Shown piece after piece: positions 1 through 64,000 of a stretch of DNA of 64,000 nucleotides. Positions within the stretch are counted from its first letter, which is position 1; each line of letters begins with the position of its first letter. Position numbers and translations under genes: made by a program. This DNA comes from Candidatus Latescibacterota bacterium (GTDB lineage: Bacteria > Latescibacterota > UBA2968 > UBA8231), in contig OZ244561.1 in NCBI GenBank assembly GCA_965217585.1, forward strand, positions 6,944,001 through 7,008,000. Direction: 5' to 3'. A model generated the notes under the pieces. It ran no database searches. It was not told where the DNA came from and was given only the letters and a program-made list of their open reading frames with translations.

Positions 1-1245
1 CTCGCGGTGGAACTGCCGTTTACTGAAGCGCAAATGGTTTCGATCGAACTCGACGATGAGGTCAAGCTCTTCGTGGAACCGGGCGATCAGTTGCACCTTG
101 ACGCCGACTTGCTCGACTTGCCCCGGTCCCTCCGCTTTTCCGGCCAAGGCGCGGCCAACAACCAATTCCTCGCCGCCCTGCGGTCTCGCTTCCCCGATTA
201 CCTGCGCATCGACTACAAAGACTTGGCGGTTGACGCGCATCGCCAAATGATTGACCAGCGGCGTTCAGAATTGGAGTCCTTTTTGGATGAAGGCTGCAGC
301 CAATACCAACTCACCCCGGGTTTTATCGCCTACTACCGCGCTAAAATCACCTATGAATGGGCCGAACAAATGGTCTCTTATCGGATCGGTTACTATATGC
401 AAAACGGACGGGAGCACCCGGTCCTCCCCGCGGACTATTACGACGTCCTCGATCAAGTCGAACTCGTTGACGAGTCGGCTATTGGCATCACCCATTACCA
501 AAACTTTCTGGAGTACAATTTCGATCGTCTAGAAGACGAAGCCTATGAGCGCACCCAACGCGAGCAACTATCCGAGGAGCAGTCCCGAGACCTGCTTGAA
601 ACCTACACCCGCTACAATCAGGCCCGGCGAGCCTTGCACGGCAAAGTCCTGTACTTCTTGCTCGCCGGGGAAATCGTCAGTGACTTCCAATGGGGCTATT
701 TTGACCAAGGCGAACAACGCCTAGCCGAATTCCTCCAAGACAACCCCTATCCCGAATATACCGAGGTCGTCGAGGAGGTCGTGCGGGAAGCATCCAAACT
801 CAAACCCGGTCAGCCCGCCCCCGACTTCACCCTCGACGACCTCCAAGGCCAAGGCGTCTCCCTGAGCGATTTCAGAGGCCAAGCGGTTTTCCTAGACTTT
901 TGGGCGAGTTGGTGCGGCCCCTGCATCGAAGATTTGCCCCATCTGGCAAAGATCAAACAGCAGACCCAAAACCAGAAAATCGTCTTCCTGAGTATATCCT
1001 TGGACGCCAGCGTCGAGCAGTGGCACCAAGCGGTGGAAGCGCACACACTGACCGACGTCCACGTCCACGCCCCGGGCGGCTGGGAAGCAGTGGTGGCTCA
1101 ATTGTACCAGGTCCGGGGCATACCCTCCTATTTCTTGGTGGGTCCAGACGGCCGGATGGATGGCCGTATTGATGATATCGACGATGTCGCAGACGTGGGC
1201 TCCCGTATCGAGGAGGTACTATCGTTAAAAGGAACAGACGACTGA
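1..1245 (+). CDS. TlpA-like thiol:disulfide oxidoreductase with C-terminal AhpC/TSA-Redoxin domain (5'-truncated by window edge)
   Basis: The frame is open from base 1 (LAVELPF...). Motifs are KPGQPAPDFTL, FLDFWASWCGPC (CxxC) and YQVRGIPSYFLVGPDG. It is a paralog of the next gene. Confidence 0.85.
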   Translation, partial: LAVELPFTEAQMVSIELDDEVKLFVEPGDQLHLDADLLDLPRSLRFSGQGAANNQFLAALRSRFPDYLRIDYKDLAVDAHRQMIDQRRSELESFLDEGCSQYQLTPGFIAYYRAKITYEWAEQMVSYRIGYYMQNGREHPVLPADYYDVLDQVELVDESAIGITHYQNFLEYNFDRLEDEAYERTQREQLSEEQSRDLLETYTRYNQARRALHGKVLYFLLAGEIVSDFQWGYFDQGEQRLAEFLQDNPYPEYTEVVEEVVREASKLKPGQPAPDFTLDDLQGQGVSLSDFRGQAVFLDFWASWCGPCIEDLPHLAKIKQQTQNQKIVFLSISLDASVEQWHQAVEAHTLTDVHVHAPGGWEAVVAQLYQVRGIPSYFLVGPDGRMDGRIDDIDDVADVGSRIEEVLSLKGTDD

Positions 1246-1354
1246 GGATGTTCATCTGGAGATAGCTAGTCGCTTGGGGGACTTCTGGGGAGCGCAACGT
1301 TTACAGGGGCCGCTCGGCCGCTACATTCTGGACGACAATGAGAGGAGATTTCCC

Positions 1355-2779
1355 ATGGCCCCGCTTTCCACCCGCGTCACCGCCACGCTAGCCAATGCGT
1401 TGGAACGGCGCAGCATCACCTTCGAGTACCAGCAAACGCCCATCTACCATACGCCCATCGCCATCGAAGTCCCCCTCGACGAAAAGGGCTGCCTCGCGGT
1501 AGAACTGCCGTTTACTGAAGCGCAAATGGTTTCAGTCGATCTCGACGATGAGGTCAAGCTCTTCGTGGAACCGGGCGACCAGTTGCACATTGACGCGGAT
1601 TTGCTCGACCTGCCTCAGTCCCTCCGCTTTTCCGGCCAAGGCGCGGCCAACAACCAGTTCCTCGCCGCCCTGCGGTCTCGCTTCCCCGATTACCTGCGCA
1701 TAGACTACGAAGACTTGGAGGTCGATGCCTTTCGCAAAATGATCGACCAGCGGCGCTTGAAAATGACTCGCTTTTTGGACGAAGGTTGCAGCCAGTACCA
1801 ACTCACCCCGGGCTTTATCGCCTACTACCGCGCTGAAATCACCTATGAATGGGCCAACGAGATAGTCTCTTATCCGCGCAATTACGAGCGGCAAAACGGA
1901 CGGGAGAATGAAGCCCTCCTCAAGGACTATTACGACATCCTCGATCAAGTTGAACTGGTTGATGAAGCGGCTATCGGCACCACCCATTACCGCAGATTTC
2001 TAGAACGCAATTTTCAGCGCCATTTTTTTCGCCTATGGGAAGAAAGGTGGAATCAGTCCAACATTGAGCAGATGCCCGCTGAGGAACCCAAGGCCTTTGC
2101 AGAAACCTACTCCGACTACAATCAGGCCAAGCGGCTCTTGCATGGCAAAGTTCTGTACTTCTTTCTCGCCGGGGAAATCATTTATGATTTGCAGGAGGGC
2201 CATTTTGACCAAGGCGAACAACGCCTGACCGAATTCCTCCGAGACAACCCCTATCCCGCATACACCGAGGCCGTCGAGGAGGTCATGCGAGAAACCGCCA
2301 AGCTCAAACCCGGCCAGCCAGCCCCCGACTTCACCCTCGACGATCTCCAGGGCCAAAGCGTCTCCCTGAGCGATTTCAAAGGTCAGGCGGTTTTCTTAGA
2401 CTTTTGGGCGAGTTGGTGCGGTCCATGCATCGGGGCAGTACCCCATCTGGAAGAGCTTAAACAGCGGACCCGAGATCAGAAGGTGGTCTTTTTGAACATC
2501 TCTTTGGACTCCGCCGATGAGTGGCACCAAGCGGTCGATGAGCACGGCTTGACCGGCGTCCACGTCCACGCCCCAGGCGGCTGGCGGGCGGCGGTGGCTC
2601 AGTTGTACCAGGTCCGGGGCATACCCTCCTATTTCCTAGTGGGTCCAGACGGCCGGATGGACGGCCGCGTCGACGATGTCTCCAATGTCGAGGAGGTGAT
2701 CAGCCGCATTGAGGAAGTGGCGGCTGGGAAGGTGCCGTCGTCGAAAAGCGGACAATCGGGGATAATTATCACGGGGTAG
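1355..2779 (+). CDS. TlpA-like thiol:disulfide oxidoreductase (tandem paralog)
   Basis: ATG at 1355 follows GAGGAG. It has WASWCGPC and the cis-Pro loop GIP, and long stretches are near-identical to 1..1245. Confidence 0.85.
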   Translation: MAPLSTRVTATLANALERRSITFEYQQTPIYHTPIAIEVPLDEKGCLAVELPFTEAQMVSVDLDDEVKLFVEPGDQLHIDADLLDLPQSLRFSGQGAANNQFLAALRSRFPDYLRIDYEDLEVDAFRKMIDQRRLKMTRFLDEGCSQYQLTPGFIAYYRAEITYEWANEIVSYPRNYERQNGRENEALLKDYYDILDQVELVDEAAIGTTHYRRFLERNFQRHFFRLWEERWNQSNIEQMPAEEPKAFAETYSDYNQAKRLLHGKVLYFFLAGEIIYDLQEGHFDQGEQRLTEFLRDNPYPAYTEAVEEVMRETAKLKPGQPAPDFTLDDLQGQSVSLSDFKGQAVFLDFWASWCGPCIGAVPHLEELKQRTRDQKVVFLNISLDSADEWHQAVDEHGLTGVHVHAPGGWRAAVAQLYQVRGIPSYFLVGPDGRMDGRVDDVSNVEEVISRIEEVAAGKVPSSKSGQSGIIITG

Positions 2780-2893
2780 CCGCATCGGGGGAACACGCGC
2801 TTTTGTCGGCGGGCTTGTCTGATAGATTTTTTGCAGGGTCGGGCGTATCTTATTCCATGTCGTTCATACTTAATCGAAAGAAAGGAGATCGTC

Positions 2894-3463
2894 ATGAAGC
2901 GTCTGACAGTAGTACTCATGCTGGCGCTGGCCACCCTCTTGCCCGCCGTGCATCCCGCCGTGGCCCAAGACCCCGAGGTAACAGCCGGTGATGTAGTGGA
3001 CCGGGAAACCCTGAAGGCCTTTGTACTCGCGGCAAAGGAATACGCGAATAAAGCTACGACCCTTCCCCAGTACATAGCTCTCTTGGGGGAATTCAGTGCC
3101 GAAGGTACTTGGAAGCAGGGCTCCATCTACCTCTTTGTTATTGCCCTTAATGGCACCTACGTCTTGCACGGAGGAAATCCAGATCTCGAGGGCAAAAACT
3201 TGATTGATCTCGAAGACTCTAACGGATTCAAAATCACACAGGGGCTCATCGCAGCGGCGGCTGAGGGAGGCGGCTACGTCGAGTATCTTTGGGACAATCC
3301 AGCGGTAGCAGGGGACGAAGAAACCGGCTCGCCTAAAGTGAGCTACGCCATCCCCTATAGCGCTCTCGGCCAAGATTTCCTCTTGGGATCTGGCTTTTAT
3401 CCGGAACCCGCTTCTACAGCAGTTGCAGGACAGTCCTGGGGACAGCTCAAAAGTCGCTTTTAG
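2894..3463 (+). CDS. Secreted stand-alone single-Cache domain protein with C-terminal TAV..SWGxLK tail
   Basis: RBS AAGGAG and signal peptide MKRLTVVLMLALATLLPAVHPAVA. Cache motifs are YLFV, LEGKNLIDLEDSNG, GGGYVEYLW, PKVSY and LGSGFY. There is no transmembrane or output domain. Confidence 0.8.
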   Translation: MKRLTVVLMLALATLLPAVHPAVAQDPEVTAGDVVDRETLKAFVLAAKEYANKATTLPQYIALLGEFSAEGTWKQGSIYLFVIALNGTYVLHGGNPDLEGKNLIDLEDSNGFKITQGLIAAAAEGGGYVEYLWDNPAVAGDEETGSPKVSYAIPYSALGQDFLLGSGFYPEPASTAVAGQSWGQLKSRF

Positions 3464-3509
3464 CCGCGATCGCGGCACCAAAAGCACCTCGACGCAGAAC
3501 GATAAGAAA

Positions 3510-3555
3510 CGGGGGCCATCCGATGAGGCTTGCAATAGCCTGCGGATGGCCCCCG
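3510..3555. terminator. GC-rich hairpin between convergent genes (probable terminator)
   Basis: CGGGGGCCATCCG (3510-3522) pairs with CGGATGGCCCCCG (3543-3555), with inner AGGCT/AGCCT pairing. Confidence 0.65.
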
Positions 3556-3599
3556 AATATTTGTTGTGAGGTGGTGCCCCTCAGACTCCTGAACGGCAT

Positions 3600-5543
3600 T
3601 TAATAGTAAACCAGAATATTGCCCTGCATGCCGGTGATGCCATCAATCGCAAACCACAGCCCACCCGCGGTTACATTGCCCAAGATCAACCCTAGGAAAA
3701 ACGGCTGGAGCCGCTGGTACAGACTCGGCCCCCCGTACTTCAACACCAAATTCTTGAGTGCCCACACCAAGAAAATACTCAACCAGATCTGGCTGGCCAC
3801 GGCCGTCGTGGCAATGGGCAAGCCGACCGGGTGCAGCGGCCACCACAACAGGAAGTGCCGCGCCACCATTAGCGCCACCATGACTATCGCGCCCACCAGT
3901 ATGTAAAACCACCCTTCCCAGTTCACGGCCGTCGGATTGTCGATCCAGCCGGCCACGTCCCCGAAGGGATTTTGGGCCCGCACGAAAAAGTACTGGTTGA
4001 GGTTGATACCGCCGTAGGTGTAGGCTTGGTGCAATAAAAACCAGTTCGATGCCAGCAGACTGACCACCAACGCCAGCGCCAAAGCCCAAAATAGCCGACG
4101 CCGATCCACTCCCCCACCGTGGATCTCCCCGTCGATCTTCAGCGCATTGGCGCACGCGGCCATGGCGAATATGCGCACCTTCAAAATCCAGCCGTACGTC
4201 ATTCCCAAGGCAACTAAACCCTCCGACCCAATCGCCGTGGTCCCCACAGTTGAAGTCATGAGCGGCTGGGGATAAATGGGGGCGCGAATGGTTGCTAAAC
4301 CGGCTTCGGCGACAAAGCGGGTCAATCCCACAAAGAGCACGAAGGCCACGAACAAGAACCAAAATACCAGCCAGCCCGGCAGCCCAGATCGCTCGAGCCA
4401 CACGCCCAGCACTACCATACCGAACAGAATGCCGAACACGGCCGTGCGATACGAGAGCATCTCCATGGAGTCGTCCACAGTTGGATCGCCCCGAAAGGCC
4501 TTGCGACACACGGCCTGCAAATGGTCTCGGGCCACCCACAGGCTGAAGAGCACAAAGGCGATCAGCGCCCCCATGCCCTCGTGCGCCGGGATCGCGCTCG
4601 AGGTGCTATAGCCGGTCAGTCGCTCGGTCATAGCAATCCCCAGAATCCCCAAAACGCCCTGCTGCACCGTCAGCAGCAAAAAGAAGACCCAGATCCCTAA
4701 GAGTACCTGTAAATTGACGAAATAGGCGAAGCCCAGGCTCATAAAACTGAGACCGATGGGTAAGACTAAGGTATTGCGAAAGAGAGGCAGACTGGTCTCC
4801 AAGGCGATTGAGGGAATGTAATTGTAGTAGCTGTGCAGGGCGTTCAGACTCAAAACGACGAACGGCAGCGAAAAACCCAGCCACATCAGCGGACGCCGGA
4901 AAAAAGGCCCAAAAAATCTTTTATCCTCCCCCTCCGCAAGCATCTCCAACGGCAGTTTCACCAGCGGATAGACCAAGCGTTCGTGCTCGACCCACTGCCG
5001 GCGCAACACCACCATCATGCATAGCATCACAAAACACAGCACCAAAAAGAAAAACCCCCAATAACTTAGCGGTTGTATCCATACCCCCCAGGGAATGGGC
5101 TCGCCCAGCGGCAGGCCCTCAAAAAAATGGCGCACGGCCTCCTCGTCCTGGGGCGCGATCCACTCTTTGAGATGCGGATGGATCAACTCGGCCCACTCGT
5201 TCTCCGGCGTGGCGTAGTACAGCACGCTGGCGATCTTGGGGACCATGTGCTCGACGTATCCTTCCGTCGGCACGGTGGCCGCCATCATCGTCATGATGAA
5301 TACCACCCCTAGCTCCGCTCGGCTTAAACCCAGCCGGTGGTAAAGTCGGGACAGCAAGGGGTGGAGGAAGGCTGCAAAGAGGAAAAAGACGAACAAGGCA
5401 ATGGGTGCACTAATGTTGAGAGCCATCCACGAGGCGTTGATGAAAGTACTGTACAAGGCCCCCAAGCTGGTGGTCAGCGACAATGCGCACCCCCAAATCA
5501 CAGCCTTGGCCGTCAGACCCGAGGATTGAGGCTCTGTCCGCAT
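3600..5543 (-). CDS. DUF6785/DUF6784-type polytopic membrane protein (putative OPT-like transporter)
   Basis: Many hydrophobic segments plus YYATPENEW, RRQWVEHERLVYPL, WWPLHPVG and KYGGPSLY..PFFLGLILG. The ATG at 5543 has an AGGAG RBS. Confidence 0.75.
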   Translation of the reverse strand: MRTEPQSSGLTAKAVIWGCALSLTTSLGALYSTFINASWMALNISAPIALFVFFLFAAFLHPLLSRLYHRLGLSRAELGVVFIMTMMAATVPTEGYVEHMVPKIASVLYYATPENEWAELIHPHLKEWIAPQDEEAVRHFFEGLPLGEPIPWGVWIQPLSYWGFFFLVLCFVMLCMMVVLRRQWVEHERLVYPLVKLPLEMLAEGEDKRFFGPFFRRPLMWLGFSLPFVVLSLNALHSYYNYIPSIALETSLPLFRNTLVLPIGLSFMSLGFAYFVNLQVLLGIWVFFLLLTVQQGVLGILGIAMTERLTGYSTSSAIPAHEGMGALIAFVLFSLWVARDHLQAVCRKAFRGDPTVDDSMEMLSYRTAVFGILFGMVVLGVWLERSGLPGWLVFWFLFVAFVLFVGLTRFVAEAGLATIRAPIYPQPLMTSTVGTTAIGSEGLVALGMTYGWILKVRIFAMAACANALKIDGEIHGGGVDRRRLFWALALALVVSLLASNWFLLHQAYTYGGINLNQYFFVRAQNPFGDVAGWIDNPTAVNWEGWFYILVGAIVMVALMVARHFLLWWPLHPVGLPIATTAVASQIWLSIFLVWALKNLVLKYGGPSLYQRLQPFFLGLILGNVTAGGLWFAIDGITGMQGNILVYY

Positions 5544-5563
5544 GGCTCCTTGGGCCGCTGTAT

Positions 5564-7390
5564 TCAACGTTCCCGCCTCTCTTTGATCGACAGAATCTGG
5601 TTGACGGGGATATCCTCGACGCGCTGGACCATTCCACTGGTCCAGCGCACTTCGACCAAATCGACGCGCTTCTTGGTGCCCAGCCCGAAGTGCAGTCGCG
5701 GATCGCTGATCGACAAATAGCTGGAGCCGCTGCGCACCTGCCGCACCTGGACCAGATCGCCGGCGACCACTTTCACCTCGGCACCCACGCCGTCCCGATT
5801 GCTCTGGGTGCCCTCGGTCCGCACCATCAACCAGTTGTGCGCGTTGCCTCCCTCATTGCGAACCAGTTTGGCCGCACCGCCGCCATTGGTCGCCAAGATA
5901 TCGATATCCCCATCCCCGTCGTAGTCGCCAAAGGCCGTGCCCCGACCGACCTGTGCGACGGCGAACCAAGCGCCCGAGTTGGTGTCCGCCAAGGCGAAGC
6001 GGCCCGTTCCATCGTTGCAAAAAAGCTGGTGCTCTTGGGCGTATTCCACGCCGGACTGGAACAGGGCGATTTTGTCGAGGACATGGCCATTGGCCACGTA
6101 CAGGTCGAGGTCGCCATCGTTGTCGTAGTCGAGGAAATTCGTGCCAAATCCCAAAAAACGCCAACTCGGCCGCCCTAGGCCGACGGCGTCTGTTACATCT
6201 TTGAAACGCCCGCCATCGTTGCGGTAGAGCGTGTTGGTCTCGTGGGAGAAGTTGGTGACAAAGAGATCAAAGTCTCCGTCGTTGTCGTAGTCGCCAAAGT
6301 CCACCCCCATGCAGGCTTCGTCGTCGCCGTCGGCGTTAAAGGCCGCGCCCACCTGCAGCGCGACGTCGGTAAAGGTGCCGTTGCCGTCGTTGCGATACAG
6401 ATAGTTCTCCATACCGTCGTTGGCGACAAATACGTCCTGGTCGCCATCGCCGTCAAAGTCCCAGGCCACCACGCCCAGACCCTTGCCAGCCAAATCCGCA
6501 ATGCCGGTTGCGGCGGATGCGTCGGTAAAGGTGCCGTCGCCGTCGTTGCGGTACAGCGCGTCGGGTACGCCTCCATAGTCGGAAGGCGCGCAATAAGACC
6601 GGGTGCGCTCGGTAATGGCCAACAGCCCCAAAGGAGTAGTGCCCACAAAACCGCCGCACACTTTGTTGGTGGCGAACGTGAAATCGACGTTGTTGACCAC
6701 GTACAGGTCGAGGTGTCCGTCGCCGTCGTAGTCGAAAAAGGCCGCGCTCGAACTCCACTGCGGGGCCGCTACCTCGGCCCGATCCGTCACATTGGTGAAG
6801 GTGCCGTCGCCATCGTTGCGGTACAGGACATTGCGGCCGTAGTTGGTCACGTATAAATCCTGATCGCCGTCGTTGTCGTAGTCGGCTGCCGCGCAGCCCA
6901 TGCCATAGCCCGTATCATCGACCCCGGATTCCCGGCTGATGTCGGAGAACGAGCCGTCGCCATTGTTGCGGTACAATACATTGGCGGCGCGTCGGTCGCT
7001 GGCCTCGGCTAGGATTGAGAAGTCGATGTCGACGGCTCCCGGCTCCGCAGACCTCACTTGGTCCGGCCGCTCAACCCAATAGGTCCCTCCCCGCCGGTGG
7101 TCGAGATTGACGGGCGTAGCTTGGATGCCGCCCAGATCAAAGCCATTGACGAGGTAGATGTCCAAATCGCCGTCGCCATCGCTGTCGAAGAATCCTCCGC
7201 CAGCACCGTACGTCTCTATCAAGAAATATGCCCCTGAGGCACCGTCGACGTGGACAAAGTCGATCCCGGCCTGGGCCGTGACATCCCTAAAGCGCACGGG
7301 CGGCGGGGCTGTATCGCACCCTATGTACAGGCAAAGACCGACTAAAAGCGGTTTCATAATAGGCCTTGTGGTCGCCGCGTTTCCGCTCAT
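5564..7390 (-). CDS. CRTAC1-family FG-GAP/VCBS repeat protein with C-terminal ASPIC/UnbV domain, probable lipoprotein
   Basis: Repeated DYDNDGDxDLYV / LYRNDGDGTF units and C-terminal SNRDGVGA..GSSYLS..RLHFGLG. The N-terminal hydrophobic stretch ends in LYIGC; the true start may be the later MKPLL. Confidence 0.85.
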   Translation of the reverse strand: MSGNAATTRPIMKPLLVGLCLYIGCDTAPPPVRFRDVTAQAGIDFVHVDGASGAYFLIETYGAGGGFFDSDGDGDLDIYLVNGFDLGGIQATPVNLDHRRGGTYWVERPDQVRSAEPGAVDIDFSILAEASDRRAANVLYRNNGDGSFSDISRESGVDDTGYGMGCAAADYDNDGDQDLYVTNYGRNVLYRNDGDGTFTNVTDRAEVAAPQWSSSAAFFDYDGDGHLDLYVVNNVDFTFATNKVCGGFVGTTPLGLLAITERTRSYCAPSDYGGVPDALYRNDGDGTFTDASAATGIADLAGKGLGVVAWDFDGDGDQDVFVANDGMENYLYRNDGNGTFTDVALQVGAAFNADGDDEACMGVDFGDYDNDGDFDLFVTNFSHETNTLYRNDGGRFKDVTDAVGLGRPSWRFLGFGTNFLDYDNDGDLDLYVANGHVLDKIALFQSGVEYAQEHQLFCNDGTGRFALADTNSGAWFAVAQVGRGTAFGDYDGDGDIDILATNGGGAAKLVRNEGGNAHNWLMVRTEGTQSNRDGVGAEVKVVAGDLVQVRQVRSGSSYLSISDPRLHFGLGTKKRVDLVEVRWTSGMVQRVEDIPVNQILSIKERRER

Positions 7391-7400
7391 CGCCCGGACA

Positions 7401-8732
7401 TCAAAACGACTCCGCGATCGACTTTACCGAACCGTAGGCCCCCCACAGTCCCAAGGCGAACAACGCGCCCATGAGGACGTTCTCCCACAGGCGATTCTTG
7501 TACTCTGCGCCGATGTAATCCGCCTTGGCGGTAATCCACCACAAGCCGCCCACGAGCAGGGGGATCAATACCACTGAGGCACTAGCGGCGAATACGGTCA
7601 TGACGACAAAGCCCGGCATGCCAGGCGCAGTCCAGACGACTGGAGAAATCAGGCACCAGACTACGACCCACCGGTAGCTCGGATGCGCTTGGTACGCCTG
7701 CAACTGGACTTCTGGGCCGGCCCGCCAGCGCTGGTACCCGTGGGAGCACAGGGCCCCAAAACCAAGGGCTTGACCCACCAAGCCCGTGTAGAGGACGGCA
7801 AAGAGTCCCAGATAGAACAATAAACGGCCGCCCTCTCCGAGGATCGTGCTCAGCAGTCGGGGCAGATCGTCCATCTCGGCGATAGTCATACCGCGCGGGT
7901 GGAGCACTTCGGCACCGAGGGTCCAGATCGCTAGGTCGAGGACGATTAGGACGACGATCCCCAGCAGGAGATCGTAGAACTGTACGCGGCGGAACGCGGG
8001 CCCGATCCAGCCCTTTTGTTCCAAGAAGTAGGGGTAAACCAGATTGGCCAGCGATCCGCCGATGGTCCCGATCAGCCCAATGGCCACTAGGAGCGAGCCA
8101 AAGGGTCCCACCTGTCCGGGCAGGTCGAAAGCAAAGACGCCCTGCAGGATCTTGGTCGGGGAGGGTCCGACCCACAGGGCCGCGCCCAAGAAGGAGACCG
8201 AGAGCAAGCCTAGCAGGACCTTGAAAAGCAACTCGAGTCGGCCGTACTCCGGGCGGAAGACAATGACCAGCGTCACCAAATTCCAGAACAGACCCCACAG
8301 CCAGACGTACCCGATGCCCGTCACATTGACCGAGATTTCGCCGATCCCCACAATGAGGTACGCGCCCTGGATGTGTCCTATGACGAAGCCCATCAGCGCT
8401 AGGAAGGGAGGATACCAAGGATGCAGACGGCCCAGCCCATCCAAGACTCCCTCTCCCCGCTGGTTGCACAACTGGTATTTGGCGATCAGGGATACGAACA
8501 GGAAGCGCACCACCAGCGCCAGCGCCAGCACCCACATCAGCGCGTACCCGTAGTTGCCACCAGCCACGGCCGACTCGACCACGTCGCCGGCGCCCATCCA
8601 GGTCATTGCGATGACTATGCCCGGCCCAAAAGAGCGCAGGTACTGAAAAAAAGTCCGGGGCACCTGTGGAGCCGGTGCGCCAGTGGTTTCTGCAGAAGGA
8701 GATTTGTCCATCGGATTCCCCTTGGACTCCAT
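7401..8732 (-). CDS. Nramp-related (APC superfamily) membrane transporter
   Basis: FGPGIVIAMTWMGAGD..AGGNYGYALMW is an Nramp-like TM1/TM2 pattern, and there are about 11 hydrophobic segments. The DPGN motif is absent. Confidence 0.7.
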   Translation of the reverse strand: MESKGNPMDKSPSAETTGAPAPQVPRTFFQYLRSFGPGIVIAMTWMGAGDVVESAVAGGNYGYALMWVLALALVVRFLFVSLIAKYQLCNQRGEGVLDGLGRLHPWYPPFLALMGFVIGHIQGAYLIVGIGEISVNVTGIGYVWLWGLFWNLVTLVIVFRPEYGRLELLFKVLLGLLSVSFLGAALWVGPSPTKILQGVFAFDLPGQVGPFGSLLVAIGLIGTIGGSLANLVYPYFLEQKGWIGPAFRRVQFYDLLLGIVVLIVLDLAIWTLGAEVLHPRGMTIAEMDDLPRLLSTILGEGGRLLFYLGLFAVLYTGLVGQALGFGALCSHGYQRWRAGPEVQLQAYQAHPSYRWVVVWCLISPVVWTAPGMPGFVVMTVFAASASVVLIPLLVGGLWWITAKADYIGAEYKNRLWENVLMGALFALGLWGAYGSVKSIAESF

Positions 8733-8797
8733 GAGGAGATTCGCTCTGTGACCCGCAAGGGAGCGAGAAGCGGTATGTCCTCCCCTATAGGCTAGGG

Positions 8798-9670
8798 CTA
8801 CTCTTGGCGCACCAACCGGGCTCCGGTGCCGGCATTGCGGCTGGTCGGGTCACCTCCCGAGCGATTCGCCGACCGCAGAACGTGGCCGTAATTGCCAAAG
8901 GCCCCGCCGCGACCGACGCGTAAAAAACCCTTTGCCGGCCCCTTGGGATCGACCTCGGGAACGTTGCTGTAGGGCTCGTTCGAATACCAGTCCTGGACCC
9001 ATTCCCACACATTCCCGTGCATGTCGTGCAGGCCCCATGGATTGGGAAGCTTGGCACCTACAGCATGACCGTAGCGCTCGCCCACCTCCCAAGTATTGTC
9101 CGCGTACCAAGCGTACTTTTTCAAGGCGTTATCGTCCTCCCCAAAGGACCACGGCGTCGCTGTGCCAGCGCGGCAGGCGTACTCCCACTCCGCGGCCGTG
9201 GGGAGGCGGTACACTGCCGCTCCGGCCATCCGGTTGAGACGACGCGTGAATTCCCGCACATCTTCCCACGAGATGTACACGGCCGGATGGTGCGGATTAT
9301 CCTCGACATGGCTCTTTCCCGCCCACGGTCGCGAGTGCATGACGCTGGCCCACTGAGCCTGCGTGATTTCGTATTTCCCTAGGTAAAAGCCCCGGCTGAT
9401 GGTAACCCGGTGCTGCGGTCCTTCGTTTTGATCTCGTCCGGGTTCGTCGGCGGGCGAGCCCATGAGGAAACTACTCCGGCCAATCCACACCATATCCATG
9501 GTCGCACCACCGGGTAGTTCCACGGCGATGGCCTGGCCCGTGGGCCTCCTCACCTCTTTGAGGTATCCGATCACTCTGGGCGAAAAAAAATATAACGCTC
9601 CGGCCAGTGCGCCCAAAATCGACAGGACCAAGAGGCCAATCACTCTTCTTGACAGGCGAAAAGCAAGCAT
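8798..9670 (-). CDS. FGE-sulfatase (SUMF1/EgtB/PvdO family) domain protein, membrane-anchored
   Basis: FLMGS, EGPQHRV, YRLPTAAEWEYACRAG, PNPWGLHDMHGNVWEW and RGG motifs, with an N-terminal TM helix. Confidence 0.85.
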   Translation of the reverse strand: MLAFRLSRRVIGLLVLSILGALAGALYFFSPRVIGYLKEVRRPTGQAIAVELPGGATMDMVWIGRSSFLMGSPADEPGRDQNEGPQHRVTISRGFYLGKYEITQAQWASVMHSRPWAGKSHVEDNPHHPAVYISWEDVREFTRRLNRMAGAAVYRLPTAAEWEYACRAGTATPWSFGEDDNALKKYAWYADNTWEVGERYGHAVGAKLPNPWGLHDMHGNVWEWVQDWYSNEPYSNVPEVDPKGPAKGFLRVGRGGAFGNYGHVLRSANRSGGDPTSRNAGTGARLVRQE

Positions 9671-9684
9671 TTATATCTTCAGAA

Positions 9685-11901
9685 ATGAATGTCCACCTAG
9701 TGAAAGTACGCCTCTGCACGGTCGCCGCTTCTACAGTCCTAGCGGCCTGCAATATCTCGTCCCCCCCACCGCAGCAAGGGCCCGGCACCAAGCGCATGGC
9801 CGCCCGCCTCGAAGAAATCGCCCGCAAGCTCAATCCCGCTACAAACACCTACATCAATGATGCAAGAGTCGAGTACTTGCGCCAACTCGACCTGCCCGCC
9901 GATCCGGTCGACAGACTGCGCCTACAGGTGCATCTGGCGCGCGAATTCCTGCGCGCCGGCCACAGCCAAGAGGCCATCGACCGCTTTTTGAGCCTAAAAC
10001 AACAACTCGGTGCGACTAAGACCAAACCCAGCGTACACAAACTCCTCGCCCTATCCTATCTCCGTTTAGGTGAACAAGAGAACTGCCTCCAACAGCACAC
10101 CAGCGAATCGTGTCTCTTTCCCATCAGCCAAGCCGGGGTACACGACAATCAGCGGGGGGCGCGGGCCGCGCTTGGAGAATTCACCGCCATCCTACGGGAC
10201 GATCCCGGCGAAATGACGGGCCGCTGGCTCCTCAATATCGCGTACATGGTCCTCGGTGAATATCCCGACTCCGTGCCGCCGCAATGGCTCATTCCGCCAA
10301 CGGCCTTTGTCTCCGATGGCGACATCGGGCGCTTTGGCGATGTCGCCCCGCAGCTAGGAATGGACGTGGTGTCTCTGGCGGGAGGCAGCATCGCCGAGGA
10401 CTTTGACCGCGACGGCGATCTGGATATCATGGCCTCATCCTGGGGTCTCCGCGATCAGCTCCGCTACTTTCGCAACCGGGGCGACGGCACCTTTGACGAT
10501 GTCACCGCAGAGGCCGGCTTGAACGGTGTAGTCGGCGGGCTGCAAATCGTCCACGCCGACTATGACAACAACGGCTTTGCCGATGTGCTCGTCCTGCGCG
10601 GGGCTTGGTGGGAAGAAGACGGCCGGCACCCCAATTCGCTGCTGCACAACTACGGCGACAGCTTTTTTGACGATGTCACCGAAGAGGCCGGCTTGCTCGC
10701 CTTTTATCCCACCCAGACGGCTGCCTGGGGCGACTACGACAACGACGGCTGGGTCGATCTCTTCATTGGCAACGAATCTTTCCGCCATAACATCCACCCC
10801 TGCCAGCTCTTTCACAACCAGGGCGACGGCACGTTTACCGATGTGGCGCAAGAAGCAGGCGTTGCGGTCTCGGGCTACGTCAAGGGCGTTGTCTGGGGCG
10901 ACTACGACAACGACGGCCGGCTCGATCTGTACATTTCGCGGCTCACCGCTCCCAATCTTCTCTTCAGGAACGAGGGCGAAAATACATCCGGCCAGTGGAC
11001 CTTTGCCGACGCCACCGCCCAGGCCGGAGTAGCCGAACCCGTCTGGAGCTTTCCGGCTTGGTTCTGGGACTACAACAACGATGGCTGGCTCGACCTATTC
11101 GTCTCCGGGTATCACGCCAATGCCGGTGATCTAGCGGCCGAATACCTCGGTCTGCCTCACGATGCCGAGTTCCCCCGCCTGTACCGCAACCAAGGCGACG
11201 GCACGTTCGCCGATGTGACCCTCCAAGTCGGGCTCGACAAGGTACTCTACACTATGGGGTGCAATTTCGGCGATCTCGACAACGACGGCTGGCCCGACTT
11301 TTACGCGGGTACGGGTTCGCCTTCGTTCCGCTCGGTCATGCCCAATCGCATGTTCCGCAACGCCGGGGGCCAATTATTCCAGGACGTCACCACCTCGGGC
11401 GGGTTTGGGCATCTGCAGAAAGGCCACGGCGTGTCCTTTGGCGATCTCGACAACGACGGCGACCAAGACATCTACGCGGTCATAGGGGGCTCCTATACTG
11501 GGGATCTGTCCCACAATGTCCTCTTTGAGAATCCCGGACACGGCAACCACTGGCTCACCCTCCAGTTGCAAGGGGTGCGTTCCAACCGCGCCGCTATTGG
11601 GGCCCGCATCCGAGTCGGGGTGCACACCAAAAGCGGCCGTCGCGACATCTATGCCACGGTGACGGCCGGGGCCAGTTTTGGCGGTTCGAGCCTACAGCAG
11701 GAAATTGGTCTGGGCCAGGCGACGGCCATCGAGTCAGTCGCAGTCTCCTGGCCGGCTTCTGCTGAGACGCAACTTTTCACCAACTTGGCCATAGATCGGG
11801 TCTATAAAATCCGCGAAGGAGATCCGGTTCCAACGCCCGTCGAACTGCAAGCCTTTGACTTGTCGCCCCCTGGCCGAACCGGGCGCGATCACCATCCTTA
11901 A
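9685..11901 (+). CDS. CRTAC1-family FG-GAP repeat lipoprotein with N-terminal TPR-like region and ASPIC/UnbV domain
   Basis: Lipobox-like VLAAC, helical N-region (LALSYLRLGEQENC), WGDYDNDG repeats, GFGHLQKGHG and C-terminal SNRAAIGAR..QEIGLG. Confidence 0.8.
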   Translation: MNVHLVKVRLCTVAASTVLAACNISSPPPQQGPGTKRMAARLEEIARKLNPATNTYINDARVEYLRQLDLPADPVDRLRLQVHLAREFLRAGHSQEAIDRFLSLKQQLGATKTKPSVHKLLALSYLRLGEQENCLQQHTSESCLFPISQAGVHDNQRGARAALGEFTAILRDDPGEMTGRWLLNIAYMVLGEYPDSVPPQWLIPPTAFVSDGDIGRFGDVAPQLGMDVVSLAGGSIAEDFDRDGDLDIMASSWGLRDQLRYFRNRGDGTFDDVTAEAGLNGVVGGLQIVHADYDNNGFADVLVLRGAWWEEDGRHPNSLLHNYGDSFFDDVTEEAGLLAFYPTQTAAWGDYDNDGWVDLFIGNESFRHNIHPCQLFHNQGDGTFTDVAQEAGVAVSGYVKGVVWGDYDNDGRLDLYISRLTAPNLLFRNEGENTSGQWTFADATAQAGVAEPVWSFPAWFWDYNNDGWLDLFVSGYHANAGDLAAEYLGLPHDAEFPRLYRNQGDGTFADVTLQVGLDKVLYTMGCNFGDLDNDGWPDFYAGTGSPSFRSVMPNRMFRNAGGQLFQDVTTSGGFGHLQKGHGVSFGDLDNDGDQDIYAVIGGSYTGDLSHNVLFENPGHGNHWLTLQLQGVRSNRAAIGARIRVGVHTKSGRRDIYATVTAGASFGGSSLQQEIGLGQATAIESVAVSWPASAETQLFTNLAIDRVYKIREGDPVPTPVELQAFDLSPPGRTGRDHHP

Positions 11902-11921
11902 AGAGGAGGACAGATATTCTC

Positions 11922-13001
11922 ATGCGCATCACCCGTGTCGAAACCCTAGTCGTGAGGCTACCCGTGGACCCGGCGGGAAAAGGAGGAATCGGGGAGTGGC
12001 CCATCGTCCTCATCCACACCGATCAGGGTCTGCAGGGCCTTGGCCGCGGCGGCGATCCACGGGTGATCGCCCGCGATCTGGGGCCCCTGCTCATAGGGCG
12101 AGATCCGCTCAGTATTGCCCAGCTCTGGGAACAGATGTACGAAGCCGTGTGGCGTGGACCGGGCCGGTCGGCGATGTCCTCCATCGGGGCCCTAGACGTG
12201 GCCTTGTGGGATTTGTGCGGCAAGATCTGCGGACAGCCAGTGTGGCGGCTCTTGGGCGGGTACCGGGACAAGATTCCGGTGTACGCGGACGGAGCCGGGT
12301 ATCGAAATGCGCCGGATCAGTCCCCACAGGGCATAGCAACACAGGTCAAAAAATTCGTCGCCCTGGGCTATGACGCCGTCAAAATCCACATGTACCAGGC
12401 TGCCAATCCCGCGGAAGTAGTAGCGCGAGTGCAGCGTTCACGCGAGTTGATTGGTCCGCGCAAGAAACTGATGATCGACGTGCACCACGCCTGGGACGGA
12501 GACGAGGCCGTGGCGACCGCCCGTCAGCTCGAAGACTACCAACTCTACTGGATTGAGGAACCAGTGCGCCAAGACGATGAGCTGTACTATATGCGCAAAG
12601 TCCAGGAGGTCACCACGGCCTTGGTGGTCGGCGGCGAGGGCGAGGGCACCCTCCACGGTATCAGGCGCTTGCTCGAAGAAGAAGCCCTCGAGGTGGTGCA
12701 GACCGATATCCTGGCCGGCGGCGGCTATACCGGGCTCAAGCGGATCGCCGCTCTGGCCCAGGCTTTTGATGTCCCCATATCCCCGCACGGGGCGCAGTAC
12801 CCGGACATCAACTGCCACCTGATGGCGGCCGTGCCCAACAGTTTGATCATGTCCGCCTGTCCCGAAAGCGAGAGCTACCAGATCTGGTCCCGTATGTACA
12901 ATCCCCCGCTCAAAGTCGAGAACGGGCACATCGCCATGCGCGAACAGCCCGGCCTGGGCTTGGAACTAGATTGGGAGTTTGTCGAGCGTCACCGGGTCTG
13001 A
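11922..13001 (+). CDS. Mandelate racemase/muconate lactonizing enzyme family (enolase superfamily)
   Basis: RBS GAGGAGG. Motifs are LDVALWDLCGK..PVWRLLGG, metal ligands in MIDV, IEEP and GGE, and C-terminal PGLGLELD. Confidence 0.9.
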   Translation: MRITRVETLVVRLPVDPAGKGGIGEWPIVLIHTDQGLQGLGRGGDPRVIARDLGPLLIGRDPLSIAQLWEQMYEAVWRGPGRSAMSSIGALDVALWDLCGKICGQPVWRLLGGYRDKIPVYADGAGYRNAPDQSPQGIATQVKKFVALGYDAVKIHMYQAANPAEVVARVQRSRELIGPRKKLMIDVHHAWDGDEAVATARQLEDYQLYWIEEPVRQDDELYYMRKVQEVTTALVVGGEGEGTLHGIRRLLEEEALEVVQTDILAGGGYTGLKRIAALAQAFDVPISPHGAQYPDINCHLMAAVPNSLIMSACPESESYQIWSRMYNPPLKVENGHIAMREQPGLGLELDWEFVERHRV

Positions 13002-13006
13002 TCGCC

Positions 13007-13095
13007 GTCCGGTCCCAAAACGGCCTTCACCAGCTCCAGTTCCCCCCCGCCAGTCCTATTGGACGCTCCGGCGTTCATCGCGCTTGGCCCCGGCG
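13007..13095 (-). pseudogene. Degenerate remnant of the 3' end of an aldo/keto reductase gene
   Basis: Aligns by eye with 61511-61618. Shared blocks are AAAACGGCCTTCACC, CCCCGCCAGTCCTATT, GGACGCTCCGGCGTTCAT and GCTTGGCCCCGGCG, separated by small deletions. Confidence 0.75.
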
Positions 13096-13098
13096 CTT

Positions 13099-14247
13099 TC
13101 ACGAGTCTTTTTCCCTTGGGACTTGGGAGGTCATCACCGATGTGAGGAATTGGTTGTAGCGCTTGGTGCCGAAAACCTCCTTCCTGTTGCGCCAGCGGAA
13201 GGGCAGGGGTACGATCTTGAGGCTGCGGTCCTCAAGGGGCAGCTTTACGGGTGCGTGGCTCTGCCGGTGTGAATCCCGCAGGGCAATGGAAATCTCTAAA
13301 GCCCGGGCCATGTCCGCGCCACTGCATCGAGGTTCCACTCCCTTCTCCAGACAGTCGATTAGGGCCTGAGTGCTGGCGATTTGCCGATTCCCCGGGTACT
13401 GCCACCCCTCCTCGTCGTAGGGCATGTCGTTGAGGCCGGAGTCGGCAAAAGCCCCCTCGATTTTCTCCAGATCCGCCCATAGCGGCGATTCCGGATTCCC
13501 CTTCAATTTCCACAGGTGGAAACTGTGGTAGTCGCTGAAGAACAGGACGCGGCTGGTCAAAATCTCAATGCCCCGCCTGCAGGTGGGGCGAATGTGTGCG
13601 AAACACTCGATACCGCTGGCAAAGCGGATATGCCCTCCCATGGCTTGGTCTTCGTCGCTAAAGGGATCTTCCTTGACCCAGCCGACCACCCAATCGACCT
13701 CGGCGTCGCCGGCGAACAGGCTGGCGACACACAGATCCTGGCAGTTGGCACCCCAGATCTCGCCCCTAGTATCCGCGGCCGTAGGCATGTAGATATTGAT
13801 ACTCTGCACCGAGCCCCACTCGCCGGATTCGATTTTTGCCCGGGCCTCCCAGAACTGTGGGAGGTTGCGCATGGCGTCAGCAGCGGCCCACGGAATGCCC
13901 CGCGAGCGCGTCTCTTCCACCATGCGGTCGGCCTCTTCCAAGCTAGCGCAGATGGGTTTCTCGCAGTAGATGGCCCTGACTCCCGCCCGCGCTGCAGCCA
14001 CCACTGCGTCCGGGTTGGGTCGTGCGGGCAGGATGGGCGCGGCAATGTCGATCTGTTCTCTGGCAAGCATCTCGTCGTACCTGCTGTAGCCCCTATCGAT
14101 TTTGAAGCGCCGGCAAAAAAGCTCCAGATTTTCGGGATCTGGATCGGCCACAGCCACGATCTCGGTCCGGGGATTGAGGGCGTAGGCGCGCGCGTGTTGG
14201 GTGCCTTTTATGCCCGTGCCGATCATGCCTACTTTGTACTTGGTCAT
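13099..14247 (-). CDS. Gfo/Idh/MocA family NAD(P)-dependent oxidoreductase
   Basis: KVGMIGTG Rossmann start, IYCEKP, and GAGGAG upstream. Confidence 0.88.
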   Translation of the reverse strand: MTKYKVGMIGTGIKGTQHARAYALNPRTEIVAVADPDPENLELFCRRFKIDRGYSRYDEMLAREQIDIAAPILPARPNPDAVVAAARAGVRAIYCEKPICASLEEADRMVEETRSRGIPWAAADAMRNLPQFWEARAKIESGEWGSVQSINIYMPTAADTRGEIWGANCQDLCVASLFAGDAEVDWVVGWVKEDPFSDEDQAMGGHIRFASGIECFAHIRPTCRRGIEILTSRVLFFSDYHSFHLWKLKGNPESPLWADLEKIEGAFADSGLNDMPYDEEGWQYPGNRQIASTQALIDCLEKGVEPRCSGADMARALEISIALRDSHRQSHAPVKLPLEDRSLKIVPLPFRWRNRKEVFGTKRYNQFLTSVMTSQVPREKDS

Positions 14248-14358
14248 GCTCGCATGCTCCTCGTAACAACTGCCGATACAAACGCCATCATTCCGCCGTT
14301 ACGGGGTCGGCGGATCGCCTGCTTGTACTCACTTTTTTCAGCAGATAACTGGTATCAA

Positions 14359-15900
14359 TCAAGCCAGTCCCGTCGGATAGGGACCGTACTCCACGGTGAT
14401 TTCCATCTCTTGGACGATCACTCCGCCGCTCAGTTCGTCGGGCCTTTTTTCTAAGACGATCTCCAGCAGGTTCTGGCCTTTGATGGGACGGACCTTTTCC
14501 AGGTGGAATTCCAAGGTATAGGCGCTCGCCGGCCCTATACCGCGGCTGAAGTCGCGCAGGCATACTTCGCCTGCTAGCGCGTCTCCGTTGAGAAAAATCC
14601 CGAGCTGATCGCCACTGACCAAGTTAGAGAAGCTGATCCACAGCCGCACCCGGCGGATGCGCTCGGCCGCACCGGCTATATCGTCCGCTATGTAGAAGGG
14701 AATGGCATGGCGTCTTTCAGGGTCTGCAGCCTCAATCTCAAGCGGCAGGTTGGCATCGTAGCCCAGCTCGGTGGCCGCCTGATTGCGGATGCGCAGGACA
14801 TAGCGTTTATCGCCTTCCTCGATGAGATCTGGATCCCCCAATTCGGTCAGCATCCGGCGCTCGGTGTCTTCGAGGGGCCAGTGCATGAACCAGGTGTAGA
14901 GGCCGTCCACCCCCCTGGCCCAGAAGTTGGCTGCTGTTGCCCGCAAAATTTCGGGGTCGGCGTACCAGCGCTGAGACGAGCCGGTGTACTCGTCCCGCAC
15001 ATAAGGTTGGAGCATACCGTACACCGACGCATCCGCCTCGTGGGCCGCCTGCACGATCCAGTCGATTGGCATGTCCGGATCCAGCACCATCACCGGGTAG
15101 AAGAGCGGCACGACAAAGTCCACCAGCCCCTGTTGCAGCCAAGTGCGCACGTCCAGCCCGGCCCGGAGGCACATCTCCTCGGTGGGCAGGATGCGCACCC
15201 CGACGGGTATGGAGCCGCCCGGCCGCTGCCGCACCATGCGGGAGATTTCGGCCACGTATCTGGTCATGGTCGAAACGTGCTTTGCCGCTTCGTCGGGATT
15301 GAAGTAGAAACAGGTAAAGGCAAAGTCGAGTTCGATCCCGTCCACCTCGTATCGGGTAGCCAGCTCCTCGAGCACAGCAAACTGGTGATCGCGCACTTCC
15401 TCGTGGGCGAAATCGGCCCGCAGGGTGCTGGCCAGCAACGCCCGTTTGTCCTGGTTCCACGAAGCGGGGGGCTGCGTCTGGTAGGCCTGGTCCATGCCCC
15501 CGTAGCCCGACATGCGCAGACTGGCGAAAAAATCCAGCCTCTTGTCGTGGGCTCGGTCGATGAGAACTTGCAGCGGATCGAGGCCGCGCTGGATTAGGCT
15601 CTGCATACTCTGCCAAGCACGCCATTCGTAAGCCATGTGAAAGGGGCGCTTATCCGCCCCGAACATCAGGCCGACCCTAGAGGGGTAGAACAGCCCATCC
15701 CCGCGCTCGACTCCGTAGCTGAAGGTGTCGATGGAGGTCCCCGCGATTTCGTCGATGGGACGCCAGGCGTCTCTCAGGTGTATGGGCGGCTCAAAGACCC
15801 ACAGGTAGTAGTGCCGTGCGTCGTTGTAGTAGATGGTCCGTCGTCGTCTCAAACTGCGTCCTGTTTGATCGTCTTTGCACGGCAATGTAAGTTTTCTCAT
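14359..15900 (-). CDS. Glycoside hydrolase-like TIM-barrel protein (GHL10/DUF187-like)
   Basis: IYYND, YPSRVG, FFASLRM, DFAHEEVRD, YEVDGIELDF and GVDGLY motifs, followed by a C-terminal beta-sandwich. Confidence 0.65.
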   Translation of the reverse strand: MRKLTLPCKDDQTGRSLRRRRTIYYNDARHYYLWVFEPPIHLRDAWRPIDEIAGTSIDTFSYGVERGDGLFYPSRVGLMFGADKRPFHMAYEWRAWQSMQSLIQRGLDPLQVLIDRAHDKRLDFFASLRMSGYGGMDQAYQTQPPASWNQDKRALLASTLRADFAHEEVRDHQFAVLEELATRYEVDGIELDFAFTCFYFNPDEAAKHVSTMTRYVAEISRMVRQRPGGSIPVGVRILPTEEMCLRAGLDVRTWLQQGLVDFVVPLFYPVMVLDPDMPIDWIVQAAHEADASVYGMLQPYVRDEYTGSSQRWYADPEILRATAANFWARGVDGLYTWFMHWPLEDTERRMLTELGDPDLIEEGDKRYVLRIRNQAATELGYDANLPLEIEAADPERRHAIPFYIADDIAGAAERIRRVRLWISFSNLVSGDQLGIFLNGDALAGEVCLRDFSRGIGPASAYTLEFHLEKVRPIKGQNLLEIVLEKRPDELSGGVIVQEMEITVEYGPYPTGLA

Positions 15901-15950
15901 AGCTTAATTTGGGCCACCGGTCCGAGCAAGCCAGCGGAGGTTATAACTTT

Positions 15951-17102
15951 ATGAGTAAATCCAAGGAAGCCAAGTACCGGGTGGGGGTCATAGGGTGCGG
16001 CAGAAAAGGCACGGAGTACGCGCGGGCTTACCACCTCCATCCCCTGACTGAAGTCGTGGCGGCGGCCGATTCGGACCCCGAAAATCTGGAGCTTTTTTGC
16101 CGGCGCTTCAACCTAGAAAAAGGCTATAATAACTACCGAGAAATACTCCGGCGGGAAAAGATCGATATCGCCTCGGTGATCCTCCCAGTCAAACCCAACC
16201 CCGAGGTGGTTTTGGACTGTGCTCAAGCAGGAGTGCGGGCCATAGGTTGCGAAAAACCCATCGCAGCCAGTCTGGCAGAGGCCGACCGCATGGTGGAGGT
16301 CTGCCGCGACCGGGGCGTCAAGTTCGCCTGCGGCGACCTAGAGCGCAACTTTCCGCAGTACTGGAAGGCCAAGGAGATCATCGACTCAGGCGAACTAGGG
16401 GCGGTGCAGGGCATCACCGTCACCCAGGGGAGCGGCACCCAGATGTCGGGCGGGGGTTGCCAGATTTTCAGCCTGATCCGGCTCTTCGCCAGCGATGCGG
16501 AGGTGGCTTGGGGGACGGGCTGGGTCGCCAGCGATCCCATGAGCGACTACGACCAGGGGGTGGCCGGCTATATCCGCTTTGCCAACGGGATCGAGGCCTT
16601 CATACACCGCCAAAACAATGCCAAACACGGTTTCGAGGTGCTGTGTAGTCGGGGAGTGTTCTTCAGCGACGGGGCCTTTCCGCACATGTGGAAGACCAAA
16701 GAGGGTGTGGAAAGGCCGATGTGGTCCAACCTCGAAAAGATGGAGGGACTCTTCTCCGCGACCCAAGCCCTGCACGAGGGGTTTGGAAAAATGGATGAGG
16801 AGGGCTGGGAGTACGGAGGGCCCCGGCAACACGCCACAATCCAGTCCATGGTGGATGCGCTCGAGATGGATATCGAGCCCAGAAGCAACGGCGACAACGG
16901 CCGCAAGGTGCTGGAGATGGCCATTGCCCTGCGCGAGTCACACCGCCGCGGCCATGCGCCGGTGCAGTTGCCGCTCGTGGACCGCAGCTCGAGGATTATT
17001 CCCCTACCAGGGCGCTGGCTCAACAAGAAAGAGGTGTACGGCCGGGAGTGGTACGCAAAGCAGATCGGTCGCTACAACAAACAGAAGCTCGGGAAGCCTT
17101 GA
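15951..17102 (+). CDS. Gfo/Idh/MocA family oxidoreductase (paralog of 13099-14247)
   Basis: RVGVIGCG and GCEKP motifs. GGAGG lies upstream of ATG 15951, and the C-terminal tail is shared with the paralog. Confidence 0.88.
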   Translation: MSKSKEAKYRVGVIGCGRKGTEYARAYHLHPLTEVVAAADSDPENLELFCRRFNLEKGYNNYREILRREKIDIASVILPVKPNPEVVLDCAQAGVRAIGCEKPIAASLAEADRMVEVCRDRGVKFACGDLERNFPQYWKAKEIIDSGELGAVQGITVTQGSGTQMSGGGCQIFSLIRLFASDAEVAWGTGWVASDPMSDYDQGVAGYIRFANGIEAFIHRQNNAKHGFEVLCSRGVFFSDGAFPHMWKTKEGVERPMWSNLEKMEGLFSATQALHEGFGKMDEEGWEYGGPRQHATIQSMVDALEMDIEPRSNGDNGRKVLEMAIALRESHRRGHAPVQLPLVDRSSRIIPLPGRWLNKKEVYGREWYAKQIGRYNKQKLGKP

Positions 17103-17330
17103 TTGGCGATCTGTCTGAATTGTGATCAGGCCTCAATTGAATAGCATGTCCGAGAGATACGAGCACCACATACAGATCTCCTTGAGAAAGGATTGCATTT
17201 TTTGTATTTATTTTAAATGCTGATCTCGGTCTCCAACGGGTCTATCGCGCAGACATACGCAGTACAATCCCCTTCTGGCCGCCACCAATTTCTCCAAGTA
17301 CTGAGGATTGCGAGATCGACAAAGGGGCTT

Positions 17331-18971
17331 ATGAAAATACTTTTACTTTATCTGGGAACTCAGATCCTCCTGAGTTTGCAGTTTGCCGGCTGCGGTGAGA
17401 AAGAACCCATCGTCGCCCGGATCGGCGACGCCGATCTCGCAGTGGCGGATTTCAAACGCTTTGTGGGCAACCTGCCGCCCGAACTGCGGAGCGAGAAACA
17501 GGGCCGTGAAGCCGACCTCGACTATCTCAATTCCATGGTGGACCAGGAGTTGCTGCTGATGGAGGCCCGGGCCCGAGGGATAGATACCAGCGCCGCGATT
17601 GCGACCCAACTCCAAGATCTGATTCGGCTGCAGTTGGCTGGCCGCTACAGGGCCCAAGTTATTGACACGCGCATTAAAATCGCCTCGGAGGATATCCAAC
17701 GCGCTTTTGTGGATATGGGTTTTAACCGGGAGCGGCTGTACAGCCGCATTTTACTGTACACCCGTGAAGAGGTCGACGAGGTGATGCAGCAGCTTGGCCA
17801 TGGCAGGACCTTCGAGGAAATGGCGCGCCGTTTTGCCGACCATGATGCCTTTGCCCGGGAGGACGGCACCATGGACTGGATCGGTCGCACCCAGGCCGAG
17901 CGCTTCGGCATCTCTAAGCAGGATTTCTTTTCGCTGGCCGTAGGACAGGTTGCCGAGCCCCTGCGCATGCCTGGTTTCTGGCAGATTTACCGCTTTTTGG
18001 ACGACCGGGAAGCCAAAATAGAAAAATACCAGCAAGAGATCGGCAAGAAACTCTACAGGGAACAGCAGAGGATCCGGACTCAGGCAGAGTTTGAGGTTCT
18101 GAGTCGCAAGTACGGATTGCGCCTTCACCCAGAGGGAGTTCGCCTGCTGGTGCGGCGGAGTGCGCAGAAAAACCTCGACCTGACACCCGCAGAGGCAGCT
18201 CGGCCTCTGTACAGCTTCGCAGGCGGCAAAATGACCCTAGGGGCCTACCTGAACCAACTGCGCTCCAAGGGGTTTCGAGGGGGACTGATGGATAGCGTCC
18301 AAGTGGTCAAGTCGGCAAAAATTTCCGCGCTGCACCCCTCGCTCTTTGCCCGGGCCGGACGCGAGCGGGGATGGGGCGAGGAGCCCGCCTTCGTCGAGTG
18401 GCGCAAGCGCAAGAACAAAGAACTGATCCTGAAGGCCCTGATGAAAGCAGAGACGACCACTCGCATGGATCTCAATGAAACCGTACTCAGGGATTTCTAC
18501 GAGGCGGACCCGGGGCGCTTCCGCGATGCGGCAGAAGTTACTGTGCGGGAAATCTGGGTCCATGCAGAGGAAGAAGCCAGAGGATTGCGGGCGGAAATCG
18601 AACGGGGTGCCGACATAGCTGAGCTACTGCACCGGCCTGGCGTGCACTCCCACGGCAGCCTGCGCCGGGGAGGCGAACTAGTCCTCCGGCACCTGCTTAG
18701 ACCGGCCTATCCGGCACTGGTGGACACCGCGTTTGCGGCCCAAGAGGGCGACTTGGTAGGCCCCGTGGCCCTAGAAGAGATGGAAGCCTTTGCGATTTTT
18801 CGGGTCCTCGAGCGCAAAGACAGTCGCATCAGGACCTTTGAGGAGGCCCAAAAACAAGTGCGGGCCCGGGTGCGGGCCGAACAGGAACGCGAACTAAGCA
18901 CCGATTTTCTGAAGCGCCTGCAGGAGAAATACAGGGATCGAATCGAATTGTTCGTAGAGCGGCTTGAGTAA
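17331..18971 (+). CDS. Parvulin-type peptidyl-prolyl isomerase/chaperone lipoprotein (SurA/PrsA-like, two rotamase-like domains)
   Basis: Lipobox FAGC, IVARIG, LLLMEARARGID, FEEMARRF, VAEP, GDLVGPV and RTFEEA. Confidence 0.72.
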   Translation: MKILLLYLGTQILLSLQFAGCGEKEPIVARIGDADLAVADFKRFVGNLPPELRSEKQGREADLDYLNSMVDQELLLMEARARGIDTSAAIATQLQDLIRLQLAGRYRAQVIDTRIKIASEDIQRAFVDMGFNRERLYSRILLYTREEVDEVMQQLGHGRTFEEMARRFADHDAFAREDGTMDWIGRTQAERFGISKQDFFSLAVGQVAEPLRMPGFWQIYRFLDDREAKIEKYQQEIGKKLYREQQRIRTQAEFEVLSRKYGLRLHPEGVRLLVRRSAQKNLDLTPAEAARPLYSFAGGKMTLGAYLNQLRSKGFRGGLMDSVQVVKSAKISALHPSLFARAGRERGWGEEPAFVEWRKRKNKELILKALMKAETTTRMDLNETVLRDFYEADPGRFRDAAEVTVREIWVHAEEEARGLRAEIERGADIAELLHRPGVHSHGSLRRGGELVLRHLLRPAYPALVDTAFAAQEGDLVGPVALEEMEAFAIFRVLERKDSRIRTFEEAQKQVRARVRAEQERELSTDFLKRLQEKYRDRIELFVERLE

Positions 18972-19147
18972 TCTGGTCGAGATTCTTGCAGCTCGTGGAA
19001 TAATCCTATAATTGGGGACGCGCTAGCGGTCGACCACCGTCCATTCTGAGGCTGCACCCAAGGACCGCCGGGACTACTAGCTCTTCAAACCGGCGGTAAA
19101 CTCTTCGGTATAGGAATGTTTCTTGGGCTGGAAAAGGGGGTTTGTAG

Positions 19148-21817
19148 ATGAGACCGACACTCAAGGTATTTTGTGGTCTCCTCGTGGCTCTGGGGAACCT
19201 GGGCGGAGGGCCGGTGCTGGGACAGCCCGACTACGGCACGCGGTTGGGATTGGGCCAAGGCCTGGATCTCAGTTTTGAGCCCCAGGGCCCCGGGGTCATG
19301 CTGGGTGCTCTGGACCCGGCTGTGCGTCGCTGGTACGTGCCCCAGGAGCTTTTTGCGGAATACCAGTGGCGCCAGTGGGAGTACACCAACTATGCCCGCG
19401 ACCCGTACCAGCGCTATGTTAGCACCGCCCTAGAGGGTGATTACTTCTATGATATTTACGGCAATTTCCTAGCGCGCGGCTGGTTGATTTTCAACAACTC
19501 CCAGATCCGTCCCCAGCAGTTCGGGAATTCTCTCTTCAAAGCCACCCGCTTTGACCGGTGGTTCTCAGGGGTGGTGATAGCGGCCGATCACAAGGGCCAA
19601 TATTACTACACCATGACCCTGAGCAACCGGCTCCGCACCATCCTGACCCCCATGGTCTTTGCAAAACCGCGCATGGATGCGGTCCAGTTCGACTTGGCCA
19701 CGGACCGCTACGAAGCTACCCTGCTCTATTCGCGCGTCAGCAGTCCAGGTGGCGTCGATACCGACAACGAGGAACTCCTGCGGACCAACAATACTACCTT
19801 GGTGGGAGGACGCTTGGTCTTTCGAGTGGGGGACTTTGTAAAGGTAGGAGGGCACGTGGTTAATGCCCACCAATCCAATACCCTGTCGGACAAAATGGCG
19901 TGGAATCCCTTTACCGGCGGACTGACCGTGGACCAGAACCGCTCGATCAGTCGAATCCAACTGGTGCTGCGGGACGATTCGCCCGCAGATGGAAGAGGGG
20001 GAGCCGCCTTTTTTGCGGCCGGTTCGGACATCATCATCACCTACCGGGATGGCACAGTCGAAAAAGGCAAGGATATCCGCTTCAAACCCGTTGTAGAGGG
20101 AGGGTTTGTGCAGCAGGGTTTTATTGCGGCCGACGGCAACGAAGAGATCCGCCTACTCTACGACTTCGACAGCCCCGCCTTTCTGGACCGGACCAATTTT
20201 TCCAAAAGCGAAATCGCCGGGGTGGCGTTCCAGTTGCAGATGGGCAACGACTACCAGATCTGGATGACCTCAGACCGGCAGACGGACGACAACGGACAAC
20301 CGGTTCTCCTGCTGGTCGCCCGGGCCGAAGGCAATGTCCAGGATCTCACTAACCTGCAGACTGTGTACTTTGAAAGCGGCCTGCCCACGGCCACCCACAT
20401 TGCGGGGGGTAGCGTGGAAGTGCGCGACCTGCTGGGGTTCGACTTCTACGGCGAATACGACCTGAGCTGGAGCTTCCGCAAGTACCCCAATACCCTCGAA
20501 GAGACGCACAAGACCTCTGCGGGCATCAAAGGCAAGGAGAGCGCGCCAGCCTGGATGGTAAACCTATCTAAGAAGGCATATCCGTGGTTCGCATTCGGCG
20601 AGGTCTACAGCATGGATCCATTTTACAATACCCGAACCTTTGTCACCTCGGGCACGGGCGAGATCGACTACGCCAGCGAACGCCGGAGCGTGATGGAATT
20701 CGTCGAAGACAACGACGATCAGGACAGGATTCCGGATACCGTGCGCTTTGACTGGTTGGCCGGCGACAATACGGTCTTCCCCGGATGGGACCAAAACAAC
20801 GATTTCATCCCGGACTTCAACCAAAACGACAACTTTGAGCGCATAAACGCCGTGCCGGATTACGAAGAGCCCTTTTTTCGCTTCGGGGTAGACCGGCCCG
20901 AATTCCTCTTTGGCGTGGATCTGAATCACAATTTCTGGATTGACCAGTACGAAAACGACGAAGAGCCCGACTACCCCTATCGCAAGGATCACAGGGGGTT
21001 CAACCTCTACGGCGGGGCCCATATCACGCCCGGAGCAAAGCTGGTGATAGGGGCGCTGCGCGAGGAGTTGATCTCGGCGCACAAAAAGAACCACAGCACC
21101 TATGCCTTGCTGAGCCTCGAAGAAGACCTACCCCGCTATGGCCGCATACGGTTTTTCGAGATGATCCAGCGAGTCGAAGACGATATACCCAATCCGCTCC
21201 TGCAGTGGTCGCCGAACAACTCTCTGCAGGGTGGCGAACTCGTCAAGGTAGAGGATCCACTCCTGGCGCGGGACACTTGGGTGAATCACGTCTTCCTAGG
21301 GCACGTCCTGCAAGCGTCCTCTCTGTTTGCCATGAGCAAAATAAACTACGCGCTCTTCCTCCAGCGCACGAGCGAGAGCCAACGCCGGGAACTGGAACTG
21401 GACGCCGCGGATTTCTTCTTCGGGGCGATCAGCAAGGTGAGCTATCGCCATTCCCTGGGCTCCTTCATTTTTGAGCCGCGCTGGAAGAGTGAGTTCACCA
21501 AACAGACCCGCACTTTGTTCACCTTGGAAGAGCGCACCACCCTGAGCGAGTTGGTGGCGGGGCTAGTCGAAACCAATATCCTGCGGGCTACCCGGGTGCA
21601 GCTCGGGCTCGAATATCTGTTTTTTAACGATTTTGATGGAGATGTGCGGGATTTTAACTCGCTGACCTTGGCCCTGCAGTTCACCAATGAATCGAATTAC
21701 CTAGGTTACCGGCTGCGCGCCCTAGTGGGCACGGTGTTGGAACGAAAGGATTTCAAGGAGATGGAGTCCCGAACTACGAATCATTCGTTTATAACCATTT
21801 ATGCGGGTTTGGAATAG
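19148..21817 (+). CDS. Uncharacterised exported protein, putative outer-membrane beta-barrel (cassette family A, copy 1)
   Basis: Signal peptide followed by DYGTRLG, amphipathic beta-strands in the C-terminal part, acidic DNDDQDR/DQNND loops, and the ending FITIYAGLE. Two paralogs are in the window. Confidence 0.7.
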   Translation: MRPTLKVFCGLLVALGNLGGGPVLGQPDYGTRLGLGQGLDLSFEPQGPGVMLGALDPAVRRWYVPQELFAEYQWRQWEYTNYARDPYQRYVSTALEGDYFYDIYGNFLARGWLIFNNSQIRPQQFGNSLFKATRFDRWFSGVVIAADHKGQYYYTMTLSNRLRTILTPMVFAKPRMDAVQFDLATDRYEATLLYSRVSSPGGVDTDNEELLRTNNTTLVGGRLVFRVGDFVKVGGHVVNAHQSNTLSDKMAWNPFTGGLTVDQNRSISRIQLVLRDDSPADGRGGAAFFAAGSDIIITYRDGTVEKGKDIRFKPVVEGGFVQQGFIAADGNEEIRLLYDFDSPAFLDRTNFSKSEIAGVAFQLQMGNDYQIWMTSDRQTDDNGQPVLLLVARAEGNVQDLTNLQTVYFESGLPTATHIAGGSVEVRDLLGFDFYGEYDLSWSFRKYPNTLEETHKTSAGIKGKESAPAWMVNLSKKAYPWFAFGEVYSMDPFYNTRTFVTSGTGEIDYASERRSVMEFVEDNDDQDRIPDTVRFDWLAGDNTVFPGWDQNNDFIPDFNQNDNFERINAVPDYEEPFFRFGVDRPEFLFGVDLNHNFWIDQYENDEEPDYPYRKDHRGFNLYGGAHITPGAKLVIGALREELISAHKKNHSTYALLSLEEDLPRYGRIRFFEMIQRVEDDIPNPLLQWSPNNSLQGGELVKVEDPLLARDTWVNHVFLGHVLQASSLFAMSKINYALFLQRTSESQRRELELDAADFFFGAISKVSYRHSLGSFIFEPRWKSEFTKQTRTLFTLEERTTLSELVAGLVETNILRATRVQLGLEYLFFNDFDGDVRDFNSLTLALQFTNESNYLGYRLRALVGTVLERKDFKEMESRTTNHSFITIYAGLE

Positions 21818-21832
21818 ATTTGAGGCACAAAC

Positions 21833-23857
21833 TTGAATCCAAAAGGCAACGGAGGCAAACTTGCCTTGGAGGCCGCTGGTATTGGCCTACTGGCCCTATT
21901 TCTCCGGTTGGTCCACCTCCAGCAGCAGACCCAGAATCCTCTCTTCGAGGTGCCCGTGGCCGCGGCTCGGACCTTTGTAGCCCTGGCCCGGGAACTGCTG
22001 CGCCAGGGATCGTTGCCGCCGGATGCGCCGCCTTCCCTGTACCCCTTTTTTCTAGGGGGGCTCTTTTGGCTTTGCGGCGAAGCCTACGGGGCAGCCCGCT
22101 TGGTCCAGGCGCTGCTGGGAGCGGTCAACTGCGTGCTGTTGTGGCGCTTGGGATACGCGCTCTTTTCGTCGCGCCCCATAGCCCTTGGTACCGGGCTAGC
22201 AGCCGCTCTGTACGGGCCTTTGTTCTTCTTGGGCGGGTCTCTGCTGCCGCCCGTGCTAGCCGTTTTTTTTACTCTACTCTCCCTGCACGCCCTGCTGTGG
22301 GCCATGTCCGGAGAGTCGGTTTGGCGCTTCGGGATGCCGGGGCTGCTGCTGGGCCTAGCCGCTTTGAGCGGGGCTCACGTGCTGCTCTTTGCTCTAGGTG
22401 TCTTGCTCTGGCTCTGGTTGCCGGAAAGGAGGGGTTTGGGAGCTGGAGCCGGGCTGGTTCTGGGGCTGGCGGTGATCCTGCTGCCGGTTTTTCTGTGGAG
22501 CGGATGGGCGGGGGAAATGCTCTACCCTTCTTTCGGACTTGCGGCGCAAAACCTTTACCTTTTCTGGCAAGGGCAGGAGTTTTTGCCCGACCTGGATCCG
22601 TACTACGGACGCGAGTTTTCGGGGCTACTGGCCGCCTTGATGTGGAAAGGCTGGATAGGGTTCCCCTTTGGCCTTGTAGCCCCCTTGGCTCTGGTGGGCC
22701 TGGGCTTTCGACTCAGGTCGCCGGAACGCTCGCAGGCGGAAACCCCTATTCTCCTCTTTGTCGTCACTTGCTGTGTGGAAACCCTGTTTTTCGAGTGTAC
22801 CTCCGGCACCAGGGCAGTGCTGGTGCCGGGGTTCCTGCTCTTTGCCGCCGTCGGTATGGGGGAATGGAAGCGGGCCTCTTGGCCGCAGCGGGGCGCGGGC
22901 GCAGTTGCTCTGGTACTACTGGGCGTGGGACTAAACCGGGGTCAGATGGAAAAGACGGCGCAACCGCTCCAGCACCATTGGTTGGGGTACGCCTATGAAC
23001 AGCTAGATATGAAGGTCAATGCGGTCCGGGAGTACGAAAAAGCGATTTTCCTAGGAATAGAGCGCATGGACACTTATCTCGCCCTGGCCGGGCTCTACAG
23101 CGCCGGAGGGAAATACGATCGAGCCATCAGAGTGTACCGCGACCTGCTGCAGCGCTGGCCCGGAGAGTCCGCAGTGCGGCTGGCACTGGGGGACCACTAC
23201 GCGAAGGCGGGGCTCGCAGCCCAAGCCTCCACCGTGTATCGGGCGCTGCGGGAGGAGGGCGGCGATTCTGCGGTGTTGCTGCCGCGGCTGGCCCAGGCCC
23301 GTCTGGGCAGCCAGGATGCTCCGGGAGCCATTGAGGCCTACCGAGAATTGCTCAAAATCCAGCCGGAGAATGATCGGGTGCGCTTCCAACTGGGCATGCT
23401 CTACACCAAAGAAGGACGGATTCAGGAGGCCCAGGCGGCCTACCGTCCGCTGCTGCAGAATGCCGCCTGGGTGGCCGTAGCCGGTCCCCGCTTGGCGGAC
23501 CTACTGATGCGGACGCGGCAAGAGGCCGAGTCCGAGCAGGTGCTCATACAGACCTTGAGAGCTGCGCCCGACTCGGCACCGGCCCTAGCCCTGCTGGGCA
23601 AGTTGCTCTACGACCGGGGCCGCCACGAGGAATCCCTGCTGTATTTCGAACGCTTGCGTCCACTGCAGGCAGAGGATTTCCGCGTGTACTTTTATTTGAC
23701 CAAGCTCTACCAGGAGTTGGGCAGAGAGCGAGAAGCAGAGGAGGCCATGGACCTCTACCTCGAGTACCGTCGGCAAAAACACCGGGCGGATATTCAGCGA
23801 CACGCGCAAGAAGAAAGCGCCTTACTGCTAAAAAATATCTTAGGAGAAATCCATTGA
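21833..23857 (+). CDS. GT39/PMT-like (GT-C fold) membrane protein fused to C-terminal TPR repeats
   Basis: PSLYPFFLG..ARLVQALLG..AALYGPL pattern in a hydrophobic N-half, and a TPR-like C-half (LGYAY, LALAGLY, FQLGMLY, LLGKLLY). Confidence 0.65.
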   Translation: MNPKGNGGKLALEAAGIGLLALFLRLVHLQQQTQNPLFEVPVAAARTFVALARELLRQGSLPPDAPPSLYPFFLGGLFWLCGEAYGAARLVQALLGAVNCVLLWRLGYALFSSRPIALGTGLAAALYGPLFFLGGSLLPPVLAVFFTLLSLHALLWAMSGESVWRFGMPGLLLGLAALSGAHVLLFALGVLLWLWLPERRGLGAGAGLVLGLAVILLPVFLWSGWAGEMLYPSFGLAAQNLYLFWQGQEFLPDLDPYYGREFSGLLAALMWKGWIGFPFGLVAPLALVGLGFRLRSPERSQAETPILLFVVTCCVETLFFECTSGTRAVLVPGFLLFAAVGMGEWKRASWPQRGAGAVALVLLGVGLNRGQMEKTAQPLQHHWLGYAYEQLDMKVNAVREYEKAIFLGIERMDTYLALAGLYSAGGKYDRAIRVYRDLLQRWPGESAVRLALGDHYAKAGLAAQASTVYRALREEGGDSAVLLPRLAQARLGSQDAPGAIEAYRELLKIQPENDRVRFQLGMLYTKEGRIQEAQAAYRPLLQNAAWVAVAGPRLADLLMRTRQEAESEQVLIQTLRAAPDSAPALALLGKLLYDRGRHEESLLYFERLRPLQAEDFRVYFYLTKLYQELGREREAEEAMDLYLEYRRQKHRADIQRHAQEESALLLKNILGEIH

Positions 23858-25929
23858 AGAGGCGCGTACTATACTCGCTGGGAATGGCTGGGCTGCTTCT
23901 AGGATCGGATACCCTGGGCCTTGAGGTCCTGCGCTTTGGCCAGGGGGAACAGGTCACTTGGGAGGGGGAGATCTCGGGGGCCGAGGGCATTTCAATCATC
24001 GCACCGGAATACCGCACCGCGCTGGACCCGAATGTCACGGAAATTGGGGTTGCACCGGGCGACCTGATCGAGTTTGAAAATCCCGATTTCCCCAGGAGCA
24101 TCATGCCCCGCCGGGTCCAGAAGGAGCAAAATCTGGCCGTGGATGTGGTCGAGCGCGGCGGCAGCATCAGTGTCCCCAATGCGATCGACATTGTCAGGGT
24201 TCAGTTGGCGACTATCCTAGCGGGAGTCATTTCACCGGATCCCACGGGCAATGCCTTTGAGCGCAAGGGGAAGAAGATCTTGGGTACCCTGATCGTCTTG
24301 GATCTGGGGGCTCGGGTTGGGGTCAATCGGGTCCGCTTTTTCCCGCGCAACACCCTGTTCCCCTCCCCTACGACTCCCTTCCAAGACGACTTTCTAAAGA
24401 ATTTCGACCTCCTGGTCAACGACGGGCTGGTGCTGACCGATGCCGGTCTACCGATCTGGGAGACGTACCACAGCCGCCTCAATAATACCGAACCCATCAC
24501 AGTGATCGACGTCGATCCGCCGCGCTACCTCCGCTTTATCCGCCTGCGGGCTACCTCTGCGGTTCCCTTCGAGATTGAGAAGCTGCAGGTCTTTGGCGAA
24601 GGGTTTTTTCCCGCGGCCCAGTATCTCTCGCCCGTAATCGACATCGGCCTTCCGGCCAACTGGGGCCGGTTGCGCTGGGAACTGGAGGCCCTAGGCAATA
24701 AGAAAAAGGGGAATGTACAGATCCGCACCCGTACCGGTGCGGATGCGACCCCCTTTGTCTATAACCGCAAGCGAGTCGGCAAAGCCGATGCCGAGGAGAT
24801 TCCCTTTTCGGTAGATGATCCATCCGAACCGCTCTCCCGGCGAGACTTTCTGAAGCTGCGGCCCAAGGGCAACCCGGACGATGAATGGGAGCGTGGCTCG
24901 GTAGAGGAAGACTTGGAGAACTGGAGTCCGTGGACTCCACCCTATTCCATAGAGGCAGCCACTAGCGAGGAGGGCACGCGGATCCTTTCGCCCGGCCCCA
25001 AGCGCTATTTCCAGTTCCGCGCGGATTTTGTGAGCGAGGACCTGGAGTCGAGCTATGTGCTAAAAAATCTGTCCTTCGACTACACTACTCCGGCTCTGGC
25101 CGATGAACTGGTAGCCGAGATCTTCCCCCGAGAAGTGTCTGCAGCCACGGATATTTCCTTTGTGTACACCGTGCGCACATCAATGAACAGCGTCAATCTG
25201 CAGGGTTTCAACGGCCTAGAGATATTCACCCAAGGGCAGCCCGAGCGCATCGAGCGCATCGAGATCATCGACGGCAACAACCAGACCACAGTAGACCATA
25301 TCTTTGCAACCCAGGATGCGGTCACCGATGAAGGCGAGGTCGGCATCACCTCCTTTACCCACGAGGGATTCACCGTGCGTTTCCCTCACATACAGGAGGA
25401 CAATACCCTCCTGAAGATCTACTTTGTCAGCCGAATTTTGACCTACAGCAGTGCTTTTGCAGGACGAGCCTTGATCGTGGGAGGGGATACCTTTCAGAAT
25501 GTGGTCTCCGGCGACGCGGCCACCTTGGACGAGGCGGATTCTCCCTTTGATTCGGGAGTTGTGGTCCTGAGTCCAGCCGTAGCCAGAGCGGACCTGATCG
25601 GGGATTTCGACTTGGACGCTCCGCTACTAACCCCGAACGGCGATGGAGTGAATGACAGGTTAGAGCTGCGCTGTGAGGTCCTGACGGTGGTGGGCCAGGC
25701 CCACATCACCATAGAAGTCCTCGATCTCAGCGGCCGACGGGTGCGCTCCCTCTTCGACCACAAAGGAGAGAACGGGGTGTACGACAGGGCCCGTTTTGCT
25801 GAGTTGGGATGGGATGGCAGGGACGTGCAGGGTCATTTGGTGCCCCCCGGACTGTACCTGGTCCGGCTTGGGGTGGACGGCGATGCGCGCTCCAGTACTG
25901 CCTTGCGTACCCTAGGGATTACTTATTGA
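23854..25929 (+). CDS. Secreted protein with discoidin-like domain and FlgD-Ig/type-B CTD-like C-terminus (cassette family B, copy 1)
   Basis: Signal peptide, DLGARVGVNRVRFFPRN, WSPWT, SPGPKRYFQ, LTPNGDGVND and WDGRD..GHLVPPGLY. The start overlaps the upstream stop. Confidence 0.75.
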   Translation: MKRRVLYSLGMAGLLLGSDTLGLEVLRFGQGEQVTWEGEISGAEGISIIAPEYRTALDPNVTEIGVAPGDLIEFENPDFPRSIMPRRVQKEQNLAVDVVERGGSISVPNAIDIVRVQLATILAGVISPDPTGNAFERKGKKILGTLIVLDLGARVGVNRVRFFPRNTLFPSPTTPFQDDFLKNFDLLVNDGLVLTDAGLPIWETYHSRLNNTEPITVIDVDPPRYLRFIRLRATSAVPFEIEKLQVFGEGFFPAAQYLSPVIDIGLPANWGRLRWELEALGNKKKGNVQIRTRTGADATPFVYNRKRVGKADAEEIPFSVDDPSEPLSRRDFLKLRPKGNPDDEWERGSVEEDLENWSPWTPPYSIEAATSEEGTRILSPGPKRYFQFRADFVSEDLESSYVLKNLSFDYTTPALADELVAEIFPREVSAATDISFVYTVRTSMNSVNLQGFNGLEIFTQGQPERIERIEIIDGNNQTTVDHIFATQDAVTDEGEVGITSFTHEGFTVRFPHIQEDNTLLKIYFVSRILTYSSAFAGRALIVGGDTFQNVVSGDAATLDEADSPFDSGVVVLSPAVARADLIGDFDLDAPLLTPNGDGVNDRLELRCEVLTVVGQAHITIEVLDLSGRRVRSLFDHKGENGVYDRARFAELGWDGRDVQGHLVPPGLYLVRLGVDGDARSSTALRTLGITY

Positions 25930-25943
25930 GCAGGAAGACCGTT

Positions 25944-28634
25944 ATGGTATCTTCTGAGCACATAAAAATGGGCCTTCTATTACTCGTCGGCCTGTGGTGT
26001 CTGAGACCGGAGCCAGTGGTGGGCCAACCCGACTACGGCACCCGTCTAGGCTTGCAACAGGGGGGCCAGTGGCGCCACTTGCCACAGGGAAGCAGACCTA
26101 TGCTGGAGGTGGTGGATCCGCTAATCCGCAAGTGGTACTTGCCCCAGGAATTGTACGCGGAATACCGCTGGCGGCAGTGGGAGTCCACCAATTACGCCCG
26201 GGAATTCTACGGTCGCTATGTCGAAACCGATCTGGCAGGGGATTACTTCTACGATTTATACGGCAATTTTCTGACCCAGGGGTGGCTGATCTTCAACGCC
26301 GGCCAGACCAGCCCCGCAGAAAATGGCCATGTGCTGTTCAAGGGCCAGAAGTTCAGCGAGTGGTTTTCCGATGTGGTCATCGCCTCCGAACAAAAGGGCC
26401 AGTATCACTATGCCCTGACCGCGAGCAATGATCTGCGCATCATCTTCACTCCCCTGGTCCTGTCCAAAATCCGGTTCTCGGCGATCCAGTTCGACGCCTC
26501 GACGGACAAGTACAAGACCACGCTGTTCTATTCCCAAGGTGCGCTGCGCGGGAGGACGGATACCGAGCGGCTCCGCACCAATTCCACCACCTTGATGGGA
26601 GGACGTCTCGTCGCCCAGGTGGGGGATTTCACGGAAATAGGATTCCACCTAGTCAATGCCCACCAGTCCAACAGTCTGGACGGCAAGCTGGTGAGCAACC
26701 TCGTGGCGGGCTCCCTGACAGAGGGGCAGAACAAGGTGATTTCCTCCATCGAAATCGAGTTGCGGGACGATTCGCCCGCAGACGGCAGGGGTGGGGCGGC
26801 CTTTTTCCCGGCCGGTTCGGACATTTTCATAACCTATCGGGACGGCACTCAGGATGCGGGCAAGGACATCCGCTTTGAGCCGATCGTGGAAGGTGGGTTG
26901 GCCCGGGAAGGCTCGATTTCCGCCAACGGCGACGATACAATCCGCCTGATCTACGACTTTACCAGCCCGGCCTTTGTCAACCGGGCCCACGCCGACCGAT
27001 CCGAAATCGTCGCGGTCGAGTTCCAGCTAGCCCTGGCCAACGATTTTCAGGTCTGGATTAGTTCGGATCGGCAAACCGACAGGGTGGGCACCCCGGTGTT
27101 CCTGCTAGTGGAACGAGCCGAGGGCAATGTCCAGGACAAATCCAACCTGCGCCTCGTCAACTTTGAATACGGTCTGCCCACCGCCACCCACCTTCTCGGC
27201 GGGACCCTGAAAGTGCAGGATGTGTGGGGTATCGATCTGTATGGAGAGTACGACCTGAACTGGAACTACCGCAAGTACCCCAATCCGCAGGAAGAGACGC
27301 ACAAGACCTCTGCGGGTATCAGAGGCAAGCGCAAAGTACCAGCCTGGATGTTGAATTTGTCCAAAGAGGCCTATCCATTCTCTTTTTTTGCGGAACTCTA
27401 CAACATAGATCCCCTCTACGGTACCCAGACCTTCATCACTGCGAGCGACGGCACCATGGACTATGCCAACGAGCGCCGGCGCCTAGACCTGGTGGAGGAC
27501 AATGACGACCAAGATCGCTTCCCCGATACACCCCGCTTTGACACAGCACTTATCGCCCAAGCGGGAGAACGTCAGACCGTGGATCTCCAGGTATTCCCCG
27601 GCTGGGACAGGAACGGCGATTTCCTCCCGGATTTCAATCAGAACGACAGCAAACTCAAGCCCAATTCCATTCCCGACTATGATGAACCCTTTCTGCGCTT
27701 TCGGGTAGATCGGCCGGAGTTCCTCTTCGGGGTGGACATGAACCACAATTTCTGGGCCGATCTCTACGAGAACGACACCGTGCCCGACTATCCCTACCGC
27801 GTGGATCACCGCGGCTTCAACCTCTTTGGCGGGGTCCACCTGACGCCGCAACTGGAACTGAAGATAGGAGGCATGCGCGAGCAGTTGATCGCCTCGGAAC
27901 AGAAGAATTACAGCAACTATGGCCTACTGAAATTCGCTGGCAAATCACCGCGCTGGGGCTATTTGCGCCTCTTCGAGATGATGCAGTGGGTAGAAGATGA
28001 TATCCCCGATCCGCTGTTGCAGTGGGCCCCGGACAATACCGTGGATGGCGGGCGTCTGCAAGAGCTGGAAGATCCGCTTCTAGCGCGGGATACTTGGATC
28101 AACCAGTTCTTCGTTGGGTACAGCCTGAAGGTCGAGGCCCTAGAACTAGTGAACAAGGTACATTACGTATACTTCCGCCAGTTGATGGAGCAAAGCCGGC
28201 GCTTGCGCTTCGGGTTGGACAAGTCGGACTTTTTCTTTGGCCTGATCAACAAGGCGAGTTACCGCTACCGCCTGGGGCACCTGACCCTAGAACCGCGCTG
28301 GAAGAGCGAGTACCTAGACCAGAGCCGCAACCTGTTTGATGCCCGAGATCAAAAGACCCTCACCGAGCTGTTTTCCGGTCTGGTCGAGATGAGGCTGATG
28401 CACGCCTCTTCCCTGCAGATGGGGATCGAGTACCTGCTCTCCACGGATTTCCACGGCCGGGAGCGAGATTTCACCACCCTGAGCGGGGGGGTGCAGTTCG
28501 CCAATGAATCCAGCTACCTAGGCTACGTACTCAAAACCCTGACCGGGTTCGTGATAGAGCGCAAAGATCCCAAAGGACGAGATCCCACCACCGCGGTCCA
28601 GTCCTTTATCACCGTGTATGCAGGCATGGAGTAA
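25944..28634 (+). CDS. Putative outer-membrane beta-barrel (cassette family A, copy 2)
   Basis: Collinear paralog of 19148-21817 (DYGTRLG, WYLPQELY, LRDDSPADGRGGAAFF, EPRWKSE), ending FITVYAGME. Confidence 0.7.
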   Translation: MVSSEHIKMGLLLLVGLWCLRPEPVVGQPDYGTRLGLQQGGQWRHLPQGSRPMLEVVDPLIRKWYLPQELYAEYRWRQWESTNYAREFYGRYVETDLAGDYFYDLYGNFLTQGWLIFNAGQTSPAENGHVLFKGQKFSEWFSDVVIASEQKGQYHYALTASNDLRIIFTPLVLSKIRFSAIQFDASTDKYKTTLFYSQGALRGRTDTERLRTNSTTLMGGRLVAQVGDFTEIGFHLVNAHQSNSLDGKLVSNLVAGSLTEGQNKVISSIEIELRDDSPADGRGGAAFFPAGSDIFITYRDGTQDAGKDIRFEPIVEGGLAREGSISANGDDTIRLIYDFTSPAFVNRAHADRSEIVAVEFQLALANDFQVWISSDRQTDRVGTPVFLLVERAEGNVQDKSNLRLVNFEYGLPTATHLLGGTLKVQDVWGIDLYGEYDLNWNYRKYPNPQEETHKTSAGIRGKRKVPAWMLNLSKEAYPFSFFAELYNIDPLYGTQTFITASDGTMDYANERRRLDLVEDNDDQDRFPDTPRFDTALIAQAGERQTVDLQVFPGWDRNGDFLPDFNQNDSKLKPNSIPDYDEPFLRFRVDRPEFLFGVDMNHNFWADLYENDTVPDYPYRVDHRGFNLFGGVHLTPQLELKIGGMREQLIASEQKNYSNYGLLKFAGKSPRWGYLRLFEMMQWVEDDIPDPLLQWAPDNTVDGGRLQELEDPLLARDTWINQFFVGYSLKVEALELVNKVHYVYFRQLMEQSRRLRFGLDKSDFFFGLINKASYRYRLGHLTLEPRWKSEYLDQSRNLFDARDQKTLTELFSGLVEMRLMHASSLQMGIEYLLSTDFHGRERDFTTLSGGVQFANESSYLGYVLKTLTGFVIERKDPKGRDPTTAVQSFITVYAGME

Positions 28635-28640
28635 AGCTCT

Positions 28641-31600
28641 ATGCGCGAGCAAAAACAATACAATGGGCGCAGGGCTTGGGCAGTCTCCTTCGTCTGCCTG
28701 CTGGGCCATCTCAATCCCGTCGTCGCCCAGCAGGGCTACAGCATTGTGGGCGGCCAGATCGTCGTGCAGCAGCGCCAGCACTGGAAAAACTGGAAGACCC
28801 CCTCCCATCTGGTCCGCATTGACCGAGCCGGCGGGGTCAGCGCCCGCACCCTGCGCTCGGTGTTCAATGTGTTGGAGGACAAAACATTCGGACGTCCGGT
28901 GCAAATCGATAGTAAAAAGCCGCGCATCATGAACATCGACAGCACCTTGAAGCTGGATGCTTTGGGGAATCCGCTGACCAATACATCGGGCCAACAAATC
29001 TTCGACTATCTGGTGCGGCCGGGAGTCAGCCGAGCGGGTTCCAACCCTCACCTAGCGGCCAATATCGCGGACGGGGATCCGCATACTTTCTGGGAGCCCG
29101 ACCCGGATGATCCGCTCGAAGAGTGGTGGATCGAGGTGGACTTGGGTCGGGTAGTGCCACTGGAGCGGCTGCGGCTGCGGTTTGTGGAGGAGGACATGGG
29201 GGATCCCTTCCTGCGCTTCGTCCTCTTACTGGCGGCGAAGCAAAACCTCTTTTTGGAAGAAGGAGACCAACTCGCCTTTGAGAGCTTTCTTCCCTTTGAG
29301 GGGTTCAACACCACTCGGCGGGAGTTCACCTTTGACGCCGACCGGGTCAGCCCGGAACTGCCCCCGGACCCGCTGGCCGCGGCGGACAAAACCCTAGGGT
29401 GGGGGGACGTCCCTATTTCCCTGACATCTACCGCTGGCGAGGGACCGGATCCCTCGTGGACCGGAAGACTAGTCGAAACCGTCCGCATCGTAATCACGGA
29501 CGCGCGCAGGGGCCGGGCCGAACAGATCGACGAGGACGAGTGGGAGAGCTTGCCGCGAGCCGAGCGCGGGGACATTGTTCACTTCCTCCAGGACGCCGGG
29601 TACGAAGAGCCCGTGGACGCAGCGACCTACGCCTCTCTACCGCAGGACCGGCAGGGCCGCAAGGAGTACTACCGCCGCGAACGACCCCGGCTGGCCGAGG
29701 TCGAAGCCTGGGGCTGGGGGGACGACATTGGCCAGTCCCTAGTCGAAGGCGGTGGCTCCATCCACTTCAGCAATCCAGTCACTATTCCGGGCATGCTCTT
29801 CGACGGCAACTACGGCACCTCCGTTAATGTCCAAACCATTTCCCCACGCGAGCCAGGCTTGAACGTGCTGACCTTGGACTTAGGGGGCTCGGTATGGCTG
29901 GATCATATCCTCATCGTCGGTTCTACCCCGCCGCGCGGTTATGCGATCCGGGGATCTTCCGGCGAGCGCAATGCGCAGGGCGATCTCCAGTGGGAACCCA
30001 TTACCTCCCTAGAGCGGGAGACCAATGTGCATGGCGGCAATTTTCGCCTGCTAGTGGACCGCCTAGAGCCGGCCCGCCCGATTTCTTTTATCGAGATGGT
30101 CACCCTGCCCATCCGGCTGAATGCCACAGAGTGGGTCGGCAGTATGTGGCCACGGCTGTTCAATATCATGCTTTTCTCCAAGGGACCGCCGGCCGCAGTG
30201 GTGCTGGAATCCGACCAGATCGAGTTGCCCGGACTCTTCACCCTGGGCGCGGTGAACTGGGAGGCAGACGCGCCGCCGGGCTCCGAGGTGGAAATCCGCA
30301 CCCGCAGCGGCAACCAACTGCTCGAGCGCATCCGCTACTTCGACAAGACCGGCAACGAGAAGACCGCCAAGGAATACGCAGAGACCGCCTCTTTCTTCAA
30401 GGGACCGAGCGATACCTCGCTGGTGGTCGGCCCGGGCTGGAGCTCTTGGAGCCAGAAGTACCGCACCCCGGGCGAAATCGCCACCTCGCCGGGGTTGCGC
30501 CGTTTTGTCCAGATCCAGGCCAGCCTCCTCAGCCACGACCGCCAAGCCGTACCCGTACTAAAAAAAATCACCGTGGACCTTCAGCCCCCCCTGGCGCAGA
30601 GCCTAGGAGCCGAGGTCTGGCCCGAGCGCACGGTCGCCGGCCTGCTGGACACCTTTGAGGTGTTTGTCCAGCCCCGGTTTCTGGAAGCCCCCCTCAATCT
30701 CCGCAACCTGGGCTTCGACGAGGTGCTGCTGCACTCCGAGCCAGCGCTGGATCTGCGCCTAGTAGACGCGGCCTTGGGCACCGAAGAGGAATTAGAACAG
30801 GACCAACCAATCCTGCTCTTCGCCCAGCCACATGCCGAGGGACTGGAGAGCGCCGATGGCCAAGTTATGCAGATCCTCAACCAAAGCGACTCCCTGTGGG
30901 TGCGCTTTCCCCAAATCGTGCACAGCGCCGAGGAACTGACCCGACTGTATTACCGTGCGGTGCATCCCGGGGAGGAAGTGCCCACCAGTCTGGGTGGAGA
31001 ACTGCTGACGGTACACAGCCACGCTCAGCTCCCGCTCGAAGAGCGCGGTGCCGTGCGCTACTTCCGCAAGGTGCAGAGCGGGGAAGAGGTGAGGCTGGAA
31101 GAGGTGGGCCCGGATACCTATGAAGGCCTGCCCCCCACCGAGCAGGGACCGATCCGCTACTTCCGCAAGGTGGCGGGGGTGGGAGACCAGTCCCTGTTCA
31201 ACGCCCAAGGGGATACCCTAAATGCCGTGCAGCACAGAGGCCTGAGACGAAACGAGCGCGGCTGGGTGGTGGGTACGGGGCGACTGTTGCGCCTGCGCTT
31301 CAGTGCAGTGGTTTATCTGCAGAGCACCCTGCTGAAGGTGGCAGTGCGCAACAGCGGGACCGAGTCGACTTGGCAAGAGGCCCAAGGCCGGGATGTCACA
31401 GTCTTGCGGCCGGCGGAAACTCTGGCCATAGGGATAGACGGGGCGGGCCCAACCATCACCGACGTGGGGATTGCGCCCAACCCCTTTACTCCCAACGGGG
31501 ACGGGGTCAACGATGCGGCGCAGATCCAGTTCGCGCTCTTCAAGATCTACGCGGCCCGGCCGGTGGTCGTCCGGCTCTATAGCCTAGATGGCCGGCAAGT

Positions 31601-31772
31601 GCGGTGGCTGGAGGCGCAGGGGGTAGGAGGACGGCATCAATTCACCTGGGACGGTCGGGATCACAGTGGCAACCTGGTAGCCCCTGGGCTCTACCTGTGT
31701 CAGATTGAGGTGGAGGCGGATGCGGATATCAGTGGGCGCAGGCGCACCCACCTGATCGCCGTGGCTTATTGA
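28641..31772 (+). CDS. Large secreted protein with discoidin-like domains, internal repeats and FlgD-Ig/type-B CTD-like C-terminus (cassette family C, copy 1)
   Basis: Signal peptide, DGDPHTFWEP..WWIEVDLG (F5/8-like), WSSWS, PNPFTPNGDGVND and WDGRD..PGLY, ending IAVAY. Confidence 0.75.
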   Translation: MREQKQYNGRRAWAVSFVCLLGHLNPVVAQQGYSIVGGQIVVQQRQHWKNWKTPSHLVRIDRAGGVSARTLRSVFNVLEDKTFGRPVQIDSKKPRIMNIDSTLKLDALGNPLTNTSGQQIFDYLVRPGVSRAGSNPHLAANIADGDPHTFWEPDPDDPLEEWWIEVDLGRVVPLERLRLRFVEEDMGDPFLRFVLLLAAKQNLFLEEGDQLAFESFLPFEGFNTTRREFTFDADRVSPELPPDPLAAADKTLGWGDVPISLTSTAGEGPDPSWTGRLVETVRIVITDARRGRAEQIDEDEWESLPRAERGDIVHFLQDAGYEEPVDAATYASLPQDRQGRKEYYRRERPRLAEVEAWGWGDDIGQSLVEGGGSIHFSNPVTIPGMLFDGNYGTSVNVQTISPREPGLNVLTLDLGGSVWLDHILIVGSTPPRGYAIRGSSGERNAQGDLQWEPITSLERETNVHGGNFRLLVDRLEPARPISFIEMVTLPIRLNATEWVGSMWPRLFNIMLFSKGPPAAVVLESDQIELPGLFTLGAVNWEADAPPGSEVEIRTRSGNQLLERIRYFDKTGNEKTAKEYAETASFFKGPSDTSLVVGPGWSSWSQKYRTPGEIATSPGLRRFVQIQASLLSHDRQAVPVLKKITVDLQPPLAQSLGAEVWPERTVAGLLDTFEVFVQPRFLEAPLNLRNLGFDEVLLHSEPALDLRLVDAALGTEEELEQDQPILLFAQPHAEGLESADGQVMQILNQSDSLWVRFPQIVHSAEELTRLYYRAVHPGEEVPTSLGGELLTVHSHAQLPLEERGAVRYFRKVQSGEEVRLEEVGPDTYEGLPPTEQGPIRYFRKVAGVGDQSLFNAQGDTLNAVQHRGLRRNERGWVVGTGRLLRLRFSAVVYLQSTLLKVAVRNSGTESTWQEAQGRDVTVLRPAETLAIGIDGAGPTITDVGIAPNPFTPNGDGVNDAAQIQFALFKIYAARPVVVRLYSLDGRQVRWLEAQGVGGRHQFTWDGRDHSGNLVAPGLYLCQIEVEADADISGRRRTHLIAVAY

Positions 31773-31784
31773 AAGGAGGAGGAC

Positions 31785-33851
31785 ATGCCCTACCGGACTG
31801 GTTTTCTATGCTGGGTCTTCTCGCTGGTCTTTTCCAGCAGTCTGTGGGGACGGGCCGAGTTCCACCTAGGTGGCCCCGAGGGCATGCTGTGGGAAGATCT
31901 TCTCACCCCGGGCCGGGAAGGCCGCTATGTGGTGCTGGATGCCGACGGCAATATCCTCGAGGAGTTGCCCCTGACCGTGATAGGGGAACAGGCCAGCGGC
32001 TCTTATCTCAGCGATTACAACTACCGCCCTCCGGATCCCCCCTCGATGGCGGACAATATCCTCCAGTCGCCCCTGATCAACCCAGAGGTGAACCTGGCCC
32101 GCGACTCACTCCTGCGCGCGCGTGGCGGCCACGTCCTGACAGGGGGCCGGGCAATTCAAAATTCTCCTCCCATGCAGAAGATGATCGACGGGGACCCGAC
32201 CACCGCCCTGCTGCGGCAAGTGGTCGAGTCGCCCCAACTCGCCGGCTTCAACAAGTCGAATGTCCAAGCTGCGACCATCAACCTAGGGGCTGAGTTGCCG
32301 ATCAATCGCATTCGCTTCTATCCGCGTCCCGGTTTTGAGGCCAACTACCTGAAATGGTACGAGATAGGGGTTGCCGACAACAACGCCCCCTACAGAGAAG
32401 CCCCGTTCGCAAGCCGTCCAGGCCAGGTGTTTTACAAACCCTTTACCGATAATCGGGGGGCAAACCTGTTCGAGCCCCCTGATTCGGTACTGACGATTCT
32501 GGTGAACGAGCGCGAGAACCTAGATGTGGACGAGGATTTGCGCTTTCCCATTCGCGATATACGCTTCATCTCCCTGCGGCCTCTCAATCCGGAGCGCGAC
32601 TGGGAGGTGGCCGAATGGGAGGTCTACGGCGAGGGGTATATGCAGCGCACGGTCTATCGCTCGCACATCCTGGACTTCGGCCAGCGGGTGACTTGGAGTA
32701 AGATCCGCTGGCAAGGGGAGGCCCCCCCCGGCACCCAGGTCCTGCTGCGCACCCGCACCGGCGAGACCCGGCAGCCCAACCAGTTCTGGGAAATCGGCGT
32801 CACCGGTCAGTTCGAACGGACCGTGGCCAAGGTGTACGAGGATCTCTTCGATGGGGCTCGATTCGACCGAGTGCAGCGCACCCACGATGCGGAGAATTGG
32901 AGCTTCTGGTCAGCTACCTATGACTTTGCCGCCGGTCTGCGGAACCCCGAGAAGCCATCCGAGGCGTGGGAAGACGGCACCCCCCTGCTCTCTCCTAGTC
33001 CGAGGCGTTATCTGCAGTTTGAGATCGTGCTACTCGCCAGCCGGGATCAGGCCCCTCATATCGAAGAGCTGTCCCTGCTTCTGGCCGAGATTCCGGCGGC
33101 CGAGGAGGTGATCGGGGAGATCTGGCCGATCGAAGTGGAGAGCTTTGGGACCCACGCCTTCACCTACGTGGTGAAGCCCGTGCTGCGGGTCGGCAACCGA
33201 GGGTTCGACCGGCTGGAGATCTCTACCGGAGGAGAGGTCGAGGCAGTGCACTCGGTGCGGGTAGGAGGCGAGGAAGTGATCGACCGCTTCCCCGCTGAAA
33301 TCCGGGAAGACCGGATCATTGCGAAGTTCGATAAGCTCCAAGATCCCAGCGCCGATAACGAAAAGCGGATCGAGGTGGACTTCGACGCCCGGGTGCTGAG
33401 CTTTGGGGCCGAGTTCAAGGGCTGGGTCTACGACAGCGCCGAACCCGAATTCAAACAGCAGGTCAAAGCGGGGAACGCCACCTTTCGCTTGCAGGGGAAT
33501 GTGCTGTCCGTGCGCACGCCCATAGGGGGCGATCTAATCCAGCGCATGCAGGTCCGGCCCGCGGTATTCACCCCCAACGGCGACGGCATCAACGACCGGG
33601 TGGCTATCTCCTTCGACCTGCGGGACTTGGACCTGCCCCGGCAGCTCGCGGTGACGGTTTTTGACTTGGCCGGGCACCGGGTGCGGGAAGTGGTCTCTAC
33701 GCCGAGCGCGAACGGGAGTGTCGTGCAGGTATGGGACGGCCTAGACGGGGCGGGAACCCTAGTGCCGCCGGGAGTGTACCTCTATCAGGTCGAGTTGGAT
33801 ACAGACGAGGGTAGAGAGGCGGCTTCGGGGGTGCTCTCCGTGGCCTATTAA
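31785..33851 (+). CDS. Secreted protein with discoidin-like domain and FlgD-Ig/type-B CTD-like C-terminus (cassette family D, copy 1)
   Basis: RBS AGGAGG, signal peptide, DGDPTTA, LPINRIRFYPR, WEVAEWEVYG, WSFWS and FTPNGDGIND, ending LSVAY. Confidence 0.75.
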   Translation: MPYRTGFLCWVFSLVFSSSLWGRAEFHLGGPEGMLWEDLLTPGREGRYVVLDADGNILEELPLTVIGEQASGSYLSDYNYRPPDPPSMADNILQSPLINPEVNLARDSLLRARGGHVLTGGRAIQNSPPMQKMIDGDPTTALLRQVVESPQLAGFNKSNVQAATINLGAELPINRIRFYPRPGFEANYLKWYEIGVADNNAPYREAPFASRPGQVFYKPFTDNRGANLFEPPDSVLTILVNERENLDVDEDLRFPIRDIRFISLRPLNPERDWEVAEWEVYGEGYMQRTVYRSHILDFGQRVTWSKIRWQGEAPPGTQVLLRTRTGETRQPNQFWEIGVTGQFERTVAKVYEDLFDGARFDRVQRTHDAENWSFWSATYDFAAGLRNPEKPSEAWEDGTPLLSPSPRRYLQFEIVLLASRDQAPHIEELSLLLAEIPAAEEVIGEIWPIEVESFGTHAFTYVVKPVLRVGNRGFDRLEISTGGEVEAVHSVRVGGEEVIDRFPAEIREDRIIAKFDKLQDPSADNEKRIEVDFDARVLSFGAEFKGWVYDSAEPEFKQQVKAGNATFRLQGNVLSVRTPIGGDLIQRMQVRPAVFTPNGDGINDRVAISFDLRDLDLPRQLAVTVFDLAGHRVREVVSTPSANGSVVQVWDGLDGAGTLVPPGVYLYQVELDTDEGREAASGVLSVAY

Positions 33852-33869
33852 AATTTGGTGTGTCTTTTC

Positions 33870-33901
33870 TTGACAAGCATATCTATAATTATGTATATAA
33901 T
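33870..33901 (+). promoter_or_regulatory. Sigma70-like promoter upstream of family E copy 1
   Basis: TTGACA at 33870-33875 is followed by TATATA (18-bp spacer) or TATAAT (33896-33901) in an AT-rich gap. Confidence 0.55.
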
Positions 33902-33982
33902 GTGAAATACTGTTGTGGCACTCTACACGAGGAAGCAAGCTTTTTATTCCCTTTTAACAACCTCTAAAAAGGAGGAGTTGAG

Positions 33983-34930
33983 ATGAAAAATGCCCTGCTT
34001 AGCCTGATGGGAATCGGCTTTCTGGTCTTTGCCGTGGTCGCAGGTGCCCACGAACCTCCCGGTGAGATCACTCTGGCCGTCAATTTTCCGCCCGGTAATG
34101 AGCCGGTAGCCGACGGAGATCCCTCGGAATGGGATATTATACCGCGGGGCCCGTACGCCATTACGAGCGATGAGTTGTTCTCGCATTTCGGCCTAGAGCA
34201 GAGAGAGCGCGACGGGGCGACCCTGGCCCGCGGCGAGATGAACCTCTCCTCTCTAGATACCGAGTACATACTGGGTTGGAGCGATTCCAAAGACCGAGTT
34301 TATTACGTCATGAGGGTCTTTGACGACGTCCACGTCACCCGGCGTCAGGAACTGGGCCGGTTCTTTTTTGACGACGCCATTGAAACCTTCTTCCTCTTCA
34401 ATCACATTTCCGGAGAAGAGGTGCGGGCCCTCAACGACGATGGCTTCAACTCATCCATAGAGCTCACCTTTGCGGTGCCGCCGATTGAGGACAGTTGGCA
34501 GTTCCCCTTCTGCAGGGCCTGCACCGATTGGCTCTACAGCGGCGGCGAATTCTTCACCTTCGGCTGGAGCTTCGAGGGCGACGAGTTCGGCGAGAGCACC
34601 TACTACTACGAACTGGATCTTGGGGCTTACTTAGGATATCCAGCGGGTTTGGGCGATGAGCTCACGGCCGCGGATGTGGTCTCCACGACCCTCAATGAGG
34701 GCGACATCATCCACTACACCATCTCGCTGGGCGATGTGGACGGTGGGGAAGGCATCAGGACCGACGAGACCGGCGATCTGCGCGCCGGCGGGTACTGGAG
34801 CACCACCTCTGGAGGCGACGCCAGCTGGTTGGGTCAGCACGACCTACTGCTGTCGCCGGCGGATGATACCATTGACTTTCCGACCGCGGTCGAGTCCGAT
34901 TCCTGGGGTCGGATCAAGGCGCAGTTCTAA
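33983..34930 (+). CDS. Secreted CBM9/DOMON-like protein with C-terminal TAVESDSWGRIKAQF tail (cassette family E, copy 1)
   Basis: Strong RBS AAGGAGG, signal peptide, DGDPSEW, LGWSD..VYY, VFDD, DDAIETF, YYELDL and DVD, a CBM9-like pattern. Confidence 0.65.
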   Translation: MKNALLSLMGIGFLVFAVVAGAHEPPGEITLAVNFPPGNEPVADGDPSEWDIIPRGPYAITSDELFSHFGLEQRERDGATLARGEMNLSSLDTEYILGWSDSKDRVYYVMRVFDDVHVTRRQELGRFFFDDAIETFFLFNHISGEEVRALNDDGFNSSIELTFAVPPIEDSWQFPFCRACTDWLYSGGEFFTFGWSFEGDEFGESTYYYELDLGAYLGYPAGLGDELTAADVVSTTLNEGDIIHYTISLGDVDGGEGIRTDETGDLRAGGYWSTTSGGDASWLGQHDLLLSPADDTIDFPTAVESDSWGRIKAQF

Positions 34931-34961
34931 GCTTTATCCCCGAGAACCGATGCTGATTTGC

Positions 34962-34996
34962 ACGGGGCAGGCCCGCCGGGTCTGCCCCGTTTTTTT
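34962..34996 (+). terminator. Rho-independent terminator
   Basis: ACGGGGCAGGCCC-GCC-GGGTCTGCCCCGT followed by a T run. Confidence 0.85.
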
Positions 34997-34997
34997 G

Positions 34998-36689
34998 TTA
35001 CAAGTCGCGGATTTCTCCACCTTCTACGAGCGCGATTAGACGGTCCGCTTCTAGGTCGTAGTGGCAATCGATTGTGCCCGAAGGCCACCTTACCTTTAGG
35101 CTATCCACCCGGCTCCGAGCGCCCAGACCAAAGTGGACTCGCGGATCTTGCCCGCCTAAAAAGCTCGATCCCGCCATTACCTCGCGCACCTGCTTTTCTC
35201 CCCCTGAGAAGACCGCCACCCGGGCACCCACGCCATCGCGGTTGCTCTGCTGCCCGACCAAGCGCAGCATGAGCCAGTGGCCGGCCGCATGGTCATTGCG
35301 CATCAAGGTGGGGCGGTCGTCTAGGTTCAGGACCAGCAGGTCCAAGTCGCCATCGTTGTCGTAATCGCCACAAGAACTGCCCCGGCTCACCCGGCGATCC
35401 TGCAGGGCCGCTACGCCTCTCACTTCCGCGAAGGTGCCGTCCCCCTGGTTTTCGAGGAGCTGGTTGGGTTGTTGGTAGGTCTCCTCGCCCAGCTGGAGCC
35501 GGTCTATGCGGGGATAGACGTGTCCGTTGGCCACAAAGAGATCGAGGTCGCCGTCGTGATCGTAGTCGAAGAAACAGGTCCCCCAGCTCACATAGGGTCG
35601 ACTTTTGTCTCCCAGTCTCGCCTTCAGGGTCGTGTCGAGAAAGAAACGCCCTGCTTCATTGCGGTAGAGGGTATTGTAATCGCCGGCGAAGTTGGTGACG
35701 AAGAGATCTAGGAAACCGTCCCCATCGTAATCGCCAAAGGCGGCACCCATGCCGGCTTGCCCCTTACCTTGGTAGCTGTAGGCCACCCCGGCTTCGACGC
35801 CCACCTCGCGAAAGGATCCATCCCCCTGGTTGTGGTAGAGCAAGTTCGGGGTCGAGTCGTTGGCAATGAATAAATCCGGCCAGCCGTCGCCATCGTAATC
35901 CGAGAATAGCACCGCGAAACCGTAGTGCTTGTCGCGGTCTTCCACGTCGGCACTCGTGGTGACGTCGGTGAAGGTGCCGTCGCCGTTGTTGCGGTAGAGC
36001 CGGTCTGCGGCTCCCCGCAGGCTGCGGGGTCCGCAAAACACCTCCAGGGATTTCCACTGGCAAAAGGCCCGGTCCGGCTGTGGGGAGTCTGGATCGAAAT
36101 CTAGGTAATTGGCCACGTAGAGATCCAGCTCACCGTCCAGATCGTAGTCGCCGAAAGCAGCCCCAGTACTCCACCGGGGATCATCCGCGTCGGCTTTGTG
36201 GGTGAAATCGGTGAAGGTGCCGTCGCCGTTGTTGCGGTAGAGCCGGTTGGGGCCGTAGTTGGTGATGTAGAGATCGGTATCGCCGTCGTTGTCGTAGTCT
36301 GCAGCCACGCAGCCCATGCCCCAGCCCGTATCGCCCACGCCGGCTTGGAGGGTGACGTCGGCGAAGCGGCCGTTGCCTAGGTTGCGGTAGAGCGCGTTGC
36401 GCAGATCATTTTCGGAACCCGCGGATGCGGCGCCGTTGACTAGGTAAATGTCGAGATAGCCGTCCCCATCGTAGTCGAGAAAGGCGGTGCCCCCGCCCTT
36501 GGCTTCGAGGATATGATTTTTTTTGCGACTCCCAGAGCGGTGTTGCCAGCGCAAGCCCGCCTTTTCTGCAACGTCTACAAACAAGGGTGAAGATTCCTCC
36601 GGAATCGCCGGAGGATTTTCGTCCCTTTGCCGTTCAGAGCCGCAGGTCAGCAGAGTGCAGGCCCCCCACAATGCCATCCAGATTCGCAC
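34998..36689 (-). CDS. CRTAC1-family FG-GAP repeat protein with ASPIC/UnbV domain, probable lipoprotein
   Basis: DYDGDG/DYDNDG repeats, LYRNNGDGTFTD, SNRDGVGAR..RVHFGLG, and N-terminal LLTC. Confidence 0.85.
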   Translation of the reverse strand: MRIWMALWGACTLLTCGSERQRDENPPAIPEESSPLFVDVAEKAGLRWQHRSGSRKKNHILEAKGGGTAFLDYDGDGYLDIYLVNGAASAGSENDLRNALYRNLGNGRFADVTLQAGVGDTGWGMGCVAADYDNDGDTDLYITNYGPNRLYRNNGDGTFTDFTHKADADDPRWSTGAAFGDYDLDGELDLYVANYLDFDPDSPQPDRAFCQWKSLEVFCGPRSLRGAADRLYRNNGDGTFTDVTTSADVEDRDKHYGFAVLFSDYDGDGWPDLFIANDSTPNLLYHNQGDGSFREVGVEAGVAYSYQGKGQAGMGAAFGDYDGDGFLDLFVTNFAGDYNTLYRNEAGRFFLDTTLKARLGDKSRPYVSWGTCFFDYDHDGDLDLFVANGHVYPRIDRLQLGEETYQQPNQLLENQGDGTFAEVRGVAALQDRRVSRGSSCGDYDNDGDLDLLVLNLDDRPTLMRNDHAAGHWLMLRLVGQQSNRDGVGARVAVFSGGEKQVREVMAGSSFLGGQDPRVHFGLGARSRVDSLKVRWPSGTIDCHYDLEADRLIALVEGGEIRDL

Positions 36690-37615
36690 TATTCAGAACC
36701 TTTGAACTTTTCCGCCCGTTCCCGGGCTCGCCGCTCTTTTTGTTGTAAATCCCGGGCATTGAGTTCCCGGAAGCGCTGCAGGGCTTGCTGTCCCGCAGCG
36801 GTCCGTCCGGCGGACAAGTAGAGCTGCCCGAGGTTGAGGTAGGCTGCGGTCAGTCCCGTATCCAAGCGAACCGCCTCTTCGAGGAGTTGGAGCGCCTCGG
36901 AAATCCGTCCATCGTTCCTGGACAGGATGGCCAGATCAGTCATGGCCTGGGCGTTTTTCGGCTGCAATTCAAGTTGTTTCCGGTAGGCATTTTCCGCTTC
37001 GGCAAAGCGTCCCTGATACTTGTAGATGCTGCCCAGGCGACCATAAGCCGCGGCCAGCTTGGGATCCAGCTTCAGGGCCCGGCGATAGGCCGTCTCGGCC
37101 GAGTCTAGGTCGCCCTCGTGGGTGGAGTGCCGGTCGCCTCGATAGGAGTAGAGACTGCCTAGGATATAGAAATAGGCCTGCTGATCGGGAGCCAGAGAGA
37201 TGGCCTGCCGGGCCGCGGCCAGGCCCTGGTCGAGCAGGGGGCCGCGGTGAGTTACGGAGTACTTTCTGAGCAAGAATAGGGCGCGGGCGTAGAATACTTC
37301 TGAGCGGGTCGTGTCCAAGGCACTCGCCAGCCCCAGTGTTTCTTCGGCCCGCGCCAAGTCCCCCAGCTCTAGGTGGACGTGGCTCAGACCGACATAGGCC
37401 CGCACCGAGTCCTCGGCACCTTCCAGCGCTTCTCGAAAGGCTTCCAGAGCCGGCTGGTAGCGCTGGGAACGGAGATGCCGCTCGCCCAAGCGGTTTTTGG
37501 AATTCAGACCACCCGCAGTCCTGTGTTGGGGGCGGCTAGATGGGAACTCGCTGCTGGACTCCTTGCATCCAGACCAGAAAAAGAGTGCGGAGAGTATTGA
37601 GATAACTGGAAGCAT
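36689..37615 (-). CDS. TPR-repeat lipoprotein
   Basis: Lipobox-like FWSGC and multiple TPRs (AYGRLGSIY..AENAYRK, AYLNLGQLY). The stop abuts the CRTAC1 start. Confidence 0.82.
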   Translation of the reverse strand: MLPVISILSALFFWSGCKESSSEFPSSRPQHRTAGGLNSKNRLGERHLRSQRYQPALEAFREALEGAEDSVRAYVGLSHVHLELGDLARAEETLGLASALDTTRSEVFYARALFLLRKYSVTHRGPLLDQGLAAARQAISLAPDQQAYFYILGSLYSYRGDRHSTHEGDLDSAETAYRRALKLDPKLAAAYGRLGSIYKYQGRFAEAENAYRKQLELQPKNAQAMTDLAILSRNDGRISEALQLLEEAVRLDTGLTAAYLNLGQLYLSAGRTAAGQQALQRFRELNARDLQQKERRARERAEKFKGSE

Positions 37616-37642
37616 AATGCCGCAATCTCGCCTTTTCCGAGT

Positions 37643-39625
37643 TCAGTTCAGGACGCCGCACAATTCGATCATAGCCACGACCCCGCGCGGCACGAACTCT
37701 CCTAAGATCAGCCCTAGGAAAAAGGGGCGCAGCCGCTGGAACAACCTAGGACCTCCGAACCTCAGGACCATGCTTTTGATCGCCCAGGCTAGCAACACGC
37801 TGAAGAACATCTTGTTTGCAGCCATGCTTATGGGAAAACTAATCGGGTGAAAGGGCCACCAGATAAAACGCTGTTGGGCCAGCATGAACAGCGCCATCAA
37901 AACGCCGCCTATGGCGGTATAACCCCAGTACTCCCAGCGCGGTCCCTGGGGAGAAGCTATGCGGGTGGCTGCATTGTCGAAGGGCCATTGCGATTGTCCC
38001 CAGAAGAAATGGGAGGTATTGAGGCCACCGTGCACATAAGCTAGGTCCAGCATCATCCAGATCGAACTGCAGAAGGTGACCACAATTGCCACCAACATGC
38101 TCCAGAAGATCAGCCGCCGATTCTTTTTTACAGTCTCCTCGATTACCTTGAGGCCATTGGCACAGGAGGTCATCGTGAAAATGATGATGTCACTGGCCCA
38201 GACGTAGGTAAAGGCCAAGGCGATGATTCCGCTGGACCCCAGAGCCCGGGTGCCAAAACTGCCGACGATCACGTCCGAAGCGATGATCGGCGCAAAGAGG
38301 TAGGGGAATCCACCTTCGGCGATGATCCGCGTGATCCCCACAAAGAGCACAAAGGCGAAAAAGAGGAAGCACGGGGTAATCCAAGCCGGCAACCCCGACT
38401 GCCATAACCATAGACCCATAAAGGTCAGGCAGCCCAACAAGGTAAAGACCGCAGCCCGATAGGAGAGAATCTCGCCGGAATCGTCGATGGATGTCTCCTG
38501 TCCCACGGCCTTGCGCAAAACCTGCCGCAAGTGGCCGCGGGCATTCCACAGCCCAAAGAGCACTAGGACCGTAAAAGCGCCCAATCCCTGGTGGGACAAA
38601 ATGGGGTCGCCTCTCATCCAGTGACTGAGCATAGGATCGTGATACCCACCTCCCAAAAGGGCGAACGCGATCTCCTGCAGGACGTTGAGCAAAAAGAAGA
38701 AGCACAATCCGAGGGAGACCTCCCGGCGGATGAAATAGGTAAACCCGAGCATCATAAAGCTCACGCCGATCCTGACCCCGACCAGATCCCGGAAAAGATA
38801 GATGTATTCACCGCTTGTATTGATGTAGGGCATAAAGGGATAATAACGCGTCAATAGGTTGTGAAAATTGATGATAAAGGGGATGGCAAAGCCCAACCAC
38901 ATCAGCCAGTCCTTGAAAAAAGGATTGATCAAGGAAGGACGGTCGCCATCTCGGAGCATGGCAATGGGCAACTGGGTCATGGGAAAGACGAGGCGTTCGC
39001 TAGTGATCCACTGTTTCCGCAGAATGGCCATGATGCAGATCATGGACACGAAAAGCGACAGGGCAAAGGGCAGCCAGTGGAGTAAGGGAGGAAGCCAGAG
39101 TCTCCAGGGTACGCCCTGTCCTTTGGGGGCACCTTCGTAAAAGTTTCTGATCTGGGCCAATTCCCTATGGGGAATGATCCACTCCGGGATGTAGGGCAAT
39201 AGGCTCTCGCGCCAGTTGTTTTCCGGCGAGGCGTAGTAAATCACACTGGTGACTTTCGGCAGGAAGTAGGAGACGAACCCATCCGTGGTGACGCCTGAGC
39301 CCACGATCCACATGACGTAGATCTGGGCCAATTCGGCTGGGCTCAACATCCACCGGCGGCGGATCAACCCCACCAGGGGGTTGAGGAAGAGCACCAAGAC
39401 GAAAAACATGATCACGGGGCCCGGGGTGAAGAACCAGTTGCCGAACCCGGATGTCTTCAGTATCATGTCGGAGTACTGGAAACCAGCGCCGACCACCAGA
39501 CAACCTACCGCGCCGATGAGCAGGGCGCGAAAGCTGGGTACCCACGCAGAGGACGGGATCACGGTGCCTCTCCAGGTGCAGTGTATTTGGCTGCTGCGGA
39601 TCGAATATAGGCAAGATTCGAGCAT
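37643..39625 (-). CDS. DUF6785/DUF6784-type polytopic membrane protein
   Basis: YYASPENNW, RKQWITSERLVFP, WWPFHP and RFGGPRLF..PFFLGLILG. The exact start is uncertain. Confidence 0.75.
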   Translation of the reverse strand: MLESCLYSIRSSQIHCTWRGTVIPSSAWVPSFRALLIGAVGCLVVGAGFQYSDMILKTSGFGNWFFTPGPVIMFFVLVLFLNPLVGLIRRRWMLSPAELAQIYVMWIVGSGVTTDGFVSYFLPKVTSVIYYASPENNWRESLLPYIPEWIIPHRELAQIRNFYEGAPKGQGVPWRLWLPPLLHWLPFALSLFVSMICIMAILRKQWITSERLVFPMTQLPIAMLRDGDRPSLINPFFKDWLMWLGFAIPFIINFHNLLTRYYPFMPYINTSGEYIYLFRDLVGVRIGVSFMMLGFTYFIRREVSLGLCFFFLLNVLQEIAFALLGGGYHDPMLSHWMRGDPILSHQGLGAFTVLVLFGLWNARGHLRQVLRKAVGQETSIDDSGEILSYRAAVFTLLGCLTFMGLWLWQSGLPAWITPCFLFFAFVLFVGITRIIAEGGFPYLFAPIIASDVIVGSFGTRALGSSGIIALAFTYVWASDIIIFTMTSCANGLKVIEETVKKNRRLIFWSMLVAIVVTFCSSIWMMLDLAYVHGGLNTSHFFWGQSQWPFDNAATRIASPQGPRWEYWGYTAIGGVLMALFMLAQQRFIWWPFHPISFPISMAANKMFFSVLLAWAIKSMVLRFGGPRLFQRLRPFFLGLILGEFVPRGVVAMIELCGVLN

Positions 39626-39647
39626 TGGCCGAATATTTATTGAGGGC
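39133..39647. repeat. 515-bp near-identical direct repeat, copy 1 (copy 2 at 57231-57745)
   Basis: Both copies run from CTTCGTAAAAG to TATTGAGGGC. Three substitutions were found by eye. Confidence 0.9.
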
Positions 39648-39884
39648 CATGGCTGCTGACCGCACCCGGCCGCTTTGATACCTTTCAGCTCAAGGGGATT
39701 GGGGCCAGAGGGGGTGTGAATAGATGAACCTTAGCGGAGTTTTCTGTTCCAATGATTGGAACCCCGCGTAGGGAAGAAAACGACCGACCTTAAGGAACTG
39801 TGTGGCTCGGATCGTTGTTTTTGGTTCCGTTGCTATCGTATCCCCAACCTGCACAACTGGATGAAGAAGCGGGGAATCAAGAAA

Positions 39885-40038
39885 ACGCCGGGCACCATCT
39901 GTTTCGACTTAGCCGTATCGAACACCTTGCCGAGCTTCGACGTCCACAACTCTTCCATGGTCCTGTCGTTGTGATCGCTACCCGCGGAAATAAAGATTTC
40001 CCCCTGGTGCACCACGGCGACAAACTCCACTTCAAATT
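39885..40038 (-). pseudogene. Internal fragment of a DUF2848-like (FAH-fold related) gene
   Basis: Translates as EFEVEFVAVVHQGEIFISAGSDHNDR...SKQMVP, resembling the EVEFV/GSDHxDR/SKQ signature. It has no start of its own. Confidence 0.55.
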
Positions 40039-42027
40039 CTAATACATCTGGATCGTATTGCCTGTCATCCCAGTGAACCCATCTACGACCAGCCAGAACC
40101 CGCCTACCACGAATTGCCCCAAAATCATTCCTAGAAAAAACCAGCGCGTGGCACCGTAGCCGGCCGGGCCGGTAAATCTCAGAATAAGGGCCTTGACCAA
40201 CCAGGCTAAAAAGATGCTGAACCAGACACTGTTCAGGATCCACGTGCCGCTCACCACATAACCGATCGGGTGCAAGGGCCACCACAAAAGGTGTTGTCGC
40301 GCTAAGGTCAGCAAGGCCATGACTACAGCCCCGGCTCCGGTCCACCCCCACCCGGGCCAGTAAGGTCCGACCGGCGTCTCGATCAGGCGGCTGGCAACCA
40401 GGAAGGGCTCCTGGGCAAACCCGGAGAAATATTGTTGATGGAGGTTGATGGCGCCGTACTGGTAGCCCAATTTCAGGGTTGCGCAGATCGATACTACCAG
40501 GCCGATGCCCAAGGCCACTACCATCATCCCTAAGAGCCGCATACTGGAACCCCGCAAGCCGTGCAGCATGCGGATGCCGTTGGCACAAGGGGCCATCATA
40601 AAGACCAGAAGATCCGCAGCCCAGGCCAAGGTGTACTCCACTGCTATCGTGCCGACCGGCCCCAGAGCAGACGAGCCCACGCCGGACACCAGAAAACCCG
40701 CGCCCGATAACCCTTGTACAGCCGACGAGAGGCCGGCTTCGACGATCACCCGGGTAAGCGCCAAAAAGATGGTAAAGACGCCGAAGAGGAACACCAAGAC
40801 CGCCCAGCCCGGCATCCCGCTTCTCCCCAGCCAGAGTCCCATGATCCCCAACCCGACCACTAGGCCGATCACCGCGGTCCGGTAGGAGATCAACTCGTCC
40901 TCATCGGATTCTACTCCCCGACCCCAGACCTGCCTCCACACCTCCCACAGGTGGGACCGAGCTGTCCACAATCCCAGTAGCACCAAGACGATCATAGCAC
41001 CCATGCTCTGGTGGCTCAGCATGCCTCTCGTGGACCCTGTATGGCTGAACAAGTCGAGCTGTTCGGCACTGTAAATGCCCAGGATAGAGCAAACCGCCTC
41101 TTGGAGCTTGGCTAGCAAGAGAAAGAACCACAGGCTGAAGGAGATGCTGGTGTTGATGAAATAGGCCAGTCCCATCATCAGGTAGTTGAGCCGGATGGGA
41201 ATCGAGACCGCACCGCGGGCTACCAATAACTCGTAGTTTATATCGACTGCCGGCACAAATTCATAATAGCGGCTGAGCGCGAGGACGCTATTCAAGAGAA
41301 ACGGGATCGCAAAACCGACCCACATCACCGGATTCTTCAGGAAGGGCTTGACGCGCGAAGGCGGATCCTGGTCTTCGATCATGCCCAAAGGCACCTGGAC
41401 CAGCGGATACAGCAGCCGTTCGTGCTCCATCCACTGCCGGCGCAAAATGACCATCGAACAGATCAGCACCGTGTAGAAGCCACCCATGAACAGGAGCCAC
41501 CAGCTCAGAGGCTGGACCCAAGCTTCCCAGGGAACAGGCTGCCCCTGGGGCAGGCCTTCGTAAAACCACTTTACCGCTTCCTGATCCTGAGGGACCATCC
41601 AGGTGGAGATGTAGGGAATCAACTGCTCCGCCCAGTTGTTCTCCGGCGAGGCGTAGTAGAATACACCGGAGATGATGGCCAAGACCATGCCGGTAAATCC
41701 CCTGGAGGAGATCGCCGTGGCCAGCATCATCATCACGGTTATGAGGAGCAGTTCGCCGCGGGTAAAAAGCCACGACCGCCGCATCGCCCCCAACAGCGGC
41801 TGTACGAGAACCATCAACACGAACAACAGGAAGAAGGCCGCCGGGGTAGAAGAACTCAACCCCAACCGGGTCCCCTGAATGACGAACTCTCCATAGGGCA
41901 GCCCAGCGGCAATCAAGCCGCAAAGTAGCATCCCTGCCAGCATCGCGCGGAGACGAATCTTAGACGGGGTGACTTCTTCGCGTCCAGGCGGAGACTCAGC
42001 TTGAGTCTCTGGTTTCGCGAAATCCAT
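40039..42027 (-). CDS. DUF6785/DUF6784-type polytopic membrane protein
   Basis: YYASPENNW, RRQWMEHERLLYPL, WWPLHPIG and FFLGMILG. Confidence 0.75.
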   Translation of the reverse strand: MDFAKPETQAESPPGREEVTPSKIRLRAMLAGMLLCGLIAAGLPYGEFVIQGTRLGLSSSTPAAFFLLFVLMVLVQPLLGAMRRSWLFTRGELLLITVMMMLATAISSRGFTGMVLAIISGVFYYASPENNWAEQLIPYISTWMVPQDQEAVKWFYEGLPQGQPVPWEAWVQPLSWWLLFMGGFYTVLICSMVILRRQWMEHERLLYPLVQVPLGMIEDQDPPSRVKPFLKNPVMWVGFAIPFLLNSVLALSRYYEFVPAVDINYELLVARGAVSIPIRLNYLMMGLAYFINTSISFSLWFFLLLAKLQEAVCSILGIYSAEQLDLFSHTGSTRGMLSHQSMGAMIVLVLLGLWTARSHLWEVWRQVWGRGVESDEDELISYRTAVIGLVVGLGIMGLWLGRSGMPGWAVLVFLFGVFTIFLALTRVIVEAGLSSAVQGLSGAGFLVSGVGSSALGPVGTIAVEYTLAWAADLLVFMMAPCANGIRMLHGLRGSSMRLLGMMVVALGIGLVVSICATLKLGYQYGAINLHQQYFSGFAQEPFLVASRLIETPVGPYWPGWGWTGAGAVVMALLTLARQHLLWWPLHPIGYVVSGTWILNSVWFSIFLAWLVKALILRFTGPAGYGATRWFFLGMILGQFVVGGFWLVVDGFTGMTGNTIQMY

Positions 42028-42031
42028 ACGG

Positions 42032-42420
42032 TTAAGGGCGAAAGCGTATAGAGTATAGGTCGGCGTCTTTCATCACAAAGCGGATGCGGACCGGCTGGCC
42101 GACAAGAGCCCCCACATCAGCGCTGGCTGAACCATACTGTGGCTCCGCATGCCAGGCGACGACGCGCTCAATTTCCATCTCCATAGATCTCGACGCTCTC
42201 GGACAAGTGGTCTCCATCCAGCGGCTGTCCCGTGGCATCCTGTATTTCCACGCGCAGGCTGCCCACCGCAGAGGTCGAGTGGTTGAGGACCAACTATGTA
42301 CCGAGCAGAATCCGTCCGTCCGCAACGTGGCTCTCCGCAACCGTATCGATGGATGCCTGTAGTGCTCTATGTAGTAGAGCGAAAGCTCGGTGGGGCTCCA
42401 CCGAAGGAAAGTATCGGACC
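42032..42420 (-). pseudogene. Frameshifted 3' remnant of a beta-propeller glycosidase-like hypothetical gene
   Basis: The blocks ELSLYY..RRATLRTDGFCSV, GSLRVEIQDATGQP (another frame) and IERVVAW..DVGALVGQPVRIRFVMKDADLYSIRF are collinear pieces of one C-terminal domain. Confidence 0.6.
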
Positions 42421-42510
42421 GGTCGCCCTGAGCAAACCGCCGTTGCAGTCCCAGGGCCAGAACAGCCACCTGCACCGGTTTTGTCACCGCGTCCTATCTC
42501 AACTCTGATA

Positions 42511-45186
42511 TTACTTATCCAGGCCGGCGTACATGGTGATGAATCCCTGGGTGGTAGTATCGGTTCCCTGTTCTTCGAAGTCTTTTCTATCGACCTTCAT
42601 ACCCACTTGGGTCGTGAATGAATAGCCTAAATACTCGCTTACATTCGCAAGCTGCATGGCCACGGCCAGGCCGTTGAAATTATTTGCTTTCTCGCGAAAA
42701 TCGTTGGAAAAGGTGTACTCGATGCCCGACTGTATCTCAGTATGCCTGAGTACCGGGAACCCGAGCAGGAACCCGAAGAGCTCTGTCAGAATATTCTCTT
42801 TCCCCACGGCGAACAACCCAAAGGTCTGCAGACGAAACTCGCTCTTCCATCGCGGTTCTAACCAGAAACGCCCGAGCCTATGGCGATAGTTGGCCTTGTT
42901 GATGACTCCAAAAAAATAGTCGTTGGCGTGCTCCAGACTGTAGGTCTCTCGCTTTTCCGCATCGTCGCGTTGATGGTAGTGCTCGAACTTGACATGGTTG
43001 GACAACTGCAACACCCCGTGAGTATAATCGTGGCCGAGCCAGGTCGCAGTGATCCAGGTATTCCGGGCCAGGAGAGGATCTTCCACCTTTTTCTGCTGCG
43101 CATCCCTCAAGGTGACCTCAGGGAACCACTGGAGCAGATCGTTCGGGATGTCATCTCTGGCTAATTTCACCATTTCTAAAACCCGAAACCGACCGAACTT
43201 GGGGGTATCCTGGTCCAAGGTAAACAGGGCGTAGGAGGTGTGATTGCGCTGGTCGGAGGAGATCAGATCCTCTCGCAGGTGTCCCACCGTAAACCGGACG
43301 CGGGGGGTCAAGTGGTAACCGAAATAGACATTGAAACCACGGTGGTCCTTGGGGTAGGGATAGTCCGGCTCCTCGTCGTTCTCGAACCGGTCTACCCAGA
43401 GATTGTTGTTCATGTCGACCCCGAACAGAAACTCAGGGCGATCCACATTGTGTCTCAGGAAGGCCTCTTCATAGTCTGGGACATCATTGGTACGGAAAAG
43501 GTTATCATTCTGGTTGAAGTCGGGGATGAAGTCGTTGTTCTCATCCCATCCAGGGAAGACCCTGGAGTCTCCTTGGCGCCAGTCGGCGCGAATCGCGTCG
43601 GGGAAGCGGTCCTGGTCGTCATTATCGTCGACCAGTTCCACGATGTTCTGGCGTTCGTCCTCATAGTCGATGAACCCATCCCCCAACGTGACGAAGGACC
43701 GCGTGCTGTAGAGCGGATCCATGCTATAGGCCTCGCTGAAGAAGAACCAAGGATAGGCGATCCTGGAGAGGTTGAGCATCCAAGCCTCATCCGTCCGATT
43801 CCCCGAAACTCCCGAGGAGGTCGAGTGAGTCTTGCGGGTGACATTGGGATACTTCCGGTAGATCAGGCCCAGGTCGTACTCGCCGTAGAAATCAAAGCCC
43901 CACACATTCTGCAACTCTATCGTGCCGCCGACGATCTGATGCGCCGTTGGCAGGCCGTATTCGAACTTGAGGACCCTCAGGTTGGTATTGTCCTGGACGT
44001 TCCCAGCAGCCTGGGAAACCAGCAGCAGAACCGAGTTGTCGTTGGAATTGAGCTGACGGTCGGAGGTCATCCAGATCTGGTAGTCGTTTCCCACGGTCAT
44101 GCTGAACTCCACCTTCATGATCTCCTCCTTGCTCCCGCTGGCCCGATTCACGAAGGCGGGGGTGTCGAAGTCGTAGCGGATCCGGATCTCCTCGGTACCG
44201 TCGGCCGCAAGGAACCCCTCCTGCACGAAACCTCCCTGGATGACTGGCTTGAAGCGGATGTCTTTTCCCTTGTCGGTCTTCCCATTCGTGTAGGTGATGA
44301 AAATATCCAGGCCTGCCGGGAAGAACGCCGCACCACCCGTCCCATCATCCGGGGAATCGTCCCTGAGCACGAGCTCAATGAAGGAGATAGTGGAATTCTG
44401 ACTGATCGTCAGAGCGCCCGCTATCGGGTTGCCCTTGAACCCGCTTACCAAGGTGTTGGACTGGTGAGTGTTGACGAAGTGCAGCCCTAAGGTGGTGAAA
44501 TCCCCGACCTGAGCCGTTGCGCGCCCCCCCATCAGCGTGGTGAGATTGGTTCTAAGTTGTTCTAGATCGTTTGTCGAGCCCCCTCCGGGACTGCTGATGC
44601 GCGAGAAGATCAGGGTCCCCTGGTACTTGTCCGTGGCGAAGTCGAACTGGATCCCATCCCAGCGTGGCTTCGAGAAGCTCATAGGGGTCAGGGTTGTACG
44701 GAGTTCGTCTCCTACAGTCAGAGAGTAATGGTACTGGCCCTTCTGGTCGGAGGCGATGGCCACCTTTGAGAACCACTGCTCGAACCTCCTCGCCTTTATC
44801 AGAGAATTCCCGAACTGGAGAGGTTGTATCTGAGAGTTGGTAAAGATCAACCAGCCGCGAGTGACAAAATTGCCAAACAGATCGTAGAAGTAGTCGCCTT
44901 CCAGGTCTATATTGACATATCTTTGGTAGTGTTGTCTGGCATAATTGCTGTATTCCCATTGCTTCCACCGATACTCATTGTAGAGTTCCTGAGGGACGTA
45001 CCACTTCTTGACTGCCGGGTCCAGGGCGTCGAACAGGACGCCCGGCCCATAAGGGGCGAAACTGACTGCCCCGCCTCGCTGCACCCCTAGCCGCGTTCCA
45101 TAGTCCTGAGCCAGAGAGGGCCCCAGAGTGGCAATCAAAACCAAGACAACCGCAACGGGTGCAATATATCTTTTCCTGCGTTTCAT
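42511..45186 (-). CDS. Putative outer-membrane beta-barrel (cassette family A, copy 3)
   Basis: Signal peptide, DYGTRLG, WYVPQELY, LRDDSPDDGTGGAAFF, DNDDQDRFPD and EPRWKSE, ending FITMYAGLDK. RBS GGAGG. Confidence 0.7.
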   Translation of the reverse strand: MKRRKRYIAPVAVVLVLIATLGPSLAQDYGTRLGVQRGGAVSFAPYGPGVLFDALDPAVKKWYVPQELYNEYRWKQWEYSNYARQHYQRYVNIDLEGDYFYDLFGNFVTRGWLIFTNSQIQPLQFGNSLIKARRFEQWFSKVAIASDQKGQYHYSLTVGDELRTTLTPMSFSKPRWDGIQFDFATDKYQGTLIFSRISSPGGGSTNDLEQLRTNLTTLMGGRATAQVGDFTTLGLHFVNTHQSNTLVSGFKGNPIAGALTISQNSTISFIELVLRDDSPDDGTGGAAFFPAGLDIFITYTNGKTDKGKDIRFKPVIQGGFVQEGFLAADGTEEIRIRYDFDTPAFVNRASGSKEEIMKVEFSMTVGNDYQIWMTSDRQLNSNDNSVLLLVSQAAGNVQDNTNLRVLKFEYGLPTAHQIVGGTIELQNVWGFDFYGEYDLGLIYRKYPNVTRKTHSTSSGVSGNRTDEAWMLNLSRIAYPWFFFSEAYSMDPLYSTRSFVTLGDGFIDYEDERQNIVELVDDNDDQDRFPDAIRADWRQGDSRVFPGWDENNDFIPDFNQNDNLFRTNDVPDYEEAFLRHNVDRPEFLFGVDMNNNLWVDRFENDEEPDYPYPKDHRGFNVYFGYHLTPRVRFTVGHLREDLISSDQRNHTSYALFTLDQDTPKFGRFRVLEMVKLARDDIPNDLLQWFPEVTLRDAQQKKVEDPLLARNTWITATWLGHDYTHGVLQLSNHVKFEHYHQRDDAEKRETYSLEHANDYFFGVINKANYRHRLGRFWLEPRWKSEFRLQTFGLFAVGKENILTELFGFLLGFPVLRHTEIQSGIEYTFSNDFREKANNFNGLAVAMQLANVSEYLGYSFTTQVGMKVDRKDFEEQGTDTTTQGFITMYAGLDK

Positions 45187-45339
45187 AGCCCCTCCCTTTT
45201 GGGCAAATGATGCACAGTCGAGTGGTGCCCGACCTAAGAGGTTCTGCTTATACTCAACGCTGGCCTAGACGGTACTTTATTTGGGATAGGCTTCCACGGT
45301 GTCCTAGTCAAGGCAGATGTAGAGGCCTTTTCCGATGTT

Positions 45340-48300
45340 TCAATAAGCCACAGCTACTACGAGGGATAGGGTCTTTCCTTTAGCTTCCCCCGAATCTGCT
45401 CCCAGATGGATCTGGCAGATGTAGAGCCCTGGTGGAAGGATGCTGCCTCCTTTGTCCACTCCTGTCCATCTGAACACATGTGGTCCTCCATGGGCCATCT
45501 TGACGTCCTCCCACATCAGTCGGCCATCCAGGGCATAGATCCGCATCCGGGCCTCCCGCTCCGCGGTCACTCTGAATACGGAGAAGGCAACTTCTAGGAC
45601 ATCGTTCACCCCGTCTCCATTGGGGGTGAAGGGGTTAGGGGAGAGCACCAACTCGTCGATGATCTTCCCGCCTACGGGCACGGAAATGGTCAGGCTACTA
45701 CCTGAAGTCAGGATCGTAGCATCCCCGGGATCCACCTGCTGCCACAGAAAGTCGCCGGCATCCGAGATTTGATCGGCTTTCCGCACAAAGGCCTTCAGGG
45801 TGGTCCCGTTCAAGAAGACAGTGGAGGCAAAGCGCACCTGAACCAGGCGTCCGGTGCCGATGACTGTCCCCCGCACTGATCGTTCGAGTGCGTTATACGT
45901 GTCGGGCGTCAGAGAGTCCCCCCTGGCATCGAACGAAAATTCGGCTCCAGCCCCGACCAGCTTGCGGAAATAGCGGACCGGCCCCTGCTTCTCCGGATCG
46001 AGTTCATCGTAGGTGAACTGATTGGCGACCTCCTCGAATCTCAGGTTCCCCACACTATCGGTGGTCTTCTTAAAGAAAAGGCTCCTGCCTCGTTCCGAGT
46101 CGGGGAGAAGCCCGTACGCGGCTTCTGTAAGGATATCCCCATCGTGCCCCACCGGCACTTCGTCGCCTTCAGAAGTGACGCGGTTGTAGACCTTGGGAGC
46201 GAGAGCGACAGGCACGCTCTGCATGGAGGCGGGTAAACGAACCCACAGAGAGTCCCCTCCTTCCCGAAATACATCCAATGCGTCGCCCGAGGCGCTGAGG
46301 AACCCACCTTCCGAGACACGCTGAAAATTCTGGTAGACCTGCCCCTCCCGGAATTCCTCTTCGGTTCCGGTGCTCACACTCAGCAGGTGGAGATCGACCC
46401 CTTCAGGGGCACTCAGCAGCATCTCGTCGAACCCGGCTGTCTGGGCGGAGAAAGGTGCATCGATGAAGGTTGGACGCAGATAGATCTCGAAGGTATCCAG
46501 CCGACCAGGAATGGTCTCCTGAGGCCATACCTCTCCCACCACGCGCTGCGCCACTGGATCAAACAGCTCTACCTCAATCGAGCCAATCGAGGCGGTTTTC
46601 CAGCGGTCTTCGCTGGTAAATTTCACTTGCAGCTGCATGAAATTCCGCAGCCCTGGAGAGGTCACCCGCTCACCCGAACGGACATACTTCCGACTCCATG
46701 GGCTCCAACCTCCTCCGAGGGCAAAAGAGGTATCCACCGGGCCCTGGTACTTGCTGAACAGCTCCTCCCACTCCTTTGGGGTTTTCTCGAATCCCGAGGC
46801 GTCAAAGTAGCGAATCTGCTCTACCAGCAGGTCCCCCGTCCGGGTGCGGATCTCCACCGAGGTTCCCTCTGGCTGGTCCTCCGGGCTCCACCTGACCGCG
46901 CCCAGACTGCGCGGGCCAGGCATGCGGATGAAATCAGAGGTCATCTCAGCCTCTGTGATATAGCCCTCGGAAAAAAACTGGAGCTCAGAGACAGTGCCCG
47001 CCAGTACTCTGTATCCCCCTCCAACGTCAAGATTAGTCGTCAAGAGCCTCATACCCAGGTACCGGATCCGGAGCGGAGGATCGTAGAAGTCTGCGAAATG
47101 CCTGAACCGATCTACTTCGTTATTTTCACGCTCAACAGGGCTGACCCTGCGCCACTTGAGTTCCCCCCTAGCATCCCGTGCTCCGTCCGAGGCCTGGACA
47201 ATATAGCCGTCTACGGATCCCGCCAGACGCATTGCGTCCAGCCACACGAGGGCACCCATATCGACGGTCATAATCCCTACTTCCGAGAGAGGAGACCAGA
47301 CCTGCCACCTGAAGTTCGTACTCGCGTCCCCGTCGAATCCATTGCTGGCTATGTACGGCCCCGTCAGGTCCACACTGCCACCCTTTCCCAACACCCCCGG
47401 GGCGAGGTTGTCACCCCAGCCCCAGACCTCGACTTCACTCAACCGGGGCCGTTCGCGGATATAGTAATCCTTCCTCCCCTGCCGTTCTGGACCAAGGCCT
47501 TCGTAGGTCGACTGGTCCACCGGTTCCTCAAAACCGGTCTCATCCTGGATGTAGTAGAGGATATCCCCCTGCTCCTCGGACGGAAGCACTTCCCACTCTT
47601 CTTTAGAGAGCTGCCGCGCCCTGAAGCGTTTGCTATCGGTGACCAGGATCCGGATCGTCTCGGCTATCCGGCCTGTCCATTTGGGATCCGAAGCGGACTG
47701 CGCGAACCTGGGCTCTTCCTCGGTGCTGAGGACGAAGGTCCGCTGTTCGGTATTAGGCGCTACTGTGCCGCCGACCAGACTGAAATCGAGCTTGTTATCC
47801 GCGTCCTCTATAAACTCCTGTTCAGGAGAGACCAGCACGCGGAACTGGCGAAAGGGATCTCCCGTCTCTTCGTCGACAAAGTGCAGTACGATCTTTTCGA
47901 CGACCACTACCCGGCCCAGGTCAATCTCCACCCACCAGTCGGTGCTGTTAGCGGCCAGATCGGGTTCCCAGTAGGTGGTCGGATTCCCGTCGATAATGTT
48001 CGGGGCATCATCCGGGTTTGATCCCACCCGGCTGATCCCTGTCTGGACGAAGTAGTCGTAGGCCGGAAAATTCTCTTTGTCTTTTGTCTCGAACTTCCGG
48101 GTGGAGCGCACTCCTGTGCTGACGTTTTTCAGCAACAGGGTCACCTCTTTCGCACCACTCATCGAGGTGTCGGTGACGGTGTAGAGTTGGCCGCCAAGGA
48201 CAATCTGGGTCTCGTTCCCTGGGAACCTCCGGAAGTCCGAATTCAGGTATTTTCCTACCTTCTGCTCTTCGAGCTTCAGGTCCCCGTCTCGAGTTCTTAC

Positions 48301-48639
48301 GAGGGTACGGCCTATGCTCATAATCGCCCTGTCGTCCCTCCTGATATTCGGCTGTTCGATAGCCCGTCTGAACGTCTCCCGATCCTCCTCGATTAAATTG
48401 TATATTCGCCGGAAGGCATGGGGCCGGACCACGCCATCGGAGGTGATATCTAGGACGTGTCTGGGCATGGTCCAGTGCTCCCAGTGGCCCTGCGTATCGA
48501 CCATGATCTTCGAATCGGTAACCCGGTGGCCTTGGGCAGGCTGTGCGCGAACGATACAGACTCCACCCACCAGTGCTCCAAAACACAGAGCGCCCACCAG
48601 CCTCAGGACGGTCCAATGGCTGTAACATTTTCTTTCCAT
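45340..48639 (-). CDS. Cassette family C, copy 2 (secreted; discoidin-like domains, repeats and FlgD-Ig/type-B CTD)
   Basis: ATG 48639 with GGAGGA. Motifs are DGNPTTYWEP..WWVEIDLG, WSPWS and PNPFTPNGDGVND, ending VAVAY. Confidence 0.75.
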   Translation of the reverse strand: MERKCYSHWTVLRLVGALCFGALVGGVCIVRAQPAQGHRVTDSKIMVDTQGHWEHWTMPRHVLDITSDGVVRPHAFRRIYNLIEEDRETFRRAIEQPNIRRDDRAIMSIGRTLVRTRDGDLKLEEQKVGKYLNSDFRRFPGNETQIVLGGQLYTVTDTSMSGAKEVTLLLKNVSTGVRSTRKFETKDKENFPAYDYFVQTGISRVGSNPDDAPNIIDGNPTTYWEPDLAANSTDWWVEIDLGRVVVVEKIVLHFVDEETGDPFRQFRVLVSPEQEFIEDADNKLDFSLVGGTVAPNTEQRTFVLSTEEEPRFAQSASDPKWTGRIAETIRILVTDSKRFRARQLSKEEWEVLPSEEQGDILYYIQDETGFEEPVDQSTYEGLGPERQGRKDYYIRERPRLSEVEVWGWGDNLAPGVLGKGGSVDLTGPYIASNGFDGDASTNFRWQVWSPLSEVGIMTVDMGALVWLDAMRLAGSVDGYIVQASDGARDARGELKWRRVSPVERENNEVDRFRHFADFYDPPLRIRYLGMRLLTTNLDVGGGYRVLAGTVSELQFFSEGYITEAEMTSDFIRMPGPRSLGAVRWSPEDQPEGTSVEIRTRTGDLLVEQIRYFDASGFEKTPKEWEELFSKYQGPVDTSFALGGGWSPWSRKYVRSGERVTSPGLRNFMQLQVKFTSEDRWKTASIGSIEVELFDPVAQRVVGEVWPQETIPGRLDTFEIYLRPTFIDAPFSAQTAGFDEMLLSAPEGVDLHLLSVSTGTEEEFREGQVYQNFQRVSEGGFLSASGDALDVFREGGDSLWVRLPASMQSVPVALAPKVYNRVTSEGDEVPVGHDGDILTEAAYGLLPDSERGRSLFFKKTTDSVGNLRFEEVANQFTYDELDPEKQGPVRYFRKLVGAGAEFSFDARGDSLTPDTYNALERSVRGTVIGTGRLVQVRFASTVFLNGTTLKAFVRKADQISDAGDFLWQQVDPGDATILTSGSSLTISVPVGGKIIDELVLSPNPFTPNGDGVNDVLEVAFSVFRVTAEREARMRIYALDGRLMWEDVKMAHGGPHVFRWTGVDKGGSILPPGLYICQIHLGADSGEAKGKTLSLVVAVAY

Positions 48640-48671
48640 CTGAATCCTCCTCGGCGTTAGTTCTCGATCCT

Positions 48672-50738
48672 TCAGTAGACGACCGCCAGAGGTCGCACCT
48701 GGGTGTCGGCACGGTTGTCTCCTTCCACGGAAACTTGGAGCAGGTAGATCCCCGGCGGGACCCGATGTCCATCGTTGTCGGCTCCATCCCACCCATGCAG
48801 ATAACGGCCGCTTTGCTGCAACCCGTCGTGCAGGGTGTGAAGCACTCTGCCGGCCAAGTCGTAGACCCGGACCACCACCCTGCCTGTTTTCGTCAGCGTG
48901 AGAACATTGTAGACCACGGAGATCTGGTCGTTGATTCCGTCCCCGTTCGGGGTAAAGGGATTTGGAGTCGCCTCGAAGGCATCGATCAGACGCCCTTTGA
49001 GGACGGAAGGGCTGAAGACCGTGATGCCGGACAGGTTCGGGTCATCCCCTTCCCCCAGATCGGCGGTATTTCCAGGAGCGATGTTCTGGAAGGCTCCCGA
49101 CTCCGTGGACAGGGATGCCCGCCCCTTGAATTCCGTGCTGAAGACCAGCACCGAGGCGCGAAAGGTGATCTTGAGCAGGTCATCGTTCTCCTGGATGAGC
49201 GGAAAACGGACGCCAAACCTGTTGTCTTCAACCGAGGTGATCCAGAAGGGCCCCTCTCCCAGGGTATCGAGATCAGTGAAGGTATGCTCTGCCACCAAGC
49301 CCCCCTGGGAGTCCAGGATCTCGATCCGTTCCACCGCTTCCACGCGGAGGGGCGTGGAGACTTCAAATGTGTCGAACCCGCGCAGCCCCGGGGTCTCTAT
49401 CTTGGGGCTCACAGCATAGGTGAACAACGTGGAGGTGGAGGCCTCCACCTCGCGGGGAAAAATCTCTGCCACCAGCTCCTCGGACAGAGGCGGCGACAGG
49501 TATTCCAAGGATATGCGGTCCAGAACCCGGGCAGACTCTAAGTCTTCGCTCAGCACCTGGACCCTGAACTGTATGTACCGTCGGGGGCCGGGCGAGAGGA
49601 TTGAGGTCCCGGCTTCTGTGCTTCCCTCGGGGGTATAGGGGGAACTCCAGGGGCTCCAGTTCTCCAGGTCGTTCTTGACCGAACCATGCGTCCACTCTAC
49701 GTCGGCAGCGTCCGCCATGGGAAGTTCGCTGTATTCCTCCCGGGTCAATGGCTGCCCGCGGTTGACTATAGAAGTCGGTATCTCCGGGGCATCTCTCTTG
49801 TCTGCCAGCTTTCGAGTGTAGACAAACGGCGTTTCATCGTTTCCGGTACGGGTCGAGATGAGCAGATGGGACTTGCTTGAGTCGCCTACTGCACGTTCGA
49901 CCCACTGAATGTTGCCCCATGAGGCGAATCCCAGGTCGAACACGTCCGAGATGTACTGGGCAGTAGGGAGAAAGCCCGTCCCGTAGACCTCGATCTCGTC
50001 AATCTCGAAATTGATGGGTGTGGCCGAGCGCAGCCGGACGGATCGGATATACTGCGGCGGGTCGAGGACCACATCGACCACGGGCTCCCTATTGTCCTTG
50101 TTCTCCGCCAGGAGTTCCCAGATGGGGTTGCCCCCTCTGTTGAGATTGAGCCCGTCGTTTACGAAGAGCTCGAAGGCTCTCATGAAGTCGTTTTGGAAGG
50201 GCGTTGAGGGTGCCGGGTGTACAGTGTTGCGGGGATAGAAGCGGATTCGGTTGACCCCGAATCGGGCACCGAGATCAATTATGATCAGCATGCCCAAGGC
50301 GTTAAAGTTCTTCCGTTCGAAAGCCAGAAGCTCTCCCCCTCTATCCTCGCTGAGGAGTTCCTCCAAGGCCAATTCGAGGTCCGGGAGCCTGAAATTGTCG
50401 GTGAAATCCAGGACGGTGGGGGCGCGGATATTCCCTCCTCGCTCTTTCGTGCTGACAGCTATGTTCTCCCCCTCGCTTAACTGCCTGGGGACGAGGCTTT
50501 CCCGGTAATCCGGGTGGTTGAAGTCAATCAGCCCTCCCGGCGTGTTCCCGATCAGAATCTCGTTGGGGTCCAGGGCGCGGTACTCCGGATCGATGGTGAT
50601 CAAGTCCGCACCTGACCCATCCCACCTGATCGAACCCTCTTTCCCGAGACTAAGTGTCTCCAGGGCGATCGCTGAATCAAGTATACATACCACGGTAACC
50701 CATCCGCAGAAAAGAGGCAGGAGGTTCCTCTTGGCCAT
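48672..50738 (-). CDS. Cassette family B, copy 2 (secreted; discoidin-like domain and FlgD-Ig/type-B CTD)
   Basis: ATG 50738 with AGGAGGT. Motifs are DLGARFGVNRIRFYPRN, DLENWSPWS, SPGPRRYIQ and PNPFTPNGDGIND. Confidence 0.75.
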   Translation of the reverse strand: MAKRNLLPLFCGWVTVVCILDSAIALETLSLGKEGSIRWDGSGADLITIDPEYRALDPNEILIGNTPGGLIDFNHPDYRESLVPRQLSEGENIAVSTKERGGNIRAPTVLDFTDNFRLPDLELALEELLSEDRGGELLAFERKNFNALGMLIIIDLGARFGVNRIRFYPRNTVHPAPSTPFQNDFMRAFELFVNDGLNLNRGGNPIWELLAENKDNREPVVDVVLDPPQYIRSVRLRSATPINFEIDEIEVYGTGFLPTAQYISDVFDLGFASWGNIQWVERAVGDSSKSHLLISTRTGNDETPFVYTRKLADKRDAPEIPTSIVNRGQPLTREEYSELPMADAADVEWTHGSVKNDLENWSPWSSPYTPEGSTEAGTSILSPGPRRYIQFRVQVLSEDLESARVLDRISLEYLSPPLSEELVAEIFPREVEASTSTLFTYAVSPKIETPGLRGFDTFEVSTPLRVEAVERIEILDSQGGLVAEHTFTDLDTLGEGPFWITSVEDNRFGVRFPLIQENDDLLKITFRASVLVFSTEFKGRASLSTESGAFQNIAPGNTADLGEGDDPNLSGITVFSPSVLKGRLIDAFEATPNPFTPNGDGINDQISVVYNVLTLTKTGRVVVRVYDLAGRVLHTLHDGLQQSGRYLHGWDGADNDGHRVPPGIYLLQVSVEGDNRADTQVRPLAVVY

Positions 50739-50843
50739 CCAATGACCTCCTTGCAGGCTTGAGGTTTTCACATCTGCCCGTTTACAGTCCATCTCCCAAC
50801 CCGGCGATGAATCTCCGCACTACACCACCCATAAACGACCGGC

Positions 50844-52976
50844 TCAATAAACCACGGCTATAGTACCTACCTTCTCTTCTCTCCTTTCGTCGGCTTCCAA
50901 GCTAATCCGGTAAATGTAGATCCCGGGAGATACCCTCTCTTCCCTGTCGTCTCGCCCGTCCCATGTCTTCAAATAAGCACCGGTTTTAGCAGCCTCGTCC
51001 GTGAGTTCACGGACCAATTGTCCGCTCAGGTCGTAGATCTTCATCTGTATGGATCGTTGTACGGCTACCTCCCGCACCTTGAAGGACAAGGATAGCTCAT
51101 CGTTGATACCATCCCCGTTCGGCGTGAAGGGATTGGGAGAGGTCTCCACGAAGACGAGCAGATCTCCCCCCACAACCGTCCGGACAGACAGCCCATCTCC
51201 TGCATAGCGGAACGTGGCGTTGCCCGGCTCGACCTGCTGTTTCAGCCGGGACGGATCGTCGCTGTTGAACACCCATCCCTTGAACTCGGCGCCGAAACGC
51301 AGCACCGCCGCGTCGAAACTCACCTCCACCTGCTTGCGGCTGTCCTCCTCTGCATCTTGCAGCTTGGGTAGTGCCACGATGATCCGGTCGGACAGGATCT
51401 CAGGAGGAAAAGCCTCCAGGTCGATCTCAGGACCGTTTACCTTGACAGATCGGACCGTATCCGCAGTGGTGTAGGTGAGGATCTCGAGCCGGTCGAATCC
51501 TGCATCTCCCTCCTGAAACTCCGGCTTGACAACATAGGTGAAGGTCTGCGGCTCAAAGGAGACGACATCGATCGGCCAGATCTCCCCCACGATTTGGGAG
51601 GCGGAGGGAGACTGGGCGAATTGAAGCCACAGGGCCTGCAGTTGGGGGGCCTCATTCCGGGTCGAGTAGAGGGCGACGTGGAACTGGAGGTAGCGGCTGG
51701 GACTCGGCGACAGCAGAGGAGTCCCGTCCTTCCATGCGTCGGCCGCTCTGGTGAGGTCGCGCAGGCCGGCTTCGAAGTCGTAGGGTGGCGACCAGAAACT
51801 CCAGTTGTCCGTGTCGTAGATGGGGGGTTGACGTGTGTTGACCGGAAGCAGCTTGTATGTGCCGAAAGTGATCTCTTCCAGGTCGCCCGTGATAGAGTTC
51901 TTTTTCCAGAAGATATCAGGGTCCGGGTCGTTGCCTGTACGGGTCCTGATCTCCACGCCGGTGTCGGGAGGGAACTCTCCGGCCCAGCGGATCTTGCCCC
52001 AGCTAACCGGGTGCCCGAAGTCCAGGATATGGGTGAGGTAAACCGCCTTCCTGACATACCCCTCTCCGTAGACTTCGAACTCGGCGATCTCCCAGTCGCG
52101 GAGCGGATTGAAGGCCCGGATGGCCACCCAGCGCTCGTGCCGCAGAGGGAAGCGAAAGTCCACGACCACGTCCAGGTTCTCTGTAGTCTGCCTGAGGATG
52201 GTGAACGCCGGATCGTTGGTCGACCTGTACAGCCTAGTGCTCTTGAACGCCCGTTTCCCCGGAGGAGGTGTGCCTGACGATACCAGCGGGGCGCTATTGT
52301 CGGCCACCCCGATCTCATACCACTCGAGGAAGTTGGCGGAAAAACTCTCGGTCCCAAACGCGTTCCGGTCCGGCTTGGGATCGGCTATCTGCTCGATCAG
52401 CAGGGCGTCGTCGTCGCCCAGACGGGGAAAGAACCGAATCCGGTTGATCGGGAGGTTCGCCCCGAAGTCCACGATTATGTTCTCCCGCCATGGCCGCGCA
52501 GGGCACGACGTACCTTGGCACGAAGCGATCTCGCCCAACCCGATCCCCAAGGCACCTAAGGGATTCTGGACCATGGTCCGGAAGGTCGCCGTCTTGGGAT
52601 CGCCATCAAAGGACAGACGGATGCTCTGGAGCTGGCCTTCCCGATAGCCCAGGGGTTCACTCGAGGTAATCTGCCCGTCGGCCAAGTCGAGGCGGCGGGC
52701 CAGGTTCTCGTTCGGATCGATCCACACCGGCCGGATCGCGCCGTTGCTGTAGTCGATGAGGGTATCGACTCCGGTCTCTCGTGGAGCTATGCCCACGGCC
52801 ACCGAATCGATCGGCTGGCCGCCTGCGTCGAACACGACATAGAAGCCAGGGGCTTCCGACAAAGCAGCCGGCCAGAGATTCCCTGTATCCCCACCCAGGA
52901 TGTACTCCGACCTTCTGGCCTTTGCCGGCGATGTCAGTACCAGAATCAGCAGGAAGACGCAGAGAGGTACACGCAA
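50844..52976 (-). CDS. Cassette family D, copy 2 (secreted; discoidin-like domain and FlgD-Ig/type-B CTD)
   Basis: Probable TTG start before the hydrophobic VPLCVFLLILVLTSPAKA (start uncertain). Motifs are LPINRIRFFPR, WEIAEFEVYG, WSFWS and PNPFTPNGDGIND. Confidence 0.72.
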   Translation of the reverse strand: MRVPLCVFLLILVLTSPAKARRSEYILGGDTGNLWPAALSEAPGFYVVFDAGGQPIDSVAVGIAPRETGVDTLIDYSNGAIRPVWIDPNENLARRLDLADGQITSSEPLGYREGQLQSIRLSFDGDPKTATFRTMVQNPLGALGIGLGEIASCQGTSCPARPWRENIIVDFGANLPINRIRFFPRLGDDDALLIEQIADPKPDRNAFGTESFSANFLEWYEIGVADNSAPLVSSGTPPPGKRAFKSTRLYRSTNDPAFTILRQTTENLDVVVDFRFPLRHERWVAIRAFNPLRDWEIAEFEVYGEGYVRKAVYLTHILDFGHPVSWGKIRWAGEFPPDTGVEIRTRTGNDPDPDIFWKKNSITGDLEEITFGTYKLLPVNTRQPPIYDTDNWSFWSPPYDFEAGLRDLTRAADAWKDGTPLLSPSPSRYLQFHVALYSTRNEAPQLQALWLQFAQSPSASQIVGEIWPIDVVSFEPQTFTYVVKPEFQEGDAGFDRLEILTYTTADTVRSVKVNGPEIDLEAFPPEILSDRIIVALPKLQDAEEDSRKQVEVSFDAAVLRFGAEFKGWVFNSDDPSRLKQQVEPGNATFRYAGDGLSVRTVVGGDLLVFVETSPNPFTPNGDGINDELSLSFKVREVAVQRSIQMKIYDLSGQLVRELTDEAAKTGAYLKTWDGRDDREERVSPGIYIYRISLEADERREEKVGTIAVVY

Positions 52977-53048
52977 TATCGTTGCCCGCCTGTCGAATTT
53001 GAGGAAAGGTTTGGAAACACTCAAGAATCTAACAAAATCCAACAGAAC

Positions 53049-53084
53049 AAAAAACCCGTGTTCCGCCAGGGGAACACGGGTTTT
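53049..53084 (-). terminator. Rho-independent terminator after family E copy 2
   Basis: AAAACCCGTGTTCC / GGAACACGGGTTTT inverted repeat with a T6 tail on the minus strand. Confidence 0.85.
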
Positions 53085-53104
53085 CTCACAACTGCGCCTG
53101 ACGG

Positions 53105-53974
53105 TTACTTGAACTGGGACTTGATGCGGGCCCAGGTATTCGTCCCGACCGCTGTCTCGATCTTCGGGTCCATCTCCATCAGCACGAAGTCGTTCACAGC
53201 CTGGCAGCACGAAGGCTCCCCCGCCATAGACCAATACACATCGCGATCGTCCCCCTCATCCACATCGACGACGTTTGGGGTGATGTGGATGGTCTCTCCT
53301 TCCTCCAGGTCGAATTCTACCACCCCGTCTTCGGACGCAGCCTCGTCCGTTGGCATGGTTTCGACGGGTCTGATCGCCACCTCGTAGTAGTAGGTGCTCT
53401 CGCCGAACTGATCCCCTGTGAAGCTCCATCCGAAGTCGAGCCACCTGCTCCCGGGCGCCATCCAGGTATAGCCTATGGGTTCCAGAGGCCTGAGAAATAT
53501 AAACGTATCTTTGAATGGAGGGACCGCAAACTTGTAACTGAGATTGGTCGCTAAGCCCTCGACGGTATCCATGAGGGGATTCACCTCGATTTCTATGGCA
53601 TCATCGTGGAAGAATTTGCTGGCATCCGCCCGGTCTGTATTGTGTATGTTGTCGAACACCTCGATGGCGAAGTAGAGCATGTTGGCGTTTTCGTTCCAGC
53701 CAACCCGGTGCCGTATATTAATGTTAGTGGCATCGAACCCGCCGCGGCTCAATCCCTTCAACTGGAACGAGTCGTAGAGTTTGTCAGTGAGAATCGTGTA
53801 AGGACTCGTCGGCACGATCTCCCAATCAGTCAGGTCCCCGTCTATCGTCGGAACGGCATCATCGGGAAACTGTACCGCGAAGAAAGTCTCTCCCGGCGGT
53901 TGGTGTGCAGCGCTGATGCCGACAAATCCCAACACGAAACCCACAACTGTAAGCAGGATAGTTACTTTCCTCAT
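53105..53974 (-). CDS. Secreted CBM9/DOMON-like protein with C-terminal TAVGTNTWARIKSQFK tail (cassette family E, copy 2)
   Basis: ATG 53974 with AGGAGG, signal peptide, PTIDGDLTDW, VGWNE..LYFAIEVFD, DDAIEI and GESTYYYE. Paralog of 33983-34930. Confidence 0.68.
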   Translation of the reverse strand: MRKVTILLTVVGFVLGFVGISAAHQPPGETFFAVQFPDDAVPTIDGDLTDWEIVPTSPYTILTDKLYDSFQLKGLSRGGFDATNINIRHRVGWNENANMLYFAIEVFDNIHNTDRADASKFFHDDAIEIEVNPLMDTVEGLATNLSYKFAVPPFKDTFIFLRPLEPIGYTWMAPGSRWLDFGWSFTGDQFGESTYYYEVAIRPVETMPTDEAASEDGVVEFDLEEGETIHITPNVVDVDEGDDRDVYWSMAGEPSCCQAVNDFVLMEMDPKIETAVGTNTWARIKSQFK

Positions 53975-54511
53975 AGCGTCCCTCCTATTGAAGGATTTAT
54001 TACTTGTTTTTTGGGCCATTGGACCCATTTGATTATGCTCCGCTCCTCTTCTAGCACGGAACAATGCGTTTTTATACTTTAAGTAAGACCTCCTTTCTCG
54101 ATTCAGTTATGAGTGAAAGATGGGCCTCTATCTCTAGTCGAAATCTCTTAACTTTTAGCCATTTAAAAGATTCAGTCTACGTCATACGTTGATCAAATTG
54201 CGCAGAGGATCCAGACCGATTGAAAGTCGTACGATGTTAAGCTACTTCAACGGTTTAAAAAAGTCAAAAAAAGATATGAGACTGTTCGTTTCTCATTACC
54301 ATCGTTTGACCCTGCTTGGCGAGGAACGTGCGCCTAGCTCGGAGGGGAAGAAGCCGAATTGATAGAGCAATGGGAGGCGCGGGGTCAAATCCTCGAAAAA
54401 ATGTAAATATTCGTTCAATCCGTTTCTGTAATATTGTATAAGAATAAGATATTGAAAATACTACTGATATGAATTGTAAAGCCTTAGAGTATTTGGACAC
54501 GGATTTGGGTT

Positions 54512-55414
54512 TCATCCAGCCGCCACCGCGTACTGGGTAGGACGTTTTTCCTGTCGTACTTGGGCGGGGGTTTTATAGCCGTGGCGTTGCAGGATCCACT
54601 GCTGATTGTAGCACTTTTTGAATGCAAGTAGGGCCAACCGAAGCGCTTCAATGGTGGAAAAGGTATGCACCCCCAAGAGGTTCTCCTTGAGTAGGCCAAT
54701 AAAGCGCTCGACGCATCCGTTGCCTTGGGGCTGTCGCACGAAGGAGGGCGACGATTCGATGCCCAGAAAATTCAATTCGTTTTGGAAGTCATCCGATACG
54801 TAGATCGAGCCATGATCGTGCCGCACGGCCAGCCCCGCCGCCCGCTGCGCGGCATAGCCGCCCATGTGTTGGCGGATGCCTTGCCGAATCGGTTCCAAGG
54901 CTTCCAACCGATGGCCGTGCGCCGAGGCATGAATCCCGATGCATTCAAAGGTGCAGTGATCGACACAGACAAAGACATGGGCTGGGCCTTGCTTGTGAGT
55001 CCTCGTTGTCGTCGCGTCTGTGCCCCACATTACGTCCGGCTGATCGGTGATAATCGTCCCGTCGTGGACGGGCAGACCGGGAGGATACCCCCTCCGCTGC
55101 GGGGCCTGCAAACCGTGTTCGCGCATCAGCCGCCGTACCCGCTCTTTGGACGTACGCAGCCCCTGCAAGCGCAGCCTAGCCCACACCTTGCGATAGCCTT
55201 CGCCATGAAAAGGCGAGGCGGCCAACACGTGGCGGATATGATCGACCAAAACCGGATCCGAGCACGGACCCATCGGCCCTCTTTTGCCGGTCGCGCCGAT
55301 GGCCGCGGCCGCTCGGCGCTGGGCGTAGAGCGTCGAACGGGGTACGCGCCAAATCCGACAGACCCGCTGGAGCCCATAGCGCTTGCGGGTGGCGATCGAG
55401 CAGGCCTCACTCAT
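54512..55414 (-). CDS. IS3-family transposase OrfB (rve DDE integrase core)
   Basis: GYRKVW, RVRRLMRE, WGTD, HDHGSIY, PQGNGCVERF and YN..R motifs. Confidence 0.9.
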   Translation of the reverse strand: MSEACSIATRKRYGLQRVCRIWRVPRSTLYAQRRAAAAIGATGKRGPMGPCSDPVLVDHIRHVLAASPFHGEGYRKVWARLRLQGLRTSKERVRRLMREHGLQAPQRRGYPPGLPVHDGTIITDQPDVMWGTDATTTRTHKQGPAHVFVCVDHCTFECIGIHASAHGHRLEALEPIRQGIRQHMGGYAAQRAAGLAVRHDHGSIYVSDDFQNELNFLGIESSPSFVRQPQGNGCVERFIGLLKENLLGVHTFSTIEALRLALLAFKKCYNQQWILQRHGYKTPAQVRQEKRPTQYAVAAG

Positions 55415-55758
55415 GGCTTCGACCGCCGCGCTGGTAAAGACCGGCCGCGTTCCAAGTGCTCAATTTTGTGCTCAAGCAAATCGTTGGCCATGGTCAACTC
55501 GCCCACTTTGGCCTGCAACTTTTCGAGTTGGGCTGAGGGCACCTCCGAACCGCTTGACCGCAGACCCGCTTGGCCGGCCGCCAAGAAAGCATCGCGCCAT
55601 TGGCTCAGTTTAGCGGCCGTCACTTTGTATTCACGCGATAATAACTCCAGCTCTGCACCGCCTAACAGGCGAAGGACCGCTTCACTTTTGCGCTGGGCCG
55701 AAAAACGACCCCGGTCTGCCGTGCGATGGCTCTTTTTCATACCGGACACTCCTTTCAA
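55411..55758 (-). CDS. Transposase OrfA (HTH plus coiled coil)
   Basis: RFSAQRKSEAVLRLL..LSQWRDAF and LQAKVGELTM. It overlaps OrfB by ATGA; the true start may be the ATG at 55740. Confidence 0.85.
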   Translation of the reverse strand: MKGVSGMKKSHRTADRGRFSAQRKSEAVLRLLGGAELELLSREYKVTAAKLSQWRDAFLAAGQAGLRSSGSEVPSAQLEKLQAKVGELTMANDLLEHKIEHLERGRSLPARRSKP

Positions 55759-56241
55759 CCTAACCCTGAATATAGGGCGGATCGGGTGTCCAAGATAACC
55801 CTAGGGCTAGCCACTACTGATATGAATCCATCAATGCCGATAGGATTTATGGCTTAGTCGTAAGCTCTCGTTTTTGTTAATCCGATACGGGTTAAACGAA
55901 TATTTACGAAAAAATCCAACTTAACCTTGTAAAAACAGTCAGTTATTCACAATCTCAGGAATCGTGAGTGAACAGTCTCCACAAACACATCATAGTAAGG
56001 AAAACGAGGAGTTTTTTTACGTTTTCTGGTCCCTTGACAGACCCCAGATTTCCGGCTTATTTGATTTTATTATCGGCTTATTTTTAGGATTCCCCCGTAG
56101 CATACCATGTGGACCGCATGTGGATCGGTTATGTCCGTGCCTCTACCCACGAGCAGAACCTAGATCGATTTTCAGACGCGCTGTGCCCACCTCTCCCCTT
56201 CTCTGGTACCTGAGCGGGTCCATCATCGGAAAGGAGCTACT

Positions 56242-56922
56242 ATGCAGATTCTACCCAACATCTATCTTCTCGGCGGCTTTGCCTACGCCAACCACCCTAA
56301 TTTCTACCTGATCCACAGCGAGGAGGGCAATGTGGTTGTCGATGCAGCCACCGTCCCGGCAGACCTCGAACTGGCAAAGCAGCACATGGCCCTGTGGGGA
56401 ATTTCTCTGGAGAAGGTGGATTATCTGCTACTGACCCACAGTCACTATGATCACGTTGGCGCTGCGGCCGCTCTGCGCAGCCGGGGCGCACAGGTTATAG
56501 CAGGCCCCGGTGACGCGGAAGGCATAGAGTTGGCCGACTCGCGCACCGCCCCGTACGCGGCCGGGTTTCAGTTGCCACCCTGCAAGATCGATCGCGTGGT
56601 TCACGACGGCGATGTGATCGAAGCTTGCGGATTTCGTTTCGAAGTCCTTCACGCCCCCGGTCATACCAACGGGTCGGTAATATACCAGCTCAGACACCTT
56701 GGACAGATTATCTGGTTCATAGGCGATGTTGTTTTCGCGGATACGTCCCTGGGTTGGAAGGGTGGAGAGGACTTTGACAAACCGACGTATATCAAGACCC
56801 TGAAGCGACTCTCTGAGTTGCCGGTTGACTGCCTGCTCGCCGGCCACTACCATCCCTACCTGGGCAATGCCCATCGTCCCGTCGGTCGTGCCTATGTGAA
56901 CGCCCTGGTTGAATGGCGGTAG
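56242..56922 (+). CDS. MBL-fold metallo-hydrolase
   Basis: RBS AAGGAG and motifs THSHYDH (HxHxDH), PGHT, GD and AGH. Confidence 0.9.
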   Translation: MQILPNIYLLGGFAYANHPNFYLIHSEEGNVVVDAATVPADLELAKQHMALWGISLEKVDYLLLTHSHYDHVGAAAALRSRGAQVIAGPGDAEGIELADSRTAPYAAGFQLPPCKIDRVVHDGDVIEACGFRFEVLHAPGHTNGSVIYQLRHLGQIIWFIGDVVFADTSLGWKGGEDFDKPTYIKTLKRLSELPVDCLLAGHYHPYLGNAHRPVGRAYVNALVEWR

Positions 56923-56949
56923 GAAAATGCCCCTAACTGCACGATCAGC

Positions 56950-57230
56950 TTGCAGGCCTCGTTTCGACATACTCAACCCCTTCACCGCTCTATCTGGTCA
57001 TCCGGCACAGGGGTAGACACCTTCATTTACTACTTCCTGCGCCGGGAATCCGAGGGGAGCGCCAGACACGACTACCAGGTTGCTCTGCTGCTCGAGCTTT
57101 CCTCGGCCGACCTAGGGAAGTCCGCTCAAATCTCCTTTTTTATTACCGACGATACCAGCAACGACCTCTTGCACAACGTGGTGCTTAAAATCGCGGTTTT
57201 CAACCTGATCTCGGCGGACTGGCTCGAATT
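56950..57230 (+). pseudogene. Fragment of a GHL10-like gene (C-terminal domain) interrupted by the 515-bp duplication
   Basis: YFLRRESEGSARHDYQVALLLELSSAD...ISFFITDD...IAVFNLISADWLEF aligns with YVLRIRNQAATELGYDANLPLEIEAAD...IPFYIADD...ISFSNLVSGDQLGI of 14359-15900. Confidence 0.65.
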
Positions 57231-57745
57231 CTTCGTAAAAGTTTCTGATCTGGGCCAATTCCCTATGGGGAATGATCCACTCCGGGATGTAGGGCAATAG
57301 GCTCTCGCGCCAGTTGTTTTCCGGCGAGGCGTAGTAAATCACACTGGTGACTTTCGGCAGGAAGTAGGAGACGAACCCATCCGTGGTGACGCCTGAGCCC
57401 ACGATCCACATGACGTAGATCTGGGCCAATTCGGCTGGGCTCAACATCCACCGGCGGCGGATCAACCCCACCAGGGGGTTGAGGAAGAGCACCAAGACGA
57501 AAAACATGATCACGGGGCCCGGGGTGAAGAACCAGTTGCCGAACCCGGATGTCTTCAGTATCATGTCGGAGTACTGGAAACCAGCGCCGACCACCAGACA
57601 ACCTACCGCGCCGATGAGCAGGGCGCGAAAGCTGGGTACCCATGCAGAGGACGGGATCACGGTGCCCCTCCAGGTGCAGTGTATTTGGCTGATGCGGATC
57701 GAATATAGGCAAGATTCGAGCATTGGCCGAATATTTATTGAGGGC
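57231..57745 (-). pseudogene. Truncated duplicate of the 5' end of the DUF6785-type gene 37643-39625
   Basis: Near-identical to 39133-39647. The reading frame runs into unrelated sequence after NFYE. Confidence 0.85.
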
Positions 57746-57878
57746 TACAAAGTACACCTGCTGGTACTGAAAATGCTGCTTCGTTTGGGCGGCCCACGCC
57801 TGTTTGACCGCGCCTGACCGCTTGGAGACTTTTCAGCTGCGGTCCGTTGCTGAACGTCTCCCGGAAAGGAATTTTCCC

Positions 57879-59810
57879 ATGGCTCCCGAAATCCAAATCC
57901 AGGCAACCCGAGTTTCGCCGCCGCCTACATGGGCGCTCTTGCAGCGCCAGTTGATCCAGACCATGGAGGCGGCCGCGCCCCTGATGGTCGAGCAGTACGC
58001 CGAAAAGGGCGGGGTCTTTTACTACGCCGATTGCGTGGACGACCTCTACGAACAGTGTTATAACTGGGGCCTGTTCTACGCCATGGGCGCAGATGAGCGG
58101 GTGCTGGATTTGGCCCTGCAGCAGTGGAACGCCACCTCCCGCTTCTTCGACGATAGCATCGTGAGCCGGGTGCATCCGCGGTTTATACCACAGATCCATA
58201 ACGAGTACTCCACCGCTGGCGAGCCGGGGGGAGCCGAGTGGCACCACCTAGGCGAAGGCAATATGGCCTTTTACGACTTTGGCGTGGCCGATCCCACCAT
58301 TTCGGAAAACGTGCGCCGCGCCCAGCGCTTTGCCGCCATCCACATGGGCGAAGATCCTGAAGCCCCCAACTACGATCCCGAGCACAAGGTCTTCCGCTCT
58401 CCAATCCAGACCAGCAGGGGCCCCTACCTAAAGACCACGGTCGAGCACGTGATTTCCTGGCTCCAAGGCGGGACCGGAGACGACTACCGCTACTACGGGG
58501 TTCGCGCCTCCCTCTACCCGGCAGTCGAAGACCTGAAGCCGGACTGGCACGAAAACCCCGGGCGCCGGAAAGAGATTGTCAAGCTGTTCGAGGAGATCGT
58601 GCTCAACGGCGACGTAGCCAATAGCCTCGGTGCCACTGCCCTAGTCACCAATGCCTACCTCTACAGCGGAGAGGACAAGTACAAACAGTGGGTCCTGGAC
58701 TACACCGATGCCTGGATGGAGCGGATGCGGCGCAACAACGGCATCATGCCGGACAATGTGGGGCCCACCGGCAAGATCGGCGAGAATCGCCGGGGCAACT
58801 GGTGGGGCGGGCTCTACGGCTGGAATTCCTACTGCGGCTTCAACATCCTGTTCCATTCGCTCACCATCGCCGCCGAGTGTGCCCTTCTGCTCAGCGGCGA
58901 TGCCGGGTACCTCGATCTGCTGCGCTCGCAGATCAACGTCCTGTTGGACAATGCCATCACCCGCGAGGACGGCCAGCTTCTTTTGGCGACCCGGCACACC
59001 CCCGAGGGATGGGGTTATTACCAGTGGGATCCCTCCCCCGAGAGGGGGCACCTCAAAGCCTTCCGCCTGCAGGAACTGGCCCACCTCTATCACGCCTCCA
59101 TGGCGGCCGAGGACTACGCGCTAATCGAGCGGATACGGAAGACCGACCAAGAGCGAGACTGGAACGAGGTCCCCATCGAAGGGGAAAAAAACCACGGCGC
59201 CACGGAACTGGCCCGCTTTCAATACTACGACGGCGAGAATCCGGACTGGCCCGAGAAGATTCTACGGGCCGAGTACGAGAATGCCCAGGCCGCCTTGGAG
59301 ATTATACAGAACGAAGAGCGGGATGCGGCCACCTTGATCGCGGATAACTTCTGTCCCCCCAATCCGGTCTTCACCAAGGGTCTGACACAGGTGATGATGG
59401 GGGCGCCGCAGTCGGTGTACAACGGCGGCCTATTGCGCGCCACCGTGCGCTACTTCGATGCGGAGCGCGCCCGGCCGGGTCTGCCCCCGGATGTGGCCGC
59501 CCTAGTCGACGAGCTCGCATCCGAGAAGGTCGGTATCCAGCTTTTTAACCTCAATACCAGCGAGACGCGCAACCTGATCGTGCAGGCCGGGGCCTTCGGA
59601 GAACACCATTTCACTGAATTGCGCTTCGAGGAAGAAGGTCGGGACAGGGCCGAGACAAAAATCATTCCCGTTGATTCAAAGCACTTCTCAATCCAGCTCC
59701 CACCGGGCACCAATATTCGCCTGGAGGCGAGGATGCGGCGCTTTGCCAATCGGCCTACCTATGCCTTCCCCTGGCATGGAGACAAAATACCGGTGCCTTT
59801 CTTGCCATAA
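57879..59810 (+). CDS. Conserved hypothetical protein (Trp/Tyr-rich, possibly an alpha/alpha-barrel enzyme)
   Basis: Long ORF with strongly coding composition and AAGGA upstream of ATG 57879. Motifs are DDLYE, WHHLGEG, PDNVG, WWGGLYGW and RPGLPPDVAALV. No signal peptide. Confidence 0.75.
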   Translation: MAPEIQIQATRVSPPPTWALLQRQLIQTMEAAAPLMVEQYAEKGGVFYYADCVDDLYEQCYNWGLFYAMGADERVLDLALQQWNATSRFFDDSIVSRVHPRFIPQIHNEYSTAGEPGGAEWHHLGEGNMAFYDFGVADPTISENVRRAQRFAAIHMGEDPEAPNYDPEHKVFRSPIQTSRGPYLKTTVEHVISWLQGGTGDDYRYYGVRASLYPAVEDLKPDWHENPGRRKEIVKLFEEIVLNGDVANSLGATALVTNAYLYSGEDKYKQWVLDYTDAWMERMRRNNGIMPDNVGPTGKIGENRRGNWWGGLYGWNSYCGFNILFHSLTIAAECALLLSGDAGYLDLLRSQINVLLDNAITREDGQLLLATRHTPEGWGYYQWDPSPERGHLKAFRLQELAHLYHASMAAEDYALIERIRKTDQERDWNEVPIEGEKNHGATELARFQYYDGENPDWPEKILRAEYENAQAALEIIQNEERDAATLIADNFCPPNPVFTKGLTQVMMGAPQSVYNGGLLRATVRYFDAERARPGLPPDVAALVDELASEKVGIQLFNLNTSETRNLIVQAGAFGEHHFTELRFEEEGRDRAETKIIPVDSKHFSIQLPPGTNIRLEARMRRFANRPTYAFPWHGDKIPVPFLP

Positions 59811-59827
59811 CAGTCAGAGATCTTCAG

Positions 59828-60040
59828 ATGAGCGACGAGAAATCCATTAAAAACGAAGCCGATCACCTCTTCAACATGGTGAAATGCCAGTACGGCGACC
59901 GGCTCACTCCAGAAGAATTGGCAGAAGTCCACAAGATGGTGGAAAGCAACTTGGAGGCAGCGCACGTCCTGAGAGCCGTCGAGCTAGATCCGCGAGACGA
60001 ACCCTTCTTGGTCTTCACGCCCTACCGCAAGGAGCCATGA
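59828..60040 (+). CDS. Small GatC/AtzG-like amidase partner protein
   Basis: A 70-aa helical protein ending LRAVELDPRDEPFLVF, 3 bp upstream of an amidase. Confidence 0.6.
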   Translation: MSDEKSIKNEADHLFNMVKCQYGDRLTPEELAEVHKMVESNLEAAHVLRAVELDPRDEPFLVFTPYRKEP

Positions 60041-60043
60041 ACC

Positions 60044-61447
60044 GTGAATAGCAATGTGGTCTTCATGCCTCTTAGAGAGCTGGCCGGGCTGGTGCGCACC
60101 CGGCAGGTCTCCCCGGTGGAATTGGCCGAGGTCTTCCTAGATCGTCTGGAAAATCTGGGACCCAAGTACAACGCGGTCGTCACGATGACTCGGCAACGAG
60201 CCGAGGAACAGGCCCGCCGGACCACAGAGGAGATCGCTGCGGGCAACTACAAAGGCCCCTTGCACGGCATACCCTACGGCCTCAAGGACGCCTTTGCTAC
60301 CTCGGGGATTCCCACTTCCTATGGCGCAGCACCGCTCAAAGATCAGACATTCGACTACGACGCCACCGTGGTCCAGAACCTGGAAAAGGCCGGGGCTGTT
60401 CTAGTGGCCAAGCTCGCCCTGGTGGAGTTGGCCGGGATCATGGTCTACCGCCAGCCCGATGCCTCCTTTACCGGCCCGGGCATCAATCCCTGGAATCGCA
60501 CTACTTGGAGCGGGGGTTCGTCGAGTGGCTCGGCCTCGGCAGTGTGCGCCGGCCTGGTGCCCTTTGCCATCGGTTCGGAGACCTGGGGATCCATTATAAG
60601 GCCCGCCAACAACTGCGGCATTTCCGGCCTGCGCCCGACCTACGGCCGCGTCAGCCGCCACGGAGGATTGGCCTTGTGCTGGACCTTGGACAAGGTGGGA
60701 CCCATGTGTCTGAATGCCGATGACTGCGGCCTAGTCCTGGAGAGTATTGCCGGGCACGACCCAAAAGATCCAAGCTCGACCACCCGGCCCTTCCGGTACC
60801 GAGTCCAGACCGACAGGCCCTTCAGGCTGGGAGTGCTCAAGGGCGGTGCGGATGGTGCCGAGGAAGAAGTGCGGACCAACTTCGAAAAAACACTCAAGGT
60901 GCTCAAAGCGATTGCCACCATCGACGAGGTCGAGTTCCCGGATATGCCCTACGAAGAGGTGACCCGGATCATCATGATGGCCGAATCGGCCAGCGCCTTT
61001 GAAGAGTTCACCGAAAGCGGCCAAGCCGCGGAACTGACCGCGCCCGAAGACCACTATGGCCCGTACGGCCGCGCCGCAGTGCTGGCCAAAGACTATCTGC
61101 GAGCCCTGCGCCTGCGCTCGGTGATCTGCCGGGAGATTGACGAGGTGATGAGTCCGTACGATGCCCTACTTGCTCCCGGACGGCTCACAGTGGCTTCGCC
61201 CATTGACCAGCCCTTCCGCAACCCGGCGCGCGGGGTGCTCAAGGATGTAATCGGCGCCGTGGGAAACAGCGCCGGGCTGCCGACCATTTCCGTGCCCAAT
61301 GGTTTCAACGACAACGGGCTGCCGACCGGACTGCAGATCATGGGCCGGGCCTACGAGGAAAACAAGATCCTGTCCGTGGCTTGCGCGTATCAGTCCCTGA
61401 CCGATTGGCATTTGCAGCACCCGCCCGCCTTGGTTCCTCCAACCTGA
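60044..61447 (+). CDS. Amidase-signature family enzyme
   Basis: GPLHGIPYGLKD (Lys), GGSSSGSA, GSETWGSI (Ser nucleophile), PTYGRVSR and GLPTGLQI. Confidence 0.92.
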   Translation: MNSNVVFMPLRELAGLVRTRQVSPVELAEVFLDRLENLGPKYNAVVTMTRQRAEEQARRTTEEIAAGNYKGPLHGIPYGLKDAFATSGIPTSYGAAPLKDQTFDYDATVVQNLEKAGAVLVAKLALVELAGIMVYRQPDASFTGPGINPWNRTTWSGGSSSGSASAVCAGLVPFAIGSETWGSIIRPANNCGISGLRPTYGRVSRHGGLALCWTLDKVGPMCLNADDCGLVLESIAGHDPKDPSSTTRPFRYRVQTDRPFRLGVLKGGADGAEEEVRTNFEKTLKVLKAIATIDEVEFPDMPYEEVTRIIMMAESASAFEEFTESGQAAELTAPEDHYGPYGRAAVLAKDYLRALRLRSVICREIDEVMSPYDALLAPGRLTVASPIDQPFRNPARGVLKDVIGAVGNSAGLPTISVPNGFNDNGLPTGLQIMGRAYEENKILSVACAYQSLTDWHLQHPPALVPPT

Positions 61448-61506
61448 GAAGCCTTCTCAAAATTCCCTGACCGAGCAGACGAATTGTGCTTGCGGGCAGC
61501 TACAGG

Positions 61507-62424
61507 TCAAGTCCGTCCTAAAACGGCCTTCACCCGTTCCAGTTCCTCCCCCGCCAGTCCTATTCCATTGGACGCTCCGGCGTTCATTTCCAACTGCTCG
61601 ATGTGCTTGGCCCCGGCGATGATGGTCGACACCACTGGATAACTCAGGAGGTACTGGAGGGCGGCTTGGGCTAGGCTGCGCCCCGCCCGCTCGAGAAACC
61701 GAAGTTCTTCCACTTTCCGCAAAATGATCTGGTGGGCCACCACCGCCCCTTGTTCGTGCCAGCCACTTCCCGTGAAGGCGTGGTCGGCCGCATACTTGCC
61801 GCTCACCAAGCCCCGGGCCAGACCCTGTTTGACCACGACGCCCACATCCCGCTCGGTCGCCAGCCCGAACATAGCGTCCGCCATATCGTGGTAGAGCATG
61901 TGGAAGGTGGGCTGCAGCGAGTCAATCAGGTCCTGTTCCAGCAGCCAGACACCGGCGTCGATGTGGTTGACACTGGCCCCCCAGTAGCGAATCTTGCCCT
62001 GTTCCTTCAGGCTCTGCATGGCCTCCAGCCAATTGTTCTCCTGCAGATGATGAAGCTGTGGACTGTGCAGTTGGTACACATCGATATAATCCGTCTGCAA
62101 CCGGCGCAAACTCGCCTCTACCGCCTCTTCAATATGCCCGGGAGAAATATCCCGTCCCTCCCTGGGGATAACACTGCCGACCTTGGTGGCCAGAATCATC
62201 CGGTCGCGGCGTCCCTGCAGCGCTTTCCCCAGCATGATCTCGCTCCTCCCTTCCTGGTACACGTCCGCTGTATCGACGCAATTGATGCCCAGTTCCATGG
62301 CCCGATGCACCATGGCGATGTGCTCGGACTCGGTCAGTTCCCGCCGGCCCAGCATATTGGTGCCATAGCCGATTTCGGACACCTTTAGTTCAGTCCTGCC
62401 CAATCTTCGGTAGTGCATATTCAC
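61507..62424 (-). CDS. Aldo/keto reductase
   Basis: YRRLGRTELKVSEIG, DTADVY, ATKVG, SLRRLQTDYIDVYQLH and GKIRYWG. Confidence 0.92.
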   Translation of the reverse strand: MNMHYRRLGRTELKVSEIGYGTNMLGRRELTESEHIAMVHRAMELGINCVDTADVYQEGRSEIMLGKALQGRRDRMILATKVGSVIPREGRDISPGHIEEAVEASLRRLQTDYIDVYQLHSPQLHHLQENNWLEAMQSLKEQGKIRYWGASVNHIDAGVWLLEQDLIDSLQPTFHMLYHDMADAMFGLATERDVGVVVKQGLARGLVSGKYAADHAFTGSGWHEQGAVVAHQIILRKVEELRFLERAGRSLAQAALQYLLSYPVVSTIIAGAKHIEQLEMNAGASNGIGLAGEELERVKAVLGRT

Positions 62425-62429
62425 CTCGC

Positions 62430-64000
62430 TCAGAAATAGACCAGGATATTTCCCTGCATGCCCGTCGAACTATCAATTAGAAACCACGCGCCGCCCGCAG
62501 CCACATTACCCAAGACCAATCCCAGGAAAAATGGCTGAATCCGCCTGTACAATCCAGGCCCCCCGTATTTCAACACCACGCTCTTGAAGAGCCACACCAG
62601 GAAGACGCTCACCCAGATCTGGTTGGTAACCCAAGTCGTGGCAATGGGCAAGCCGACCGGATGCAGCGGCCACCACAAAAAGTAGTGCCGCGCCAGCATC
62701 AGCAACACCATGACCCCACCGCCTACTGCCACGTAAAACCATCCCTCCCAGTTCACCGCCATCGGGTTGGCGATCCACCCCGCTATATCCTCGAAGGGCG
62801 TTTGCGACCCCACGAAAAAGTACTGGTTCAGGTTGATGCCGCCGTAGGTATAGGCTTGGTGGAGGAGGTACCAGGTCGAGCCGACCAGACTGATGACCAC
62901 CGCCCATACAATCGCCCAGAACAGCCGCGGTCCGCCCCCCCGCGCGTGGAGTTCTCCGTCGAGCTTTAGCGCGTTGGCGCACGCGGCCATGGCGAAAATG
63001 CGCACCTTCAAAATCCACACGTACGTCATGCCTAGCGCCGCCAAGCCCTCTGCGCCGATGGCCGTGGTTCCCACCGTGGAGGTCATAAAGGCCTGTGGAT
63101 AAATCGGCGCCCGGATGGTCGCCAAGCCCGCCTCGGCCACAAAACGGCTCAACCCCACGAATAGGACGAAGACCACGAACAGAAACCAGGGCACCAACCA
63201 ACCCGGCAGTCCCGACAGGGTCAGCCACGCGCCCAAGATAGCCAAGCCGATAATCGTCCCGAACACCGCGGTGCGATAGGAGAGCATCTCCCCAGAGTCG
63301 TCCACTGCTGCGTCCCCCAAAAAAGCTTTGCGGCACACGGCCCGCAAATGATTGCGCCCCACCCACAGACTGAAGAGCACAAAGGCAATCAGGGCACCCA
63401 TGCCCTCGTGGGCTGCAATCGCTTCCGAAGTGGCGTACCCGGTCAGTCGCTCTCTCATGGCGATGCCCAAGACGCTGAAGAGGCCCTGTTGGGCGGTGGT
63501 CAGCAGAAAAAAAACCCAGATGCTCAGGAGCACTTGTAGGTTGACGAAATAGGCAAACCCCAAGGTCATAAAGCTGAGGGCGAGGCGCAGGCTCACTAGG
63601 TCGCGGAATACGGGGATACTGGTGTCGAGGACTATCGCGGGGATGAAATTGTAATAGCTGTGCAGAGCATCGAGACTCAGCAACGCGAACGGGATAGAGA
63701 ACCCCAGCCACATGACGGGATTGCGGAAAAACGGCCGCATCAGCGAGCCGTCCTCCTCGATCATCTCTATGGGCAGCTTCACCAGCGGATACACCAAGCG
63801 CTCGTGGTCGATCCACTGCCGCCGCAGAATGACCATCGTGCACACCATCACGAAGCACAAGGTCAAAAAGAACAGCGCCCAGCCGCACAGCGGTTGTATC
63901 CACGCCCCCCACGGAATGGGCACCCCGGCTGGCGACCCCTCGAAAAAGTGCTGCACGGCCTCACCATCCAGCGGCGCGAACCACCCCTTCATATACGGGT
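62430..64000 (-). CDS. DUF6785/DUF6784-type membrane protein (5' end beyond the window)
   Basis: Close paralog of 3600-5543, sharing ILKVRIFAMAACANALK, WWPLHPVGLPIATT and the ending TGMQGNILVY. Confidence 0.75.
   Translation of the reverse strand, partial: PYMKGWFAPLDGEAVQHFFEGSPAGVPIPWGAWIQPLCGWALFFLTLCFVMVCTMVILRRQWIDHERLVYPLVKLPIEMIEEDGSLMRPFFRNPVMWLGFSIPFALLSLDALHSYYNFIPAIVLDTSIPVFRDLVSLRLALSFMTLGFAYFVNLQVLLSIWVFFLLTTAQQGLFSVLGIAMRERLTGYATSEAIAAHEGMGALIAFVLFSLWVGRNHLRAVCRKAFLGDAAVDDSGEMLSYRTAVFGTIIGLAILGAWLTLSGLPGWLVPWFLFVVFVLFVGLSRFVAEAGLATIRAPIYPQAFMTSTVGTTAIGAEGLAALGMTYVWILKVRIFAMAACANALKLDGELHARGGGPRLFWAIVWAVVISLVGSTWYLLHQAYTYGGINLNQYFFVGSQTPFEDIAGWIANPMAVNWEGWFYVAVGGGVMVLLMLARHYFLWWPLHPVGLPIATTWVTNQIWVSVFLVWLFKSVVLKYGGPGLYRRIQPFFLGLVLGNVAAGGAWFLIDSSTGMQGNILVYF

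Follow-up and report, generated by a model that had tools for sequence, protein, structure and literature searches.

A lineage-wide Latescibacterota cassette that probably pairs a giant outer-membrane barrel with secreted sugar-binding-type proteins

Introduction

What is encoded by a locus in which two divergent sets of the same secreted protein families lie in reshuffled order on opposite strands? The question is raised by a 64-kb stretch of a 7.3-Mb Latescibacterota genome (the window, by which we mean the whole stretch analysed), which an earlier note, made from the sequence alone, had read as two copies of a five-family machine for capture and uptake, analogous to SusC/SusD loci. We find that the cassette probably pairs a giant barrel with secreted sugar-binding-type proteins in order to hold these binders on the cell surface, and that the module is lineage-wide in Latescibacterota and heavily amplified. 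Our preferred explanation, to which we give about an even chance, is that the binders are type IX secretion system (T9SS) cargo held by a cognate novel barrel, the whole forming an amplified envelope module that displays surface binding proteins. The cassette is undescribed: our literature searches found no publication describing it and, as the earlier note had supposed, no named system of this composition.

Organization of the cassettes

An ORF check placed all 17 genes at their stated coordinates (Table 1); signal peptides were read by eye from the printed N-termini rather than taken from a predictor. Gene order agrees with the earlier note. The forward cassette has the order P-A1-G-B1-A2-C1-D1-E1, in which G and B1 overlap by 4 nt and B1 and A2 are 14 nt apart, and the reverse cassette the order E2-D2-B2-C2-A3-DUF6785-DUF6785-TPR-CRTAC1. 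The two sets are indeed paralogous, at 35-58% identity by blastp (B1/B2 45%, C1/C2 37%, D1/D2 42%, E1/E2 35%, with A2/A3 at 52%), and all A to E paralogue pairs have E-values of 1e-57 or better. The count of five families does not hold: B2 and D2 share 30.5% identity across 590 aa (E 7e-69), B1 and D2 26% over 735 aa, and C has its tail and a central stretch in common with both B and D, so that B, C and D form one superfamily and only three unrelated families (A, B/C/D and E) are present. Nor are there two copies except in this local view, since the genome has 48 A-containing clusters.

A strong hairpin terminator separates the convergent E1 and CRTAC1 genes, and a promoter-like site in the D1-E1 gap was read by eye; it was absent from the list of an automatic scan. 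RNA-library contigs from four runs start at 33918-33929, 3' of this site, which is a weak hint of support for a promoter there. Near-identical sequence is present in RNA libraries labelled sponge metagenome, and one IS adjoins E2.

Table 1. Positions of the cassette genes and associated sites in the window
Feature	Position	Strand	Description
P	17217..18971	+	SurA-like parvulin PPIase lipoprotein, first gene of forward cassette
A1	19148..21817	+	Predicted outer-membrane beta-barrel, new family, 889 aa
G	21833..23857	+	GT-C type (PMT_2) membrane glycosyltransferase, C-terminal TPR domain
B1	23854..25929	+	Secreted, type-B-like T9SS C-terminal domain
A2	25944..28634	+	Second barrel of forward cassette; 59% identical to A1
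C1	28641..31772	+	Large; discoidin-type domain and T9SS tail
D1	31785..33851	+	Discoidin-type domain and T9SS tail
Promoter-like site, D1-E1 gap	33870..33901	+	TTGACA, 18 nt, TATATAAT; read by eye
E1	33983..34930	+	Secreted, CBM9 fold; C-terminal tag ...SWGRIKAQF
Hairpin terminator	34962..34990		13-bp stem, 10 G-C pairs, then T run
R	34998..36689	-	CRTAC1-type FG-GAP/UnbV_ASPIC lipoprotein, loosely linked module
T	36689..37615	-	TPR lipoprotein; Pfam TPR families; lipobox-like ...SGC by eye
U	37643..39625	-	DUF6785/DUF6784 polytopic membrane protein; DUF6785 403.9, DUF6784 87.5 bits
U, second	40039..42027	-	DUF6785/DUF6784 membrane protein; DUF6785 411.3 bits
A3	42511..45186	-	Barrel of reverse cassette, after C2; 58% identical to A1 over 880 aa
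C2	45340..48639	-	Discoidin domain and T9SS tail
B2	48672..50738	-	FlgD_ig 44.3 bits, CHU_C 32.4 bits
D2	50844..52976	-	CHU_C 45.8 bits, FlgD_ig 31.9 bits
E2	53105..53974	-	CBM9-fold paralogue of E1; C-terminal tag ...TWARIKSQFK

Amplification in the genome and conservation in the phylum

The genome holds 80 A-family ORFs, together with 57 B, 58 C, 50 D and 33 E genes. A B, C or D gene lies within 6 kb of 60 of the 80 A genes, against a mean of 12.1 and a maximum of 24 for random positions (500 trials), a co-location that far exceeds chance, and 29 of the 33 E genes have an A within 12 kb. Immediately 5' of A there is a B, C or D gene in 45 of 80 cases and another A in 20. Some 20 of the A paralogues, all distant ones, form tandem arrays that lack B/C/D. 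Distances among barrels track those among the tails encoded upstream (Mantel r 0.40 for 45 pairs, 0.59 within B and 0.61 within C, with 0 of 2000 permutations reaching the observed value in each case), a correlation that whole-cassette duplication alone could produce.

Co-location across genomes, which the earlier note had proposed as a check, was found as well: other genomes keep the same genes, and keep them together. B/C/D genes adjoin A in 71 of 72 related loci, P begins the conserved and dominant order U-P-C-A-G-B-D-A-E in 47 of them, and G is next to A in 64. When nine further families of the phylum were examined, 8 of 19 loci had a tail-bearing ORF, with one more recognized via Pfam, and a second set of loci was positive in 16 of 18 cases. 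A occurs in 95 and E in 92 of 151 genomes, with nearly identical family patterns. In one family (f7, genome G003) seven of eight A loci show no tail-bearing protein, and A is accompanied there by DUF6785, sulfatase and PhyH genes and by a tag protein positive for CBM9; thus the barrel can work without B/C/D.

A new family of predicted large barrels

The AlphaFold2 model of A1 (pLDDT 78.6, pTM 0.78) has about 26 long strands, antiparallel and spanning residues 142-887, and its structural matches by Foldseek and VIA-align are exclusively outer-membrane barrels, all at low TM: MtrB (6r2q_B, E 5e-8) and LptD (8h1r, 5iv9) are the best in Foldseek, and SlpA, FimD and FhaC (Z 14.1) are also among the matches. 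No sequence match to A was found in Pfam, NCBIfam or the PDB, and no plug or TonB-dependent-receptor domain, with 0 Pfam families at E <= 10. The model and the barrel-only matches bear out the proposal of a large outer-membrane barrel; the predicted structure has about 26 strands and belongs to a family without a described relative. The barrel is free of cysteine, so a twin-cysteine tail of the SprF type, which bonds to GldK (PMC12635249), is impossible.

Secreted binding proteins with T9SS tails

What the earlier note missed is that B, C and D carry type IX secretion tails (CHU_C/FlgD_ig), which point to a more specific mechanism, that of T9SS cargo with a cognate barrel. CHU_C scores above the Pfam cut-off in D1 (35.0 bits, with FlgD_ig at 33.3 bits, also above), D2, C2 (31.8 bits) and B2, and below it in B1 (19.2 bits) and C1 (23.2 bits); FlgD_ig gives 27.3 bits in C1. 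B2 also reaches 24.0 bits with TIGR04183 (cut-off 23), and none of the six tails attains the cut-off of 35 of the NCBIfam type-B model TIGR04131, the highest score being 27.1. The conserved tail motifs are PNPFTPNGDGIND, WDGxD, PPGLY and a terminal AVAY; B1 has PNPFTPNGDGVND...WDGxD...PPGLY and C1 ends in ...IAVAY. The suggestion of lectin-like subunits fits C and D, which match the F5/8-type-C (discoidin) family: C2 at 46.5 bits is above the Pfam cut-off, C1 and D1 give 26.0 and 22.6 bits, and the nearest Atlas cluster of D1 has F5_F8_type_C in 70% of its members. Judged from their sequences, B, C and D are predicted to be Sec-exported proteins with a discoidin-type domain and a type-B-like T9SS tail.

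The genome encodes the T9SS translocon SprA (483.5 bits, cut-off 200) and the sortase PorU (627.5 bits, cut-off 420), the latter adjoined by a PorV-like barrel gene. PorP/SprF (PF11751, TIGR03519) was undetected and GldM and GldK were unrecognized in it, and control genomes likewise gave no PorP or GldM signal and just partial FGE-sulfatase-domain matches for GldK; since these searches are weak in control genomes, the T9SS of the phylum is only partly recognized by them.

The remaining secreted protein, E, has the CBM9 fold, as the earlier note had suspected. The E1 model (pLDDT 86.7, pTM 0.86) matches 1i82_A (Foldseek E 2e-9, TM 0.74 on target) and 7nwn (E 6e-9). Pfam CBM9_1 has no match in E1 and reaches 14.8 bits, under its cut-off, in E2. 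In an alignment of 38 E sequences the residue that follows the signal peptide is always His; the alignment also has a short conserved C-terminal tag and a visible IDGxxxDW motif, which is typical of CBM9.

Taken together, these features suggest a mechanism in which B, C and D would cross the outer membrane via the T9SS and would then be accepted and retained by the A barrel whose gene lies directly 3' of theirs, A filling the role that the small PorP/SprF barrels, apparently missing here, have for type-B cargo in Bacteroidota. The type-B cargo PG1035 is bound by PorP, and SprB by SprF (PMC9143113); type-B substrates are genetically linked to cognate PorP/SprF-like shuttles (PMC12618676). The SurA-like lipoprotein P may chaperone the barrels, the GT-C/TPR enzyme G may modify a component in the periplasm, and E would offer an extra glycan-binding surface; the many diverged copies would then supply many binding specificities, capturing polymers or particles.

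Accessory genes and other readings

P matches Rotamase (42.3 bits), Rotamase_2 (40.4 bits) and, weakly, SurA_N_3, and is one of 41 paralogues in the genome, 32 of them within 12 kb of an A. G has matches to PMT_2 (27.1 bits) and to numerous TPR families. Its position directly 3' of A in the dominant order and its presence in 64 of the 72 related loci, the recurrence of TPR proteins in the cassettes, and VIA matches of A to PgaA (4y25, Z 12.5), PelBC (Z 12.0), AlgE (Z 11.5) and BcsC (Z 11.4) could suggest that G and the barrel form a synthase-dependent route for glycoconjugate or exopolysaccharide export, like those of BcsC, PgaA, PelB or AlgE, with B to E as accessories. We regard this as very improbable: those matches do not exceed unrelated barrels at Z 12-14, G has just 19 copies in the genome against 80 of A, only 11 of the A genes have a G within 6 kb, and the cassette lacks a cytoplasmic synthase. 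Moreover, PMT_2 enzymes glycosylate periplasmic acceptors and do not polymerize.

The run-on of the reverse cassette into DUF6785, TPR and CRTAC1 genes has the order described in the earlier note, but the linkage is looser and these genes recur elsewhere in the window; an A lies within 12 kb of 36 of 78 DUF6785, 20 of 35 TPR and 24 of 58 CRTAC1 genes (R itself gives FG-GAP_3 184.7 and UnbV_ASPIC 74.5 bits). The DUF6785 proteins have a part in the uptake reading, in which E and B/C/D capture polymer, A imports it and DUF6785 takes it across the inner membrane, a TonB-independent SusC/SusD analogue. A barrel of about 26 strands would, on the model, be wide enough for oligomers. DUF6785 genes lie within 12 kb of 39 of the 80 A genes, where random positions give a mean of 16.2 and a maximum of 30, the two expansions are similar in size (78 and 80), and the f7 loci retain A, DUF6785 and the CBM9-positive protein without B/C/D, beside sulfatase and PhyH genes. 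Cassettes in this genome repeatedly have sulfatase and GFO/IDH/MocA oxidoreductase genes as neighbours, and GH42-like and GH141-like genes adjoin A in family f10. Nevertheless, nothing in A matches a plug, a TonB-box or a TonB-dependent receptor, and there is no evident source of energy; the cassettes contain no SusD-like gene; and a scan of the larger accessory families of the 40 clusters, which did not extend to 162 singleton ORFs, found no recurrent glycoside hydrolase or PL family. Within 6 kb, DUF6785 is found for only 12 of the 80 A genes (random mean 8.8), and 42 of the 78 are far from any A. The claim that DUF6785 is an inner-membrane transporter has as its basis this loose linkage and an Atlas link to peptide/OPT transporters at 0.77-0.79, under the tool's level for more than a lead, the OPT Pfam model matching none of the DUF6785 genes of this genome. 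We consider uptake doubtful as the main function, although passage of captured material through the barrel to the DUF6785 proteins is possible.

A variable lectin-like coat, serving attachment to host matrix or particles, or variation against phages and grazers, rather than nutrition, has the same mechanics as our preferred explanation and differs in purpose. It would suit the sponge label of the RNA libraries, the strong divergence of the copies (35-58% identity), and accessory genes that are modification enzymes (GT-C/TPR, GDSL/TPR, Spermine_synth/TPR) and not hydrolases; discoidin domains and the type-B cargo SprB are adhesins in known systems (PMC9143113). However, polysaccharide capture is equally typical of CBM9-type and discoidin modules, the sulfatase, GH-like and oxidoreductase neighbours suggest catabolism, and no phase-variation elements were noticed, one IS lying beside E2 and invertible and repeat elements being outside the search. 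We judge this purpose unlikely.

Comparison with known systems

The closest parallels to T9SS cargo held by a cognate barrel are the SprB-SprF and PG1035-PorP pairs of Flavobacterium johnsoniae and Porphyromonas gingivalis, with which the cassettes have in common a CHU_C tail of about 100 aa with FTPNGDGIND-type motifs, an outer-membrane barrel gene directly 3' of the cargo gene, many cognate pairs per genome, and the encoding of SprA and PorU. They differ in that A, with some 26 strands in about 890 aa, matches neither of the two PorP/SprF profiles, in that GldK and GldM are unrecognized here, and in the addition of a CBM9-fold protein, a SurA-like chaperone and a GT-C/TPR enzyme; the scale also differs, with about 48 loci against the 12 type-B substrates of F. 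johnsoniae (PMC12618676).

Like the SusC/SusD loci of Bacteroidota, the cassettes are present dozens of times in a genome as paralogous loci that have diverged; each locus is centred on one large outer-membrane barrel with surface glycan-binding-type proteins, and some are flanked by catabolic genes. Unlike them, they are without a TonB-dependent plug or receptor domain, a SusD-like lipoprotein (Pfam) or an evident regulator, their larger accessory families include no recurrent glycoside hydrolases, and their binders would, from the tails, be T9SS cargo and not lipoproteins.

In strand number A is similar to the 26-strand partner-enclosing barrels MtrB (with MtrA/MtrC) and LptD (with LptE), although TM values are just 0.17-0.33, the sequences are dissimilar and neither a cytochrome nor an LptE-like partner is present; the likeness is one of general barrel shape. 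The fold of E is that of Thermotoga maritima Xyn10A CBM9-2 (1i82) and resembles the DOMON-like subunits EbdC (2ivf_C, Foldseek E 3e-5) and NxrC (7b04); in contrast to xylanase CBM9 modules, E is a stand-alone secreted protein, about 100 aa longer, with an invariant first mature His and a conserved C-terminal tag.

A repeated gene module in the genome

An ORF was found at every position where the earlier note had placed a cassette gene, and its view that families A to E occur as paralogous copies was upheld by all-against-all blastp, in which A1 and A3 share 58% identity over 880 aa, A1 and A2 59%, A2 and A3 52%, B1 and B2 45%, C1 and C2 37%, D1 and D2 42%, and E1 and E2 35%. Two other parts of that description have to be revised. 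B, C and D, which had been counted as separate members of a five-family set, belong to one superfamily (B2 and D2 share 30.5% identity across 590 aa, E 7e-69; by blastp C has its last 165-180 aa and a central region in common with both B and D), and because they share sequence the number of unrelated families in the cassette falls to three: A, B/C/D and E. Nor is the cassette confined to two copies: the genome, a single contig of 7.32 Mb that is 94.6% complete, carries about 48, with 80 A genes in 48 clusters.

The + strand cassette has the order P-A1-G-B1-A2-C1-D1-E1, where by Pfam P is a parvulin/SurA-like lipoprotein and G a PMT_2 (GT-C) enzyme with TPR repeats. Most gene pairs are spaced by 6-15 nt, G and B1 overlap by 4 nt, and a strong hairpin terminator lies 3' of E1. 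On the - strand the order is E2-D2-B2-C2-A3, after which come two DUF6785/DUF6784 genes and then genes for a TPR lipoprotein and a CRTAC1-type protein.

Positions of features in the window (W) and elsewhere on the contig of the same genome (G000:C1)
Feature	Reference	Position	Remarks
Two tandem genes	W	7-2779	products have AhpC/TSA-type thioredoxin-fold domains preceded by long N-terminal regions; a 695-aa protein resembling them is found repeatedly next to cassettes at other genomic sites
Cache-domain protein	W	2831-3463	carries the E-type C-terminal tag
DUF6785	W	3600-5567	
CRTAC1-type	W	5564-7390	likewise amplified in the genome
CRTAC1-type	W	9607-11901	
GHL10	W	14359-15900	1.3 kb upstream of P
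P	W	17217 (+ strand)	first gene of the + cassette order
Promoter-like site	W	33870-33901	TTGACA-18 nt-TATATAAT, by eye; in the 131-nt D1-E1 gap
Hairpin terminator	W	34962-34990	3' of E1
CRTAC1-type	W	34998-36689	
DUF6785	W	37643-39625	
DUF6785	W	40039-42027	
IS-type transposase	W	54512-55414	HTH_21, rve; about 540 nt past the E2 start, outer edge of the - cassette
DUF6785	W	57112-57723	profile positions 1-133 only; looks truncated
668-aa ORF	W	57804-59810	no Pfam match; one of a family of four whose other members border cassettes at other genomic sites
DUF6785	W	62430-63992	
Distant tandem A paralogues (among others)	G000:C1	242200-252079	
Distant tandem A paralogues	G000:C1	3752202-3760726	
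Distant tandem A paralogues	G000:C1	4894521-4905024	
Distant tandem A paralogues	G000:C1	7034310-7042853	
Small families recurring in cassettes (examples)	G000:C1	2443819-2444640	
Small families recurring in cassettes (examples)	G000:C1	3392320-3393300	

Numbers of ORFs in the genome, called crudely and assigned to families by phmmer, and numbers within 12 kb of an A gene
Family	ORFs	Within 12 kb of an A
A	80	
B	57	51
C	58	45
D	50	36
E	33	29
P (SurA-like)	41	32
G (GT-C/TPR)	19	
DUF6785	78	36
CRTAC1-type	58	24
TPR	35	20

Forty of the 48 A clusters include one or more B, C, D or E genes, and a B/C/D gene lies within 6 kb of 60 of the 80 A genes, against a mean of 12.1 and a maximum of 24 at random positions (500 trials). 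The linkage of A with B/C/D, E and P is far above chance; that of DUF6785, CRTAC1 and TPR genes is looser, and further copies of these in the window stand away from any A. By the crude ORF census A, B, C, D, E and P together amount to about 320 genes forming one repeated module, and thus to a major component of the cell's surface biology that is unannotated. In 248 ORFs of the genome the tail resembles that of B/C/D.

About 20 distant A paralogues, 27-38% identical to A1, form tandem pairs or triplets without B/C/D and constitute a separate barrel subfamily. Two more small families that Pfam does not match are found repeatedly within cassettes: an approximately 250-aa lipoprotein (14 copies), and a further E-like subfamily (10 copies) that shares the N-terminal His and the C-terminal tag of E.

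The predicted barrel and the proteins encoded beside it

A1, A2 and A3 match nothing in Pfam or NCBIfam (A1 also at E <= 10), and a sequence profile of A gave no match among solved structures in the PDB. A model built from a 51-sequence alignment (pLDDT 78.6, pTM 0.78) has about 26 long antiparallel strands over residues 142-887, with a small beta domain inserted at about 269-375 and an Asp/Asn-rich loop at about 500-614 that is highly conserved though poorly ordered; a conserved N-terminal stretch of 70 aa has a pLDDT below 50 and is not modelled. Searches with this model, using Foldseek and a Foldseek-independent method, returned outer-membrane barrels only, including MtrB (E 5e-8), SlpA, LptD, FimD, FhaC (Z 14.1 over 250 aa) and SprA (Z 10.1 over 404 aa), with low TM-scores and no single family prominent. 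Given the lack of sequence matches and these barrel-only, low-scoring fold matches, we therefore predict that A is an outer-membrane barrel of a new family, which numbers 1135 representatives at 50% identity among 1.84 billion proteins. Neither Pfam nor NCBIfam has a model for the A family, the E family or the C-terminal tag of E.

Among the B/C/D proteins, an F5/8-type-C (discoidin) match is above cut-off in C2 (46.5 bits) and below it in C1 and D1, and the Atlas cluster nearest to the D1 core has this domain in 70% of its members. Over roughly their final 100 aa the B/C/D proteins match CHU_C and FlgD_ig; scores for CHU_C (PF13585, cut-off 27) are above the cut-off in D1 (35.0), D2 (45.8), C2 (31.8) and B2 (32.4) and below it in B1 (19.2) and C1 (23.2), all tails fall below the cut-off of 35 for TIGR04131 (best 27.1), and B2 and D2 barely pass the type-A model TIGR04183. 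Beside the CHU_C match, the tails conserve PNPFTPNGDGIND, WDGxD, PPGLY and a terminal AVAY, which we take to be the signature of type-B type IX secretion. A B/D profile matched solved structures by the tail only (FlgD 3osv, E 5e-8; PorU 6za2, E 0.043).

As judged by profile matches, the genome that encodes B/C/D also encodes a putative type IX secretion system (T9SS), with SprA at 483.5 bits (cut-off 200), PorU at 627.5 bits (cut-off 420) and, directly adjoining PorU, a PorV-like gene at 153.8 bits, below its cut-off of 250. GldK gave no match above cut-off in the genome and only partial matches to the FGE-sulfatase domain. GldM gave none, and PorP/SprF none genome-wide with PF11751 and TIGR03519; both are weak negatives, as the control genomes are silent too, and the genomic absence of PorP/SprF is therefore unproven.

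In Bacteroidota, according to two reports, cognate PorP/SprF-like barrels bind and anchor type-B cargo, and the barrel genes are linked to those of the cargo (PMC9143113; PMC12618676). The gene directly upstream of A is a B, C or D in 45 of the 80 cases and another A in 20. Distances between barrels correlate with those between the upstream tails (Mantel r 0.40 for the 45 pairs; within B alone 0.59, within C alone 0.61; none of 2000 permutations gave so high a value), which shows that barrel-tail pairs duplicate and diverge together, not that barrel and tail touch. The mechanism best supported, and one that we hold with moderate confidence, is surface display, in which B/C/D would be secreted by the T9SS and then retained by the barrel whose gene follows theirs; P would serve the barrels, G would modify a component, and E would add a CBM9-type binding surface. 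An adhesion coat would share these mechanics and differ in purpose; we think it improbable. That the module is instead a glycan-export route seems very improbable.

The E proteins

The E1 model (pLDDT 86.7) finds its best fold matches in 1i82_A (E 2e-9, TM 0.74 on the target) and 7nwn (E 6e-9), with the DOMON-like EbdC and NxrC subunits further among them, and the modelled fold of E is that of CBM9. In sequence searches CBM9_1 (PF06452, cut-off 23.4) has no match in E1 and scores 14.8 bits in E2, an E-like protein adjoining A in another genome of the phylum (G003) passes at 27.1 bits, and the sole match of an E profile among solved structures was 7nwn (E 1.8). CBM9 modules bind sugar between two aromatic residues. 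A 38-sequence E alignment has conserved tryptophans at W29, W78, W162 and W251, which may or may not correspond to that pair.

In the same alignment an invariant His directly follows the predicted signal-peptide cleavage site, the cut falling between AxA and H; it is residue 2 in the numbering of the alignment and model, and by eye it is present in most of the 33 E paralogues of the genome. Also conserved are D23, W29, D93, E189, D232, D266 and the near-invariant His of a DxDHSGG motif. The N-terminal His prompted consideration of an LPMO-like copper protein, which we rejected, the fold being CBM9/DOMON and not LPMO. A bolder suggestion is that this His, on a DOMON/CBM9 fold, may be a metal or haem ligand, in which case E would be a redox partner and not a plain binder.

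At the C-terminus of E, as in E1 (33983-34930) and E2 (53105-53974), stands a conserved tag, TAVExxSWGRIKxxF. When it is relaxed to W[GAS]x[IVLM]K, 92 ORFs of the genome have the pattern within their final 28 aa, where its overall rate would predict 19.1; E accounts for 29 of them, and the remaining 63 are mostly small, secreted-looking ORFs, including the Cache-domain protein in the window. Tagged ORFs lie within 12 kb of an A in 46 of 92 cases (random mean 16.5) and non-E carriers in only 19 of 63, so the tag is a genome-wide C-terminal signal and not private to the cassette. Possibly it serves in sorting or docking, as a signal of an undescribed kind.

Contigs of four metatranscriptome libraries (from two studies, one labelled as a sponge metagenome) match the whole + cassette at 95% or more. 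All four contain a separate E1 contig, which begins at 33918-33929 and ends between 34653 and 34956; in runs X15 and X16 of the first study the end is at 34944-34956, just 5' of the terminator. It reaches depths of 153, 121, 42 and 43, whereas the remaining bins of the + cassette stay at about 0-20, a difference of roughly two- to fiftyfold. These contigs agree with the terminator and with the promoter-like site in the D1-E1 gap and hint weakly at a separate E1 transcript, while proving neither transcription, starts nor levels; a sigma-70 scan of the + cassette found six sites against 5.5 expected, and thus no enrichment.

Conservation across the phylum

Related loci were taken as the best matches to A1 from species genomes; these 72 loci are mostly orthologues of the G-containing type of cassette, often from related genomes, and are not independent. 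Their labels are almost all Latescibacterota, or older ones such as Gemmatimonadetes. Their gene order is U-P-C-A-G-B-D-A-E, in which U is a DUF6785/DUF6784 membrane protein, or P-A-G-B-A-C as in the window; G is present in 64, E in 48 and P in 47. Across 151 genomes of the phylum A occurs in 95 and E in 92, in a nearly identical pattern by family, with both in all 63 genomes of the window's own family and all 13 of family f10, and both in none of the 30 of f2 or the 19 of f3. Ten genomes from nine other families were scored over a 20-kb stretch containing A, or over the whole of a shorter contig; a tail-bearing ORF was found in this stretch at 8 of 19 loci, plus one by Pfam, and at 16 of 18 loci in a second set, usually directly upstream of A.

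The co-localisation across genomes that the earlier note had offered as a check is seen in the 72 related loci, 71 of which contain B/C/D. Family f7, represented by G003, departs from this: in seven of its eight loci (L134-L141) no B/C/D, and no T9SS-tailed lectin, was detected. In these seven, A is accompanied by DUF6785, a large fused MFS/Spermine_synth/TPR membrane protein, DUF4159, a PhyH dioxygenase, a sulfatase and a tag-bearing protein that passes the CBM9_1 cut-off (27.1 bits). Because the f7 loci keep A and an E-like protein without B/C/D, the barrel has no strict need of B/C/D, and A plus the E-like protein may be the older core. In f10, GH42-like and GH141-like genes adjoin A.

These loci bear on the uptake model of the earlier note, in which the cassette was a surface machine for capture and import. 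The f7 loci and catabolic neighbour genes speak for it, as does the presence of DUF6785 within 12 kb of 39 of the 80 A genes against 16.2 at random; against it stands the lack of a plug, a TonB link or a recurrent hydrolase, and we regard it as possible but doubtful. By Pfam no glycoside hydrolase or lyase lies inside the two cassettes, and none is among the 14 largest accessory families of the clusters, a scan outside which 162 singleton ORFs fall; a GHL10 gene stands upstream of P. The DUF6785 proteins match only DUF6785 and DUF6784 in Pfam at E <= 10, their profile has no match among solved structures, and a full-text literature search found no paper naming DUF6785. An identity as OPT transporters (PF03169) was considered and is kept as a lead only, since the single weak OPT match in the genome is in an unrelated ORF and their Atlas likeness to OPT transporters (0.77-0.79) is below 0.9. 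Surface display remains the reading that we prefer.

Comparison with known systems

The Latescibacterota, a widespread group without cultured members, are regarded as degrading polymers. We know of no description of how polymers are handled at their outer membrane. A 2015 genomic analysis of the phylum assumes non-specific porins (PMC4454575), and a full-text literature search found no publication on Latescibacter together with type IX secretion or T9SS.

The A barrels resemble PorP/SprF in that the gene is linked to that of a type-B-type CTD cargo, usually after it, and this order recurs in other families of the phylum. They differ in that PorP/SprF barrels are small, with some 300 aa (their profiles measure 273 and 292), whereas A is three times as long (889-896 aa) and matches neither PF11751 nor TIGR03519. 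One report describes twin cysteines in SprF that bond to GldK (PMC12635249); by contrast the mature A barrel is Cys-free, since A1 and A2 have one Cys each, inside the signal peptide, and A3 has none, while the last 800 aa of close A paralogues contain no Cys in 47 of 54 and one in seven. By its length, the missing profile match and the lack of cysteine, A is not a member of PorP/SprF. If it replaces PorP/SprF, the type-B branch of the T9SS would have a greater age and diversity than the Bacteroidota model implies, and would also run without the GldK disulfide track.

SusC is a TonB-dependent transporter with a plug, whereas A has no Plug or TonB_dep_Rec match at E <= 10 and TonB-dependent receptors appear among its fold matches at the level of a generic barrel only; SusC/SusD loci place a SusD/RagB-like lipoprotein beside the barrel, whereas Pfam finds none among the 17 cassette proteins. 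We put forward only tentatively, and think it rather unlikely, that the A barrels characterise a new class of locus for TonB-independent nutrient acquisition, a Latescibacterota counterpart of polysaccharide utilization loci in which the barrel would anchor T9SS-delivered lectins and the CBM9-fold protein and conduct substrate inward to DUF6785 permeases. Should the barrel also import, the SusC/D strategy of 'many loci, one barrel each' would have arisen independently a second time.

Follow-up and report, generated by a model that had tools for sequence, protein, structure and literature searches.

Organisation of the locus

The window analysed here is a stretch of 64,000 nucleotides (positions 6,944,001 to 7,008,000 of contig OZ244561.1) from a member of the Latescibacterota, a phylum of the FCB group, and not from the Bacteroidota, on which a preliminary description had drawn. 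We know of no cultured representative of the phylum, and a search of the literature found no paper joining Latescibacterota with T9SS or type IX secretion. Two operons in the window are built around genes for a family of large proteins, designated A, and their neighbours, designated B to E, P, T and X, as follows.

17217..18971, + strand: P, periplasmic PpiC-type peptidyl-prolyl isomerase (SurA/PpiD-like), first gene of operon 1
19148..21817, + strand: A1, 889 aa, predicted family A barrel, 'B-A-T' subfamily
21833..23857, + strand: T, inner-membrane GT-C-like (PMT_2) domain, about 8 TM helices, C-terminal TPR domain
23854..25929, + strand: D1, secreted, 691 aa, T9SS-type C-terminal domain (CTD)
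25944..28634, + strand: A2, 896 aa, predicted family A barrel, 'C-A-E' subfamily
28641..31772, + strand: B1, secreted, 1043 aa, F5/8-type-C (discoidin) domain, T9SS type-B-like CTD (PNPFTPNGDGVND ... AVAY)
31785..33851, + strand: C1, secreted, 688 aa, CHU_C/FlgD_ig CTD (CHU_C 35 bits, cutoff 27)
33983..34930, + strand: E1, secreted, 315 aa, conserved extreme C-terminus ...AVExxSWGRIKAQF
34962..34990, + strand: strong terminator-like hairpin of intrinsic type, 13-bp stem with 10 GC pairs, T run; closes operon 1
34998..42487, − strand: genes downstream of A3, namely a 151-aa ORF, two DUF6785+DUF6784 polytopic membrane proteins (X), a TPR protein and an FG-GAP/UnbV_ASPIC protein (Pfam)
42511..45186, − strand: A3, 891 aa, predicted family A barrel, 'B-A-T' subfamily
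45340..48792, − strand: B2, B1 paralogue (37% identity), directly upstream of A3
48672..50792, − strand: D2, CTD protein (FlgD_ig 44 bits, CHU_C 32 bits)
50844..53234, − strand: C2, CTD protein (CHU_C 45.5 bits)
53105..54064, − strand: E2, E1 paralogue (35% identity), C-terminus ...TWARIKSQFK

P matches the Pfam families Rotamase, Rotamase_2 and Rotamase_3, with sub-threshold matches to PpiD/PrsA/EpsD in NCBIfam, and has one hydrophobic segment (aa 41–59); its true start probably lies downstream of the ORF start, and the annotated ORF start of B2 is probably likewise too far upstream. T matches PMT_2 at 27.1 bits together with many TPR families; among its orthologues TPR is found in 22 of 22 and PMT_2 in 13 of 22, while a sequence search of the PDB returned TPR proteins only. 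X has 9–11 hydrophobic segments, and no paper mentioning DUF6785 was found. The CTDs of B, C and D are of the CHU_C/FlgD_ig kind and carry the motif FTPNGDGxND. CHU_C (PF13585) scores above its 27-bit cutoff in C1, C2, B2 and D2, and FlgD_ig matches as well; D1, 45% identical to D2, matches CHU_C/FlgD_ig at E ~1e-3. The NCBIfam type-B model TIGR04131 scores 23–27 bits on the window CTDs, below its cutoff of 35. CHU_C is present in 10 of 10 C orthologues and the discoidin domain in 11 of 11 B orthologues, and weak CBM9_1 matches were obtained in 2 of 14 E orthologues. In sequence searches of the PDB, B, E and X gave FlgD Ig-like matches at the CTD, or nothing, and in the ESM Atlas B found its own family only. 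Rfam and tRNA scans across the window were empty.

Sequence features of the family A proteins

The three paralogues of about 890 aa announced in the preliminary description are indeed present: the reading frames of A1, A2 and A3 are translated without stops (889, 896 and 891 aa), pairwise identities are 58.3%, 58.6% and 51.9% over about 880 aa (BLASTP E = 0 for all pairs), and mean column identity in the three-way alignment is 74%. Although the longest possible ORF of A2 begins at 25809, the gene before it runs to 25929, and the start is therefore better placed at 25944. Every motif quoted earlier was located in each of the three translations. The principal features of A1 are these.

19148..19225, + strand: signal peptide, aa 1–26, predicted cut before Gln
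19226..19423, + strand: conserved N-terminal extension, aa 27–92, comprising DYGTRLG, a linker and the aromatic block WYxPQEL...NYAR
19880..20356, + strand: predicted beta-sandwich insert, aa 245–403, about 160 aa, starting near LRDDSP, between barrel strands 6 and 7
20615..20989, + strand: Asp/Asn-rich insert, putative Ca2+ site cluster, aa 490–614, 125 aa, between strands 10 and 11
21788..21814, + strand: C-terminal strand FITIYAGLE (beta-signal-like), model strand 875–887

In all three proteins DYGTRLG immediately follows a Sec-type signal peptide, and in 45 of 56 close family A relatives a Gln stands no more than two residues ahead of [DE]YG. The signal peptide accounts for the single hydrophobic 19-mer of A1 (residues 7–25), there being no alpha-helical TM segment elsewhere. 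Also common to the three are the aromatic block, WY[VL]PQELxxEYxWxQWExxNYAR; LRDDSPxDGxGGAAFF; the acidic motifs DNDDQDR[IF]PD, WDxNxDF[IL]PDFNQND and GVDxNxNxWxDxxEND; and, at the C-terminus, FITxYAG[LM][ED]. The chains finish with FITxYAG[LM] plus one or two extra residues (E, or DK). Among distant members, many have a canonical beta-signal with a terminal aromatic residue (for example ...VVVGF, ...IIAGW, ...VLAGF or ...VIVGY).

Predicted structure of family A

The AlphaFold2 (AF2) model of A1 (pLDDT 83.9, pTM 0.81), which replaced an earlier run on a shallow alignment (pLDDT 68.6), shows about 23–24 long antiparallel strands, the DSSP count being odd (23), in which short turns of 2–6 residues alternate with loops that include all the long ones. 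The beta-sandwich insert has short DSSP strands from residue 269 to 392 and is modelled at pLDDT ~90. Counting back from the C-terminus, we infer that this insert and the one at residues 490–614 both lie on the non-periplasmic side. Residues 17–91 have pLDDT below 50, so the N-terminal extension is modelled as disordered; despite this the aromatic block is strongly conserved in the close family (3.5 bits), and N81 is conserved at 90% or more in the diverse alignment. DYGxRLG followed by a disordered linker at the mature N-terminus is unlike the TonB-box consensus, and the motif is lost in distant members.

The best matches listed by Foldseek against the PDB are MtrB, SlpA, LptD, ushers, TonB-dependent receptors, porins and one chloroplast TOC-TIC chain; the sole listed match that is not a membrane barrel is 8fjp_A (prob 0.09). 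Because the TM-scores of these listed matches are all 0.37 or lower, and all are poor fits, the likeness to known barrels is only generic. A1, A2 and A3 match no Pfam or NCBIfam family at E ≤ 1. That includes Plug (PF07715) and TonB_dep_Rec (PF00593), in keeping with the earlier statement that no SusC motifs are evident, and likewise the usher, LptD, Omp85 and SprA domains of Pfam, for which the Foldseek likeness is again generic (TM-score ≤ 0.26). Profiles of A2 and A3 gave chance-level matches only (E ≥ 0.045) in a sequence search of the PDB. The amphipathic alternation of the strands proved an uninformative signal, and a search for fusions or longer versions of A found none, a weak piece of evidence. 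Of the named clusters in the ESM Atlas, DUF6029, 'TonB-dependent-receptor-like barrel', comes closest to A (0.89), which is a lead only.

Assignment of family A as an outer-membrane beta-barrel is thus well supported by prediction. The signal peptide, the AF2 model, the barrels among the listed Foldseek matches, the canonical beta-signal of many distant members and the absence of a Pfam or NCBIfam match together uphold the original proposal of such a barrel without an assigned family; structure prediction gave a barrel and not a soluble fold, and no confident full-length match to a receptor appeared.

The Asp/Asn-rich insert

The clustered acidic loops remarked on earlier are real. In region 490–614 of A1, D, E and N make up 34% of residues, and nowhere else is the superfamily so strongly conserved (2.35 bits); the region is modelled as non-regular structure with pLDDT 64–92. 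Three [DN]x[DN]x[DN]xxxD loops occur here, at residues 522, 548 and 591. The core [DN]x[DN]x[DN] is found 4–6 times in the region and once in the other ~765 aa. Extended to [DN]x[DN]x[DN]xxx[DE], the motif is present in 4, 3 and 3 copies in the three proteins, against means of 0.43, 0.30 and 0.76 in composition-matched shuffles (n = 2000), and these counts were reached in 5, 9 and 88 of the 2000 shuffles, respectively. The suggested resemblance to thrombospondin type-3 repeats goes no further than the spacing [DN]x[DN]x[DN]xxxD, since TSP_3 (PF02412) has no match in A1–A3 at E ≤ 1. The insert may bind metal, probably Ca2+.

Distribution, relatives and gene order

At E ≤ 1e-3 family A comprises no fewer than 739 representative clusters, and reference genomes contain at least 634 of its loci, several per genome; it occurs in Latescibacterota and in MAGs labelled Gemmatimonadota. 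The best 80 matches alone include at least 5 loci of OZ220690.1, 6 of the RKRN01 MAG and 5 of JAJEIO01, and a distant subfamily is represented by at least 13 distinct clusters on one contig of 5.87 Mb. Some distant members point towards a known family: 15 of 38 give sub-threshold matches (E 2e-7 to 0.06) to PF21620 (SlpA_C), and PF21620 is also the precomputed assignment of 41 of the 120 members listed for the P0246 subfamily, itself a match to P0003 at E = 1.3e-42. A1, A2 and A3 themselves do not match PF21620 at E ≤ 1. Given these relatives, the earlier description of a new barrel class is too strong, although the family itself is unassigned.

Gene order around A is conserved, the operon running P, B, A, T, D, C, a second A, and E. 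Of 73 related loci, T and C are each present as neighbours in 64, B and D each in 63, and P and E in 48–49 (P in 48). At these loci the gene immediately before A encodes B, C or D in 82 of 95 cases; in the window A1 follows P, A2 follows D1 and A3 follows B2. In 20 of the 73 loci an X gene stands just upstream of P; the window's own X genes lie downstream of A3. Neither the 37 ORFs of the window nor 22 representative families from the flanks yielded a PorP_SprF domain, and glycoside hydrolases and other catabolic enzymes are not conserved around family A. Two old subfamilies of A, resolved with FastTree, track position in the operon (B-A-T versus C-A-E). Only 3 positions separate them, so there is little sign of cargo-specific surfaces on A; and since operons with a single A, including operon 2 of the window, still carry B, C and D, the pairing of A with cargo is not one-to-one.

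Possible roles of family A

The arrangement of A beside B, C and D recalls that of PorP/SprF (PF11751). According to PMC12618676, type-B substrates adjoin cognate porP/sprF-like genes in the same arrangement. The PorP/SprF barrels and the predicted barrel A are alike encoded directly downstream of genes for type-B-like CTDs. PorP-like barrels bind type-B CTD proteins, and PorP has an associated TPR protein, PorE (PMC9143113). A has T in the corresponding place, T being an inner-membrane GT-C/TPR protein whereas PorE is an OmpA-domain lipoprotein. Both PorP/SprF and A exist as several cognate copies per genome. On this synteny and analogy A may serve as an anchor or shuttle, and we tentatively propose, as the likeliest of the readings considered though rated at somewhat less than even, that A is the cognate surface partner that holds B, C and D through their type-B-like CTDs. 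Counted against such a role are the lack of sequence similarity between A and PorP/SprF (PF11751, E ≤ 1), the size of A, which is far larger than an anchor seems to require, the sub-cutoff TIGR04131 scores of the window CTDs, the pairing that is not one-to-one, the small number of positions that separate the two subfamilies, and the copy number and discoidin/CBM9-like domains, which fit uptake equally well. PorP/SprF proteins are of roughly 300 aa; A (~890 aa) differs from them also in its large conserved inserts and its acidic metal-type module.

In the proposed pathway A would be exported by Sec and inserted by BAM as an outer-membrane barrel of ~23–24 strands, with its beta-sandwich and its Asp/Asn-rich, probably Ca2+-binding insert either outside the cell or folded into the lumen; both inserts would most likely fill or cap the wide barrel. 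P may escort the barrel or its cargo across the periplasm, T may modify or scaffold either of them, and the exported B, C and D would be received by A and then held at the cell surface. A would thus stand at the centre, in the membrane, of a multi-protein envelope module conserved in Latescibacterota, in which the job done in Bacteroidota by the small PorP/SprF barrels would fall to an unrelated barrel about three times larger. A more elaborate version, which we regard as rather improbable, is an undescribed trans-envelope machine for surface display in which an unrelated giant barrel, in two specialised forms (B-A-T and C-A-E), replaces PorP/SprF as receiver of type-B-like T9SS cargo. On the periplasmic side, T (through its TPR domain) or the SurA-like P might then hold on to the conserved, disordered aromatic N-terminus of A. 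E might contribute its invariant C-terminal strand (...SWGxIKxxF), which would insert into, or complete, a barrel whose strand number appears odd; and the many divergent copies in each genome might supply the cell with a range of surface complexes that bind substrates, the T9SS-based equivalent of SusCD loci.

The main rival to a partner role is uptake in the manner of a polysaccharide utilisation locus (PUL), with A as a wide passive or gated import channel functionally analogous to SusC, B, C, D and E as surface substrate binders delivered by the T9SS, and X as the inner-membrane importer. SusC and A have features in common: both are large outer-membrane barrels at multi-copy loci that co-encode surface proteins of carbohydrate-binding type, here the discoidin domains of B and the weak CBM9_1 matches in E, and many paralogous operons per genome, FG-GAP/UnbV_ASPIC genes near family A operons and the 9–11 TM segments of X would all suit such a function. 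We nevertheless consider it unlikely, if worth keeping in view. A has no detected plug or TonB-dependent receptor domain and no recognisable TonB box, the operon has no SusD, the flanks contain no conserved CAZymes or catabolic enzymes of another kind, X is missing from most loci, and the companions of A are T9SS-CTD proteins where those of SusC are lipoproteins; moreover the inserts, predicted to be external, are conserved above the barrel strands, the reverse of what is usual for substrate-specific loops. Uptake would in any case be compatible with A also anchoring B, C and D. Secretion offers a further use for so wide a modelled barrel, with A acting as a translocon or usher that carries B, C and D across the outer membrane independently of SprA/Sov. 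Ushers have their plug domain after strand 6, just where A has its beta-sandwich insert; FimD and PapC are among the Foldseek matches, and the operon supplies a dedicated periplasmic chaperone, P. The recognisable T9SS-type CTDs on B, C and D argue instead for export by the T9SS, A has no usher domain (Pfam, E ≤ 1), the TM-scores to ushers are only 0.19–0.26, and loop parity in the model would put the insert outside the cell and not in the periplasm, so that a secretion pore seems to us highly improbable.

Other giant barrels were also compared. The top Foldseek match to A is MtrB (PDB 6r2q_B; E = 1.3e-8, TMq 0.27, TMt 0.34), followed at ranks 2–4 by chains of SlpA and, below these, by LptD (for example 8h1s and 4q35). 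MtrB, LptD and A are all wide barrels whose lumen needs filling; MtrB and LptD enclose a partner protein, whereas A, which has no sequence similarity to them and no cytochrome or Lpt context, appears to bring its own inserts and would not need a separate plug of that type. The SlpA C-terminal barrel of Deinococcus-Thermus (PF21620; PDB 8ae1, 8agd and 7zgx) is, as A is predicted to be, a giant single-chain outer-membrane barrel, and its insertions into the lumen are held by Asp metal sites; a scaffolding role, and perhaps that of an S-layer anchor, has been proposed for it (PMC9388160). A might by the same token be a divergent SlpA/OmpM-type relative, an abundant metal-stabilised mount for a surface layer of B, C and D, as the weak PF21620 matches of its distant relatives would suggest. 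This we judge very unlikely: the match in those relatives spans only ~75 of 656 profile positions and is absent from the window proteins, TM-scores to SlpA are 0.16–0.20, SlpA has 28–30 strands against ~23–24 in A, and SlpA carries an SLH domain and a trimeric coiled-coil stalk where A has no SLH match and no long helix beyond the signal peptide. Nor would divergent multi-copy operons with T9SS-type cargo, which set A apart from SlpA, be expected of one housekeeping scaffold.

Significance

Family A is, on the predicted structure, a large and previously unnamed outer-membrane barrel encoded beside surface proteins with type IX secretion tails. It has no Pfam or NCBIfam model, its operon is among the most repeated in these genomes, and on either reading, as partner or as pore, both a family model and a structure would be worthwhile. 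As an uptake pore A would represent a non-TonB, T9SS-decorated analogue of a PUL in an abundant phylum of sediment and soil. If it is the partner of the CTD proteins, the anchoring of T9SS cargo would be independent of the PorP/SprF fold, and Latescibacterota would have a second, independently evolved solution to it.

Family A genes and their paralogy

The three genes of family A, proposed to encode large outer-membrane β-barrels, are distributed over two operons:

19148-21817, + strand, A1, ORF of 889 aa
25944-28634, + strand, A2, ORF of 896 aa
42511-45186, - strand, A3, ORF of 891 aa

The paralogy noted in the preliminary description is borne out, with pairwise identities of 58.3%, 58.6% and 51.9% over ~880 aa (E = 0) and a mean column identity of 74% in the three-way alignment; every motif quoted there was found in all three translations. 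No DNA-level matches among the three copies were found at E < 1e-20, and the duplication is therefore old.

Predicted fold and membrane topology

Scans of Pfam-A and NCBIfam at E<=1 returned no family matching A1, A2 or A3, and a search of PDB sequences with the family A profiles gave nothing meaningful. A Sec-type signal peptide is the only hydrophobic helix of each protein. AF2 modelling from a shallow alignment gave mediocre confidence (pLDDT 68.6), and modelling from 61 sequences with identity down to ~25% gave a confident result (pLDDT 83.9, pTM 0.81). In the latter model pLDDT is below 50 only at residues 1-6 and 17-91, and the modelled elements are:

aa 98-131, small β unit
aa 142-244, six long strands
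aa 245-403, β-sandwich insert
aa 404-489, four strands
aa 490-614, non-regular Asp/Asn-rich module (pLDDT 64-92)
aa 615-887, thirteen strands

All long connections in the model alternate with turns of 2-6 residues, and counting back from a periplasmic C-terminus would place both inserts (245-403 and 490-614) externally or in the lumen. DSSP counts 23 strands; the N-terminal unit may conceal a 24th, or the lumen may be threaded by the N-terminus.

The matches listed by Foldseek against the PDB were, bar one low-probability exception, membrane β-barrels, including MtrB (E = 1.3e-8), SlpA (about 1e-7), LptD, FimD/PapC, TonB-dependent receptors and porins, with TM-scores of 0.37 or less for all matches. 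Because the listed matches are nearly all membrane β-barrels, the predicted fold class of family A, an outer-membrane β-barrel with no close relatives among solved barrels, is secure. Of the new barrel class proposed earlier, the barrel stands and no close solved relative emerged; "new class" has to be qualified by a tie, distant at most, to SlpA_C. Many distant members end in a canonical aromatic β-signal (...VVVGF, ...IIAGW, ...VIVGY); in the window copies the C-terminal FITxYAG[LM] is followed by one or two further residues.

The distant subfamily P0246 (~980 aa) matches A3 with E = 1.3e-42. Sub-threshold matches to SlpA_C (PF21620) were obtained for 15 of 38 distant family A members, and PF21620 is the precomputed assignment of 41 of the 120 P0246 relatives listed. 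SlpA is described, in the report of its structure, as a 30-strand barrel whose lumen insertions are held by Asp metal sites, which makes those insertions a useful analogue of the acidic module of A (PMC9388160). Family A is a new, large outer-membrane barrel family, tied to SlpA_C distantly at most.

The acidic module and sequence conservation

The clustering of acidic residues reported in the preliminary description is real: D, E and N make up 34% of residues 490-614. There are 4-6 copies of the core motif [DN]x[DN]x[DN] within this module and one in the remaining ~765 aa. The extended form, which adds an acid four positions further along, is present in 4, 3 and 3 copies, where shuffled sequences average 0.43, 0.30 and 0.76. 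In A1 the loop D591-N593-N595-W597-D599-E602 has the spacing 1-3-5-7-9-12, which is that of EF-hand-type calcium loops.

The invariant or near-invariant columns of a diverse alignment cluster in the same module (D521, N522, D523, D524, D526, D530, D548, D552, D556, N560, D571, D591, N593, N595, D599, E602, D604 and D608), which is the most conserved region of A at 2.35 bits. Among close relatives, conservation is higher in the inserts and in the aromatic N-terminal block than in the barrel strands. This suggests that these parts serve structure or protein contacts and are not variable loops for substrates.

Operon organisation and neighbouring genes

Operon 1, tightly packed on the + strand and ended by a strong terminator-like hairpin at 34962-34990, has the order P, A1, T, D1, A2, B1, C1, E1. 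Operon 2, on the - strand, begins with E2, C2, D2, B2, A3 and a 151-aa ORF, followed by two DUF6785/DUF6784 membrane proteins (X), a TPR protein and an FG-GAP/UnbV_ASPIC protein. The features that need definition here are:

operon 1, + strand, P, PpiC-type isomerase
operon 1, + strand, T, GT-C membrane domain resembling PMT_2 (about 8 TM helices) joined to a TPR domain
33983-34930, + strand, E1, carrier of a C-terminal motif
53105-54064, - strand, E2, carrier of a C-terminal motif

The secreted proteins B, C and D have C-terminal ends consisting of CHU_C/FlgD_ig domains with the motif FTPNGDGxND, and B also carries discoidin (F5/8 type C) domains. Although the window copies score below cutoff for NCBIfam TIGR04131, their C-terminal domains (CTDs) appear T9SS type-B-like. 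E is a secreted protein of about 300 aa, and all 37 E-family proteins examined have the conserved motif ...[ST]AVExxSWGxIKxx[FY] at or very near the C-terminus; this motif, matched by no model in Pfam or NCBIfam, may act in sorting or strand donation as a signal not recognised so far.

At the N-terminus, a Gln follows the predicted signal-peptidase site of A (...LG|QPDYG, ...LA|QDYG; B consensus ...AQ|xGY), and 45 of 56 close relatives of A have a Q no more than two positions ahead of [DE]YG. Secreted proteins of Bacteroidota follow an N-terminal-Gln "Q-rule", which the Gln at the predicted cleavage sites of A and B resembles.

The same neighbours recur across 73 related loci, many of them ended by contig ends.

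Neighbours of family A genes in related loci
T, 64/73
C, 64/73
B and D, 63/73 each
P and E, 48-49/73
X, 20/73

Genes are most often arranged as (X) P B A T D C A E, and 82 of the 95 A genes at these loci immediately follow a gene for B, C or D. Flanks outside the conserved unit differ between loci, and those of the related loci hold no conserved catabolic enzymes. TPR repeats were detected in all 22 T orthologs scanned and PMT_2 in 13, seven of these above cutoff. Short T genes (311-355 aa) occur in one group of operons, at loci L012, L013, L016, L018-L023, L025, L029 and L036, and two such forms, when scanned, had TPR repeats only, without the PMT_2 membrane domain; the GT-C part may be dispensable in these operons, or encoded elsewhere.

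A FastTree phylogeny of 98 A proteins resolves two old subfamilies that track operon position: B-A-T, with A1 and A3, and C-A-E, a 42-row clade (support 100) with A2. Only 3 positions cleanly separate them.

Other features of the region

Five DUF6785(+DUF6784) genes, with mutual identities of 39-74% and 9-11 hydrophobic segments each, lie within the 64 kb:

3600-5567, - strand
37643-39625, - strand
40039-42027, - strand
57112-57723, - strand, truncated 203-aa ORF
62430-63992, - strand

Two of them adjoin FG-GAP/UnbV_ASPIC genes (5564-7390 and 34998-36689). A 515-bp direct repeat (39133-39647 and 57231-57745; 99.4% identity) spans the 5' end of the gene at 37643-39625, and its second copy heads the truncated ORF. 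Over its first 164 aa this ORF matches the full gene at 99% identity, which points to a partial duplication or a rearrangement of recent date. Tandem paralogs at 7-1245 and 1274-2779 (+), with C-terminal AhpC-TSA/thioredoxin-like domains, share 74% protein and 82% DNA identity. Divergently oriented GFO_IDH_MocA oxidoreductase paralogs at 13099-14247 (-) and 15909-17102 (+), 53% identical in amino acids and with an inverted DNA match of 304 bp at 74.7%, flank a GHL10-like gene (14359-15900).

Distribution and novelty

Among scored candidates, 635 family A proteins were found at E<=1e-3, all annotated "hypothetical", and none of the 120 listed has a Pfam domain. At the same threshold 739 representative clusters match the family, 202 of them at E<=1e-30, and GTDB species genomes hold at least 634 confirmed loci. 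Hosts, where named, are Candidatus Latescibacteria or Latescibacterota; the Bacteroidota framing adopted at the outset was close but wrong, the host belonging to Latescibacterota, in the FCB group. Some MAGs labelled Gemmatimonadetes, Gemmatimonadota or Woeseia also carry A (loci L009, L013, L032, L056, L072 and others). Their A proteins are nearly identical to those of Latescibacterota (branch lengths about 0.005-0.02), and the labels are therefore doubtful; probably they are wrong, or the contigs mis-binned.

There is no curated model of family A. In the literature searched, no paper links the phylum to T9SS (type IX secretion) and none mentions DUF6785; one unrelated paper names the phylum along with outer membrane proteins and polysaccharide. 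The conserved operon is described in no paper found by these searches.

Possible function of the operon

An arrangement in which a type-B substrate gene is followed by a cognate porP/sprF-like gene has been described (PMC12618676), and the A operons likewise place a CTD-protein gene before a barrel gene. PorP-like barrels bind type-B CTD proteins and a TPR-containing partner, PorE (PMC9143113). Neither the 37 ORFs of the window nor 22 representative families from the flanks showed a PorP_SprF domain. By analogy, A would be the cognate outer-membrane partner that receives B, C and D and holds them at the surface, with P as periplasmic chaperone and T as inner-membrane glycosyltransferase or scaffold; we propose this joint model tentatively, rating its chances at somewhat under even. 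SurA-type chaperones favour highly aromatic segments, a preference that the strongly aromatic N-terminal block of A would match.

The main rival is a PUL-like uptake system, favoured by the many A copies per genome, the discoidin and CBM9-like domains of the neighbours and the linked polytopic protein X, and weakened in that no plug or TonB features and no conserved enzymes were detected. It is less likely that A serves as an SlpA-like scaffold, the SLH domain and coiled coil that define SlpA both being missing from it, or that it is a dedicated secretion pore through which B, C and D would leave. Reception of B, C and D by A and PUL-like uptake are mutually compatible.
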